Shown: positions 1 to 50,516 of the stretch, one piece after another | Layout of the letters: each line of letters begins with the position of its first letter | Position numbering within the stretch: the stretch's first letter is position 1 | From: Rhizaria sp. SCN 62-66 | Taxonomy: Eukaryota | Length of the DNA: 50,516 nt | Direction: 5' to 3' | Assembly (NCBI GenBank): GCA_001724265.1 | Contig: MEDY01000290.1 | Span: 1-50,516, forward strand | Translations under genes and position numbers: made by a program | Notes under the pieces: model-generated | What the model was told of the DNA's origin: nothing | The model's input: the letters and a program-made list of their open reading frames with translations, nothing else | The model's database searches: none

Positions 1-448
1 CGTTGTTGCCGCGATTGTCGTTGCTGAGACTGCTGCTGCCGCGTTCGTTGTTGCCGCGATTGTTGTTGCTGAGACTGCTGCTGCCGCGTTCGTTGTTGCC
101 GCGATTGTCGTTGCTGAGACTGCTGCTGCCGCGTTCGTTGTTGCCGCGATTGTTGTTGCTGAGACTGCTGCTGCTGATGAGACTGCTATTGTTATAAGTG
201 TTGTCACTATGGTTGTTATCGCGATTGTGAGCACCGTTTTTCCGATGACTTACATCAGTAAAGTTGTTGCTGCCTGCCGTTCTTGAACTCGCATCAATTG
301 TTTGGACAAGGCCGTGACCTTGGCTGTCGTTGATGATGCAAGCATTGGATCTGCTAACATCACAGGAGTTGCGAGTGGCAGCATTTTGGCGACCACTTGT
401 GTGTTGTTTCTCCACTGGCTGCAGTGATGATCCACTACCGAGGTTCAT
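1..448 (-). CDS. 5' part of an Asn/Ser-rich repeat protein, open to the left window edge (MNLGSGSSLQPVEKQ...SSSLSNNNRGNNERG...)
   Basis: Minus-strand frame from ATG at 448 has no stop down to base 1, so it is absent from the ORF track. Its N/S-rich composition matches inserts in other genes here. No recognisable domain; the start may lie in an upstream exon. Confidence 0.5.
   Translation of the reverse strand, partial: MNLGSGSSLQPVEKQHTSGRQNAATRNSCDVSRSNACIINDSQGHGLVQTIDASSRTAGSNNFTDVSHRKNGAHNRDNNHSDNTYNNSSLISSSSLSNNNRGNNERGSSSLSNDNRGNNERGSSSLSNNNRGNNERGSSSLSNDNRGNN
2..174. repeat. 45-bp tandem repeat, ~3.8 copies visible, alternating C/T variant giving a 90-bp higher-order unit
   Basis: Unit GTTGTTGCCGCGATTGTYGTTGCTGAGACTGCTGCTGCCGCGTTC at 2, 47, 92 and 137 (partial); Y = C,T,C,T. 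Confidence 0.95.
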
Positions 449-961
449 CTTGTGATCAACCCTTGGCTTGGCGGCTGGCTGTGAACGAGGAGGATTGGAG
501 AGACGGTTTCCGTGGTGAAGTTGTAGTTAGCAACAATGTGACAAATGATTTCGAATAAATCACCCATTTAAATTTAGTTCAAACAGTTTTGTTTGCACCG
601 CACGCAGCTGCACAGCGCAGAAGATGCCTCCTCAACGTACACCACTTAGGCGACAATTTCCTGGATCTATCGCCTGACTGTTGTGACCACAAAAGCTTAT
701 GCAAGGAGAGTGCGAAAATCGACCAGAACTAAAAGGATTACTTCGATAGTCAGCCAAGCCATTAGACTGGGCAGTCAAAAATGAAAGCGAGATGTACCCC
801 AGGGAAAGAGTTTTATGTCATGGAATATGTAATCATAATATGAATGTGTTTTTTACTTTTCTAATCCACTTACCATTTTTATATTAACGTTGTCTCCACG
901 TAGATTTCCACTTTTTTGAGCGTTCCTACTGTCGTTACCCTTGCACTTCGATTTTGAATCC

Positions 962-3900
962 ATGTCCTCCCGGCTGCCGCCCGCGCCGGCTCCTGGCGCG
1001 TCCACCGTCGTGCAAGCACAGTCCCGCGAGGTTGAGATTGCTGTTTCCCGCGTCATTTTCTACTTCCGCGATGACTTAAACGCAGTACGTTCCCTCTTTC
1101 AACCCACGTCCACGCCGAAGAGCCATCCCGTTCGCCCACTTTTTCTCACTGCTGACATTTTCGCCTTTTTGCTCGTGTCCTCGCAGCTCATCACCCAGAG
1201 CGCCCCGCCCGCGCCTGGTTCCTCATCCGCCGCGGCGACCGCGCTGTACGCGACCCTCGCCGGCGCCCCGTCGCTTCCCGCGGCCGTGACCGCGCGTCTG
1301 GAGCGGCTCGAGCGCGACCCGCTCGTCACGCCGCCGGTCTACGCGGCAGAGGTGCTGGCCACCGCGGAGCGCCTCCGCGCCGCGCACCTGCACTTGCCCG
1401 CGCTGCCCGTCTACGACCTCTTCTTCCGTCTTGCCGTCGCGGCCGATCCCAGCCTCGCTGCTGCAAACCACACGGACACAGCCACGGACTCCTCAGCCGC
1501 CGCTGCGTCCGCCGCTGCGTCCGCCGTCCTGGCCTCAGTCTCGGCGCTGCCGACGCCGGCCGTGTCCCCCGCGGCGGAGCGCGTGCTGGTGGCCACGCTG
1601 GGCCGCGCCGAGTGCCTCTCGACGCTCGCGCTCGCCGCCGACCCCTGGCTTCAGCGCCGCGCCACCGCGCGCGCCGTCCGCTCCGCGCTCCTCGCCGCGC
1701 ACGCCGCCGCGCAGCCCGTGGTGGCGGCCGTCGCCGCCGCGCCCGCAGCGCCGCCCGCGCTGCGGGTGCTCGAGGCGCAGGCCCACGCGCGCCTCCACGA
1801 CGCCGCCATCGCCGCGGCCTCGCTCTACTCGCACGTCGCCTCCGGGTCTGGCTCCGCCGCTGCCGCGTCTGCGACGTCTGCGGCGGAGGCAGACGCGGCG
1901 ATCGTGGCGCAGGCGGCGGCGGAGGCGGCGCGCGAGCTGGACACGTACCAGCGCACGCAGGCGCAGCTGTGGATTGTCGTCAACGCAATCGTGCACACGG
2001 CGCAGCTGGCCGAGACGCTCGCGTCGGCCGCGACCGCGGGCAGGGCTCACAACAACAACAGCTCGACATCTAGCAACAGCAGTAGCAGCAGCAGCTGCAG
2101 CAGTAAGGCGCTCGTCGTTGCCTCTGGCGATGGCAGTCACAATGTTGTTTCCGCTGCCACCGCCGGTGACCCCGCTAAGTCTGAAAGTGATGATGATTTG
2201 CAGCTCGCTCTGACGCACGTCACGTGGGCTATCCTTGTCGCCGAGACGCTGCTGCCCCTGACAACATCTAAATACCTCCCGCTGCGCTCGCGCCTTTACG
2301 TCACGGCCGCGGCCCTGTGCGAGCGCCGCGGCGACTGGGCCGCCGCGCACCGCGCCGCCGCGCGCGGCCTGACTACGCTCGAGCAGGCGCGCGCGCTAGA
2401 GGAGACGGACGCGCCCGTGCCGGCCGGCAACGCGCTGGCGCTGCGCCGCGCTGCGCTGGCGCTGCACAGCACCGTCTTCCGCGCCGCGGTGGCCACGGGC
2501 GCTCTCGCTGAGGAGCACGTCCTCGCGCCCGCGCTCAGCACCATCTTCGCCACGGACAGGGCCAAGATCGCCGCTCTCCTCACCGCTGCCGCCGCCGCCA
2601 CCACAGTCTCCAGCTCTAGCAGCTCCAGCTCCAGCGCGAGCGCGAGCTCTAGTGGTAGCGGCAGTGGCGGTGCGGTTGACGCCGTCGCGGCGGCCTCTGC
2701 GGTCATCGCCGGTTCGCGGCTGCGGCGTTCGCGTGCGCACGACGGCTACGACCACCTGGGCGTCGGCGTCGCGACCGTGGCCCAGCCATGGGGCTGCTGG
2801 CGGCCGTTGCCCGCCGCTGACGCCGACGCCGCGGTCGCCGCCATCTCCGCCGCGGCCGCCGAGGCGGCGGGCGCCGCGGCCGCCGCGACCGCCGCCGTGG
2901 CCGCTGCCTCCGCCGCCTCTGCCGCGTCAGGCGCAGACTTGGGCGCAGGCGGCGCTGGCGCTGGCGCGAAGCAGCAGCGGCCGGCCGCGGGCGCCGGCAC
3001 CGCCGGCTCTGCCTCGACCAGCGCCGCCGCCGCCGCTGCTGCTGCTGCTGCTGTTGGTGCGAGTGCGTCCGACGCTGCCACCGCCGCCGCTGGCGCGGGC
3101 AGCGAGCGTTACGCCACCGCCACGGTGCTTTCGCTGCCGCCATCGGCTTTCACCGCGCCCGCGCCCGCGCCCGCCGCCTCCGCGGCCGCGTCGTTGCCCG
3201 CGACTGAGGCCGCTGTGGTCTCGGGCTGGGCTTCGCTGTTCGCCGCGGGCGTCGCCGCCGTCGAGCCTTCTCTCGCGGCGCGCGCGGCCGCGTCCGCCGC
3301 GTCGCTGCCGCAGTTCCTCATCGCGCTGGCGTTTGAGCTGGCCGTGCCGCACGTCGACGCTGCCGCCGCGCCAGAGTCCGCTGTCGCCGGGGCCGTTGCC
3401 GCAGAGGCCAAGGCCGAGGCCGAGGCGGCGGCCGCGGTCGCGGCGGTTGCTGCCGCGGCGGCGTCGGTCAGCGCTGCCGCAGCTGCGGGCGAGGGCAGCG
3501 GCCCGCGCTCCTCCGCCTTGGTCTCCGCTGCCGCCGCCACCGCCGCCGCTGCTGCTGCTGGGAGCATGAGCCTGAACGCGTCTGGCCCCATCACTGCCCG
3601 TCCTGGCGCTGGTGCCGGCGCTAGCCGCGGCTCCGCCGCCGCTGCGGCGTCTGCGTCTGCCTCCGCTAGCGCAGCCAGCGCGGCTGCGGCTACGGCGGCT
3701 GCTGCCGCGGCGACCGCTGCGGCAACTGCTGCGGCCGCTGTCGCCGCGGCCGGCCCCGTATCTGTCGACGCCGCGACTGCGGCCGGTCTGGCTACCAGGT
3801 ACGAACACTTTCGCAATCATATATTAAAATCATTCAGTATTTAAGTAAGAAATGCTATTGTCTAGTCAGTAATAGAAATCCCGGACCCGGGATTTCTATT

Positions 3901-6900
3901 ACTGACTGTCTATTAATTTTCAATCTCTCATCTTTTAATATTTTTACATCGTGCCGATTTATTCCTGTTGTTGTTTCAGGTCCGCGCTGGAGCACGAAGC
4001 TTTGGGCTCGCGCCGCTCCCCTTGCGGCACGTGCTACGAAGAGTTCCCTCTGTTCATGCACTGCGACTTGGCCACGGCCGCGCTGGGCGCCGGCATGTGG
4101 GCGCACGCGCGCACGCTGCTGGCGCTGCTGAAGCTCCGTCTCGACGCCGCCTCGCCCGACTCACTTGACAGCAACAGCACCGCCGCGCTGACTGGCAGCG
4201 CCAACGCCGCCGTCGTCGGCGGTCTGGTCAACAAGGCGTCCGCGCAGCCGCTGTCTCCGCGCGCGCGCCCCGGGTCCAGCGCCTTCGCTTTCTCCGCGCC
4301 GCCCGCGCTCTACACGCCTGTGCTCTCGCACACCACGGCCGCGCTGGACGCGTCTGCTTCCTCTGCAGCGCTGACGGCGGCGCAGCAGACTCTGGCGTTG
4401 CTTTCGCACTCGCTGCACCTGTTCACGGTCTCCGCCGCGCCCGCCGCAGCTCCGCTGCCGCGCTCGCCGCTGGACGCCCCCACGGTGACGTTCGCCGCGC
4501 TGGCGCTGGCGCCCGCAGTGGAGGCGGCGGCCACGGACGCGCTTTCGGTCGCGGTCCACGCGGCCGCCGCCGGCGCGCATAGCAGCACCAGCAGTCATCA
4601 CAGCAACGCTGTTGTGCCCGCGTCGGGCTCGGCTGCGGGGAGCAGCAACAACAGCTCTAGCTCTGCTGTTGCTGCGGCCGCCGCTGCTGCTGCCGCCGCC
4701 GCTGCTGCCGAGGCCGCTGCCGCCGCTGCCCCCGGGGTCTTTGCCACGTGCGGCCAAACTTTTCCCGCGTGCAGCTTAACTTACCGCGCCGTGCTGACGA
4801 CCGCCGTGGCGGCGGCCGCCTCCGCGCCGTCGCTGCTGCTGCGGCCGACGCTGCCCGGCCTGGGCTTCGCGCTGGCGCTGCCGCAACACCGTGCGCTCGC
4901 GCTTGCGGTCAAGAGGCAGCTCGCGGCGGCCCCCGAAGTCGCCGTCGCGCTGGCCGCTGCCGCCGTGGTGCCCGCGGTGGACGCCGCAGCCAGCGCCAAC
5001 ACGGCCGCCGGCGTGGCCGCAATGGTCCAGGCGCGCATGCTCCCGCTGCCGGCCGCAGTCGTCGCCGCCGCCGCCGCGCCTGTGGCCGCGGCGATTCAGA
5101 ACGCCACTGCCGCCGCTGCTGCCGCCGCCGCTGCCGCCGCTGCTGCCGCGGCCGCCAGCGCCACCGCAGTCGTCTCCGCTGCCGGCTCCGGCTCCGGCTC
5201 TGGCTCTGGCCGTTCTGCTGCCGCCAACGCTGCCGCCGCCGCCGTGGGTGGTGTTGGGGGCAATGGCAAGCAGACCGCTGCCGCCGCCGCCGCCGCCGCC
5301 GCCGCTGCCGCCGCGAGCGCAGGCGCCGTCACCCCCGCGGCCGCCGCGGCCGCCTCCGTGCCCGGTCTGGCGTCGCTGCTGCTGTTCTCATCCAAGTCGA
5401 CGCTCGCCGCGTTCGCCGCGTCGCCCGCCGCGACGGCCGCGGCCCGCGCGCGGATGGTGCGGACGCACACGCGCCACCGCCTCGCTCTGTCGCTGCACCT
5501 GACGCAGCACTGCGGACTCGCGCTGGCGGCCGCGGGCGCAGAGGCGCCGCTGCTGCTCCCGCGCGGGCTGCTTCAGGCCGCCGCGCTCTGGCTCTGGCGC
5601 TTCCACGCGCAACGTGCGACCGCGGCCGCGCGCGCGGCGGGCGAGGTCTTCCCCGGCGTCGTTGACCTCGAGGGCGTCACCCCCGCCGAGACTGAGGCCG
5701 CCGCGGGCGTTGCGGCGCCGGCCTTTGCCGTGGACGACGCCGAGCTGCACGGCGGCCGTCTCACCGCCGCCCACGACAGTGACAACGGCGACGACTCTGA
5801 CTCCCGCAGCAGCAGCAGCAGCAATAGCGGCGCTGGCGGCGTCGTGGCGTTTGAGCACTCGCGCGCCGCCTCGGCCGCTGCGCTGCGCGGTGTTGTCTCC
5901 GCGCTGTCCGCGGCCGAGAGCGACGATGCCGAGCTGGTGGCCACCGCGGCGCTGGCACTGGCGGAGACGCTGATTGCGCGCGCGCGCTCCATCCGTCTCC
6001 GCGATGCCTTCAACACCACCAGCAGTACTTCACAGGAACATTCCTCAGCGCCGAACGCGGGTCATGTGCCCGCGGTCACTGTGACTGGGGCCGCTAACGC
6101 GAAGACCAAGTCGGCCGGTCTGCATTCGTTGGACGTCACCGGTAGCGACAGCGCCGCCGCTGCTCTGGGCACTCGCACCGCTTCTTCCGTGGTCGCGAGC
6201 AGCCCCCGTGCGTGCGGCCTGACGTTCGACGACGCGCCGGCCTCGTCCTCGGCGACCGCGAGCAGCGCCGGCTGCGGCTCGCGCCAGGCGGCGTCTCTGT
6301 TCGCCTCATACCAGCGCGTCGTCGGCGACCTCGAGGCCGCGTTGACCGCGCTCCAGTCTGCGACAGCCCTCGTCGTTCGCCGCCGCACTGCGCTCGCTCT
6401 CGACGCACTCACGTTGAGCGGCAATCACCGCAACACTGTGGCGGCGGCCTCGAAGGCGGACGTTGACGTGAGTGTGATTGGTAACGGTGGTGTTGTCCGC
6501 TGTCTCACGACGGACCCTCTCATTACTGTCGCTGCCAACGCTGCCAGCGCTAACAATAGCAACATCTCTGGCGTGACCGTGGGCGAGAGCACCCTGGCGT
6601 GCCTCCACCTCGACCTGCTGCGGCTTAACTTCCTCGCGACGCTGCTCCGCGGCCGCACCGAGCTCTCCTACGTGGCGCTCGGCCAGCACGCGCTCGCTGT
6701 CGAGCGCTACACCGCGTCGCTGGCGCGCGCCCCTTCCTTCGCCTTCGAGGCCCCGCCCGCGGCGCCCGCGGACCCCGCGTCGTGCCCGGCCGCCGAGGCC
6801 GCCGTGCGTGCCGCGGCGGGGGCGTCGCCCGTGGCGCGCGCCGTGGCCGAGGCCGCGATCGCGGTCTGCCGCGAGTCGCCCGCGCAGCAGGGCAAACTCA

Positions 6901-9900
6901 TGAAGGCAGCGGTTGCTGCGCTTAACAATAACAACAGTCTTGCTAGTGGCAACACCGACAACAATGTCACACGTGTTGATACGAACAGTGTATACACGCT
7001 TGCTGGACTTGTTCCTGCGACTGGTAGCAGTAACGGGCGTGTGAATGAGTACACCTATGACCCTGCTCAAAGCTTAGCCGCCTACAGCGCCGCCTGGACC
7101 GACATCGCCGCGCTTACCACCTTAAGCGGCTCTTTTGTCGGCTCCTCCAAGGGCGCCGCAAACTCCACCGCCGCCGCCGCCGCCGCGGCCGCGGCCGCCG
7201 CGACGGGCCCGCCCCCTCGCACTCCCGCCGAGGCCGTGGTTTACGCGCACAGCCACTCGCTGCCGCTGCCGCCGCTGCCGCCGCCGCTGCTCGTCTCGGT
7301 TACGCCCGGCGAGATCGTTGTGCGGCCTGTGCTGCCCGCAGTGCTCGTCGACGCGCTGGGCGTGCGCGGCGCGGTCGTCTTCGCCAAGGAGGCCGCCAGC
7401 GTCAGCGTCAACGCACCCTCGTCTTCGTCCGGCAGCACCGCCAGTGGCGCTGGTTCATCGAGCAGTAGCAAAACGAGCACCGCCGCGGTCGCGAGCCTGG
7501 GCGTGAGCGACGCGGACTGCGACGTGGTCAGTGTGCAGAGCACGCGCGTGCACGGCTGCGGTGTCGAGGCCATGCCGCAATACCGCCTCACTTTGCGCGT
7601 GCCCTACGCCAGCCTTCTAAGCACCTCCTTAGACGCAAACCCTAGCACGGCACCGCGCTTTTCGCTGCTGCCCGTGTGGGTCTGCGCGCCCATTACGCTC
7701 ACGAGGCTCTTGCCCAACACGGCCTACGTCTACGCGGCCGCCGCGGTATCCGCCACGGCGCACGGAGGTACGCTTTACCGTCTATCTTTGCATTTCGTTC
7801 ACTCATTTAATGATTATGTTTCTTGTTTATGTTTCTGTCGGATGTAGTTTTGTTAATTTCACAAATAACTTGACCGCTCACATAATTTATCTTGTGCTTT
7901 ATATCTTGCTTTCTTTCTCCACAGGTCTGTTCCCGTCCTCCACGACTGCTATCGGCCAAACGTCCCCCCGCGTTGTCACGGCTCTGCCGCTCCCGCGCTC
8001 CTACGCCGCCGCCGCGCTGGCCGCCACTGCGCGTAGGCTGCTTAACGGCGACGCTGCGGCTAAGGGCTCCTCCCAGCAGGGCCCTCACGCGGCGTCTAAG
8101 GGCTCCAAGTCTAAGGGCGCGCGTAAGAGCACCAGCTCCTCCGCCTCCGGCGCGGGCATCACCAAGCCCGGCGCCGCTGTGGTGTGCCTGTCGTCTCCGC
8201 TGCCGACGCTGCCCACGGACAGCAACGCGCTGCTCTCGGCCTGCTCCGATGCGCTCGACGTCGCGCTGCGCCCGCTCTTCGCGCAGTCTAAGTACCCTGA
8301 CTCCGGTGTAAGTGGCACTTCGAGCAGCCCCGCTGCAGTCGCGCTCGCAGCCCACAACGCCCTCACCAATCTCTCTCACAACAACAGCGGCAGCAGCGTT
8401 GACGTCGGCGCTGTGAGCGCTGCGATGACCGCGTCTTCCCCTCTGTTCACTCTGGCCTGCGGTAGCCCCATCCTGGCCACGTCCGCCGCGGTCTCGCTCT
8501 CAGACCGCCTCGCGCCCGCCGCGCTGGCCTCACTGGCCCCTCCGCAGCTGCTGGCTCTGGCGCGCGCGCTCACAGTCGCTGCCGACGTCGTGGCCCTCCG
8601 CCAGGCCGCCGCCGCGCCCGCGCTCGCGCGACACCTCCCCGCGCCGCTGCTCACGGTCACCGGCGTAACGCAGGTCGTGACGGGCCCACTGGACGGCGTC
8701 GGGGACATGCTCGCGCTCGCGCAGGCCCACGCCTCGGCCTCCGTGGCGGCGTCCTCGTCCGCGGCCTCAGCCTCCTCGTCCGCGGCGGCGGCGGCATCCG
8801 GCCCGAACGCCGTGGTGCTCTCCCTGGCGCCCGAGTCGCTGCTGACGCGCACGCTGGCCGTCGTGCGGCCGCTGCTGCTCGCGCTGCGCGTCGCGTGTCT
8901 GCTTTCTGATCCGCTGCCGCCGCTGCGCCTTGCGCTGCGCCTGTACGCGACCGTCGCGCCGCTGCTGCCGAGCCTCTGGGCCGTGCCCGCGCCCGGCGCG
9001 CTGGCGCCCGACGCCGCCGTTGCTGCGGCCGCGCTACTTGCGCCTGTGCTCGCGCCCTGCTTCGCCGCGGTGTGCCACGCGCGCGCCCTGCTGCCGCCGC
9101 ACCGCGCCCCGCTGCCGCTGGCGCGCCTCGCCGCGACGCTGGCATACCTCACGCTCGCCGCCGCCGCGCTATCTAACTCCAACGGCGACGCCGCCAACAG
9201 CGCTGCCGCGGGCGTCGTGGCGGAGACCGTGGCCGCGGCCGCCGCGCGCTCGCGCCCCGCCGCGTTGGCGCTGGCCCGCGCCGCGCGCGCGCACGCCGCC
9301 GCCGCCGCGACCGGCGATCGCCACCGCGCGCTGTTTGCGCTCCTGGCGCAGCGCCTCCACGCCGAGCGCGGCGCCGAGGCCGCCGCGGAAGACGCCGCCG
9401 CGACCGCCGCCGCCGCCACGGCCGCCGCCGCTGCTGCCGGTTCTGGCGGCAACTCTAGCGATGTGACGCCGAGCGTCAGCCGTCAGTCGTTGCTGTCCGT
9501 CCCTTCCAACGCGCGCGGCGCCGCCGGCAGCGGCGGCAAGGGCCAGGCCTCTGCGAGCGGCTTAGGTTCGCAGGGCGGCTTGACTTCCTCGCGCAGCGGC
9601 TCGCGCGGCCCGTCCCCAGCGCCGCATTCGCACAGCTCCGCCGCCGCCGCCGCCGCCGCCGCCGCGGCCGCTGCCGGCGCCGCTGCGGGCGCGACCAACG
9701 GCAACGTCGCCGCTCTGCTGCGCGCGTACCCCGCCGTCGCGCAGTATAACGCCGTGCAGTGCAGCAACGCTGATGCGGCGGCGCCGTCTCTGAGCGCGTT
9801 CGCCGAGTCGGCCGAGGCCGACTGCGCGCTCATCTCGCTGTTGCTGTCGTCGCCGACGCCCGCGCTGGCGGCCGCGGGCGCCGCGCTCGCCCGCAGGCAC

Positions 9901-12900
9901 CCCGCGCGCTGGGCCGCGCTCGCCGCCGAGGCCGGCGTGTGGGAGGACAAGTTAGGCCGCGTCGCCAACGCCGCCGCGCACGCCACCGCCACCGCCAACG
10001 TCGCTGCCGTGGCCGCTGCTGCCGCTGCTGCCGTTGCCAGCGCGACCGAGGCGGCTGCGACTGCCGCTGCTCCGTCTACCAGTGTGACCGCTGTGGGCGA
10101 GGACAGCGAGGCTGACCCCGACGCCGCCGCAGCCGCTGCCGCCGCTGCCGCCTCTAACTCGCCGGCCAGCGCCGTGTCGAGGCTGCTGAGCAGCGCGTCC
10201 CCCGTGGCGTTGCTGCTGCAGTCGCTAGCCGACGACGCCGCCGCCGAGGCCGCGCTGTCCGGCGCCGGCGCCGTTTCCGTCACCAAGCCCAGCAGCTTTG
10301 CTCTCACTGCGGTTGGCCTTGAGACTGCTGCTGCTGCTGCTGCTGCTGCTGGTGATGGTGGTAGTGAGAACGAGAGTGCGAGCGCTGCTCGTGTTGCTGC
10401 GAGCGAGAGCCATGCGCTCGAGGCGTTCCTGACCCCCGCGTCGTGGGTGCCGCGATGCCCACAGTCATTGCAGGACCCGCAGTCGCTGCAGCGCTCACAG
10501 TCACTTGGCAGTCCGGCTGCTGCAAGCACCAGCGCCGCCCCCGAGGCTGCCCCCGGCGCGATCACTTGCTCTGGCATGACCCCCCTCGCAATCGCCGCAG
10601 CCGCCGCGGTCGCCGCGGCCTCGACCGCTTATTGCCCCTTGACTACTCACCTCGCAGCGAGCGCGAGCACTTTCAACGCTTCACAGCCCGCCGCGAGCGC
10701 GAGCAGTGCTCCCGTTGTCTGCAGCGAGCTGCTCGACGCTGAGCTCACGGTCACGCTGCTGCTGGCCGGCCACGCGCTGCCAGCCGCGGTGGCCGCGACG
10801 CTCTCCGCCGCCGCGGCCGCCACGCCCGCCGCCGCCGCCGCGCTGTCGGCGCTGCTGTCCTTCAAGGGCGACGCCCCCTGGCAGTCCGCCTACGCCGCCG
10901 CCGCCGCTGCCGTTGCCTCCGCCGCGACCGCCAGCTCCGCTGGCGGCGCGAACATGGTCGGCAACGACGGTGAGGGTGACGGCGGCAACGCGCGCGCCTC
11001 TCTGTCCGCCGCCGCGCCCGCTCCTGTCGTCGCCGCCTCTGCTCCCGCCGGCGCACCTGCTGCAGTTGTCGGCACTGGCGCTGGCGCTGGCGTCGGCAGC
11101 GGTGCCGGCGGCAACAGCCGCGCCGCCGCGGCTGCGGCCGCCGCCGCGGCCGCCGCCGCGGCCGCCCGCGCGTTCGCGGTGCTCACGGTCATGTTCCCCG
11201 CGCACCCCCGCTTCCTGCCGCTGCTGGGCCGGATCGTCGAGGCCGCGCTGGACCAGGGCGCGGTGCTGCTCGCGATGCACATGCTCGCCGCCGCACCCGA
11301 CGTCGCGCTGACTCACCCCGCGCTGCTCGCAGCGAATGAGACCAAGGCCAAGGTTAAGGCCAAGGCCGCTGCGAGTAAGATGGCCAAGGGCGCTGCGGCC
11401 TCGACCACCGCTCTTGTGACCTATGGCGCGTTCTCTGATGGTGCCGAGTCCGACAGCACGGGTTCGAGCGGTAGCGAGTACGAGTCCGACTCCGAGGCCG
11501 AGTCTCCCGAGTCTACCACCAAGCGCGCCGGTACCACGTCTAAGTATCCCTTAGACGCCGACGCTGAGGCAGACGACGAAGACCTGCTGCTGTTGACTGA
11601 CGCTGCCGTTTCCGCCCGCGCCGCCGTGGCCGCTTCGGCCGCGGTCGTCGCGCTCGCTGCTTCTGAGGGCGCCAGTGAAGACCTCATCCACGAAGTCTTC
11701 AACACCGACGTCGCGCTCGAGCGCCGCGCCGCCGCCGCCGCCGCCGCCGCCACCGCGCGCGCCGCAGCTAAGGCGCGGGCCGAGGCAGCCGCGGCGGCCG
11801 CGGCCGAGGCGGCTGCGGCGGCGGCTGCTGCCGCGGCTGAGGCTGAGGCCGCTGCGGCCGCCTCTGGCGCCCGCGGCCGCCGCCCCCGCTCCTCTCTGAG
11901 TCCCCCGACCACCGCCTCTGCCGCCACTGCCGCCGCCAACGCGGCCGCCGTCGCCGCCGCCGCTGCCGCCGCCGCTGCTTCTGCTGCGCCCGCCGCCGCC
12001 GCCTCCGCCGCCGCCGCGCTCGCGCCGCTTCAGCCCCCGACCGCGGCGACCAGCGTGGACTTGCTTGCTCTGGCGAACTTAGAGGCTCTAAGGGCCCGCG
12101 CCATCTCCGCGTGGCGCGCGCTCAGGGTAAGTACCCGCGAGGCGCCCTTAGCCGCGGCCTCCCCGGCCTCAGTCGCCCTCGCGCGCACCCTTGCTGCCAC
12201 CAAGCTCGCCGGCGCCTCAACTTCCGCGCAGCCGGCTGCGTACAGCCACTTGCTGCCAGTCGCCGGCACCGTCGCGCCCGCGCTGTGGCAACTCTCCCTC
12301 GCGCTCGCGTCCCCGTCTACGTTCATCCACACCAACAGCACAACCGGCGGCGTGGGCGCGCTCGGCGCGGTCCGCGAGTGTCCCGCCGCCGCCGCGGCCC
12401 GCGTTCACCCCGCGCTGCTTTCCGCCTCGCTCACCGCTCCGCCCGCGGCGAATCCCGAAAGCTTTGTGACTACGACGGCCACGGTCCCCGCAGTGGCGAT
12501 GCACGCGCGCTTCGCCGCCGCCGCGGGCGCCCCCGCCGCGCACCTGGCCTTCGTGGCGGCGCTTGTGGCCGGGCTCGTGGCCGGCGCCGGCAGCGTGCCC
12601 GCGCCAGTCGCCGGCGCGCTCGGTGCGGCCAACGCCGCCACCCACGCCAACGCCGCGAGCAGCGCCAGCGGCGTCGCCAGCGCGATCAGCGCCGCGGGCG
12701 CGGGCGTCGGGGCCGAGGAGGAGGAGCTGCTGCGGCTGTGGATCGTCGCCGCCGTCGCCGAAGCCACCACCACGCTTGCTAACAACAGCAGCGCAACTGC
12801 CGGCGCCACAGCGAGCAACATTGCGCCGGCGCTGATGCGCAGCGGCACTCTGAGTGCGAGCGAGAGCGAGGTCGACCTCACCGCGAGCAGCAGCAGCAGC

Positions 12901-15900
12901 AGCGTCGTTGCTGGCACCGCCAGCCGCACGAGCCGTCTCGGCGGCGGCGCGGGGGCGCCCCGCCTCACCGCCGCTGCTGCCGCTGCCGCCGCCGCCGCTG
13001 CCGCCGCCGACGCCGCCGCCGCTGCCGCCGCCGCTGCGGCTGCCTCGACGCCCGCGGCCGCCGCTGCCACCGTCTCTGCCTCGATCTCGACAGCCCTCAC
13101 TTCGCCCTACTTTAGTAACACCGCTAGTGGCGCGAACTGCGCGTTGGGCCCGCTCGCCATCGCGAACAACAGCGCGGCCCTGGCTCTGGCACACGCCGCC
13201 CCTGCCGCCGTTGCCTCTGCGCTCGCCAATCTGTCCAGCGCGCTCGCCGCCACCGCCGCCGCCACCGCGAACGGCGGTGCCCTCGCCGGCGGCGCGAGCG
13301 GCCCGAACTCGATGAGCAGCAGCGGAAACAGCGGCGCGAGCGGCGGCCGCGGTGCCGCTGCGCGCGAGGCCGCGGCCGCCGCGGCCGCCGCGGCCGCGTC
13401 CGCCGCGGCGCAGTCGTCCCAGGACCAGGCCTGGGGCGTTGGCGCGCTCGTGTCCCCTCTGCTCGCGACGCTCCCAGTTCTTTTCGCCCCGCAGTCGACT
13501 GGCGCGACCACCGCGGCGGCGACAACTGCGCTGGCGGCGCTGACGGCGCGCCCGCTGACACCGCTCCGCGCGCTCTGGCTGCAGCGGCTGCGCGCCCTCC
13601 GCAGCGCGCGCGCCGTCTCCCTGGCGGTCCGCGCTGGCGCGCCCGTGGCGGCCGCCGCGGCCGGGCGCTCGATGCTGACGGCGCTGCTGGGCGAGGGCGT
13701 GACGGCCGAGGACGTGGCGCTCATGGCGCTCGCCGCGCCCGCCGCCGCGCCCGAGGACGAGGACGACGTCGCGCTCGCGGCTGCTCTCTCACCCAGCTCA
13801 GCCAGCGTTGCCAACGCTAGCGCGGACGGTGTTGAGGGCGTTGTTGAAGGTGACGCCGTCGCCAAGGCCGCGGTCTCTGCCGCCACGAACGCGATTGGGA
13901 GCACTGCCCAGAGCAATAGTGACGCGAATGCTGCCGAGAGCAAAACCGACGCTAGCGGCAACAGCGGCGCTGCTGGCGCCAGTCAGGACGAGGCGGCCCA
14001 GTTTGCTGCTCTCTTCGACTGCTTCACCATCACGCCCCATCATAGCAGCAGCAACAGCAGCAACTACGGCATCATTAGCGCGGCCGCTCTCGCGGGCGCG
14101 GTGCCGTCTGTGCTGTCGTCGCTGCTGTCGGCGTCGCTCGCGCTCATCAACAACCTCGCCACACTGCGTCGGTCGCGCACACGCGCTGAGCGCGCGGCGG
14201 CGGCCGCCGCCGCCGCGGGCTACGGCGCCGGCGTGCCTTACTGGGTGCCGTCCGAGCTGCTCGCGGTCACCGCACCCGCCGTCGCAGTCATCTCCTCCCC
14301 TCCTTGGCTCCCTCGCACCGCCAACGCCAGCGCCTCAGGCGGCCAGATCCAGAGCGCGAGCGGTGCCGCTGGTGACAAGGCGTGGCAGCAAAACTCGGCG
14401 CACGCCTCCGCGGCGGCCCTGCGCGCGCGCACCAAGGCCGCCGCCGCGCGCGCCGCGGCCCCGCGCCCCGCCCGCCGCTGGCTCGCCGCCGCACCCGCGC
14501 TCGACGCGCCGGGCATCGCGGCGTTGGCGACCTTCACCGCGCGCGCGCTGCTACAGGCGGGCCGCTGGCGCGACGCTGTGCGCCTTTGCCGCGCGCTCGA
14601 CCGCGCCACCGACGGGGCCTTTGCCGCGGCCACGGCGGCCACGGCGGCCGCCGCGCAGCGCGCACTGGCCACGGCCGCGACAGCGCGCGCCGCCAAGGTC
14701 GCTGACTTGCTCGCCGCTGCCCAGGTACGGAGTTGACGCTCAAACGTTTCATTTAATACTTTAATTTCTGTTTTGTTTTTTGTTTTTTGTTTTCTTTTCC
14801 GTGTATACTTTAATGCTATATATTTCAAAACGATTTCTGATTCATATTCACAAACGTTGTTTTTACTTCTCTATTTTGTTTCTATACGCCTTCTACTCAG
14901 GACCGGTTCAAGCAGGCGCTGGGTGCTCTGCGGACCCGCCAGAGCCACCGCCGCAGCGAGGCCCTCCGCCGCGCCGACGAGTCGCTCATCGCGGCGCTCT
15001 CGCACGCTTACGCGCGCGCCCGGCTCCCGCTAGAGTGGGCGCTGGCGCACGCCAAAGCCCGCGAGCAGCACGACGCCGCGCTTGCCGCGCGCGTCGAGCG
15101 CAAGTTAAGCCGCGTGCTGGCCGCCGCGGCGGGCGCGGGCGCGGCGGCGGCGCTGGCGGCGGCGCGCGCTGCGTCGGCGAAGCTCGCCACTGCCATTACG
15201 CTCTCTAGCGCGAGCGCGAGTGCGAACAAGAACACCGCCGGCAAGGGCGGCCGCCGGGCCAGCATTGGCAGCGGCGCCGCGTCTGCCAGCAACGCCAACA
15301 ACGCTTACACGGCCGCTGTGACCGAGTACGAGGCCGCCATCACGGCGCTGCGCGAGGTCCCCCTGGCTGCCGCCGCTGCCTCCGCCGCCGCCGCTACCGC
15401 CGCCGCTGCCAGTGCCGGCGCGGGTGCTACTGCGAGCTCGACCGGTGGCGACAAGGGCCACGACACCGCCGCCGCCGCGCAGGCCAGCGCCGCGACGAGC
15501 GCGAGCCGCGCACAGCTCGTGCTCGCGCTGTTTGAGCTCGGCAACCTGCACCTGCTCGCCGCCTCCGCCGCCGTCGCCGTCCCCCACAACACTGCGAGTG
15601 CGAGCAGCGCCGGCGCGGGCGGCAAGAGCGCGGCCGCGGCCGCGACGGGCGTTGCCGCCGCGGTCTCTGCGTGGAGCGGCGCCGTCGACGCCGTGCTCGC
15701 CATCCCCAGCTGCCTTGCGCCCGCGTCGCTGCCGGACACGCTGCGCGCGCTTGACGGCCAGCCCCCCCGCGCGCGCGCCGACCGCGCGTCGGCTGCGGCG
15801 CTGCGCGCTGGTTTTCCGCCCGCCAGCGACACGGCCGCGGCGGTGACCGTGCGCACCGCGTTCGTGACGGCGCTGGGGCCCTGGGCCGCGATGGCCGCCG

Positions 15901-18900
15901 CCACGGCCGCCGCCAACATCGCGCAGTTCGGCGACCTCACCGAGCCCGCCAATGGCGCCAGTGCAAGTACTCCCTTAGGCGCGGCGCGCCGGGCCGGGTG
16001 CGTCGCAGTTGCGGGCCGCATGTTCCTCGCGCTCGTCGCGTGCCTGACTCCACTACGCACTGCCACGGTCACTGACAGTAACAGTGGAAACAGTTCCATG
16101 GACTTGCGCCGTTGCGCGCGGCTCACCTTGTCGTCGCTCTGGCCGTCGGTCACTTCCCCCGCGGCGGCCCCCGACGCCGCCGTACTCGTCTCGCCCGCGC
16201 TGCTGCGTGCCGCGGTGTACGTTGCGCAGGAGCTGTCGCAACACTCGCCGCAGCCGCTGCTAGCGCTGCCCGCGCTCGCCGTCGCGGACTGTCTCGCGCG
16301 CGCTGGCGTCTCGTCCGCCGCCGCCAGCGCCGCTAGCGCCTCCGGCAGAGTGGCGAGTGTGCGCACCGTGGCCAAGGTTGCTCTGCTGCGCGCGCGCGTG
16401 CTCGTTGGCGCAGGTTTGCTCAGCGACGCCTCGTACTGGCTGCTCACGGTCATGACCGGCGGTGCTGGCCTGCTAGTCACCGGCTCTGGCTCTAGCTCTG
16501 GCTCTGGCTCGGCGCTGCGCGAGCGTGCGACTGCCATTGCGCGCGCTGCTGTGAACAACAGCAACAGCAGCACCGCTAGTGCGATCGCTGGCGCCAACAT
16601 TAGCAGCAACATTGCTACCGCGACCATTGGCGCAGGCTCCAACGCCGGCTCCAGCGCTGGCGCGAGCGGAGGCGCTAGCCCCCCCGTGACCTCGCGTCGC
16701 GCCGCGCACTCCACCGCCGCCGCCGCCAACAGCGACCTTAACAGTGCCGCTTCGGTGCCCAGCAGCGCCGGCAACTGCGCCCCCAGTGCGATCACGCTCG
16801 ACGGGCTGCCGGTCGCGTGGACCGGCGCGAACACAGCCGTCTGCGCTCTCGCCGGCAACACTGCCGCCGACGGCTCTGCAGTCGTCGCTGCTGCTGCTGC
16901 TGCTGCTGCTGCCGCTTGCGACGGCGCTGACTCCGCAAGCTCCACTGGCAGCTGCGCCAGCGCCGCCAGCGGGCTGGGCCTTGGTCTCGGCCTCGGCCTG
17001 GGCTCCCAGGAGCTCGTCGACCTCGTCACCGCCGCCGCCTCTATGCTCGCCCGCTCCAAGCCCCAGACCAGCGCTGAAAAGATCTCTAGCGACAGCAGCA
17101 CCCGCGCCGCTGCGGCTGCCGAGGCTTGCGACGATTGCGGCGACTGCCTCGAGTACGACGACACGCTGCCCGCGTGCAGCGAGCGCAACCGGCCGTTCCT
17201 GCAGCTGCTGATGCTCGGCAGCGTTGACGCCACCGCCGTCGCCGCCGCGGCCTCGGCCACCGTCGTGCCCCAAGCGGACTCCAACTGCGCCGGCAGCGGC
17301 GCCGCTGGCGCGGCCGACGGCGCGAGCATTGCTGTGACGCCGACCGCCGCCTCCGCGAGCGGCAAAGGCTCTAAGGCCGACGCCGCCGCCGCCGCCGCCG
17401 CTGCTGCTGCCGCCGCCGCCGCCGCTGCCGCCGCCGCGAGCGCGTGTGCAAATGCCAACGCCTCTGGCAAGGAGGGCGGTTTCCTCGCCGCCGTCTCCGC
17501 CTCCGCGCTGGCCGCCGCTGCTCCCGACGCGCCGCTGCTGCTGAGTTCGCAGTCGCAGGGCCTCGCCATCGACATCGCACTTGCACTCGCCCAGTCTTCT
17601 CTTAACAGCAGCATTAGCAATAACAACAGCAACGTCAGCGCTGGTTTCGCCAACGGCATCGGCGGCGGCGCGGTGCCGGCCCTCGCGACCGTGGCCTCGC
17701 CCGTGCTGACGCGGTCCGCCACCGCCGCCGCGCTCGCCGCCCTTTCCGCCAACAGCAGCTCCCAGAGCGCCAACGGCACCTACACCGGCGGGAGCGCGGG
17801 CGTGGCGTTGGCGCGCACGTTGTCGCCGTACACGTTCACCGCTGCGCTGCGCAGCGCCGTCGGCGAGTGCAACTGGCTCGAGCTTGCGGCCGTCAAGGCC
17901 GAGTTCACGCTCGCTGCCGCCGCGTCGCTGGCCAACGCCAACGCCGACGCCGGCGTGAGCGCCACCGGCGGCGTCAGCGCGGGCTATGTGGGCGGCGTCG
18001 ACGGCGTCGTCTCGCACAGGGCCGGCTTCGCAACTGCTCACGCGACTGCGAGTGCGAAGGGCGCGATGAGCGTTGCGCGCGCTGCTGAGCGCTGTGACCC
18101 CCTTAGTCCGTGGGACACTTACATCCCGCTTCACGAGGCCGGTCTAAGTACCTCGCTCGCCACAAGTCACTCGAAGGGCCTCGCTGGCAACGTCAACACG
18201 TCCGCGAACGCGTACGTCGGCGGCGCTGCCTCTTTCATCACCGGCGCCACTGCCGAGAATGTAAGTACCTCTGGCGGTGTAAGTGGGTCGTCGTTGGCGC
18301 CATGCGTGTACCTGCCCTGCTCGGCCTGGTGGCCGACGCTCACGACGCTGCTCTGCTCGCCCGCCAGCCCTTCCGGCGCTAGCAGCAGCAACGCCAACGC
18401 TGCGGCAGCCCTCAGCGCCTCTGCCAGTGCCGGATCAGTCTCGCGCCGCCCCACTGGCTCCAGTTCTGGCGCCGCCGCCGCCGCCGCTGCGGCTGCAGCT
18501 GCCGCCAGCGCCAGCGCCGCTGCGGCCGGCGGTGCCCCCAAGACACCCACCATCGCCGCCGGCCGCGGCGCTCGCTCCAGCACCACCGCCGGCGCGAGTC
18601 TGGCCGCCGCCAGCCAGCCGCAGCCGACGCAGACCGGGGTCTGCAGCGGCGGCGCCGTCGCGGGCGTCGTCCCCGGCGGCGCGCTGTACAGCCCGCAGCA
18701 GGTTCGGCAACTGCTTGCGCTGTCGGCCGAGCGCCAGCTCCGCGCGCTGGCCACGCTCGCGGCCGCCGTCGCCAAGGCCGGCGGCGACGTGGCTCTCGGC
18801 CTGGCCTTCCGCCGGGGCGCGCACGCCGCCGCGACTTACGCGACTGCGGAGCTGGGCTGGGATGTAAGTACCCTTCTGGCGACGTCGCCGGGCGTGGCGG

Positions 18901-21900
18901 GTAAGTGGGGCGATGTAAGTGTCTACCGCGGCGCTGTAAGCTCGTACACCACGCCCGCCGCGGCGGCCAGCGCGAGCAGCTCCGCCGTCGTCGTTTCCAC
19001 TGCGACTGGCAGCGCGTCGCGCAATAGCTCCCGCGCCGCCGCCGCCGCTGCCGCTGCTGCTTCTGGCTCTGCGTCTGCTGCTGCTTCTGGCAGTAGCAGC
19101 GCGCGCCCGCTGTCGCCGCGCACCGCCGCCCTCGCCGCCGCTGCGGCCGCCGCGGCCGCTGCGGCGGCGGCCGCTGCCTCGACCAGCGCGCAGGGCCTGT
19201 TTGTGTTTACGCAGCCGCACACGCTGGCCACGGAGGTGTTCCTGCTCTCCGGCGGCTACCAGCTGCAGGCGCACGACTCGCGCCTCCACTATAAGCACTC
19301 TGGCGACGCGGGCGCCACTGCGAACGCGGTGGACACGGCGTCGCTCGTGGAGCCCGTGGCCGCCGCGGCGGCCGCGCTGGCCAGCGCCGAGCGCAAGCTC
19401 TCGCTGTTTTCCCTGCCCGCCACCGCCGAGGAGGAAGCGGCCCGCCTCGCTTCGACCGGCGCCAACGCCGGCCACAGCGGCGGCGCTAGCGCGGGGCAGA
19501 CGCTGCCGGTGAACAACGGCGCCACGGGCGTTGCCGGCGCACTCCCGGGCACGCTTCTCGCGCTGCTGTCCACGCCTGCGTACGCGCTGCACCTGCTCTC
19601 GCACTCGCGCAGCAGTGCCAACACTGCGAGTGCGATCACCAGCACCAGTGTCGCTTCGACTGCTGGCGCTGGGGCGAGCAACACCCCTGCGAGCCCTATG
19701 GGCGCCGCTGCCGGCCGCTTCCACTCCGTGACCATCAACGTCAACGCCGCCAGCAGCGCAGCTGCGCCCAACTCAACCGCTGCTCCGGCCGCGACGACTG
19801 CGAGCTCTGCGAGCATCGTGAAGAGCGCGCTGGCGCTGCCGACGGCGCCGCTGCCGACGGACGCGGTGACGCTGCTGCCCGCCTCGGCCGCCACGCTGGT
19901 CGCGCTGCTCTCGTCGCCCGTCACGGCCACCTTCCCACTGCCCGGCATCCCCGCCCTCAGCGCGCCCGCCGCGGCGAGCACCGGCCTCTACAGCAGCGCG
20001 CTTGTCGACGCCGCTCTCGGCGTGGCGCCCGCCGCCGCTCCCGCCGCCGCTGTCACCGCGGGCTCTGCGTACCTGGCCGATGTGCTGCTCACGGTCCTCC
20101 CGGCCCCTGCCGCCGCCGCCACGGCCGCCGCGGCGTTGCTGCCTCGCTGCCACGCGCTGCTGGCGCAGGCGCACCTCGCGCTGGGCTCGGCCCCGCTCGC
20201 CGCCGCGGCCCTACGTGCCGCCGCCGCATCCGCCGCGGCCGCCGCCGCCGTGCTGCCCTCGCCGGCCGAGCTCGCGGCCGTCGCTGTCGCGGGCGCCGAA
20301 CGCGAGTTCGCGCTCTTCGCTGCGCTCAAGCGCGAGGCCGCGGTTGCCGAGCACTGCAACAGCAACGCCACTGCCGCTGCCGCCGCGGTCGCCGCCGCCG
20401 CGGCCGCTGCGGAGGCTGAGGCCGGCGCCGTCGCCGTGCCTCCGTCGCCGTCCAGCGCGGGCGCCGCCTCGGGTCTGCAGCCACAATCGCAGAGGCACTT
20501 CGCCGTCCCCGCGCGCGGCGCCGCTGCTGCTGCCGCCGCCGCCGCCGCTGCCGCCGCCGAGAGCGCCAGCGCCGCTGCCACCGCTGCCGCCGCGGCCGCC
20601 GCGCTGCCTTCCCCGGCCGAGCTCGCCGCCATCGTCGCTACCGTGCCCGCGACGCTGCCTGCCTCTGTGCTGTCGTCCGTCGCGAGCGCTAGCGCCGCAG
20701 GCGCGGGCGCCGCGAGCGCGGGCGTGGGTGAGTTGGTGACCATGGCCGCGGTCGCAGCTACGAGCGACAGCAGCGTCGACGAGGACGGCACGACTGCGCT
20801 TACCAACGCTAACAGCACCCGCACGTCTTCGAGTGCTTCGACTGCGATCAGCTCCGGCGGCAGCGTCGGCGACGCGCGCGTGTGGATCGCCGCGCAGATC
20901 GCGCTCGCGGAGACCCTCCTCCGCCAGCAACGCGGCAAGGGCCCCTCTAGCGCTGCCTCTTTTTCCGCGTCCACTGCTGCTGCTCCAGCATCCTCCGCGG
21001 TGGCGATGGCGGCGAAGCATTGCGCCGCGGCGCGCGCCGGCCTCGCGCTGTGTCCGTGCCCCGTGCTGTTGCTGCGCCTGTTCGCCCTCGAGGACGCCCT
21101 GCTGCACCACACCGCCCCACAGAGTGCGACTGCGCAGCTGCTGGCGCGCGTCGTCGTGCTGGACGCGTGGTGCGGGCTCTGCGAGACAGCCCCGCTGCCG
21201 CTTTTCATGGCGCAGCAGCTTTACGCTCACCTTACCGAGACCGTTGCCGCGATCAACGCCACGCTGTGCCCCACCGCCACCGCCAACGTCAACTCTAGCT
21301 CTAGCAGCGTCACGCTGCCGTACGGCTTCGTCGACCCCGTGAGCGCCAGCGCCGCGACGGGCAGCAGCGGCGGCAGCGCGCAGTCGCCGCTGTCGCTGTC
21401 ACCGTTGCTCTGGCGCACCCCAGCCATGGCGGGCTACATCACTGCCGTCGTCGCCGCGGCCACTCGTGCCGCGCCCGCCGTGTTCAGTGTCACACCGGCC
21501 TCCGGCGCCGCCGCCGCGGGGAGCCCCGTCGCCGCGGCGGTGACGGCGGCGGGGACGCGCCTCGCCACGCGGGCCGTTGCGTGGCTCGCCGACGTGCTGG
21601 CTGCCACTGGCCTCGCGCATTCACTCAACAACAACAGCGCTCGTAATGCTGCTTCTAAGTCTCTTGTTGATGTTAGCAAGTCTCGCTGCTCTAGCAACGG
21701 ACTCACCGTGGTCACTCCACTCTTGCCCGGCCACTCGCGCGCTCTCGCTCCTGCCTTTGCCGCCGCGTCCGCGCTCGCACTCGCGCTCTCGCTTGCCGCT
21801 GCGTCATCCGCTAGCGACTTCACTTCGACTCAGGGCGGCTTGACTTTCGCGGCCCAGCGCGCGAACCTCGCGTTCGCCCAGCGCAACAGCGGCGGCGTCA

Positions 21901-24900
21901 CCAATGCCGTTGCCGCATCCGCCACGGCGAGCGCGCTCTCGCTGGCCCTGTCGGCGGCACGCCTGCTGCCGGTCGCCGGCTGCAGCGACCCGCTGTCGCT
22001 GGCGCGCGCGCACTGGGCCGTGCTGGCCGCGACCTGGGTCACCGCACTCACGGTTGCGCCCACCGTCACCGCGTCGACGAACATCTCCACTGCAGCGAGC
22101 GCAAATAGCAAGGTCGTCGGCGTTGCGCCCATGATCACGCAGGCCGCGCACGTCGCCGCCGCTGCGCTGGCCGCCGCCCGCGCCGCCGCGACCGCCGCCG
22201 CCTCCATCTCGGTCTCCGCCGCCGCCTACGCCGCGGCGCTGGCCCCCGCCGCGCCCGCGCACGCCGCGTTCGGCCTCGGCGCCGCCCACGCCGCCGCGCG
22301 CGCCAGCCTCCGCGCCCGCGCCGCCGCCTGCGCCGCTATGAGCAGCCTCAGCAGCGTCAACAGCGGCAACAGCGCGAATGCCGAGGCTGTGGCGCTGCGG
22401 CGGAGCGCGGCCCGCGGCGCCGCCGCCGCCGTGGTCGCGGCCGCGGTCGCGGGGCAGAAGCACCGGTTCCTTACGAGCGTGTTGCCGGCGGCGCTGGCGG
22501 GCGAGCGGCCCAGCGTTGCCGCGCTACTACCGCTGCTGGCGCTGGGCGCCACGCCCGAGGCCGGGCTCTACATCGCGCAAATCGCCGCCGTCGCCAACAG
22601 CAACGGCGTTGCCGCTGCTGTCGCGGACGAGAGCGATCTGGGGACGAACCCCGCGTCCGTCTCGGCCTCGGCCGCGGCCGCGCTGTCATCGCCGGCGCTG
22701 CTGCAGCTGCCACTGCAGTCGTCGCTGCTGGGCGCGCGGCCCCCCGCCGCGGCCGCGCAGGCCCGCGCTGCCCGCCTCTGCGCGCTGCCGCTGCTCGCCA
22801 CGGGCCACCACGCGTCCTTCGCCGCCGCCGCCGCCGCCGCCCCCGCGCCCTCGAGCAGCAGCGCGAGCGGCAGCGCGCCTGTGGGCAGGATGAGCGCGAG
22901 TGTAAATGCGCCCGCGCCCGGCGCCAAGTCGGGCCGCGCTGGCGCTGGCTCCAACAACGCCACCGGCACCGCTAACGCTGCTGGCGCGAGCGCGAGCGCG
23001 AGTGCGAATGCGGGTACGAACGCCGGGGGCCGTCGCGTCACCGCTGCGGCAGCGGCGGAGGCTGCTGCTGCGGCCGCCGCTGCCGCCGCCGCCGAGGCTG
23101 CCGCCGCCGCACCGCCGCGCCCGCGCTCTCTGTTCGCGTACAGCAGCAACATCAGCCCCAAGGGCGTGATCTCCGATGATGAGGCCGACAAGGCCTCCGC
23201 GGTGCTCGTTGCCGCTGCGCTGGCCACCGGTGGCGCGGCCTTGTCCGCCGCCGGCGCCGCCGCAGCGGCCATTACGCTTGACGCCTTCAGCAGCAACAGC
23301 AAGAGTAAGAGCAACAGCAGCGTTAACGCTACGGCGAGTACGAGCAGCGCTTGCTCTAGCCCCATCGCTGGCGCCTCTGCTGCCTCCGCTGTCGCTGGCG
23401 CAACAGCCCCCGGCACTGCCTCCAGTGGTGTCCGTCTGAGCCCCGCTGCGGCTGCGGTGCAGGCGCCCCCCATGCCACGCTTCCTTCGCCTGTACCTGCT
23501 CGACCAGCACCGGGCGCGCTCCAGCCGCCGCGCGCGCGCGCTCGCACGCGGGCTGCTGCGCTACAACAACAATAATGGCGCCGGTAACGCGGCAGAGACT
23601 TATGACGACAACGAGGGCTATGTCAGCGTCGGCAACAACATTAACGCTTCTGCTAACGACAGCGGCAATGCTAGCAGCTCTAACGCCAACGCTAACGTTG
23701 TTGAGGACCCATTCTCCCCTGTGGCGATGGTGACCGCGCTCAACGCGCTCTGCGCTAGTCTGCCTGCCGCCGCCGCTACTATGGGCGAGGCGGGGGTTGT
23801 GGCCCTGATCGCGGCGCTGCACACGCAGCTCGCCCACGCCGTCGGCCTTTACGGGGCTATATGCGCAAGCCAGCCTCTGTTTGCTTCGCTTGCGACCGCG
23901 TTCACGACGATCAACTCCAGCACGAGCTCCCGTGGCAACGGCGCGAGTGCCGCCACAGTCGCGGGCGGGTGGCCGACGCTGGTGACCGTCAGCGACGCGT
24001 GGAGCTCCGCCGCCGCCGCCGCCGGTCTAAGTACCCCCTTAACCGGCTCCGCGCTGTCCTCGGCGCAGGCGCACGCCGTCGCCGCCGCCGCTGCCTTCAA
24101 CGGCCTTGGCCCCACCGTGGCCGCCCGCAACAGCGGTGACGCCAGCGCTGGCGTTGATTTGGGGCAGCTGCAGGCACTCGCCGTGTCTGCTGCGCTGTCG
24201 ATTGGCGCGCTGCCCGTCGCTTCGCCCTCAGTGGCCTTCTCCCACGCCAGCAGCAGCAACAGTGCCGCAGTGGCGGCGTACAGCGCTCCTGTCTTCAGCG
24301 CCCCCGCCGCGCAGTCCAGCTCGAGCAAGTCTGCCGCCGCCGCCGCCTCGAGCGCCAGCGCGGGCGCTGTTGTCATTAGCTCTACTGCGACCACAGCTGC
24401 CGCTAGCGCTGGCGCCGGCGCAGTGTCCGCATCTGCGCTGCAGTCGCAGCCCGCATGCGCCGTGTACGCGACGTGGGACGACCCCGCGGTGCTCACGGTC
24501 ACCGCCGCGCCCCTGCCCACCTGGGCCACCGTCGCCGCGCCCGCGCTCACGGTTACTGGCGCGAACTCTGCCGGTAACACGATCAGTGCGACGACGACGA
24601 CGACGGCCGATCTGGTCGAGCTCTTCCTCGCGCTGTCGCCGTCGAGCAACATCGGCAGCGCCAGTGCTGGCGGTGTAAGTACCCCCTTAGCGCTCGACAG
24701 CGAGCCGCTGGTCTTCTCCAAGCGCGTCTCGCGCGCGCACGTGCAGATCCTGCACGGCGACCTCGCGGCCTTCCGTGTGCGCCTGGGCGCCACGCTCGCC
24801 GCCCACGGCGCGCTCCTCGCCAAGGCCGCCGCCGACTACAGCCCCAACCCTAATAACAGCAGCAGCTTTGCGCTGCCTATGCCTAGCTTCGCGGCGGTTG

Positions 24901-25889
24901 GCGCCGGCGTCGGCAGCTCTGCGGGCAGCAGCAACCGTTCGCTCGCGGTCACCCAAGCCGCCTCGGCCGCACTGACTCCCGCCGCCGCCGCCGCCGCCGC
25001 CGCTGGCGCTGGCGCTGGCACTGGGAGCGCGGGCAGTGGCGGCAGCGGCGGCGCGGCTGCGCTGTCTGCGCTGGTGCAGATCGAGCATGACTGGCAGCTG
25101 CTGCTGCATCGTCTGGCCCGCGTCCTGCTCGGCCCCACCGCCGCCGCCGCCGCGCTCGCCCCCGCTGCCGGCTCGAACGGCAACGGCAACGGCGAGTTCG
25201 CGAGTACGGGCGTCGCGGTCGGCGTCCGCTGCAGGAGCGGCGTCGAGACCGTGCCCTGCTCTCTCGCGCTGGTCGTGCTGCTGGAGAGCCTGCTCGACAT
25301 CGGCAGCGGCGGCGCCAACAGCAACACGGGCAGCGGCAGCGGCAGTGCCGCCAAGGCCAGTGTCGGCGGCAGCGGCGGCGTGGCGACCGTCCACCACGGG
25401 CTGTGGACGCTGCTCACTCTGCTCCTCACCAGCGGAAACAGCAGCGGCGCCGTGAGTGGCGTGGTCGCGGCCGTTGACGCGAGCACTGTCGTGTACGCCT
25501 CGCCTGTCATCACGGGGGCCCCTGACTCGAGCGCGAGGCTCGTGCTCAGTCGCTCCGTGGCTCCCGCTGCGGCGGCTGCGATCAGCAACAGTATGGACCG
25601 CTATTTGCTGCGTTTGTACGAGACCCGCTGCGAGTGCGCCGAGGGCGAGAGCGCGTGCGAGTGCGCGACCGTCTGCATCGGCGACTGGCCGGTATCGGGC
25701 AACTTCACGGCTGCTCTCCACAGCGACAACAACAGCGCCGACGCGGGGGCTGCTGCCGCAATGTTCTCGATCAACGGCGGCAGTAGTCCGTCAGTGATGC
25801 TGAGCACTGTTGCCGATGGCTTGGCGGAGAAGGAGGCTGAGCTTTGGGTCACTATGCTCAATGATATCGTTGCTCAGCAACAGCTGTAA
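962..25889 (+). CDS. CFAP54: Cilia- and flagella-associated protein 54 (central pair C1d projection), greatly expanded; exons 962-1084, 1187-3798, 3980-7767, 7925-14724, 14901-25889 (24,312 nt, ~8,103 aa)
   Basis: Four GTACG...CAG introns join the long + ORFs in phase. Recognisable CFAP54 blocks occur in the correct order: LWIVVNAIVH..., VTWAILVAETLLPLTTSKYLPLRSRLY, LLPNTAYVYAAAA...AIGQTSPRVVTALPL (spans intron 3), LLLALRVACLL, ALFELGNLH...AWSGAVDAVL, LLRARVLVGAGLLSDA, ARVWIAAQIALA. Confidence 0.85.
1085..1186 (+). other. CFAP54 intron 1 (102 nt, phase 0, stop-free 3n)
   Basis: GTACGT donor, GCTGAC branch-like site at 1151, pyrimidine tract, TCGCAG acceptor, and a drop in GC content. Confidence 0.75.
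3799..3979 (+). other. CFAP54 intron 2 (181 nt)
   Basis: AG|GTACGA ... TTTCAG|G; AT-rich; joins ORF 941 to ORF 3951 in phase (AG+G = Arg). Confidence 0.9.
3865..3906. mobile_element. 42-bp perfect palindrome (20-bp arms, 2-nt centre) flanked by a 6-bp direct repeat TGTCTA; probable collapsed TIR element or mini-MITE
   Basis: GTCAGTAATAGAAATCCCGG-AC-CCGGGATTTCTATTACTGAC, with TGTCTA at 3859-3864 and 3907-3912. An alternative reading gives 21-bp arms (3864-3907) with a 4-bp GTCT duplication. Confidence 0.7.
7768..7924 (+). other. CFAP54 intron 3 (157 nt)
   Basis: AG|GTACGC ... CCACAG|GT; T-rich; joins ORF 3951 to ORF 7810 inside a conserved block. Confidence 0.9.
10459..10512 (+). repeat. Degenerate 18-bp coding tandem repeat x3 (PQSLQD PQSLQR SQSLGS)
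   Basis: CCACAGTCATTGCAGGAC / CCGCAGTCGCTGCAGCGC / TCACAGTCACTTGGCAGT. Confidence 0.7.
12121..12139 (+). repeat. Dispersed motif copy CTCAGGGTAAGTACCCGCG (identical at 44528-44546)
   Basis: Direct 19/19 identity between CFAP54 exon 4 and CPSF1. Confidence 0.9.
14725..14900 (+). other. CFAP54 intron 4 (176 nt)
   Basis: CAG|GTACGG ... ACTCAG|GAC; very T-rich; phase 0 into the frame of ORF 15114. Confidence 0.9.
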
Positions 25890-26426
25890 CACTGAAAAGC
25901 AACTTGAAGCAATCGTCGAACTCGGTATCGAGGACCTTTTTGCACATTATAAGAACAAATAACACAACATTTTGATTTATATAATAACCTACTTTGCGTT
26001 TTATATCCTTATTTTAGTTACAAAATCCATTGTATCAAAGAATACACTTTATTACCTCCCCGAAGCCAGTCTTCCTCTGTTGACACCTGTCCGCATGCGT
26101 GATCAATACAATGCTCACAAAACCTAACATGTAAAGGGGATTTAAGTTTAACAAGAAGATGAAACATTTCTTGGCTCATCTTTTACTACCACCTTTATAT
26201 TGTTATGATCGGAGTATCTGTGTTAAATTTGGCTTTGAAAATCGTATATGGGAGTAACGGACATTCTGGGTCGAAAAATGATTTTGCCAGTCGGTCCGGA
26301 CGAAGCTGCCACTGTCCAATGGTTGCAAGGGGGGGCTGACAAGGAGGCGAGATAGAGCCGCATTTCTGCCTGGTCACGACGATCGTCAAGAGCGTTGCAT
26401 ACCAACTTGTCACCTTATTCCGGCAG

Positions 26427-26433
26427 TATAAAA
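26427..26433 (+). promoter_or_regulatory. Candidate TATA box of the kinase gene
   Basis: TATAAAA about 60 nt upstream of the ATG at 26491; position only. Confidence 0.3.
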
Positions 26434-26490
26434 AGCTTCGCTCCCATTTCTGTGCGCTAACTGGTCCATTCTAGTCCTGTAGTCAACACA

Positions 26491-29400
26491 ATGGGTTGTG
26501 AGGCTAGCCGTGAGCGGCCCAGCGACGAAGCTCTCTGGTACGTCAATCGCTCTCTTCCGCATCTACTCCTATTGCCAGTTTTCTTATTTTGCAACATATT
26601 CCCAATCTTGTTTTACCATAGCATTGGCTTTCACTGTTTAGCACCAACAAATATCTTACGTATCATCCCGTTTCTTTTCCCCGCTTCACCCTCCTCGTCA
26701 CCCCCCTTTACAACCCTACGGTTCGTGTCCTCGCTGCCTCGCCCTGCGCCTTCCGCCTTTCCCGACGCCTCAGCTACGATGACCTCGACGACTGGGAGCC
26801 CACGCTGTACGACCCCGCGCGCGCGGAGAAGTGGTCGCACCGCATCGAATACCTGACCGACCCCGTCGCCGGCGGCGCGTCTTGCCAGATGTTTAAAGTG
26901 CGCGATAAAGGCGCAAAACCAGACGAACCAAGCCTTCTCGCGCTTAAAGTCATGGACGCCACGCAGCCGGGCATCAAGGACATGTGGCTGAACGAAGTCC
27001 GCATTCTCCGCACTCTGTCCAAGGTCGCCGCCAAGCGCAACCTGCTCGAGTTCATCGACGCCTACTCGGCCAACGACCGGTGCTACTTGCTCACCACCTT
27101 CTACGAGGGCGGCGACCTCTTCTCCGCCGTCGAGACCATGGGCGCCAACACATACACCGAGGAGCGCGCCGCCGCGATGCTGCGCGACATGTTCCGTTCT
27201 TTGCTCGCCGTGCACGAGGCCCGGTTCGCGCACCGCGATGTGAAGCCCGAGAACTTCGTGTTCGAGACCCCCGACCCCGCCTCGACGCTGCGCCTCATCG
27301 ACTTCGGCTGCTCCTTCCGCGGCAACACAGGCGCGACCTCCCCGACCGCTAGATCGCTCTCGGCCGGCGTTGGCGGCAGCAGCGGCAACGGCACCGTGTT
27401 CTTCCCGCCCGTGCCGTCGACCTCGACCGCGGCCGCGACCGCTGAGTCAGCCGCGGCGTCCTCGGCCTCGGCCTCGTGCTGGGACGCCGCCGCCGAGGCC
27501 GCCGACGCGCTGGTGCCCATTGACCGCCCCCAGTCACTGTATTACGTGGCGCCCGAGGTGATCGCGGCGGACGTGCTGCAGGATGCGCGGTACCGCTGGG
27601 GCCGCTGCAAGCACTGCAACGAGCTCTTCTACCTCAAGGACCTGGGCAAGATCCTCCGCGGCGGCGAGCGCGCCGAGGAGCGCCGGCAGAAGGCGCGCTC
27701 GCAGCGCAGGCCCACCGTTTCCTCGAACAACCCCGCCGAGGCGCTCTCGCCGCTGGCGGGGCCCCAGAGCCACGGCCCGCTGTCGCTCGGCGCGACCCCC
27801 GCGGTGTCCGCGGCCGAGGCGGCGCTGTCCCCGCTCATGTCGCCCCTCGTCTCGCCGCGCGTCGGGCCTTCGGCGGCGGCGGGCGGCGGTGCGATGCTGC
27901 CGCTGACGTCGACGCTGTGCGTGACGGGCGGGCCCCACGTCGCCGACGCACACAGCCGCTACCGCGTCAAGCACCGCCGCGCCCCGCTCGCCAGCAGCGC
28001 GGTGAGCCCCTACGGCCACCTCGGCGGCGCGGCGACGAGCGTCAACTTCAGCAACAACAGCAACAACGGCGTTATGAACAGTAACAACAGCGGGCACGGC
28101 GTCGAGTTCAAGCCCGAGCCGCTGCCCGCGCTCTCGCTCCGCGTCTCCAACAGCGGCGGCTCCGGCCACAGCAGCAGCAGCAGCAGCAGCAGTAGCAGCA
28201 GCAGCAGCAGCGGCGCTATCGGCGCTGCGCACGCCATCGCAGAGGCCCCGTCGTCGCCCCTGGCCGGCGGCGCCCGCGGCTCAATGTCCGCCAAGACGCG
28301 GTCCCGGTCCAACACGACCGTGGGCGGCAGCGAACCCCCGTCGCTGTCGTTCTCGTCGTGTATGGCGTGCGGCGGTATCGTGTGCCTGGACCGCAACATC
28401 CCCACGCAGGCGCTGTGCCGCGCCACCAAGGGCATCCACATCCTGCTGTGCCACCACGACTACCATCTGGCGGCCAACCCTGAGGCGATGGCCGCGATCC
28501 ACGCGCTCGACACGCTCAAGCCCTCGCACGCCGCGCGCGCTGTCGCCCAGGCCGACTTCACGGCCTTCAACGCGCGCACGCTCGCCTGGGTCCAGGCGCA
28601 GGCGCGTGCGTTCGCACTGCGAGAGATCGCTAGTGCTGCCGACGACGCGCTGCACTCAAACAACAACAGCAGCGGCAACGGCAACGGCAACGGCAACAAC
28701 AACAGCACTGGGAACAGCAACAACAACAGTCCTGGCGATGGCGAGGCCGCAGCGCTGCCGCAGCATGGGCTCACCACCAGCGCCAGCGCTGTCGTCACCG
28801 GCCACGGCAACGGGTCCTATGCCAACGGCAACGGCAACGGCGCGGCCGGTGACACCGATAACGTGGACCTCCTGCGGTCTTCGGTGCGGCGCATGACCGT
28901 GAGCGGCGCCTCGCCCTACCCGCGCCCGCGCTCCGCAGGCCCCCTCGACTCGGGCAACGGCAGCAGCGGCAGCGGTGGCGTTGCGGGCGCGGCGCAGAGC
29001 TCGGCCAGCAACACCGTGCTCATCACTAACAGCAGCGGCGTCACGCTCTCTAGCTACACCGTCGATGGCGGCGCGAACGGCGGCAACGGCGGCAGCGGCG
29101 CCGACTCGGGCGTGTTCACGCTGCCCTCGTGGTGGGTGCCCGCGCCGCTGCCCATCAGCAACCCCGCCGGCGTGTTTGCCGCGACGATCAAGCCGCCGCC
29201 TGCCGCGCTCCCGCCGCCGGGACTCGTCCCCGCGCCGCCGCAGCCGCTCTCGGCCGCCGCGCTCGCCGCCGCGGCCGCCGCGGCCTCGGCCGCCTCGGCG
29301 TCCGGCTCCAGCTCGCGCCGCGGCAAGAAGAGCGGCAGCGGCAACAGTGTCGACAGCAAGGCCGACGCCTCGCTCGCGGGCGGCGGCGACGCGGCCGCGG

Positions 29401-32400
29401 TCGGCGGCGACAAGGGCGTGCGTGAAGGCGGCTGGCGCGTGTGCGCGACCTGCGCCGTCGTCTACTGGTCTCCGCACCCGCTGCAGCCCGCCAACGGCAG
29501 CACCGGGCATGCGCACAACCACAACCACTCGCACGGTGACGCCGACGCGAGCGCGAGCCTGGGCTTTCTGTTCGACTCGCGCAGCGCGTTCGACCCCACG
29601 GTGCCGCTGGTGCCCGAGGTCGCGTCGTGCCCGCACGCGCTCTGGGCTGTGGGCGCACCGGTCCACCTGCCGCTGCAGCCCGCCATCACCAACGGCAACG
29701 GCAGCGGCGCTCCGGGCAGCACCGGCGCGGGCAGTGCGAGTCAGTTCGCTGCCGCGGCCGCTGCGGCCGCGTCTGCCGACGCAGAGGCCGCGGCGCAGGC
29801 GAGCGCGGACAACACCATCTCGACCTTCGTGCACTTCGGCCGCAGCCTGGTCCCGCTCGACGGCGCCGCCGCGGCCGACGCCGACGCCGAGCTGTGTCCG
29901 CCGCCGCCCGCGCAGGGCTTCTACCTCGACGCCGGCCCCTCGTTCCAGTACAACGGCGGCAACTCCAGCGGCAGCGGCGTGAATAACAACGCGACGGGCA
30001 TCGCGCTGTCTGCAATCGCCACAAACGCCACGGCCGCGGCCCACAGCAGCCTCGTCAGCGTCACGGCTAGCGCCAGCAGCACGCTCGGCGGCAACGGCGG
30101 GGCGCTGCTGAGCTCCGAGACGCCCGCGTTCACGCCCTCGCTGCCGCTGCCGATCTCGACGAGCGGTAGCGGCAGCGTGCTGGGCGATGTCGGCTCCAAC
30201 GGCGCGGCGCCGTCACCGTCGTTCGCGCTGATGTCGACCGACGCGAGCAGCAACACTGCAGGCAACAGCAACGGCATCAGCCACGGCCACGGCCACGGCC
30301 ATGGCCGCGGCGCGAGCCTCGGCGGCCCCGGGTCGCTGCACCTGACGCCGACGCCCTCGCTGGCGGCGCTGTCGACCGACGAATCGCTGACGCTGCTCGC
30401 CTCGTCGAGCTCCATCTCCACGGCGCGCATGGCGCAGCTGTCGTTCCCGCACATGCCGCTCGTGAACCCGCTCGCCACTGCGCCGCCGGGCACTGCGCCC
30501 GTGGTCCCCGTGCCCGTCCCCGCCACGCTCCCGCCGCTGACCTTCGCGCTCGCCAGCGCACAAGCCAGCGCCGCCGCCGCCGCCGCGTCGCCACGCGCCG
30601 CCGCCCGCAATGGCAATGGCAATGGCAGTGGCAGTGGCAGTGACAGTGGCGCAGTAGGTGCCGATAGCTCCGAGGCGGGCCGCAGGCTGGCGGCCGCGCA
30701 GAGGCGGCTCGACCAGTTCACTTCGGCCGCCGCCGCTGCTGCCCTCAATAACAACAACGGCAACGCAGGGAATAACCTCAACAACAACAGCAACAGCAGC
30801 AGTGGCGGTGCGAAGGCAGGGCGCTCCCCATTTGCGCCGGCGCCGCCCAGCGCGAGCCCCAGCGGCAACAACTCGCCCGCCAAGGGGGCCCTCGGCGGCG
30901 GCGGCATCACGCGCACGAACAGCAACAGCTCCAACTCGCGCGTGTGCAGCCTCCCGTTCTTCGGCGGCGGCGACAGCGACGACGACACCGACGCCGACCA
31001 GTCCGGCAGCGGCGGCCTAACTTCTGTCTCGGCCGTGCCCACGCACTCGCCCCTGCCCTGGGACGTGCACTTGGACACGGGGCGCGTGCTTACCTCGCGG
31101 CTCTGGCGCGCCAGCGACGTGTGGTCGCTGGGCGTAGTTATGTACGTGCTGCTGACTGGGCGCGCGCCATTTTTCTCGCAGGATCCCGGCCAGATCCACC
31201 AGCAGATCCTCGCCTGCTCGTGGGACGTGCCGCACGCGCTGTCACCCGCCGCGATCGACCTGCTCACGCGCGTGCTCGCGCGCGACCCGCTGGCGCGCCC
31301 CACGGCGTGGCAGGCGCTGCACCACCCCTGGCTGGCGGGCGCGCCGGGCGCCGCCTCGCGCGCGCCGCTGAGGCACGTCGCGCGCGCGCTCGTCTCGCTG
31401 CGCCGCGACACGCTGTCCGGCCACGGCCACCTGCGGCGGGCCATCGCGCGTAGCTTCGTGGCCGCGGGCGCGTACGTACCGGGCGCTTTCGACTGCGTGG
31501 CGTCGGTTCTCGAGCAGCTCGACCACGACGGAGACATGCAGCTCGCCATCGACGACGTCGCGCTCATCTTGGCTAAGTTACAGCAGGAGTACGCGCTCAT
31601 GGCGCAGGAGAAGCGCAGCAAGCTCAACGCCGCCAACAGCAACGCGCTCGTTGACGCCAGCTCTTCTCTCCAGCAACAGCAGCTTCAGTCTCAGCAGTCT
31701 CAGCAACAGCAGCAGCAGGCGCCGGTGCTGTCGTCGCTGCACCTGGAGGTCGCGCAGGAGATCATGTCGGACATGCACCTGACGCCGCAGGGCCGGATCA
31801 CGCGCGACGAGCTCAAGATCGCGCTCGCGGCCGCCACGATCGGCTCCGTGCACTCGGTGCTGGGTCCGCTCGAGACAGTCTTCACACGCCTGGACGTCGA
31901 CAAGGACGGCGCGGTGACGCCGCGCGACCTGCTACAGGCGCTGCGGCCGTACGTCGGCGCGGATGAGAGCGTGGATATGTGCCGCGCGCTCCTGCTCAGC
32001 AACACCACGGGCAAGCACGGGGGCGGCAAGGCCGGCAAGAACGGCAAGAGCGAAGGCAACGCCGAGGGCGACGACGACAACGACGACGATCAAGTCTGCG
32101 TGAGTCTGGCTGACTTTGCGCGCGCGATGATCCCGTCGTACACGCGCAGCTCGATGTTCGCGCTCTCGCTTCCCGCCACGCCCCCCTCGGGCGGCATCTC
32201 GCACGACAACTCGCCCGCGCTCTCCCCCACCAACACACAGTACGGCGTCGCCCCCGGCGTCATCGACGGCCAAAACGGCTATCACCACACTGCAGCTGTG
32301 GCGGCGCACGGCGGACAGTCGTTCAGCGAGAGCGGGTACGCGCAGTCGTACGACATGAGCGTCAGCACCATCGACGCTAGCGCTCATGCTAACGCTTATG

Positions 32401-32651
32401 CGAACTCCGGTGCGAGTGTGGACGCTGTTGCGGCGGCCAAGGCTCAGGCGCACGCGGTGGCGAAGGCTGAGGCGGATGCGCTCAAAGACAGGTTTACCGA
32501 GGCGTCGTTCGGCGACCTTGACACGGTAATCAGCCATAACAACAATAACAACAGCGCGGAGAACCCTGAGATGAAGACGGTCACGGGTGCGAACGGAGAG
32601 ATGGCTGAAGGGGCGGTTATGGTTGCGCCGTCAATGCCCGGCACGGCTTAA
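26491..32651 (+). CDS. Calcium-dependent protein kinase (CDPK/CAMK group)-like protein with an interrupted catalytic domain; exons 26491-26537, 26774-32651 (~1,974 aa)
   Basis: N-terminal MGCxxS myristoylation/palmitoylation motif; intron GTACGT...CTCAG at 26538-26773. Kinase motifs: G-loop AGGASC, ALK, NEVRIL, GGDLF, HRDVKPEN (27231), DFG (27300), YYVAPE (APE at 27549), DVWSLGVVMYVLLTGRAPF (31116), RPTAWQALHHPW. EF-hand-like loops DHDGDMQLAIDD and DVDKDGAVTPRD plus two degenerate ones. Confidence 0.88.
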
Positions 32652-35447
32652 GTTGTGTCAGGCCTGACAATGGCGCGCTTGCTCTCAGCCACTCACCCCA
32701 ACGGTCGTTATCATGTTTGAATCTGCTCTTGGTTATTGGTTATTTCTTGATTTGCACCTGTTATGCCTTTCGCTTTGTTTGCGTTTTTCGTTTGTTTGCT
32801 GTTGCTAGTTTGGCTGTAGGGTCTTTTTGTTTGCTTATTCTTAGCATGTCTTTTGAATGGCTCTTTTTTGTATGTTTTTTTTGTTTGTTTTATATTTTCT
32901 TTTTTTGTGTTCAGCATCCAATCTCTTTTCGTTTTGCACTGCTTTGCGTTGCTCTGCTTTGCTTTGCTGCGGATCGGTTGTTTGCTCTAATTCTGTGTAT
33001 TTTTTTTTTCGTCTTCTACGCCATGACATTTTGTTCCTTTCTCGCTATGATGTTTCGTTCCTGCTGTCGCGGCTCTTGTTTTTGTTCCTGTGACTATTCA
33101 CAAACACCCACATGCACACATTCTTGTAGTGTTTGTGTTTGTGATATGATGACAACAGCTTTCTTGCTCCAAACATATCATAGTCTGCATATAGTCGCAC
33201 TTTAGTAGTGCTTAACATTAACATGCTGCAAGCACAGTAGTTGCCTCTGTGGTTGTTGCTGTTATCGTTGTTGCTATGTCGCTCGATGATGTGGTTGTGG
33301 CCGTGTTTCTGTCCTTGTTCCGTTTTGTACACACGTACACTTACGCTGATATTTACGTCTTTTATTCAAGAGGTACTTGCACTCACGACGCGTACGCTTA
33401 CACCGTTTACGCGTCATTTAGCTTCGGTCGTTTGACCGTTCCTCTTGTGGACGTTGTTAATTTCACTCACACTCTAGTATCTCCAGAACAACAACTTCCG
33501 CGTGAAGCAGCATCACAACCAGAACCATCACTCAAGAGGAGTACTTACGCGTGTGAGTACTTGCATAGACCTCGTGAGTCAAGTTTGTGTTGTTGCAGCA
33601 TGTTTCTAGTCACTATTATTTTAACCTTCTAAAGTGACTAGCGACAAATCTAAGCACCAGAAAGTCAATTTTAAGAGCAAGTACCGACGACTTTGGTGCT
33701 TTCAGATATTAAAATTGTCTGTTGTTGCTTCCTATTTTGTTCATGGATTTCGTGTCAATATTTACAGCCATCACTGCTTGTTGGTGTTGACCCTCTTTGT
33801 GTTTGTGCCAGTGTTTGTGTTTATGTTTGCCACTTTGATCTTGCGATGCAAGCGTCTTTAAACCAGGTCCTTTTTCCCTCTTTGCTTCACATAGTCTCGC
33901 TCGACCAATGACTGATAAGGAGCAAGGCGGGATTTTTGCGTTGCCTTGTCTCGGATTCAACTGGTGAGTCCTCAACTTCCTCCAACTCTACTTCAAAACA
34001 CCTCATTCCGTCCCTTAATGTCACGCGTATATGACATTCCGTGTTGGTGTTTATGCATTACTCCCACTCGTCCTTTCACGCTTTTCCGCTTGTTTAGTGC
34101 GCAATAACACTCTGTTCTCTGAGCAGCACGATGACGTACCTCCCTACTGTCCGTGTTTCTCTTTGATTTGCTTCAACACACCCATTTTACGTGCGTCAGT
34201 GGCCAGAGTGTTAGTGTTGTTGCTGTGACTTTTGCCTTTGTTTGTTGCTGCTGATGTTGATCCTGGTTTCTTTTTGCGCCTGCGTTCTGCTACTGCTTGT
34301 ATCACGAGTCCGCGGCTGTTATATCAATACGACGAACGTAGCAACACTTATTGTAAGTGATGCTATTAGAAAACACACGTATTGCTGTTCTTTCAGTTCC
34401 TCCCAATCACATCATCAGTACACAACAAGCTCTCTCTCACATTGACTCAGAAGACTCAATCACATTCGCACCATCGACGTCATTGCCGTCTGTCGCTGTT
34501 GATTTTCGTTGTCAGCTTGTTTTGTTTCGTTTGGTTTTTTTCTTTGTTTGGTTTATATTGGTCATTATTTTGTTTTTCTTTTTCTGCAAAACAGGATACG
34601 CCCTTGTATATCTTTTTATATTCACATCACTCCCATAAGACGCAGGTTGCAGCGAATCACACCCAGGCGCTCGCAGCTTTTTGTGACAGTCATTCAATAA
34701 CAAACAACAATAACAACATCAACATCATTGTCGGTTAGCAACACTAACTGTGGTAATAACACTTCCATGTCTCAGTCCAACAAATCTTTTAGTAACACCA
34801 TCAGTAACACTCTCACACATCTCGTTTACAGACCTTGATTTTGTTTCCTCCTTTGTAACCTCTACAACTGCCATTTGTGTAAAGATATAATTAGTATAAG
34901 TACATGACTCCCTCCCCTTTTGTTTTCAAATGTCTCTTAAGGACAGCACAATATTTACCAAAATAAGACCAATCAAAGTATTTTCACCATGTTAACATGC
35001 ACTTTTTGCAGAATTTACTAATCACCAGTAATAGTCATAGTAATAAGTTCTAACACACCAATACATATAATACATATTTACTATCGCATATATGATGTTA
35101 AGCTCTAGTCATAATTGAGCTAATCAAGTGAATGTGCACACGCACTGCAGGCAACAGCGTGTACAGATCGAGGGCTGGACGTTTTACAAAATTAACATTC
35201 ATATTTATTCAGAACGGATCACAAAAACAAAAATACTATACATCCTCGACGTTGCTAAATCGTACATGTAAGCAACACTTACTATATGAATCCTTTGTGG
35301 TCAAACAGCCTTCACAACCGTACCGTAGATCGTAACCCATCAACGCTTACATTCACAGTTCCTCAATTCTCACGCTACACCACTCTGGCCAAAACATTGA
35401 CAGATAATGCACGCTTCGAATTTAGCCTGCATCTACTAATCATGTAC

Positions 35448-36847
35448 TTAGAGCTTGGCCTGCATCTTGCCGCCCGCGCTGAGCATGGGCATGACCTGCT
35501 TGCCGAGCACGTCCTCAGCCTGGCGCACGATGTTCTCGATGAGCTCCTTGCACGTGGGGATGTCGTCGATGAGCGCCATCGAAAGCCCGCATGACCACAC
35601 GCTACTCTCCGTGTCGCCGGACTCCTGTACATAGCCACAACAGCCAGCAACATAACAACAGAGTTGAGTGTGAGGGACATACAAGCAGATATTGCGAAGA
35701 AACCAAAGTAAAACGCAAAAAAAGCAAAAAATAAATCAGATAATACAGAATTACATATTATATCGAACATTTACGCCGAAAGAAAGTTAATTACATATAT
35801 GAACATTGATTTTGAGGTATTAAGAGTCGTGCGTACTTGGAAAGACTTGCGGTAGTTCTCGCCCTTAATGTAGGGCAGCACCTTGCTGAGGTCGCCGGGG
35901 TGCGCCTTCTCCAGTTCCTGCACCTTGGAGGCGGTGGGGTTCTTGTACACGCGTTCGGTGTTCTTGAGCGTGCGTAGGACAAGCGTGGTCGAGTTCTCGT
36001 CGCCCTTGACGAGCGCCTGCTTGATGTTATCGTGGATCGGCGCCTCCTTGGTCGCCATAAAGCGCGTACCCATGTTCATGCCCTGCGCGCCCAGACACAG
36101 CGCGGCCGCGAGCTGGCGGCCGTCCGCGCAGCCGCCCGAGGCGACGAAGGGGATCTTGAGACGCTTGGCGGCGACGGGCAGCAGAACGAAGTTGCCGACG
36201 TCCTCCTCACCCGGGTGGCCGCCGCACTCGAAGCCGTCCATGCTGATGATGTCGGCGCCCAGGCGCTGCGCCGTCAGCGCGTGGCGGATCGCGACGCACT
36301 TGTGGATGACGATGAGGTTGTGCTCCTTGAACAGCTTAATCACCTTCTCGGGGTTGCGGCCAGCGGTCCTGTGCAAGAACGCCGCCAAAACAAAGCACAA
36401 TAGTTAAAAAACAAAGCAATGAGTTAGAATAAGGCCGAAATAAGTTAATTACACGATATAGCAAAAACAAAAGGGTGATTGCGTTACAGTACACGTGTTA
36501 AAGTGCATGTATAGTGCGATTTATGCGGTTGTTACTTGAAGCACGTACTCGACGATCTTGATGCCCTCCTCGATGATGACCTTGCAGTAGGACGCGTAGT
36601 CGGGCGGGACGAGCGCGGGCAGCAGCGTCATGTTGACGCCGAAGGGCTTGTTGGTGAGCTTGCGGCACTTGCGGATCTCCTCGCGCAGCTTCTCAGCGGT
36701 GGGCTGCGTCAGCGCGGTGATGATACCGAGACCACCCGCGTTGGAGACGGCGGCGGCGAGCTCGGCGTAGCCGACGTAGTGCATGCCGCCCTGAATAATC
36801 GGGTGCTTAATGCCCAGCATCTTCGTGACCTGGTTCTCGAACGGCAT
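35448..36847 (-). CDS. Nitronate monooxygenase / 2-nitropropane dioxygenase (FabK-like FMN TIM barrel) with C-terminal PTS1; exons 36847-36549, 36368-35837, 35624-35448 (335 aa)
   Basis: HPIIQGGM, AAAVSNAGGLG, KPFGVN, ETAG (across intron 1), DGFECGGHPG, ASGG.ADGR.LAAAL.LGA.G..MGTRFMATKEAP.H, and terminal QAKL*. Both introns are GTACG...CAG and in phase. Confidence 0.92.
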
Positions 36848-37593
36848 GGGGCCGGGGAGACGCTGGGTGCGGCACGGGGGCAGGGCGGGCAGGTGCAAGG
36901 GGGGGAGTGGGCAAGGTGAAAGTATCGGAGGATGAGGCGGCGGCCATATAAGCGACTGAGAGATATGAATAAGACAATAAATAGAACAACACGCTGTTGA
37001 CATGGAAAGATGTAAATAAGCACAATGACACGTCGGAGAGAGCCGCTGCAGTCTGTTGTGCTCCTTGACCCAATGTCGACGCTGCCGACTCGCTCACTTG
37101 GTCTGGTGACCGTGGGCGCCAGCCGCTGGCTGACCGACCGACTGATTGACCGGTCTGCGAGAAGTTGAGGAGATGAGTTCGTTGTCATTTGATTGTTGTT
37201 TTCCTATTTAATAACGTGCCTGTTATTGTAAACCTTGTGGCCCATTTGGGATTTTGATTATACTTCTCCAATTGACCGTTATCCTTCGGTATCTTCCTTG
37301 CAAGGAACACCTCTCGCTGTTCTCTTTTTCATTGCTCGATCTTGCCACTTTCCGTCTTACTCTCACCCGGATCCTTTATGTTCCTTTCATCTACTACCCT
37401 AGGCCTCTTTCCACTTTACTTTTGTGTCTTGCTGACTGCGCTAGAGCCTCTAAGCTGTTTCCTTAGGCTGGCTTATCGCCCTCGCATTCGCGTCCGACTT
37501 TCACGGCGCTTTGCTATCGCTAACACAGCAACGCGACTCTCCAACCTGAGAGTATAATTTACACACAGTAGTGCTTTCTGCGCATTCACCCCC

Positions 37594-40500
37594 ATGCAGA
37601 CGACCTTCTGCGTTGAGCGCGAGCTCACGCGTCCGACCGTGATCGAGCACTCTCTGCGCGCCCACTTCACGTCGCCTGACGCGATCAACCTTGTCGTCGC
37701 TAAGGCCACCGCGCTCGAGGTGTTCGAGCTGCGCCCGGAGTTCGCGGACGAGGTCGCCACTACGAACAACCTTGCTATCTCACACGCGCCGGTGCAGTCC
37801 AGCGACGCGGGCGCATCAAGCAGTGAGAGCATCAACAGTAGCAGCAGCAGTACAAGTAGCAGTAACAGTAGCGGTGCAAGCGACGACGCTGCCGCGATCA
37901 CGTCTCGCTCTGGCGGCTCTGGCTCCAACAGCACGAACAGCGTTGTGGAGTCCGTCCTCGCCCGCCAGACGCAGCACCCCGAGTCGGCCTCGCAGCCGCC
38001 GCTGCTGCGCGTGCTGGAGACGCGCGTCTACGGGCGCATTGAGGCGTTGCGCAGCATCCAGCTGCCGCACCGCGACACGCACAGCCTGCTTGTGGCCTGC
38101 CCCGACGCCAAGCTCTCGGTGGTGCATTTCGACCGCGCCACGCAGTCGCTGCAGACGCTCGGCATGCACTGCTTCGACCACTGGAGGCCCGACGGCGCTG
38201 GCGCAGCGACGCCAGCGGCCACCCGAGCCTCTGCCGCGGCGCCGCCGCTGCTCGCGGTGGACGGTGATAGCCGCTGCGCCGCAATGGCGTGCTTCGGCAA
38301 TCAGGTTATGATCTTCGGCCACAACCACCACCAGCGCGCGCTCTCCGCCACGCTCGGCGGCGCGAACGCAGGATCCAACGGCAGCGGGTCTAGCTCGAGT
38401 GCGAGTGCAGGCGCGGGCGCGAGCTCTAGCTTGGTGCCGCATAACCCCACGGGCGTCACCTCAGCGCTGTGTCTCTCCACCACGCTTGCGGCCCTCCCGG
38501 CGCCGCCCGCCGCCAAGGCTGCCTCGGCCTCGGCCGCCGCCGCCTCCGCCGCGGCCGCCGACACCGCCGCGGCCGCCGCGGCCGCGCTGACCGCTGCCGC
38601 GGCGTCGCCGCTGGCGCACACGATGACGCTGTCGCTGTCGCAGTATCTGTCGTGCCCCACCGCGCGCGTTAAGGACATGTTGTTTCTGCACGACACGGCG
38701 ACGCCGTCGCTGCTGCTGCTGGTCGAGACGCAGCGCACCTGGTCCGGCCGCTACAGCGCCGTCAAGGCCTCGTGCTCGCTGCTGGTGCTTTCGTTCCCGT
38801 CGCTGCACTCGCTGCCGACGCTGACGACCAAGCTCGACCACCTGCCCCACGACGCCTTCTCGCTCGTCCCTGTCCCGCCCTCCCTTCCCACCTCCACGCT
38901 GGGCCGCGGCTCCGGCTCCGGCACGGGCGCGGGCGCGGGCGCGCGCGGTGAGAGCAACGGTGTGCTGATCCTCTCCGCGTCGTGCATCTACCACTTCCAC
39001 AACCTGGTCATCGCGTACACGCTCGCGACGAACGAGTTCGGCGACAACTCGGAACACTCGAACAACACCAGCGGCAGCAGCGGCGCGCTCTACCGCACCG
39101 TCCCCATGGCCACACCGAGCTATTCGCATAGCGCGGGCAACGGTGATGGCTACTCAACGAACAACAGTAACAGCGAGGACAACGTGATTACTGCCTGCGG
39201 TATCGACCTCACGCACGCAAAGATCGCCTTCTTTGCCGCTAATGACGTATCTAACGCTGCTAATCGCAGTAACGCTTTTGGCGGTGGCGGTGGCGGTCGC
39301 TGGGGTCCGTCGCATATGCAGCAGCAACCGCAGTCGCAGCAAATCTTGGCTTTGCTCACCACGGCCACGGGTGCGGGCTACATCCTTACTCTGCAGCTGT
39401 CGGACGCCAATGTAAGGGGCATGGTACTTACCCCCGTCGCGGGTGCCGACTGGGGGCTCTTCGCGTCCACCCTTACACGTCTGGCGAAGGGGGTCGTGTT
39501 CATGGGCAGTCGTCTCGCCGACTCGCTCCTGCTCCAAATCTGCTGCTCACAGTTGCGATCGCAGAACACCACTAACGCCGATGCAGAGCAGCAGTCTGGT
39601 GGTTTCACGCCTAGCGGCTTGACTTCCGCCCTCAGCGGCCAAACCTCCGCGCAGCCGCCCGCGCTGGCGAGCACGCTGCTGGTGCGCGACACGCTGCCGA
39701 ACCTTGCGCCGCTGACGCACCTCAGCGCGGCGCCGCACGCGAGCGCCAACGACCCGGTGCCGCCGCCGCAGCGGCCGCCGTCGTCGTGCCTGGGCCCCGG
39801 GCCACGCGCGTTGCAGCCGACGCACGCGGAGCAGAGCGCGGCCGTCAAAGGCGGCGCCGCGCCGCTGCCTGTGCGCGTGTCGGCCTGCAGCGGCTACGAG
39901 CGCGGCGGCAAGCTCGTGCAATTCAAGCAGGGCGTTGCGCCGCGGCTGTTGGCGTTTGCGCCCGTCGCCGCTGCGCCGGTCCTCGTCTCGTCCTCGCAGC
40001 CGAGCTCACACGACGACGGCGCAAGCTCGAGCGGCGCGAGCGCGGCAAGCAGCAACGCTAGCGCGCCTGCGCTGTTTCCGTTCGTCCCGAACGCGGTCAC
40101 GTCTCTGTACCCGCTGCTGCTGCCGACCGCGCTCGCCGACACGGCAGCTGCGGCCGCCGCCAACTCGGTTGCCGGCCGGCCGCTGGCCGCGCTGGCCGTG
40201 GTGCGTAACGACCACCGCCGCCGCCGCCGTCTGCGCGAGAAGATCACTGCCACGGGTGTCGCAGGTCCTGGTGCTTCTGCAGCGGCTGCGGCCGAGGTCG
40301 CGGAGACGGCGGCCGAGCTCGCCCGCACGGCGGCGGCGGCGGCCGCGTTTGAGCAGGCGCTGGTGACGTTTGAGAGCGAAAAGAAGGTTTTATCCGGGTT
40401 TCTCCCCGCGCCGCCTGTTTCCTCTGCGGCCGCAGTGGACGGCAGCGGGAGTGTAAGTACCCCCTCAGACGCCGTGAGCGCGAGCGTGCAGCAGTCGCTG

Positions 40501-43500
40501 CTGGTGGTGTCTCTGAGCGACGGCACGCGCGTCTTCGAAGTCGCTGACATTGCGCTGAACGACGTGCAGAAGCACCTGCAGACGCTTTCGCACCGCACGA
40601 AGGTCAGCACCACGAACGCAAACGCTATCACCAACAGCAATAACAGCAGCGGCAGCAACGCGAACAGCAGCACGAAGACGATGACTGACGCGGACGCCGA
40701 CTCTAGCAAGAACGACAGCTCGAACGCTGACGCTACGAGCTCAGACGGCGCGAGCAGCAGCAATGACAGTCCAAGCGACGACGCCGCCGAGGGCAACGAA
40801 GAGGAGGCCGTCGCGCTGCCCGAGCCCGTGCTGATGGCGCTTGACGCCATCCTGAACACGGGCGCGCTCGCCGAAGTGACCGACCAGACGCGGCTGCGGC
40901 GCCACGAGCCCACACTGGCGTGCGGCACCGTGCTCGGCGCGCTGGGCGCCGTGGTCCAGGTCACCGCGCGGGCCGTCGTGCTCTTCGACGGCTGCTACCA
41001 GGAGCTCTGCAGCATCAAGCCCACCTCGCAGTACGCCGCCGGCAACGCTGGCAATGCGGGGAGCATGAGCAACGCTGCTGCTGGCGGTGCCGCCGCGAGC
41101 GCCGGTGTCGGCAACGCTGCCGACGCGGCGAACGGCGTGAACGAGGACGTGGTCGTGGTCAAGGCAATCGTGCTAGACCCTTACGTTGTCGTCGAGCTAT
41201 CCAACGGCGCCCTCGTTAGTTATTACTTCAACGCGAACCCCGAGACTGAGGACTGGTACGCCGTCGCCGAGGTGCCCCCAGCCATTTACAGGGGTTTGAG
41301 TGCCGCTGGCGGCGCTGCGGGGATGAACACCACGAACCACACCGGCGTTGACAATGCAGCGGTGCCTGCGGCGCATGACGGCTTGAGTTATGACACGTCG
41401 CGCCTTCACTTCCCGCCGACGCAGAGCATCCCCCCCGTCTTCAATCACTCTAGCACTAGTTCCTACGATCCTGTGACGGCGATCACCGCGCAAAGCGTCA
41501 GTCTGTACTCGCTTTTCCCCGTGTTGACGCGCGCGCTGGCGACTTTACGCGACACCGCCATCGCAAACGGACTCGTCACTCCCCACGCACAGTCCGCGAG
41601 CAGTAGTACCGCGTCTATGGCTACTGCAACGACTAATGTCGACGGCGGCGTTGTGGCTGGCGCGTACCGCGTCGCGCGCGCGGTGCTGCAGCAGCTCGTG
41701 CGCTCCGGCGCGATCGCCGACCGGGCCACCGCGAGCAAAGCTGAGCTCGACCTCACCGCCATGGCCAAGGCGGCGTTCTCGCACATCCACACTCATGGCA
41801 ACGGCAACGGCAACGATAGCTCAGCTGTTTCGATCCCCGGGGTCGCGAGTGCGAATGCCCGTGTCGACGAGATGGTCGTGAAGCTGGAAAATGAATTCCT
41901 CGAGCACGGCGCCGTCGATTTTCTCGGTCCCGCGGCCCGCCGCTCCCGCGCGCACACCTCGGGCGGCGGAATTTTCGGCGACGATAGCGAGGACGCCGAC
42001 GTCCAGCTTGGCGCTCCCAACCCTTCCGGCAGTAACAACAACGGCGGCGGCGACGACGCCAACGACGACAGTGTGGCGCTGGGCCTGCCCCCGCTGCCGC
42101 CGCTGGCGCTGCTGTTCGTTGCCCGCGTGCGCGTGCTCGAAGTCTACGCGCTCGAGACGGGGCAGCTGCTCTTCGCGACGCCCACGCTCGGCAACCGCGC
42201 GCCGCTGCTGCCCAACGCGCTCCACAACAACGCAAGTAGCTCTAGCAACGCGAGTGCGGCTGCGGGCGGTAGAAACAGCGTGGCCGGCGCCGGCGAGGAG
42301 ACGGCAATGGTCGCGGCTACGGCGGCGACGACCGCGATCGCCCCCGCCATCACGGACCTCTGCGTGCCGCCCCCGCCGGCCTCGGACCCGCGCGCGGCCC
42401 TTCACCTCTTCGCGCTCGCGGAAACTGGAGACCTCTCCATTTTGCGCGCGTTCGAGTTCGCCCCGGCTTCGGTCTGGGCCTCGCTCGTCACGACCGCCTT
42501 CGCCACCTTCGTGCCCCTCCGCTCGCAGCAGCTAGGTGGCAGCGACGCTGTAGTCAACGCATCTACGACTGCAGTCGATCCGTACACCGGGAGCAAGGTC
42601 ACGTCTGAGTCTGCGTCTCTGTGGCCGTTCCTACTGGGCGCCCCATCCCTGTGGCTCTCGCACACCGGCAGCGCCAACAGCGGCGCCGGCGCCGCCTCGC
42701 GCCACAGCACCCGCGCGCAGAAGTCGCAGTGGCAGGCGGCGTCGCAGTGGCAGCCGTCGTCACTGCTATCGCTGCTGCCGCTCCACGCGCTGCCGCTGCG
42801 CTTCGTGCTGGCCCCGCACACGGCGGCCACGCGGCCCCTCGCCGGGGAGCGCGCCGCCGTCGACGCCCTGGCCGCGGCGCTGCGGACCGCGCTCGACGCC
42901 GTCCCCTCGCCCCCCGCGACTCCCTCCGCGCCGTCCGCGCCGTCCTCCGCGGCGGCGACGGCGGCGGCGCCGTTTCCCTTCGGGCTGACGGCCGAGTCTG
43001 CCAACGCGCTGTACGACATGATCACGGCGTCCAAGACGGTCACGGGCCAGCTCCTGACGCAGCAGCAGGCCGAGGCGCTGCAGGCCGAGGCGCTCACACA
43101 GACCAGCCTCGCCACTGCGGCGGCGACTGCCGCCGGCGGCGCGACCGCTGTTGCGTCGAGTGCCGCGAACGCTGCGAACTCGGCTGACTCGCAACAGTCG
43201 CAGCAGCCGGAGCAACCGCAGCAGCAACAACAGCAGCAGCAGCTTTCTGCAGTCGCCAGCATCAGCGCCAACAACAGCGTCAAGAGTCTCGTGCTTTCTC
43301 GCTATTTTCTTTCGCCCGCGTTCGACCTGCCTTCGCTGAACAAGCTCACCGCCTTCACCGACGTCTCGGGCCACTCCGGCGTCCTGCTCTCGGGCACGGC
43401 CCCGTACCTTTTTGCGCACTCGCGCGGCACGTACTCGGCGCACCCGCTGCTGCCGCCCGCAGCCCCGCTGCCGCCACGCATGCTGCCATCGCTGTTGCTG

Positions 43501-46107
43501 CCGCCTGCGCCGACGCGGCTGTTGTCGGCGCTCGCCGCGGCGCCGTTGTCCCCCGCCGTGCTTGCCACGGCCTTCCTGCCGCTGCCGCGCTCGCGCAGCG
43601 CCGTGCTTGTCCTGGCCGACCTCAACGGCAACCTCGCCACGGCGCGCCTGCCGCCCGCGGCGCCCGCGTCTTTCGCCTACCCGATCCCCACGCCGGCCGG
43701 GTTGCACAGGGCGTCGCCCGCCACGGCATACTCCAGCAACAGCAGCTTCGTGCCGCCAGCGCAACTCTTCCTCCGCGAAACCGCCCGTGCGCGCGCGGCG
43801 GCGGCGGCTGCGGAGGCCGCGGCTGCGGCGGCCGAGGCCGAGGCGGAGGCCGAGGCGGCGGCTGAGGCTGCGGCGGCGGCTGCTGCTGCTGTTGGCGGCG
43901 GCAATAGTGCTGCGGAGGCTCCTGTCAGCGCGAGCAAGAAAGCGAAGAAGGGCGCGCGCAACGCGGTGGCGGCGAAGGGGTCTGCAGGCAGTGTATCTGC
44001 CGCCGTTGCCTCTGCTGCTCTGACGCACACCTACGGTGCCAAGAATAACAACGCTAACGCTAGCACCAAGAGCAGCGAGTCCGCCGGAGGAGACTCTGGC
44101 TCCGCTGCGGCGCCATCCGATGCGCTGCTCTATGGGTTCGTCTCCGCTTTCACTCACTCATACGGCTCACTTGCCAACCCGAGCTCGAGCGTCGCAAATC
44201 CAAGCGGCAACACCGACGTCGAGGTTAAGAAGGAGCCTGATGTGCTGAAGAACAACACTGTTGTCTCTAAGAGTGCTCCCTCAAGTTCGAGTGTTAGTGG
44301 CGCAGCGTTGCTTTCCGCCTGCTTGTCCCACCCTCTGGCGTCCCCCCTAGCAGTGCCCCTCTTCACCCCATCTGTCCTCAGTGCGGCCACCACCAACAGC
44401 GGCGACGGCTCGAGCTCTAGTAGCAGTGCGATTGCGCTCAACGAGGTTGACTTGCCTCCTCTGGGCGGCTTGACTTCCGAACAGCACGCCCGTCAGTCTG
44501 CTGCTCGTCGCTACTTGCAGTCGCAGTCTCAGGGTAAGTACCCGCGCTCTAAGTACCTCCGCGCCTACTCGCGCCATGCGGCCTCGCTGCTCACCACCTC
44601 CGAGGGCCTGGCTTACACCGCGCTGCCGCTGAGCGCGTCGCCCGTTTTCGTGACGCACCACGCGGCCACCAACATCGACGTCGTCGTCGTCGCCAACCTT
44701 AAGCAGGCGCAGTCGCGCGAGGTGCCGTGTGCTCTGTCGCTCGCGGCTACCGAGGTGACACACCAGGTGCTGTTCCTTAACCGCGAGAGCGGCGAAGTGA
44801 TGGCCAAGTACGACGCTATCACCGATGACGAGCTGCCCACGGCGCTGCTGCCCATCACGCTCAACAAGGTGCCCTACTTGGCGCTCTCGCTCGCGTCTAA
44901 CAAGGGCGTCGAAAACCTCTCCAAGGGCCGCGTCGTGCTCTTCCGCCTCTCGTACACGCTCGGCTACACACATACTGGCGCGACCAAGTGGTTCCTTAAG
45001 GTGAAGCCGCACGAGCACGCAGAGCAGGGCCCCGTGACGGCCATATGCGAGATCGACAACATGCTCTGCGTCTGCGTTGGCGCGCGCATCATGCTGTACA
45101 GCATGGAGAACAACGTGCTCGACGGCAAGGCTTTCTTGGACGTCGAGGCGATGTGCACCAACATCTACGCCGTCAAGGACATGCTCGTCGCCACTAACGC
45201 CTACCGCGGCCTGATTTTGATCTGCTGGGACAAGGAGGCCAAGTCGTTGTATGTCCTGGGCAAGGACGGCGAGCACACGACCACCTTGTCCTCCGCCGTG
45301 GTCATCCACGAGGGGCCCGACGGGCCGGACGGCCAGCTCGCGCTCGGCCTGTCCTTCGCGGTCGCCGACGATAAACGCAACATCCAGCTGCTACGCTACC
45401 TCCCCGCGAGGAACCGCATCGCGAGCAACAACCGCTTGCTGCCGCGCGCCGACGCGCACTTGGGCACGCGCGTGCTGCATCTGCTGTCGCTGCGCGCGCC
45501 GTCGCTGACCGCGCTGACCGACGCCGCCGTCACGCTGCGCGCGCGCGCGTTGTCATTGTCGCCCGCGCTGGCCGCCGCGCGGCGTCCGCTGCTCTCGCAG
45601 CGCAAGGACCCGTCGGCGCTGGCGCGCTTACCGCCGCTGGCGCACGCGCGGCCGCCCGCCGCCGCGCCCACGGCCGTGACGGTGGCGGCGCTGGCGGCCC
45701 GCGACCGTGCGCGGCTGCTGCACCCGCTGCGCACGCTCCTGCTGGGCGCGGGACAGGACGGTGCGTTGCTGGCGATCGCGCCGCTGGAGCGCACCGTGTT
45801 CGCGCGCGTGATGGCCGTGCAGGTCGCGCTCGCGTGCGTGGCCCCGCAGGCGCTGGGGCTGAACCCGCTGGCGTTCCGCGCCTTCGCCGGCCCGCTGACG
45901 CAGCACCGCGAGGGTTACCGGCGCAACATTGTCGACGGGAACCTGCTCGAACTCTTCCTCTCGCTCGAGGTCGGCACGCAGAAGAAGATTGCGCACGCGG
46001 TCGGCGCGACGCCCGCCGCGGTGATCGATGCCGTGATGCTGTGCCAGCAGCTCATGAGGCTCGCGCCCGGGCTGCCCGCGTATGCTGCATTTGACCGCTA
46101 CGATTAA
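37594..46107 (+). CDS. CPSF1: Cleavage and polyadenylation specificity factor subunit 1 (CPSF160/Cft1), intronless, expanded to 2,837 aa
   Basis: Family motifs in order: PTVIEHSLRAHF...NLVVAK, DAKLSVVHFD, TWSGR, LPHDAF, NGVLI, FMGSRLADSLL, ACSG, EPTLACG...VVQVT, SKGRV, GPVTAI, ADDKRNI, RADAHLG, GLNPLAFR, RNIVDGNLL. Confidence 0.93.
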   Translation: MQTTFCVERELTRPTVIEHSLRAHFTSPDAINLVVAKATALEVFELRPEFADEVATTNNLAISHAPVQSSDAGASSSESINSSSSSTSSSNSSGASDDAAAITSRSGGSGSNSTNSVVESVLARQTQHPESASQPPLLRVLETRVYGRIEALRSIQLPHRDTHSLLVACPDAKLSVVHFDRATQSLQTLGMHCFDHWRPDGAGAATPAATRASAAAPPLLAVDGDSRCAAMACFGNQVMIFGHNHHQRALSATLGGANAGSNGSGSSSSASAGAGASSSLVPHNPTGVTSALCLSTTLAALPAPPAAKAASASAAAASAAAADTAAAAAAALTAAAASPLAHTMTLSLSQYLSCPTARVKDMLFLHDTATPSLLLLVETQRTWSGRYSAVKASCSLLVLSFPSLHSLPTLTTKLDHLPHDAFSLVPVPPSLPTSTLGRGSGSGTGAGAGARGESNGVLILSASCIYHFHNLVIAYTLATNEFGDNSEHSNNTSGSSGALYRTVPMATPSYSHSAGNGDGYSTNNSNSEDNVITACGIDLTHAKIAFFAANDVSNAANRSNAFGGGGGGRWGPSHMQQQPQSQQILALLTTATGAGYILTLQLSDANVRGMVLTPVAGADWGLFASTLTRLAKGVVFMGSRLADSLLLQICCSQLRSQNTTNADAEQQSGGFTPSGLTSALSGQTSAQPPALASTLLVRDTLPNLAPLTHLSAAPHASANDPVPPPQRPPSSCLGPGPRALQPTHAEQSAAVKGGAAPLPVRVSACSGYERGGKLVQFKQGVAPRLLAFAPVAAAPVLVSSSQPSSHDDGASSSGASAASSNASAPALFPFVPNAVTSLYPLLLPTALADTAAAAAANSVAGRPLAALAVVRNDHRRRRRLREKITATGVAGPGASAAAAAEVAETAAELARTAAAAAAFEQALVTFESEKKVLSGFLPAPPVSSAAAVDGSGSVSTPSDAVSASVQQSLLVVSLSDGTRVFEVADIALNDVQKHLQTLSHRTKVSTTNANAITNSNNSSGSNANSSTKTMTDADADSSKNDSSNADATSSDGASSSNDSPSDDAAEGNEEEAVALPEPVLMALDAILNTGALAEVTDQTRLRRHEPTLACGTVLGALGAVVQVTARAVVLFDGCYQELCSIKPTSQYAAGNAGNAGSMSNAAAGGAAASAGVGNAADAANGVNEDVVVVKAIVLDPYVVVELSNGALVSYYFNANPETEDWYAVAEVPPAIYRGLSAAGGAAGMNTTNHTGVDNAAVPAAHDGLSYDTSRLHFPPTQSIPPVFNHSSTSSYDPVTAITAQSVSLYSLFPVLTRALATLRDTAIANGLVTPHAQSASSSTASMATATTNVDGGVVAGAYRVARAVLQQLVRSGAIADRATASKAELDLTAMAKAAFSHIHTHGNGNGNDSSAVSIPGVASANARVDEMVVKLENEFLEHGAVDFLGPAARRSRAHTSGGGIFGDDSEDADVQLGAPNPSGSNNNGGGDDANDDSVALGLPPLPPLALLFVARVRVLEVYALETGQLLFATPTLGNRAPLLPNALHNNASSSSNASAAAGGRNSVAGAGEETAMVAATAATTAIAPAITDLCVPPPPASDPRAALHLFALAETGDLSILRAFEFAPASVWASLVTTAFATFVPLRSQQLGGSDAVVNASTTAVDPYTGSKVTSESASLWPFLLGAPSLWLSHTGSANSGAGAASRHSTRAQKSQWQAASQWQPSSLLSLLPLHALPLRFVLAPHTAATRPLAGERAAVDALAAALRTALDAVPSPPATPSAPSAPSSAAATAAAPFPFGLTAESANALYDMITASKTVTGQLLTQQQAEALQAEALTQTSLATAAATAAGGATAVASSAANAANSADSQQSQQPEQPQQQQQQQQLSAVASISANNSVKSLVLSRYFLSPAFDLPSLNKLTAFTDVSGHSGVLLSGTAPYLFAHSRGTYSAHPLLPPAAPLPPRMLPSLLLPPAPTRLLSALAAAPLSPAVLATAFLPLPRSRSAVLVLADLNGNLATARLPPAAPASFAYPIPTPAGLHRASPATAYSSNSSFVPPAQLFLRETARARAAAAAAEAAAAAAEAEAEAEAAAEAAAAAAAAVGGGNSAAEAPVSASKKAKKGARNAVAAKGSAGSVSAAVASAALTHTYGAKNNNANASTKSSESAGGDSGSAAAPSDALLYGFVSAFTHSYGSLANPSSSVANPSGNTDVEVKKEPDVLKNNTVVSKSAPSSSSVSGAALLSACLSHPLASPLAVPLFTPSVLSAATTNSGDGSSSSSSAIALNEVDLPPLGGLTSEQHARQSAARRYLQSQSQGKYPRSKYLRAYSRHAASLLTTSEGLAYTALPLSASPVFVTHHAATNIDVVVVANLKQAQSREVPCALSLAATEVTHQVLFLNRESGEVMAKYDAITDDELPTALLPITLNKVPYLALSLASNKGVENLSKGRVVLFRLSYTLGYTHTGATKWFLKVKPHEHAEQGPVTAICEIDNMLCVCVGARIMLYSMENNVLDGKAFLDVEAMCTNIYAVKDMLVATNAYRGLILICWDKEAKSLYVLGKDGEHTTTLSSAVVIHEGPDGPDGQLALGLSFAVADDKRNIQLLRYLPARNRIASNNRLLPRADAHLGTRVLHLLSLRAPSLTALTDAAVTLRARALSLSPALAAARRPLLSQRKDPSALARLPPLAHARPPAAAPTAVTVAALAARDRARLLHPLRTLLLGAGQDGALLAIAPLERTVFARVMAVQVALACVAPQALGLNPLAFRAFAGPLTQHREGYRRNIVDGNLLELFLSLEVGTQKKIAHAVGATPAAVIDAVMLCQQLMRLAPGLPAYAAFDRYD
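44528..44546 (+). repeat. Dispersed motif copy CTCAGGGTAAGTACCCGCG, followed by a second copy CTAAGTACC at 44549
   Basis: Identical to 12121-12139 but translated in a different frame (SQGKYPR versus LRVSTR). Confidence 0.9.
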
Positions 46108-46518
46108 GCCTCAACAGGTGAACTCTGTCTTCGCATGACATGTTGTTGATCAAGTTTGAGTTTGTCTATGGAATTATAAATAATGATTTCATAATTGTTT
46201 TCTATAGTTTATTATTCTGTTTTTGGTTCAGAGATTATTCGTTTTGAACAATACAACAGTTGTTTTTTTAAAACTTCACTTGCTTGTCACCTTCTGTGGA
46301 ATTTTGTGACACTTGTGACTGTATACTTCCGCGTTGAGCAGAAGTGATGATAATTTTCACCGTTCGGGTTTATAAAATAAACACGATAATTTATCTGTCA
46401 ATTTGAATCAGTCATTTATTATGAATGTGGCTTTCTAGGTAGCAGTGCGTTGGTTTTACTGGCCCGCTCCAATCAGCTATAACTATTAAGATGAAGTAAA
46501 CAATTTCAACAGCGGGCT

Positions 46519-47535
46519 TCACTCGCTGTTCTTGTCACCATCGTCATTGCCCTCAGCGGCGACAGGCACCGCGTCGCTGTCGTTCTTGCTCTCCACCGCC
46601 GGGATCGTCTTGTCCACGCCCGCGGTAATCGCGCTGCCCGCGGCGTCGACGTCGGCCTGCGTTTCGTGCCGCACCGCGGTGAGGTGGAAGCGCAGCTCTT
46701 CGTCGTCCATGCCGCCCTGCGCGTAGACCGCGAGCATCTGCACGCACTTGATGTTGAGCACGGCCGAGATCAGCGCCGTGTCGTACTCGTCCTGAGGAAG
46801 CAACAGCAGCAAAACAGATAACACAAACATGATGTAATATGAGACAGAAGATGGGGCTGGAAACAAAAATCTATGTTGAGCGTGATGTGAATACATTATA
46901 TTTGGGTTCCGCTATGATGTGGGTTCACAACATGGCGTTTGTGACATGAAATATGGAATTTGTGTGCGACATTAACGTGCCTGTGAGTCGTAGCACGTCT
47001 TGAGTGCGAGCGCAGTGCGAATGGGAATGTCTTCAAGCCAGGGCAGCGGGAGCTCGTCGCCGGGACTAACGCGGCCCGAGTTGGCAAGGTATGTGATCAC
47101 GCGGTAGTACGGGGGGTTCATCGCGGCGATGCAGAGAGGGGACGGGAGCAGCGCAGTTGGGACGGGGTACTCAGCGCCTGACAAGAGCGAAAACAAAGAT
47201 AGAGAATCAATATAAAGTCAACATCAGATATGACACACAAAAGCTTTACACCGATATGCCGCTTATGTAATAGTCGAGTTACATCTCTAATCGTTGTGAG
47301 CAGTGCTCATGCGTGTGCTTTTTTATATGCGCGTACCTTGCTCGTCAAGGAGCTTCTTGAGGTCGTCGAGCTTGCCGAGCGCTGCAGCCATGTGCACCGG
47401 GGTCAGGTTCGCAACTTGAATCGGCTGGGGGAACGCTAAGATGGCAGCATATTGCTCAGCAGTGAGACCGTCGGTGTCAGGGTCCGATGCAGCTGAGGTA
47501 GAGGCGGCAGCGGAGACGTCTGCGGGGTCAGACAT
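46519..47535 (-). CDS. Small ankyrin-repeat protein; exons 47535-47337, 47177-46981, 46791-46519 (~222 aa); second intron is GC-AG
   Basis: ANK-like LTPVHMAAALGKLDDLKKLLDEQGA (across intron 1), SPLCIAA...VITYL and DTALISAV...IKCVQML. Intron 1 is GTACGC...TCAG; intron 2 is CAG|GCACGT...CTCAG, phase 0. Confidence 0.75.
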
Positions 47536-48010
47536 ACTTGCCTCTATAGCAACACAAAATAGAGTACAGAGAAGACATGGTAATCAGGCAATCAATATAA
47601 AATCATGAAGCACTATCAACTCAGCTCAATCACGATTTGACGATCAACTTCTCTAGATATTCGCGTGCCAAGTCTCGCATCTCTCCGAACGTTCGCCTTG
47701 TTTCGCATCACTTGTGGTCAGTATTAAGTCTTTAGCTATTGAGGATATTAATAAGCCGAAGCAGCATGATGTCTATCATGGTGTCACAACTCAGAATACG
47801 ATGAATATAGGCGCATCATTGTTGTCTTAACACAGTGTTGTATTGCCCGCATATCCTGGCCTGATGACGCTATCTACGCTCACTTGCGTATCAACTTCAT
47901 AGACTCACACTGAAAAACTTGCTATATATCACTCATACACTTAAATAACAATATCTACCCAAAGAACACACACCCATGCCACATATTGCGGACATATCCC
48001 GCCATATCCC

Positions 48011-49214
48011 TCACTTCTTGTTGTTGTTCTTGCGGGCCTTCTCGCGGAGCACGGCCTCACGGCCGCTGATGCGCTCCACAGTGGCCCCGGCGCCGTTGGC
48101 CGCGGCGGCCTTGCCCTTCTTGGTGGCGGACGAGTAGGAGCGGAAGATTTTGATTGCGATGAAGAGCGCCATGTACACCAGCGGGTTCACCTTGCGCAGT
48201 GAGATGATGACGCGCTGCACGGGCGACGCCGCCTCCCACTCGGCCGCCGCTGCCGCCGCGGCCTCGGCCGCGGTCTGCGTGTGAATGCCCACCACCTCGA
48301 TCTCCACCGCAACGTCGCCCTCAACATCAGCAGCCGCGGCAGCAGCGCTGTCACTGGCAGCGTTCGTGGCGGGCGCGAGGCGCGCGGCAGGCGGGAAGAC
48401 GGCGCTGCGGCGGGCCCCGGGGCAGGCGCCGTGGAGGATGTGCGCAAACGCGGGCGTGTAGTCGCCGCGGGGGACCGCTACGGGGGTCGCACTGACGCCT
48501 GAAAAGGGGGAGACGACGAGGAATCCAGGGTAAGAGATCAGAGAAGTTAATGTTGTTAGACCAGGTCATAAGATGAAGATTTAAGGTCTGATAGCAAACT
48601 GAGGTCAGGATTGACGTACTGGGAAGGGTGAGCGTGATGGGCGAGCCCTCCTCCTTGCTGTCGGCGGCCACGCGCGTCGACATCAGCGTCTTGGTCACAC
48701 CGTTAGCGCCAGCGCTCTCAGCGGCGGCGGCATCCTTGTTGTTGCCGTTGCTGTTCTGACGGACAGTGGCGTGAAAAGTGACCGTATCACCCGCGGCCGC
48801 CGGCGCGGCGCAGTTGCCGGCCTCCTCGGCGTTGGCGAGCGTCACGGCGACGCCCATGATGTCGCCAACGCTCACGGTCTGCTGGAGACTGCTGGCGCTG
48901 GCGCCGGCAGGGCGGTCCAGCGTGATGGCGGGACCGACCGCAGATTTGAGCGCAAAGGCGCCGACAAGAACGACGGTAAGGCCAATGACGGGGACGATCA
49001 TGTCCAGGAGGCCCGCGTCCTTGTTCGCAGCAGCCCCAGTCGCAACGGCGGAGTTTGCAGGGGCGGTAGTTGAGGCAGTCGCGGCGGAGGTGCTGTTGTT
49101 GTTGGCAACAGCGTTGCTGGGCTTGGTGGCACTAGGGGCACCCTTGCGAATAATGGGAACGCCACCAACACGGCGGACACCGGTAGAGTCGGACATTAGT
49201 GTGACTGCAGACAT
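48011..49214 (-). CDS. Membrane-anchored degenerate FKBP-fold (PPIase-like) protein; exons 49214 (or 49196)-48620 and 48498-48011 (~360 aa)
   Basis: TM-like MIVPVIGLTVVLVGAFAL; FKBP-like pattern C...GDTVTFH...STR...PITLTL / AF...L.GACPGARR...FPP...VEIEVVGI; second hydrophobic segment PLVYMALFIAIKIF; basic tail ending NNNKK. Intron GTACGT...TTTCAG at 48619-48499. Confidence 0.7.
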
Positions 49215-49608
49215 GTTTGCGTGCGCAGATTGGAGCAGAGCGAAGCAAGAGGCGAAGTGATGACGGGGAATAGACACCAAAGAGGTTAGATTGTCGACTT
49301 AAGTATACGAATTAAGCAAGCACATTGTCAAGTACATGAAGCAGCGCAGGGTCCCACTTTTTGCAATATTAACGATATAGAACGCGATATATAGACATGT
49401 CAAAATTAGGTTCACTTTCTCCTAGTCAGCGAGCGATGAAGGACCGACAGCCCGACGGGTTCGTAAAAATCTTTCTAAATTAGGCCAGGCGGCTAAATTA
49501 GAGAAGCCGCAAATTTGTCCTGGCAGCGGGGCAGGGTGCGGCCCGGTCGGTCACGAGGGCCCGAGAGAGGAGCACCTTTCGCTTCTCACCCGGAACGACT
49601 CTTCCAAG
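49215..49608. promoter_or_regulatory. Compact divergent intergenic/promoter region (FKBP-like and RPL24)
   Basis: Head-to-head starts about 400 bp apart. The same arrangement occurs at 449-961 and 36848-37593. Confidence 0.5.
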
Positions 49609-50516
49609 ATGGTTGTTAAGACGGAGGTACGTTATATTATTCATTTCTCTATGCCACATCTGTTGCGCTATATTTAAGCACTGTCGCACCGTTTTGTCGC
49701 CGCTGCGTCGGTTTGGCAACACCGTCCCTGCCCCAGAGCTCTTGACTCACACTGTGCCCGACTTCTCGCAACGCTCTTTGTGCTTCCCCTCGTCTACAGA
49801 CCTGCTTCTTCTCGGAGCTCAGGATTTACCCCGGCCAGGGCCGCCGCATCGTCCGCCGCGACGGCAAGGTATGTTCTTTTCCCCCTATAACGCCCCCTCG
49901 TTTGTCATCCATTCTCTCGTCCCGCTTCAGTACATCGCGCTCCTGCCGCCCCCTTACGAGCTCTCCACAGCACGGCACTGCCGCTGCCGCAGCCATCCGT
50001 CGGCACTCGATCACTGCAGACACTCCTATCGACAGAGTGCAGTTGTTCGCACCGTGCGCTTGATGCGTTTGTGAGAGTTCTGGACGTGTCTCATCGCCTC
50101 CGACAGAGCCTCTGCGTTGATGCCATACCGCCACTGCTTTTTGCAGTGCGTTGGCGTTGTTTTGGCGTTGTTTCTCCATGTGACTCTTTGCAGAGCTTAT
50201 CACTTACATCTTTAATTCCTCTGCTTTTCCTCCTTTGTCATTTCCCCTTTGGTTTGCCTGCCGTTCACAGCTCATGATCTTCATTGATCACCGCTGCATT
50301 GCCCACCACGTCAACCGCAAGAAGGCTCAGCGCCTCCGCTGGACCCGCTCGTGGCGCCGTGCCCACAAGAAGGTGAAGGCTGACAAGCTTACCACCAAGA
50401 AGCTTGTCAAGAAGGCCACCAAGACCTTCCGCTCCTTCTCCGGCATCTCCGTTGAGGAGATCCACGCCCGCTCCTCCGCCAACTCCGACTACAAGAAGGC
50501 CCAGCGTGAGGCTGCC
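49609..50516 (+). CDS. RPL24: 60S ribosomal protein eL24, 3' truncated by the window; exons 49609-49626, 49800-49868, 50271->50516
   Basis: The spliced product MVVKTE-TCFFSELRIYPGQGRRIVRRDGK-LMIFIDHRC...RKKAQRLRWTRSWRRAHKK...RSFSGISVEEI matches the eL24 pattern. Introns are GTACGT...CAG and GTATGT...CAG. Missed by the ORF track. Confidence 0.95.

Follow-up and report, generated by a model that had tools for sequence, protein, structure and literature searches.

A transcription-oriented repeat of about 21 bases with the look of a miniature intron in the giant exons of an uncultured protist

The window analyzed here is the whole stretch of 50,516 nt of contig MEDY01000290.1, which was deposited under Rhizaria sp. 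SCN 62-66. The host is an uncultured wastewater protist, and the repeat described below lies in giant, very GC-rich exons (75% GC). An initial annotation of this DNA had named two of its genes. The CPSF1 gene was confirmed, and its product is 2849 aa long, relative to about 1400-1900 aa for most of the full-length homologues that we found. The label CFAP54 did not hold: the one Pfam hit is borderline (27 bits, equal to the cut-off) and falls in ORF 920-3841, and Pfam gave no hit in the copy-bearing ORFs 7633-14736 and 14841-25889. Searching for orthologues of the CPSF1 tail with a word index returned the window's own protein or nothing, and a search for orthologues with region 3225-3400 of the 3682-aa ORF returned nothing. 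An exhaustive HMMER search retrieved distant CPSF1 relatives only (identity of at most 38%), with homology beginning just past the two repeat copies at 44528..44560, which are directly upstream of it.

The inferred introns of the host are 100-200 nt long and AT-rich. Their inferred donor is AG/GTACG, found in 7/7 introns of the window and 6/11 introns of a relative, and not GTAAGT. One intron presents, at 3864-3907, a perfect 21+21-nt inverted repeat with GTCT on both sides.

The full repeat unit is about 21-22 nt long, C-[A/G]GT-[G/C]TAAGTACCCCCTTAG-[A/C]C, and it starts with a donor-like head GT[G/C]TAAGTA, continues with a C/T tract and ends with a TTAG acceptor-like tail, its GT and AG bounding 18 nt. 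Written in triplets, the consensus (~21 nt) is [A/G]GT [G/C]TA AGT ACC CCC TTA G[A/C]C. The unit thereby combines a GTAAGTA head, a CCCCCTT-AG tail and GT...AG borders. All the strings reported by the initial annotation were found at their positions, looser and minus-strand copies included. The copies and matches of the window are:

7616..7634, plus strand: degenerate C-type copy TCTAAGCACCTCCTTAGAC; small hairpin with arms CTAAG/CTTAG (fold z = -2.1); read L-S-T-S-L-D
8286..8316, plus strand: pair of A-halves, GTCTAAGTACC (S-K-Y-P) and, 20 nt on, GGTGTAAGTGG; acceptor-like half absent
11538..11556, plus strand: C-type full copy GTCTAAGTATCCCTTAGAC; loop one base shorter; perfect 7-8 bp hairpin (fold z = -2.6)
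12121..12151, plus strand: copy GGTAAGTACC with 9 extra bases ahead of CCCTTAG
15963..15978, plus strand: degenerate copy GCAAGTACTCCCTTAG; read A-S-T-P-L
18138..18152, plus strand: A-half GCCGGTCTAAGTACC; 15-nt identity with 24021-24035
18258..18287, plus strand: two A-halves, AATGTAAGTACC and GGTGTAAGTGGG, spaced by 18 nt
18861..18943, plus strand: cluster of four A-half variants, GATGTAAGTACC, GGGTAAGTGG, GATGTAAGTGTC and GCTGTAAGCTCGTAC
24021..24047, plus strand: C-type full copy with TTAA replacing TTAG, within a longer inverted repeat GCCGGT...ACCGGC (z = -2.95)
24667..24690, plus strand: perfect G-type copy GTGTAAGTACCCCCTTAG; GT-to-AG span of 18 nt; read G-V-S-T-P-L-A
33541..33550, minus strand: partial match GTAAGTAC in AT-rich non-coding DNA
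37450..37466, plus strand: hairpin-type match CTAAG-N7-CTTAG in the CPSF1 gene's non-coding leader region
39411..39436, minus strand: antisense full-like copy GGTAAGTACC-ATG-CCCCTTAC in a conserved beta-propeller strand of CPSF1
40449..40470, plus strand: near-perfect G-type copy AGTGTAAGTACCCCCTCAGAC in a variable loop of CPSF1; read S-V-S-T-P-S-D
44528..44560, plus strand: tandem A-halves, CTCAGGGTAAGTACCCGCG then CTCTAAGTACCTCC, 15 nt apart, in the other phase; read G-K-Y-P-R-S-K-Y-L

The match at 33541, earlier taken for a non-coding minus-strand copy, is present but is partial and probably due to chance, and whether the 37450..37466 match belongs to the family is uncertain. Several copies share long identities: the first 19 nt of the 12121 copy are identical to 44528-44546 (the 19-mer CTCAGGGTAAGTACCCGCG), CTGGCGGTGTAAGT is found at both 18271 and 24667, and GTGTAAGTACCCCCTYAG at 24673 and 40451. 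The cluster at 18861..18943 is consistent with local duplication and decay. The copy at 15963 contains a strain variant (G>A at 15967).

Comparison with dinucleotide, codon-order and synonymous-codon shuffles confirmed that the motif recurs beyond chance, as had been claimed. The word TAAGTACC was matched 11 times in the window, relative to a mean of 0.22 and a maximum of 2 across 100 dinucleotide shuffles. In the sense orientation of ORFs (39,024 nt) it was found 10 times, for 0.78 expected from synonymous-codon shuffles and 0.08 from codon-order shuffles, and none of 1000 shuffles of the ORF sequence reached this count. Both GTAAGT and CTAAGT exceed their expectation in ORFs (respectively, 10 vs 1.2 and 8 vs 1.85). 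The antisense word GGTACTTA was found once (0.04-0.06 expected; not significant) and CTTAG alone is not enriched (9 vs 8.6-10.4 expected). The paired form CTAAG-N-CTTAG, whose enrichment had been put forward for checking, was observed 3 times with a spacing of N4-8 for 0.04 expected. In exons, TGTAA (11 vs 1.6) and TAAGTA (11 vs 1.15) are enriched, and GGTACG, the word of the host's real donor, is neither avoided nor enriched. The copies are clumped, with none in 12.7 kb of ORF (920-7600 and 26622-32651) versus about 12 between 7.6 and 25 kb, which argues against a uniformly required signal. The codons that the motif imposes are indeed rare in this DNA: GTA (27/848), CTA (28/1269), TTA (22/1269) and AGT (141/1573).

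We aligned 27 copies around TAAGTAC and observed that conservation extends from position -5 to +16. The GT at -3/-2 is supported by G in 19/27 copies and T in 24/27; the first donor position (+1) is C instead of G in 8/27 copies (~30%), and position -1 is T, where G is typical of donors. GT and AG borders spanning 18 nt are found in all ten G-type 18-mers (eight exact copies, in L001-L004, L006 and L008-L010, plus 24673 and 40451 in the window) and in the C-type copy at position 2535 of L008; one border is absent in many degenerate copies. No branch-like word fits inside the 18 nt, and neither target-site duplications nor flanking direct repeats are visible at the copies of the window and of the related loci. 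Only the C-type minority forms hairpins or palindromes: its arms GTCTAAG/CTTAGAC pair over 7-8 bp and fold better than shuffles (z = -2.1 to -2.95), whereas G-type copies carry a dyad mismatch and do not (z = -0.8 and +0.1). The AT-rich head TAAGTACC is retained more often than the tail in exons that are nearly all G/C at codon position 3, a hint that the head is under selection instead of decaying neutrally.

The motif had been described as written into exons regardless of frame and strand, and this largely fails. Among the 28 core copies in ORFs of at least 200 aa (window and eight related loci), 25 are sense and three antisense, eight of the 28 having been retrieved by the search pattern itself, a pattern that takes no account of ORF strand. 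The same main phase, read [S/G][V/L]STPL[D/A], is used by 21 of the 25 sense copies. Both reading phases of the initial annotation, [V/L]-S-T-P-L and S/G-K-Y-P, were recovered, and the phase containing a stop (TAA or TAG) is used by none of the 25. The full copies (n = 16) comprise 14 sense and two antisense, and none lies in the 24% of the sequence outside long ORFs. Among the outcomes that the initial annotation had named as speaking against its proposal are restriction to one frame and one strand, which is largely what we observed, and lack of enrichment, which we did not observe. The strand asymmetry suggests that the reader or generator of the motif acts at the level of RNA or transcription. 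GT-AG variants of 17 nt and 25 nt lie inside intact frames of 2367 and 3682 codons; splicing of the 17-nt variant, the 11538 copy, would break its frame. Given these variants and the absence of stop-phase copies, those copies must be translated.

The sense copies are located in variable segments that cannot be aligned. Only the antisense copy at 39411..39436 falls in a region conserved enough to align, and it brings no extra length in comparison with seven CPSF1 homologues, which indicates that at least this copy is not an insertion.

We then scanned metagenomes with the 18-mer and found eight further copies, with unrelated flanks, on contigs of a related organism. Loci L005/L011 (one locus seen twice) and L007 were assigned to other organisms and excluded from every count. 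A C-type copy with extended complementary flanks is also present in L008 (2528-2549), and tandem or near-tandem partial copies are found in L009 as well as at 8286-8316, 18258-18287, 18861-18943 and 44528-44560 of the window. In the relative, one inferred real intron of a CDK-like kinase gene (on L008) begins with CAG/GTAAGTACCGCGCCCCC, that is, with the head of the element. A full-length parent, defined as a long intron starting with GTAAGTACC and ending with CCCTTAG, was not found in 84 kb. The prokaryote genome collection gave 0 matches to GTNTAAGTACCCCCTTAGAC. Two matches in viral contigs were judged to be chance, these contigs being AT-rich and devoid of other copies. At gathering score, Rfam placed no family in the window, and around two copies it gave only noise (E up to 10). 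Full-text searches of the literature with GTAAGTACC and CTAAGTACC returned primers and unrelated constructs only, and nothing comparable was found on in-frame palindromic elements in eukaryotes. The passages of one introner paper (PMC12130899) reached by term search do not mention footprints, excision, remnants or in-frame copies.

Contigs assembled from polyA RNA cross three degenerate copies without a gap: record 17 (8086-8590) spans the 8286-8316 copy, record 19 (15896-16213) bridges the 15963-15978 copy and shows the 15967 variant, and record 24 (23837-24269) bridges the 24021-24047 copy. These three copies are thus retained in the contigs listed, which leaves room for a minor spliced form. 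In the same polyA-RNA run, depth is about zero over the intergenic segment 25676-26999. For the perfect copy at 24667, the sole bridging piece listed is X5 record 31, a DNA-like contig. Contig 17768-18179 stops 27 nt beyond the 18138 copy and was not counted as bridging, and segments without RNA cover were kept out of the evidence. Owing to low-complexity GC repeats, read placement yielded spurious joints and loose ends by the thousand; of 1184 joints, 15 were listed.

The unit of about 21 bases has the look of a miniature intron and is matched by no known element. Our best explanation, which we hold tentatively, is that the copies belong to a lineage-specific family of intron-type elements and are miniature, in-frame and unspliced, decaying and duplicating locally. 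Such units would enter, or be copied into, transcribed exons co-directionally with transcription, and they would be too short for removal by a spliceosome whose inferred normal introns measure 100-200 nt, so that only stop-free copies with a length multiple of three would persist in the host frame. The persisting copies would be translated in disordered, low-complexity parts of giant proteins, as [S/G][V/L]STPL[D/A] or, in the other open phase, as S/G-K-Y-P, and would then decay through point mutation and local duplication. Exact 18-mers with unrelated flanks and conservation from -5 to +16 fit copying from a common source; a conserved stretch of 21 nt is longer than a typical protein-binding word. 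Exon confinement and co-orientation with transcription are the signature of intron-generating elements. The coexistence of identical copies, graded degenerate copies and tandem partials fits a cycle of birth, local duplication and decay. From these patterns we infer that the unit originated as an intron-type sequence, how it spreads and that perfect copies are not spliced.

Several observations sit poorly with an intron-type origin. The host's donor is GTACG and its introns are AT-rich, as compared to a C-rich element of GTAAGT type. No long parent is present in the 84 kb and no target-site duplication was seen; the 39411-39436 copy is not an insertion, and about 30% of the copies present C at the first donor position. 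To account for the 21:4 phase preference, one must further assume that C/S-K-Y-P-L-R, the peptide read in the other phase (which uses the very rare AGA codon), is less tolerated. In addition, we know of no mechanism that copies a unit of 18-21 nt.

A selected exonic RNA cis-element, acting as an intron mimic or a guide-RNA target without any splicing, is a possible though somewhat doubtful alternative. Its GUAAGUA might bind the U1 snRNP and its C/U tract with UUAG an acceptor-type or poly(C) factor, or a small RNA might pair with the whole 20 nt; in mRNAs with giant exons, the putative effect would be on processing, export, stability or translation. Such an element would account for the restriction to exons and to the sense strand and for the near lack of antisense copies without any need for mobility. 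It also agrees with the persistence of an AT-rich head in exons of 75% GC, with the enrichment of TGTAA and TAAGTA but not of the donor word GGTACG, and with an 18-mer common to two organisms. Copies reduced to the A-half are frequent and occur in clusters, a pattern often seen for multi-site RNA-binding elements, and the 39411 copy illustrates that a motif-like sequence can arise without insertion. However, point mutations acting independently would hardly produce exact identity over 18-22 nt at no fewer than ten unrelated sites. Degenerate copies are numerous, and two ORF stretches (12.7 kb) hold no copy at all. The T at -1 and the C at +1 in 8/27 copies depart from a typical donor, no snRNA or other RNA family was detected in the window or matching the motif, and the reader molecule is hypothetical.

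The mechanisms favored by the initial annotation act on DNA and are not supported by the 25:3 ratio of sense to antisense copies and the lack of non-coding full copies, since DNA-binding, modification and repeats similar to the Rickettsia palindromic elements (RPEs) all predict little or no transcription bias and the presence of non-coding copies. A putative protein-binding site, modification target or hairpin/cruciform signal superimposed on coding DNA is therefore an unlikely reading. The unit of about 20 bp with its partial dyads (GTCTAAG...CTTAGAC and GGGTA-AG-TACCC), the excess of CTAAG-N4-8-CTTAG and the folding of C-type copies are in line with such a site, but a symmetric DNA reader would not be expected to follow the transcribed strand, and the majority of copies are of the G-type, whose dyad is mismatched and folds no better than shuffles.

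The unit could also be a palindromic DNA transposon of tiny size, the footprint of one or a short patch from templated repair (RPE- or MITE-like), but this appears just as improbable. Identical dispersed copies do occur alongside decayed ones, two of the C-type palindromes have extended complementary flanks (24021-24047 and L008 2528-2549), and the intron at 3864-3907 provides another tiny palindromic insert in this genome. Yet the copies lack target-site duplications, none of the 16 full copies is non-coding, the strand bias is 14:2, and the 39411 copy is demonstrably not an insertion of length. To our knowledge, 18-22 nt is also far below the size of any transposable unit.

We consider it very unlikely that the unit is a true 18-nt micro-intron or exitron, with perfect copies spliced at least sometimes and harmless in frame when retained. 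All perfect copies present GT at -3/-2, an AG end and exactly 18 nt, the orientation is sense, and the RNA contigs with retention cover degenerate copies rather than 24673 or 40451. Against this, the unit lacks a branch-point-like sequence, host introns are 100-200 nt long and start with GTACG, and no sense copy out of 25 lies in the stop-containing phase, which efficient splicing would allow; the RNA contigs listed retain three degenerate copies. A bolder form of the intron-type explanation, to which we also give little credence, is that the 18-nt unit GT[G/C]TAAGTACCCCCTTAG propagates itself and is smaller than any intron-like element so far seen to do so, a micro-introner. It would enter mRNAs co-directionally, for instance through reverse splicing by the spliceosome with subsequent reverse transcription and recombination, or through RNA-templated repair of a novel kind. 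Its length in a multiple of three and its two stop-free phases would let it survive, whether spliced or just translated.

Finally, a short linear peptide motif ([VL]STPL or SKYP) under protein selection, or a by-product of codon or context bias, is already largely refuted and is the most improbable reading, even though one heptapeptide pattern covers 21/25 sense copies and these fall in disordered segments, the kind that harbors linear motifs: the second phase of the same DNA yields unrelated peptides, the copies share rare codons, STPL or KYP in ordinary codons shows no excess over non-coding frames, and 0/1000 synonymous shuffles reach the observed count. The earlier argument that protein selection cannot explain the motif is thereby supported. 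Other candidates were rejected. TGTAA as a poly(A) signal overlaps one stop codon and is missing downstream of the other two genes; off-frame "ambush" stop codons would not require a single fixed 18-mer; programmed frameshifting is at odds with a frame that is continuous through all copies; and telomere-like repeats or spliced-leader relics do not match perfect copies that share the same start and end as single units inside ORFs.

If the intron-type reading holds, these exons represent a natural record of intron-like sequence absorbed into coding DNA, which would bear on intron gain and loss and on the swelling of proteins such as CPSF1 in some protists. The micro-introner form, if true, would offer a direct and datable trace of exon colonization and of the in-frame expansion of giant proteins. 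If the RNA-signal reading is true, an unusual regulatory word of about 20 nt runs through the coding sequence of many unrelated genes. Either way, this strongly polar sequence tag could identify contigs of this uncultured lineage in metagenomes.

Among known systems, introners, found in Micromonas, Aureococcus, dinoflagellates and others, are transposons that generate introns; they measure tens to thousands of nucleotides and are spliced out. They resemble our unit in their near-identical copies at unrelated genic sites, their co-orientation with transcription, their splice-signal-like ends and their occurrence in aquatic protists. The unit differs from introners in its length of 18-22 nt, its retention in the RNA contigs listed and its translation, in presenting no pair of terminal inverted repeats and target-site duplications that we could find, and in its divergence from the host's ordinary introns. 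Ultra-short spliceosomal introns of 15-25 nt are known in some ciliates and nucleomorphs. Exitrons and such introns likewise place GT...AG inside coding exons with a length multiple of three and are nearly all consensus, but here the host introns are 100-200 nt long with a GTACG donor, the unit has no branch site and no removal was seen in the RNA contigs listed. Unspliced U1 snRNP sites are familiar from work on telescripting and nuclear retention as words of 6-9 nt that are normally depleted in mRNA exons. The unit shares with these exonic 5' splice-site-like motifs a sense GTAAGT-type word that is present in transcripts and not used as a donor; it differs in being enriched in exons and in extending over 21 nt with a fixed tail. 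RPEs are also dispersed repeats at the nucleic-acid level, inserted in frame within unrelated coding genes and translated, but they are bacterial, 100-150 bp long and clearly palindromic, whereas the present unit is eukaryotic, 5-7 times shorter, sense-biased and palindromic in a minority of copies. Similarly, HIP1, uptake sequences and REP elements are over-represented short oligomers tolerated in several frames. These are prokaryotic, palindromic or oriented with replication, and have known or suspected readers at the DNA level, whereas the polarity of the unit described here follows transcription.

A sequence of about 21 nt with a TAAGTAC core, hereafter the main motif, recurs in the window; its head is termed the A-half and its tail is CCCTTAG-like. 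All the strings quoted in the initial annotation were found in place, and the words of the motif are far more frequent than in shuffled sequences.

Observed and expected counts of words of the main motif
TAAGTACC, whole window: 11 observed (10 on +, 1 on -), 0.22 expected (dinucleotide shuffles)
TAAGTACC, sense, 39,024 nt of ORF: 10 observed, 0.78 (synonymous shuffle) or 0.08 (codon-order shuffle) expected; 0/1000 shuffles reach 10
GTAAGT: 10 observed, 1.2 expected
CTAAGT: 8 observed, 1.85 expected
TGTAAGT: 7 observed, 0.04 expected

The motif family also ranks top among non-simple words in an unbiased k-mer ranking, and codon counts bear out the rarity of the codons that had been named as rare. 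This confirms the enrichment and long exact matches claimed initially, including against codon-preserving shuffles, and the observation is real and statistically robust. The main motif is also present beyond this contig: scanning a metagenome collection for GTGTAAGTACCCCCTYAG gave 11 loci, and one other metagenome accounts for eight of these (L001-L004, L006, L008-L010). The flanks of these eight related loci are mutually unrelated. As in the window, their GC-rich ORFs alternate with intron-like islands that are AT-rich, and extra copies lie outside the search selection, among them a perfect C-type one in L008 and four further core ones in L009. L005/L011 (one locus), L007 and two viral-contig matches look like chance matches in other organisms and were left out of the counts.

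The window contig is eukaryotic and is also present in bioreactor and wastewater metagenomes. Its coding blocks (~72-76% GC) are separated by AT-rich stretches, and every giant ORF lies on the + strand.

Giant ORFs of the window
920-3844, +
3939-7847, +
7633-14736, +, 2367 codons (frame carrying copy 11538)
14841-25889, +, 3682 codons
26622-32651, +, Pfam kinase and EF-hand (26622-32648)
37558-46107, +, 2849 codons, Pfam CPSF_A and RSE1/CPSF1 propeller

The encoded proteins consist mostly of Ala/Ser/Asn/Gly low-complexity sequence. A CFAP54_N Pfam match, found in the first ORF only, is borderline (27 bits for a cut-off of 27); the four ORFs in 920-25889 sum to more than 8000 codons and possibly form a single CFAP54-like gene. 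CPSF1 (37558-46107) reaches 2849 aa through low-complexity swelling, against ~1400-1900 aa in most of the full-length homologues retrieved; a distant relative, at 2676 aa, is likewise giant. The AT-richer parts of the window hold ordinary genes, which from their translations appear to be a two-exon ORF of nitronate-monooxygenase type (35771-37093, -) and, at the window end, a ribosomal protein L24e-like ORF (49640-50516, +). Positions 1-180 carry four head-to-tail repeats of a 45-bp unit, with 11-mers recurring at 5, 50, 95 and 140.

We aligned 32 TAAGTAC matches from the window and the eight related loci, retaining the 27 found in GC-rich context. Their consensus is C-[A/G]-G-T-[G/C]-TAAGTACCCCCTTAG-[A/C]-C, with 18 nt from GT to AG, and codon periodicity is normal again on either side. 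In the dominant phase, the unit forms seven codons, [A/G]GT [G/C]TA AGT ACC CCC TTA G[A/C]C, read [S/G][V/L]STPL[D/A]. Two subtypes exist, with G or C after the GT: G-type (GTGTAAGT...) and C-type (GTCTAAGT...). The C-type arms GTCTAAG/CTTAGAC are complementary and fold into a small hairpin better than shuffles (z = -2.1 to -2.95); folding of the G-type is no better than shuffles (z = -0.8, +0.1). Copies limited to the head are numerous, often two to four per 15-80 nt.

Clusters of A-half copies
8286-8316, +
18258-18287, +
18861-18943, +
44528-44560, +

A second dispersed word, (CAG)GGCGGCTTGACTT(CC), is read Q-G-G-L-T-S with the rare codons TTG and ACT.

Copies of the second word
9571-9590, sense
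21831-21850, sense
39611-39630, sense
44461-44480, sense

Within ORFs, GGCTTGACTT occurs four times, all sense, for 0.01-0.03 expected, and GCGGCTTGACTT was also found in L002, L004 and L009; L004 has at least one copy that is antisense within ordinary coding sequence. Two copies of the second word and one main-motif variant share an upstream CTCAGGG. Another word, GCTCACGGTC (L-T-V contexts), occurs six times in window ORFs for 0.27 under synonymous shuffling, an excess possibly due to repeats internal to the giant ORFs.

The initial annotation described the motif as written regardless of frame and strand; we found it polar and phase-biased instead. Among core copies in ORFs of at least 200 codons (window and related loci), 25/28 are sense, 8/28 having been ascertained through a search pattern blind to ORF orientation. 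Of the sense copies, 21 use phase xTA-AGT-ACC and the other four AAG-TAC; the TAA-reading phase is used by 0/25, which argues that copies would normally be read through. Full copies with head and tail number 14 sense and two antisense, with none in the 24% of the 83.9 kb outside long ORFs, and the window shows no enrichment of the antisense word (1 versus 0.04-0.06 expected). Sense and + strand are confounded within the window, where all large genes are co-directional; in the related loci, the bias tracks the ORF and not the contig strand. The distribution is clumped: about a dozen copies fall at 7.6-25 kb, and neither ORF 920-7600 nor the window's 6-kb kinase ORF contains any.

The motif belongs to the nucleic-acid rather than the protein level, since the same letters are translated as V/L-S-T-P-L or S/G-K-Y-P, rare codons are common to the copies, peptides STPL or KYP written with common codons are equally frequent in real and non-coding frames, and synonymous shuffling abolishes the signal. 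Tolerance best accounts for the strong preference for one phase, because the dominant phase yields residues that such disordered regions typically contain. In the other open phase, the unit would encode C/S-K-Y-P-L-R, with the nearly unused AGA (3/571 Arg codons).

The motif head equals GTAAGTA, a textbook donor; a pyrimidine tract followed by TAG makes up the tail. The first four ORFs are parted by short AT-rich segments whose borders are intron-like, as predicted from ORFs and composition.

Putative introns of the window
near 3816, 7768, 14724, 26538, +
near 36560, 47359, 48621, -
borders between the first four ORFs: CCAG/GTACGA...TTTCAG; GGAG/GTACGC...CCACAG; CCAG/GTACGG...ACTCAG

The predicted donor AG/GTACG, an unusual consensus, is found in 7/7 window introns and 6/11 introns of the related loci. 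These putative introns are AT-rich and 100-200 nt long, introns and intergenic DNA having ~30-45% GC versus ~75% in exons; GGTACG and GTACGT occur in exons at expectation, neither enriched nor avoided. The main motif thus appears similar to a generic intron and unlike the mainstream introns of its host, but one putative intron of L008, in the gene of a CDK-like kinase, starts with the motif head (CAG/GTAAGTACCGCGCCCCC), and the motif possibly resembles a minor intron class of this lineage. Separately, the putative first intron contains a perfect 21+21-nt inverted repeat (3864-3907) with a 2-nt centre and GTCT on both flanks; it has no second copy within the window and has the look of a very small foldback insertion bordered by a 4-bp duplication.

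Copies 11538 and 12127, with a GT-AG span of 17 or 25 nt, lie within uninterrupted frames of 2367 and 3682 codons and so, judging from these frames, must be translated. A polyA run was taken as RNA because intergenic 25676-26999 has practically zero depth in it, unlike in DNA runs. Among the RNA pieces listed, polyA metatranscriptome contigs cross three copies without a gap (8286-8316, 15963-15978, 24021-24047), all degenerate and in assembled contigs, which hide minor isoforms; none of these pieces spans 24673 or 40451, the two perfect or near-perfect 18-nt copies.

Only the antisense copy 39411-39436 can be aligned to distant homologues. It lies in a conserved beta-propeller strand of CPSF1, adds zero length relative to seven homologues and, on this alignment, is not an insertion. 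Sense copies fall in variable segments, the 44528 pair stopping a few residues ahead of the start of CPSF1 homology. Searches with the CPSF1 tail and with region 3225-3400 of the 3682-codon ORF found no close orthologues. Among the strain variants listed, one substitution, 15967 G>A, falls within a degenerate copy, and no copy differs in presence or absence.

We tentatively rank first the reading that the copies belong to, or are remnants of, an intron-type element family, being miniature, in frame and unspliced, because they are polar with transcription and exon-restricted, as intron-type elements are: usable splice signals exist in sense orientation only. Copies would arise by copying from a common source, as suggested by exact 18-22-mers at at least 10 unrelated sites, a decay gradient, local duplication and clumping; they would be tolerated for their 3n length and lack of stops, and would then decay. 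The weak points are that no parent element was found in the 84 kb covered, that no mechanism is known to copy units this short, that the host donors differ, and that one copy is not an insertion.

The main rival, somewhat less probable, holds that the motif is an exonic RNA element under selection: U1-type and acceptor-type factors would bind it as an intron mimic, or a guide RNA of ~20 nt would target it. This reading would account for the persistence of an AT-rich head in GC-driven exons, but sits poorly with the long exact identity between copies, with the large number of degenerate ones and with the long exons that have none. A DNA-level site and a tiny palindromic transposon or repair patch both appear unlikely: neither a DNA transposon, nor a DNA-binding site, nor a modification target predicts transcription polarity and exon restriction, which makes the DNA-level mechanisms preferred initially less likely. 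We leave a small chance to some explanation outside those considered, and a working 18-nt micro-intron is quite improbable. A peptide motif or chance is very improbable.

Full-text literature searches for the motif sequence returned primers only, nothing comparable emerged for palindromic elements lying in frame within genes of eukaryotes, and no Rfam family matches the motif or the window. One introner paper, searched by term, mentions neither footprints nor remnants nor in-frame copies. To our knowledge and in the literature searched, a eukaryotic nuclear element of 18-22 nt that is at once dispersed, exon-restricted, sense-polar and translated has not been described. We provisionally place this element with the intron-type or introner kind, as a new variant, a new exonic RNA signal being a serious alternative.

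Follow-up and report, generated by a model that had tools for sequence, protein, structure and literature searches.

A CDPK-type kinase whose catalytic halves are separated by a long insert that looks old and probably carries Cys/His zinc modules

Can a protein kinase remain whole when 1,186 residues separate the two halves of its catalytic domain? A gene of Rhizaria sp. SCN 62-66 raises this question; it lies on contig MEDY01000290.1, in the 50,516-nt stretch of DNA analyzed here (the window; Table 1). A preliminary description had noted an in-frame insertion of about 1,186 aa between the APE and DVWSLG motifs, without any AT-rich intron, and had left two alternatives, a kinase folding around a retained insert or removal of the insert by non-canonical splicing or protein processing. 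The coordinates proved exact: with APE ending at 27557 and DVWSLG beginning, at its Asp, at 31116, the 3,558 nt in between contain no in-frame stop, against 4-33 stops in the remaining five frames. GC content is 0.69-0.76 in every 500-nt bin over the insert, with no AT-rich stretch, and at third codon positions it reaches 0.91 there, compared with 0.88 and 0.90 for the two kinase halves. A single open frame runs from 26622 to 32651; the whole protein, exon 1 included, has about 1,974 aa and is ordered as MGC start, kinase split by the insert, junction-like segment and EF-hands. Intron 1 is the only one inferred for the gene, and no contig spliced over it was found among the matches listed; in the orthologue L011, a phase-2 intron comes after the first exon, MGCECSRES... 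Coding exon 1, MGCEASRERPSDEAL, is predicted by the acylation consensus to carry signals for N-myristoylation (G2, S6) and for palmitoylation (C3). Elsewhere in this genome, the 18S gene is very divergent, a CPSF1-like neighbor of the kinase has about 2,840 aa, and a CFAP54-like gene spans four giant frames.

Table 1. Features of the split kinase gene, in positions of the window
Feature	Position	Strand	Content or basis
Coding exon 1	26491..26537	+	Sequence; MGCEASRERPSDEAL
Intron 1, 236 nt	26538..26773	+	Predicted; GTACGT..CTCAG, pyrimidine-rich
Exon 2, remainder of protein	26774..32651	+	Sequence; stop TAA
Kinase, first half	26865..27299	+	G-loop VAGGASC, ALKVM (26940), NEV, HRDVKPEN (27231)
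Activation segment, DFG..APE	27300..27557	+	86 aa inclusive; alignment with relatives
Insert in αEF-αF loop, 1,186 aa	27558..31115	+	Low-complexity scaffold carrying conserved blocks
M1a, first CxxC knuckle	27588..27629	+	RYxWxRCxxCxEL; in window, P0002, P0003, P0004
M1b, distal Cys/His pair	27915..27974	+	CxxGxxHxxD..YR; in window, P0002, P0003, P0004
M2, contiguous putative zinc ribbon	28350..28445	+	FxxCxxCGxxVCxxRNxPxQxxCRATxxxHxL; identity to P0004 at 19/32 residues (blastp, E 1e-10)
M2b, short hydrophobic motif, weak	29169..29195	+	FAATIK / FALLIR / YGLLTR; pattern match, three proteins, same order
M3a, third CxxC knuckle	29421..29471	+	REGGWxxCxxCAVVY; 13/17 identical to P0004, E 1.7e-7
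M3b	29571..29642	+	FDP..CPxAL; 13/24 identical to P0004, E 0.001
M3c, weak	30939..30962	+	R(V/M)C(S/G)(F/L); not significant alone
Insert end	31041..31115	+	..LDTGRVLTSRLWRAS; aligned to FFIESSRVMTTTVWRGA in relatives and to RTGK.WKAS in short CDPKs
Kinase, second half	31116..31334	+	DVWSLG (helix F), RPTA (subdomain XI), HPWL
Segment in place of CDPK junction (autoinhibitory)	31365..31460	+	Aligns with post-kinase segment of short CDPKs; end approximate
Calmodulin-like domain, four EF-hand positions	31521..32114	+	Alignment with short CDPKs

The protein is of the CDPK type. It matches the Pfam Pkinase family with an E of 8e-34, its best PDB sequence matches are CDPKs and CaMKI (apicomplexan CDPKs for its orthologue), and its kinase domain, of the CaMK group and complete in its catalytic residues, is followed on the same chain by a calmodulin-like domain at the C-terminus that has four EF-hand positions (alignment, Pfam). 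The MGC start is a further feature shared with CDPKs, and a segment that aligns in the place of their junction may correspond to it. The protein differs from CDPKs by the 706-1,186-aa insert that its clade carries after APE and by the degeneration of two of its four EF-hands. EF1 (31521-31556) and EF3 (31893-31928) are near-canonical, with Asp at position 12, whereas EF2 (31776-31811) and EF4 (about 32073-32114) are degenerate, so that calcium control is uncertain; Pfam EF-hand scores are below the curated cut-offs here and above them in P0003.

The link from APE to subdomain IX, put at about a dozen residues in the preliminary description, does span 11-12 aa in all 10 of the other kinases of this genome where it could be measured, and 15-18 aa in eight of eight short relatives. 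Beyond the long forms, seven entries exceed 30 aa: four short CDPK relatives (33-36 aa) and three (81, 343 and 371) that look like pattern skips to a later motif. The alignment to CDPK relatives, proposed earlier as a check, places an insert at the same site in three proteins, P0003 (731 aa), P0004/P0015 (706 aa) and the partial P0002, and none in short CDPKs; the independent long-form sequences known are only four. Between the window protein and the two complete relatives, the kinase halves are 57-69% identical (65-69% for the second half, against P0003 and P0004), and the three complete long forms make one clade in the tree (100/100), nested in a group rich in short CDPKs with the RTG motif.

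Within the insert, seven short blocks recur in one order in three proteins, while the low-complexity spacers between them have unrelated lengths, with differences of up to some thirtyfold from species to species. Five collinear blastp segments link the window insert to P0004 (E 1e-10 to 0.005), and 11 of the 13 cysteines of the window insert sit in blocks, where each was matched by eye to counterparts in both complete relatives. Five of the blocks together have 107 residues, of which 62 are identical, 38 of them through different codons; with identity by codon position at 0.59/0.77/0.40, the blocks diverge mainly at synonymous sites. Since the insert occupies the same site and carries the same Cys/His motifs in distant relatives, it looks like an old working add-on with conserved Cys/His modules, rather than an intron or an error.

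Three CxxC knuckles with a conserved distal C..H or C follow the zinc-finger pattern, and, judging from the sequences, these groups are probably zinc modules, which we predict with good confidence to bind the metal. M1a starts 11 residues past APE, and its putative zinc site, split in two, is probably completed by M1b; M3c is a possible fourth ligand of the third module. The M2b pattern was written after the sequences had been seen. The blocks match no family in Pfam or NCBIfam, and fold searches with M1-M2 gave weak similarities, namely six matches with Z 2.0-2.2, including a Dof domain (35 residues, 1.7 Å), and Foldseek matches with E above 5. We set aside the idea that the modules are repeats of one unit, since a profile of M2 detected neither M1 nor M3 and scored negatively throughout the remainder of the inserts. 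The likeness among the three modules is a pattern seen by eye. M1 also resembles, as we take it, a bacterial W-x-W-C-x-K-C repeat.

Searches for relatives of the modules led back to the same few proteins, although such blanks are no proof of absence. In an HMMER scan of 1.84 billion representatives, only P0002, P0003 and P0004 reach into the insert among the best 150 matches; as the profile included kinase columns of P0003, the scan was spoiled for stand-alone modules, whose weaker matches could not show. Word-index searches recovered only P0003 and P0004, whether the query was P0004 255-535 (scoring of the best 8,000 candidates) or the M2 alignment (87 candidates). The ESM Atlas gave three matches, all under 0.8, PDB sequences gave CxxC-only matches to the modules (E 0.85 or above), and the sole real match among three rows from the window's own genome was the window itself. 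In prokaryote genomes, one of 42 pattern matches passed and was rejected as lying in a shadow frame, and of 106 matches in viral contigs none was confirmed as an M2 relative. A literature search (main texts, few subscription journals) retrieved no paper on the long-form clade or its insert.

Among the matches listed, contigs of the RNA-labelled runs X3 and X4, which carry no strand and may be of DNA origin, cover about 2,100 of the 3,558 insert bases. Runs X1, which is probably of DNA, and X5, for which a library record is lacking, were left out of the expression evidence. A contig of the poly(A) run X3 (record 9) spans 27226-27518, gap-free, over the activation segment. No contig bridging either insert end by 31 letters on both sides was present among the matches listed, and none of the 15 joints listed of 76 skips the insert. 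Five of the seven substitutions listed within the insert are synonymous and six fall at third positions. We consider it very likely that the insert is translated.

Structure prediction, also suggested earlier as a check, gave a consistent picture: the AlphaFold model of an orthologue shows a normal CaMK-type kinase closed around an extruded insert. The model superposes on CaMKII over 262 residues (rmsd 1.6 Å, Z 31.5), with kinase blocks mostly at pLDDT 85-95 on either side of the insert, it being understood that this is the orthologue rather than the window protein and that short CDPKs in its alignment favor a closed kinase. M1a forms a β-hairpin (pLDDT about 75), M1b is modeled at about 74, M2 has four short strands (65-75), and the insert end, which leads into helix F, is a strand plus helix with pLDDT climbing from 61 to 93.

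Of the two alternatives, the kinase around a retained insert is thus the one that agrees with the same-site inserts of orthologues, the conservation at the protein level, the RNA-labelled contigs and the model; removal by splicing or processing gained no support. We regard it as likely that the product of the gene is a kinase of the CDPK type, anchored to the membrane and probably active, with a translated, looped-out insert holding about three Cys/His modules under selection. The Ser/Thr kinase would let its insert loop out of the surface αEF-αF turn, next to the activation segment, as a mostly disordered tether with about three small metal-binding modules, one contiguous and two split by spacers. 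The insert would have been gained once in the ancestor of the kinase clade and then kept by selection, its spacers lengthening further in the window species, as in its other proteins. A docking or regulatory role, drawing partners or substrates to the kinase, would be the most plausible one for the modules, and we lean slightly toward it; the first module, 11-20 residues past APE, may brace the activation segment like the zinc finger of the CDC7 insert. A bolder view, which we hold to be unlikely, makes the split zinc modules of the αEF-αF loop the main switch of the kinase in an undescribed CDPK clade with decaying EF-hands: zinc loading, oxidation or partner binding would close the modules over hundreds of disordered residues and so brace the activation segment.

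Less probable still is a pseudokinase or calcium-independent scaffold, a whole protein in which the enzyme is dead or ungated by calcium, the insert doing the work. The catalytic motifs previously called intact (ALK, here ALKVM, HRDVKPEN, DFG, DVWSLG, RPTA) are all present, together with NEV and HPWL, and every complete long form conserves the catalytic Lys, αC Glu, HRD-K-N, DFG, APE, Asp IX and Arg XI; the kinase is probably active. The G-loop, noted before as AGGASC, reads VAGGASC and lacks its first and third Gly, which would suit a pseudokinase, but (G/A)xGASC is common to relatives, short CDPKs included, and is therefore a subfamily trait, not decay. The activation segment, rightly described as unusually long (about 80 aa; we count 86 inclusive), exceeds the 27 aa of all 12 other proteins measured by 59 Ala/Ser/Gly/Thr-rich residues, a padding that, from the alignment, is private to the window species and would suit this reading. 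The same can be said of the degenerate EF2 and EF4 with their low Pfam scores, of the compact CDPK present elsewhere in the genome, and of the long stem branch of the long forms (1.29), although the window branch (0.40) is similar to that of P0004 (0.35).

We also give little credit to passive padding, by which the insert would be a functionless product of the protein inflation of this genome. The CPSF1-like neighbor and the CFAP54-like gene are very large, the insert is 64% A/S/G/N/P/T, and 3 of 14 other kinases measured in the genome have an activation segment above 50 aa. However, L011 has the insert while its gene neighbors are free of low-complexity inflation, and the conservation of the Cys/His blocks with synonymous change already contradicts padding for the blocks. 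Since the αEF-αF loop is unexpanded in all 10 other measurable kinases, the insert goes beyond general inflation, to which probably no more than its additional 450-480 aa over the relatives can be put down.

Very unlikely, too, is an exitron, with some mRNA losing the insert by splicing from GT 27590 to AG 31114 and keeping an 11-residue loop. The pair is the only GT..AG pair in frame (3,525 nt), its donor GTACC resembles the GTAC of real introns, and L011 also has a GT at its Arg-Tyr codons; but the AG lacks a preceding pyrimidine tract, L011 lacks an AG in the corresponding position, and the two pairs that are in frame there have other ends, the spliced product would lack the W(K/R)AS motif, six nearby GTs make one in-frame pair expected by chance, and no such joint occurs among the 15 listed of 76. 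A spliceosomal intron was rejected, the insert being open, codon-biased, conserved as protein and of GC 0.69-0.76; an intron of this genome would be expected to be AT-rich and about 150-240 nt long, with a GT donor, a pyrimidine tract plus AG and no coding signal. Removal at the protein level is the least credible: inteins favor conserved enzyme sites, but no Hint, endonuclease or transposase family is found in the insert, HN[CST] and HQ[CST] are absent from three inserts, as the reported lack of an intein signature implied, and neither viral contigs nor prokaryote genomes, the latter with one shadow-frame match, supplied a confirmed relative of M2. Proteolytic excision to a two-chain kinase belongs with it, loss of an extension by proteolysis having been suggested for a Plasmodium kinase in the accessible text of PMC526369.

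Analogues are already known in MASTL, CDC7 and CpCDPK4; site, size and motifs differ here. As given in the accessible parts of the papers cited, CpCDPK4 of Cryptosporidium parvum (PDB 3HKO) is also a CDPK, and its kinase domain is interrupted by a zinc finger, a 40-residue insert after the hinge with one His/Cys3 site and a CPCPEC core, proposed to affect the activation state (PMC3227725), whereas the present insert follows APE, is 18-30 times longer and has three CxxC modules, with no common motif by eye. By analogy, CDC7 kinase insert 2 would be the best mechanistic model: about 170 aa and mostly disordered, it extends the activation loop before APE, and its single zinc site pins this loop and binds the partner, DBF4 being needed (PMC7416108); CDC7 is, however, of another kinase group, and the giant insert of the window begins after APE. 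In MASTL/Greatwall a very large insert (NCMR) divides the kinase domain, which nevertheless remains active, with 548 poorly conserved residues between DFG and APE (PMC5342071, PMC6930252), an insert of 500 residues being dispensable for in vitro activity (PMC5342071). An insert of the MASTL or CDC7 type, before APE, was rejected for the window, where it starts after APE. Apicomplexan kinases often carry low-complexity inserts, one of which, in C. parvum cgd4_3710, follows APE in a domain of over 400 residues in all; in contrast to ours, these are described as non-conserved, and the accessible text reports no conserved Cys/His modules in them (PMC526369, PMC3227725). Across 497 human kinases, the αEF-αF loop (ALC~HF) gains at most 28 residues (PMC6930252).

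This loop is among the most length-constrained sites of kinases, yet it holds 700-1,200 residues here, and the insert of the window clade, conserved in content, surpasses the 548 residues of the longest one in a human kinase. These features point to a wider tolerance of the kinase fold and to candidate new Cys/His modules, and they call for caution among annotators, as profile searches cut such kinases into two fragments. If the modules do act as a switch, they would form a new family, and the variation of the spacers, up to some thirtyfold, would be a natural test of folded motifs in elastic disordered scaffolds.

An open frame at 26622-32651 runs across the kinase gene of the window, which belongs to a eukaryotic assembly of 34.9 Mb in 714 contigs. 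Joined to a short upstream exon in the predicted gene model, it would encode a protein of ~1,974 aa, in which Pfam matched the kinase domain in two stretches, together with weak EF-hands. As the preliminary description reported, APE ends at 27557 and the Asp of subdomain IX starts at 31116, leaving 1,186 in-frame codons between APE and DVWSLG; the activation segment is long too (DFG-to-APE 86 aa, previously put at ~80). Its account of the catalytic motifs as intact also holds, all catalytic residues being retained in the complete long forms (the window protein and its relatives P0003 and P0004), and the G-loop GASC is near-invariant in long and short relatives alike. In EF1 and EF3 the acidic ligands persist; in the window protein EF2 and EF4 are degenerate, a canonical EF4 being kept by P0003 and P0004. 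Judged from sequence, calcium control of the window kinase may be weakened.

Features of the window and modules of the kinase insert
Feature	Position	Strand	Details
CFAP54-like gene	920-25889	+	Pfam CFAP54_N, E 2e-6, first frame only
Upstream short exon, MGCEAS...	ATG 26491	+	predicted gene model
Intron, GT-AG, 236 nt	26538-26773	+	predicted gene model
Module 1			M1a + M1b; split
Module 2			M2; contiguous, CxxC-x4-C-x10-C-x6-H
Module 3			M3a + M3b/M3c; split
CPSF1/CPSF160-like gene	37594-46107	+	single frame, ~2,840 aa; Ala/Ser/Asn/Gly-run padding

The first kinase half, used as query, retrieved 13 proteins, P0002, P0003 and P0004 being far closer than the others. Comparison with CDPK relatives, an idea of the preliminary description, located an insert at the same site in P0003 (1,493 aa, insert 731 aa) and P0004 (1,459 aa, insert 706 aa; P0015 falls in its cluster and is identical in the alignment), against a loop of 15-18 aa in all eight short CDPKs measured. 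P0002 (484 aa) loses similarity past insert block M1b, probably through a frameshift or truncation, and shares RYxWRRCxxCSELY past APE with P0003 and P0004. In its kinase halves the window protein shares 57-69% identity with P0003/P0004 and 32-44% with three short CDPKs. A tree built from 49 kinase cores, with P0002, P0005, P0015 and any protein lacking one clean core omitted, places the three complete long forms in a single long-stemmed clade (100/100), nested in a group rich in short CDPKs with RTGxxWKASD at the same loop; the sister of this clade has support of only 81/86. L011, the DNA locus of P0004/P0015, has a matching first exon, MGCECSRES, followed by a phase-2 intron, indicating that its gene is an orthologue of the window kinase. 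Four short CDPK relatives (P0100, P0103, P0126 and P0167) have alphaEF-alphaF loops of 33-36 aa ending RTG.IL(K/R)A.D, which suggests a subfamily tolerant of growth at the insert site. The literature searched held no description of a long-insert CDPK clade.

Within the insert, blastp with low-complexity masking aligned P0004 to the window in five collinear segments (E 1e-10, 2e-7, 9e-5, 0.001 and 0.005). Seven blocks, two of them weaker motifs, and an end motif occur in identical order in all three complete long proteins, while the spacers vary freely in length between species (M3a-M3b 56 residues in the window vs ~200 in P0003/P0004; M3b-M3c ~450 vs 26-39). Eleven of the 13 insert cysteines of the window lie within blocks and have counterparts in both P0003 and P0004; the block cysteines form three CxxC knuckles, each with a distal Cys/His set downstream, a ligand pattern from which we infer putative zinc binding. 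The blocks matched no Pfam or NCBIfam family. Over five blocks, 62/107 residues are identical between the window and L011, 38 of these 62 via different codons, and identity at codon positions 1, 2 and 3 is 0.59, 0.77 and 0.40. Divergence mainly at the third position, with identical residues often encoded by different codons, argues for selection on the protein.

An alternative is that the insert reflects general inflation, as neighbouring genes are likewise inflated. The CFAP54-like gene, which suggests a flagellated organism, apparently comprises four giant frames (974-3,682 aa each, 27-33% Ala) separated by short AT-rich introns (~8,000 aa in total if one gene), and the CPSF1/CPSF160-like protein is roughly twice the usual length. 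No low-complexity inflation was seen in the neighbours of L011, and since the insert is present there, it predates the inflation of the window's genome. Of 20 other kinase loci of the same genome, 16 yielded an entry with motif patterns and 10 an APE-to-IX distance, always 11 or 12 aa. Three of the 14 kinases with a measured activation segment exceed 50 aa there (L050 on contig C211, 168 aa; L053 on C52, 52 aa; L061 on C62, 68 aa), and the L050 kinase also has 130 aa between subdomains IX and XI. L064 (C208:41822-43279) encodes a conventional, compact CDPK that has four EF-hands and an APE-to-IX loop of 10 aa, making the split kinase an extra paralogue. In the human kinome, the reference for our size comparison, this loop is extended by no more than 28 residues, and 548 residues is the greatest insert length at any kinase site (PMC6930252). 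The unexpanded loops and these limits together argue that general inflation does not explain an insert here; it contributed roughly 450-480 aa of the window insert, the 59-aa activation-loop padding and the EF4 break.

In the same assembly, Rfam places four group I introns in an 18S rRNA gene that is very divergent (L062:1501-5945, contig C706); a frame for a His-Cys box homing endonuclease occupies 2095-2637 (Pfam zf-His_Me_endon, E 4e-14). At L037, L038, L040 and L041 (contigs C3, C651, C168 and C182) each ubiquitin copy reads as one unit, extended N-terminally by MS and ending in a short tail past LRLRGG, with three copies in 3.2 kb on C3; head-to-tail polyubiquitin was absent from the five ubiquitin loci seen.

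The stretch is wholly or partly present in 5/6 listed sequencing runs, and four runs were compared with the window, all as contigs. Listed contigs of a poly(A) metatranscriptome (X3) and of a second study (X4) cover 27575-29226 continuously, plus 29314-29582 and 29938-30125, or ~2,100 of the 3,558 insert bases, near-identical to the window. As contigs they carry no strand information, and their libraries possibly contain DNA; none of them spans either insert end with 31 letters each side. Among the substitutions listed in the insert (at least seven, at low depth, with four further entries), 6/7 are third-position and 5/7 synonymous, and the listed indels sum to whole codons, as triplet repeats alone would also give. 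Removal by non-canonical splicing, which the preliminary description had offered, is not upheld. The single in-frame GT..AG pair, 27590..31114, would excise nearly the whole insert, with a loop of 11 residues remaining. However, the pair lacks a pyrimidine tract, its use would delete the W(K/R)AS motif, and L011 does not conserve it; real introns of the window are short and AT-rich. None of the 15 joints listed (61 further entries) skips the insert, these having short sides that connect simple repeats. A motif search of the insert found no intein motif, in agreement with the earlier reading. Translation of the insert is highly probable.

Structure prediction was performed on the L011 orthologue (1,002 aa, 13-row alignment) as a stand-in for the larger window protein. 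The kinase blocks flanking the insert on both sides are mostly at pLDDT 85-95, and the insert is below 50 except for M2, which forms four short strands at 65-75, and a single short helix. Trimmed of low-confidence parts, the model superposed on CaMKII at rmsd 1.6 A and Z 31.5 over 262 residues that span both halves. Because short CDPKs in the alignment bias it toward a closed kinase, the model speaks to plausibility only: the proposal that a kinase folds around the insert is tenable as a closed CaMKII-like fold in the orthologue, at that strength. In a separate M1-M2 model, M1a and M1b reach pLDDT ~75, with fold matches at noise level (Z 2.0-2.2; E >5), several of them to small zinc-ribbon proteins (Dof, L37A/eL43, TFS4).

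Most likely, the window kinase would be a membrane-tethered, active enzyme, its insert a disordered loop carrying three small metal-binding modules that would dock partners or substrates, the first being positioned to steady the activation segment. Models for such action would be CDC7, whose activation loop is held in place by a zinc finger of a disordered insert (PMC7416108), and CpCDPK4, a CDPK carrying a 40-residue zinc-finger insert (PMC3227725, in part). MASTL works despite an insertion of 500 residues and also illustrates that an insert of this kind can be dispensable (PMC5342071); apicomplexan kinases often contain large inserts (PMC526369). The window insert is real, old and conserved, and the split kinase would work like known split kinases yet lies outside their insert classes, because site, size and motifs all differ.
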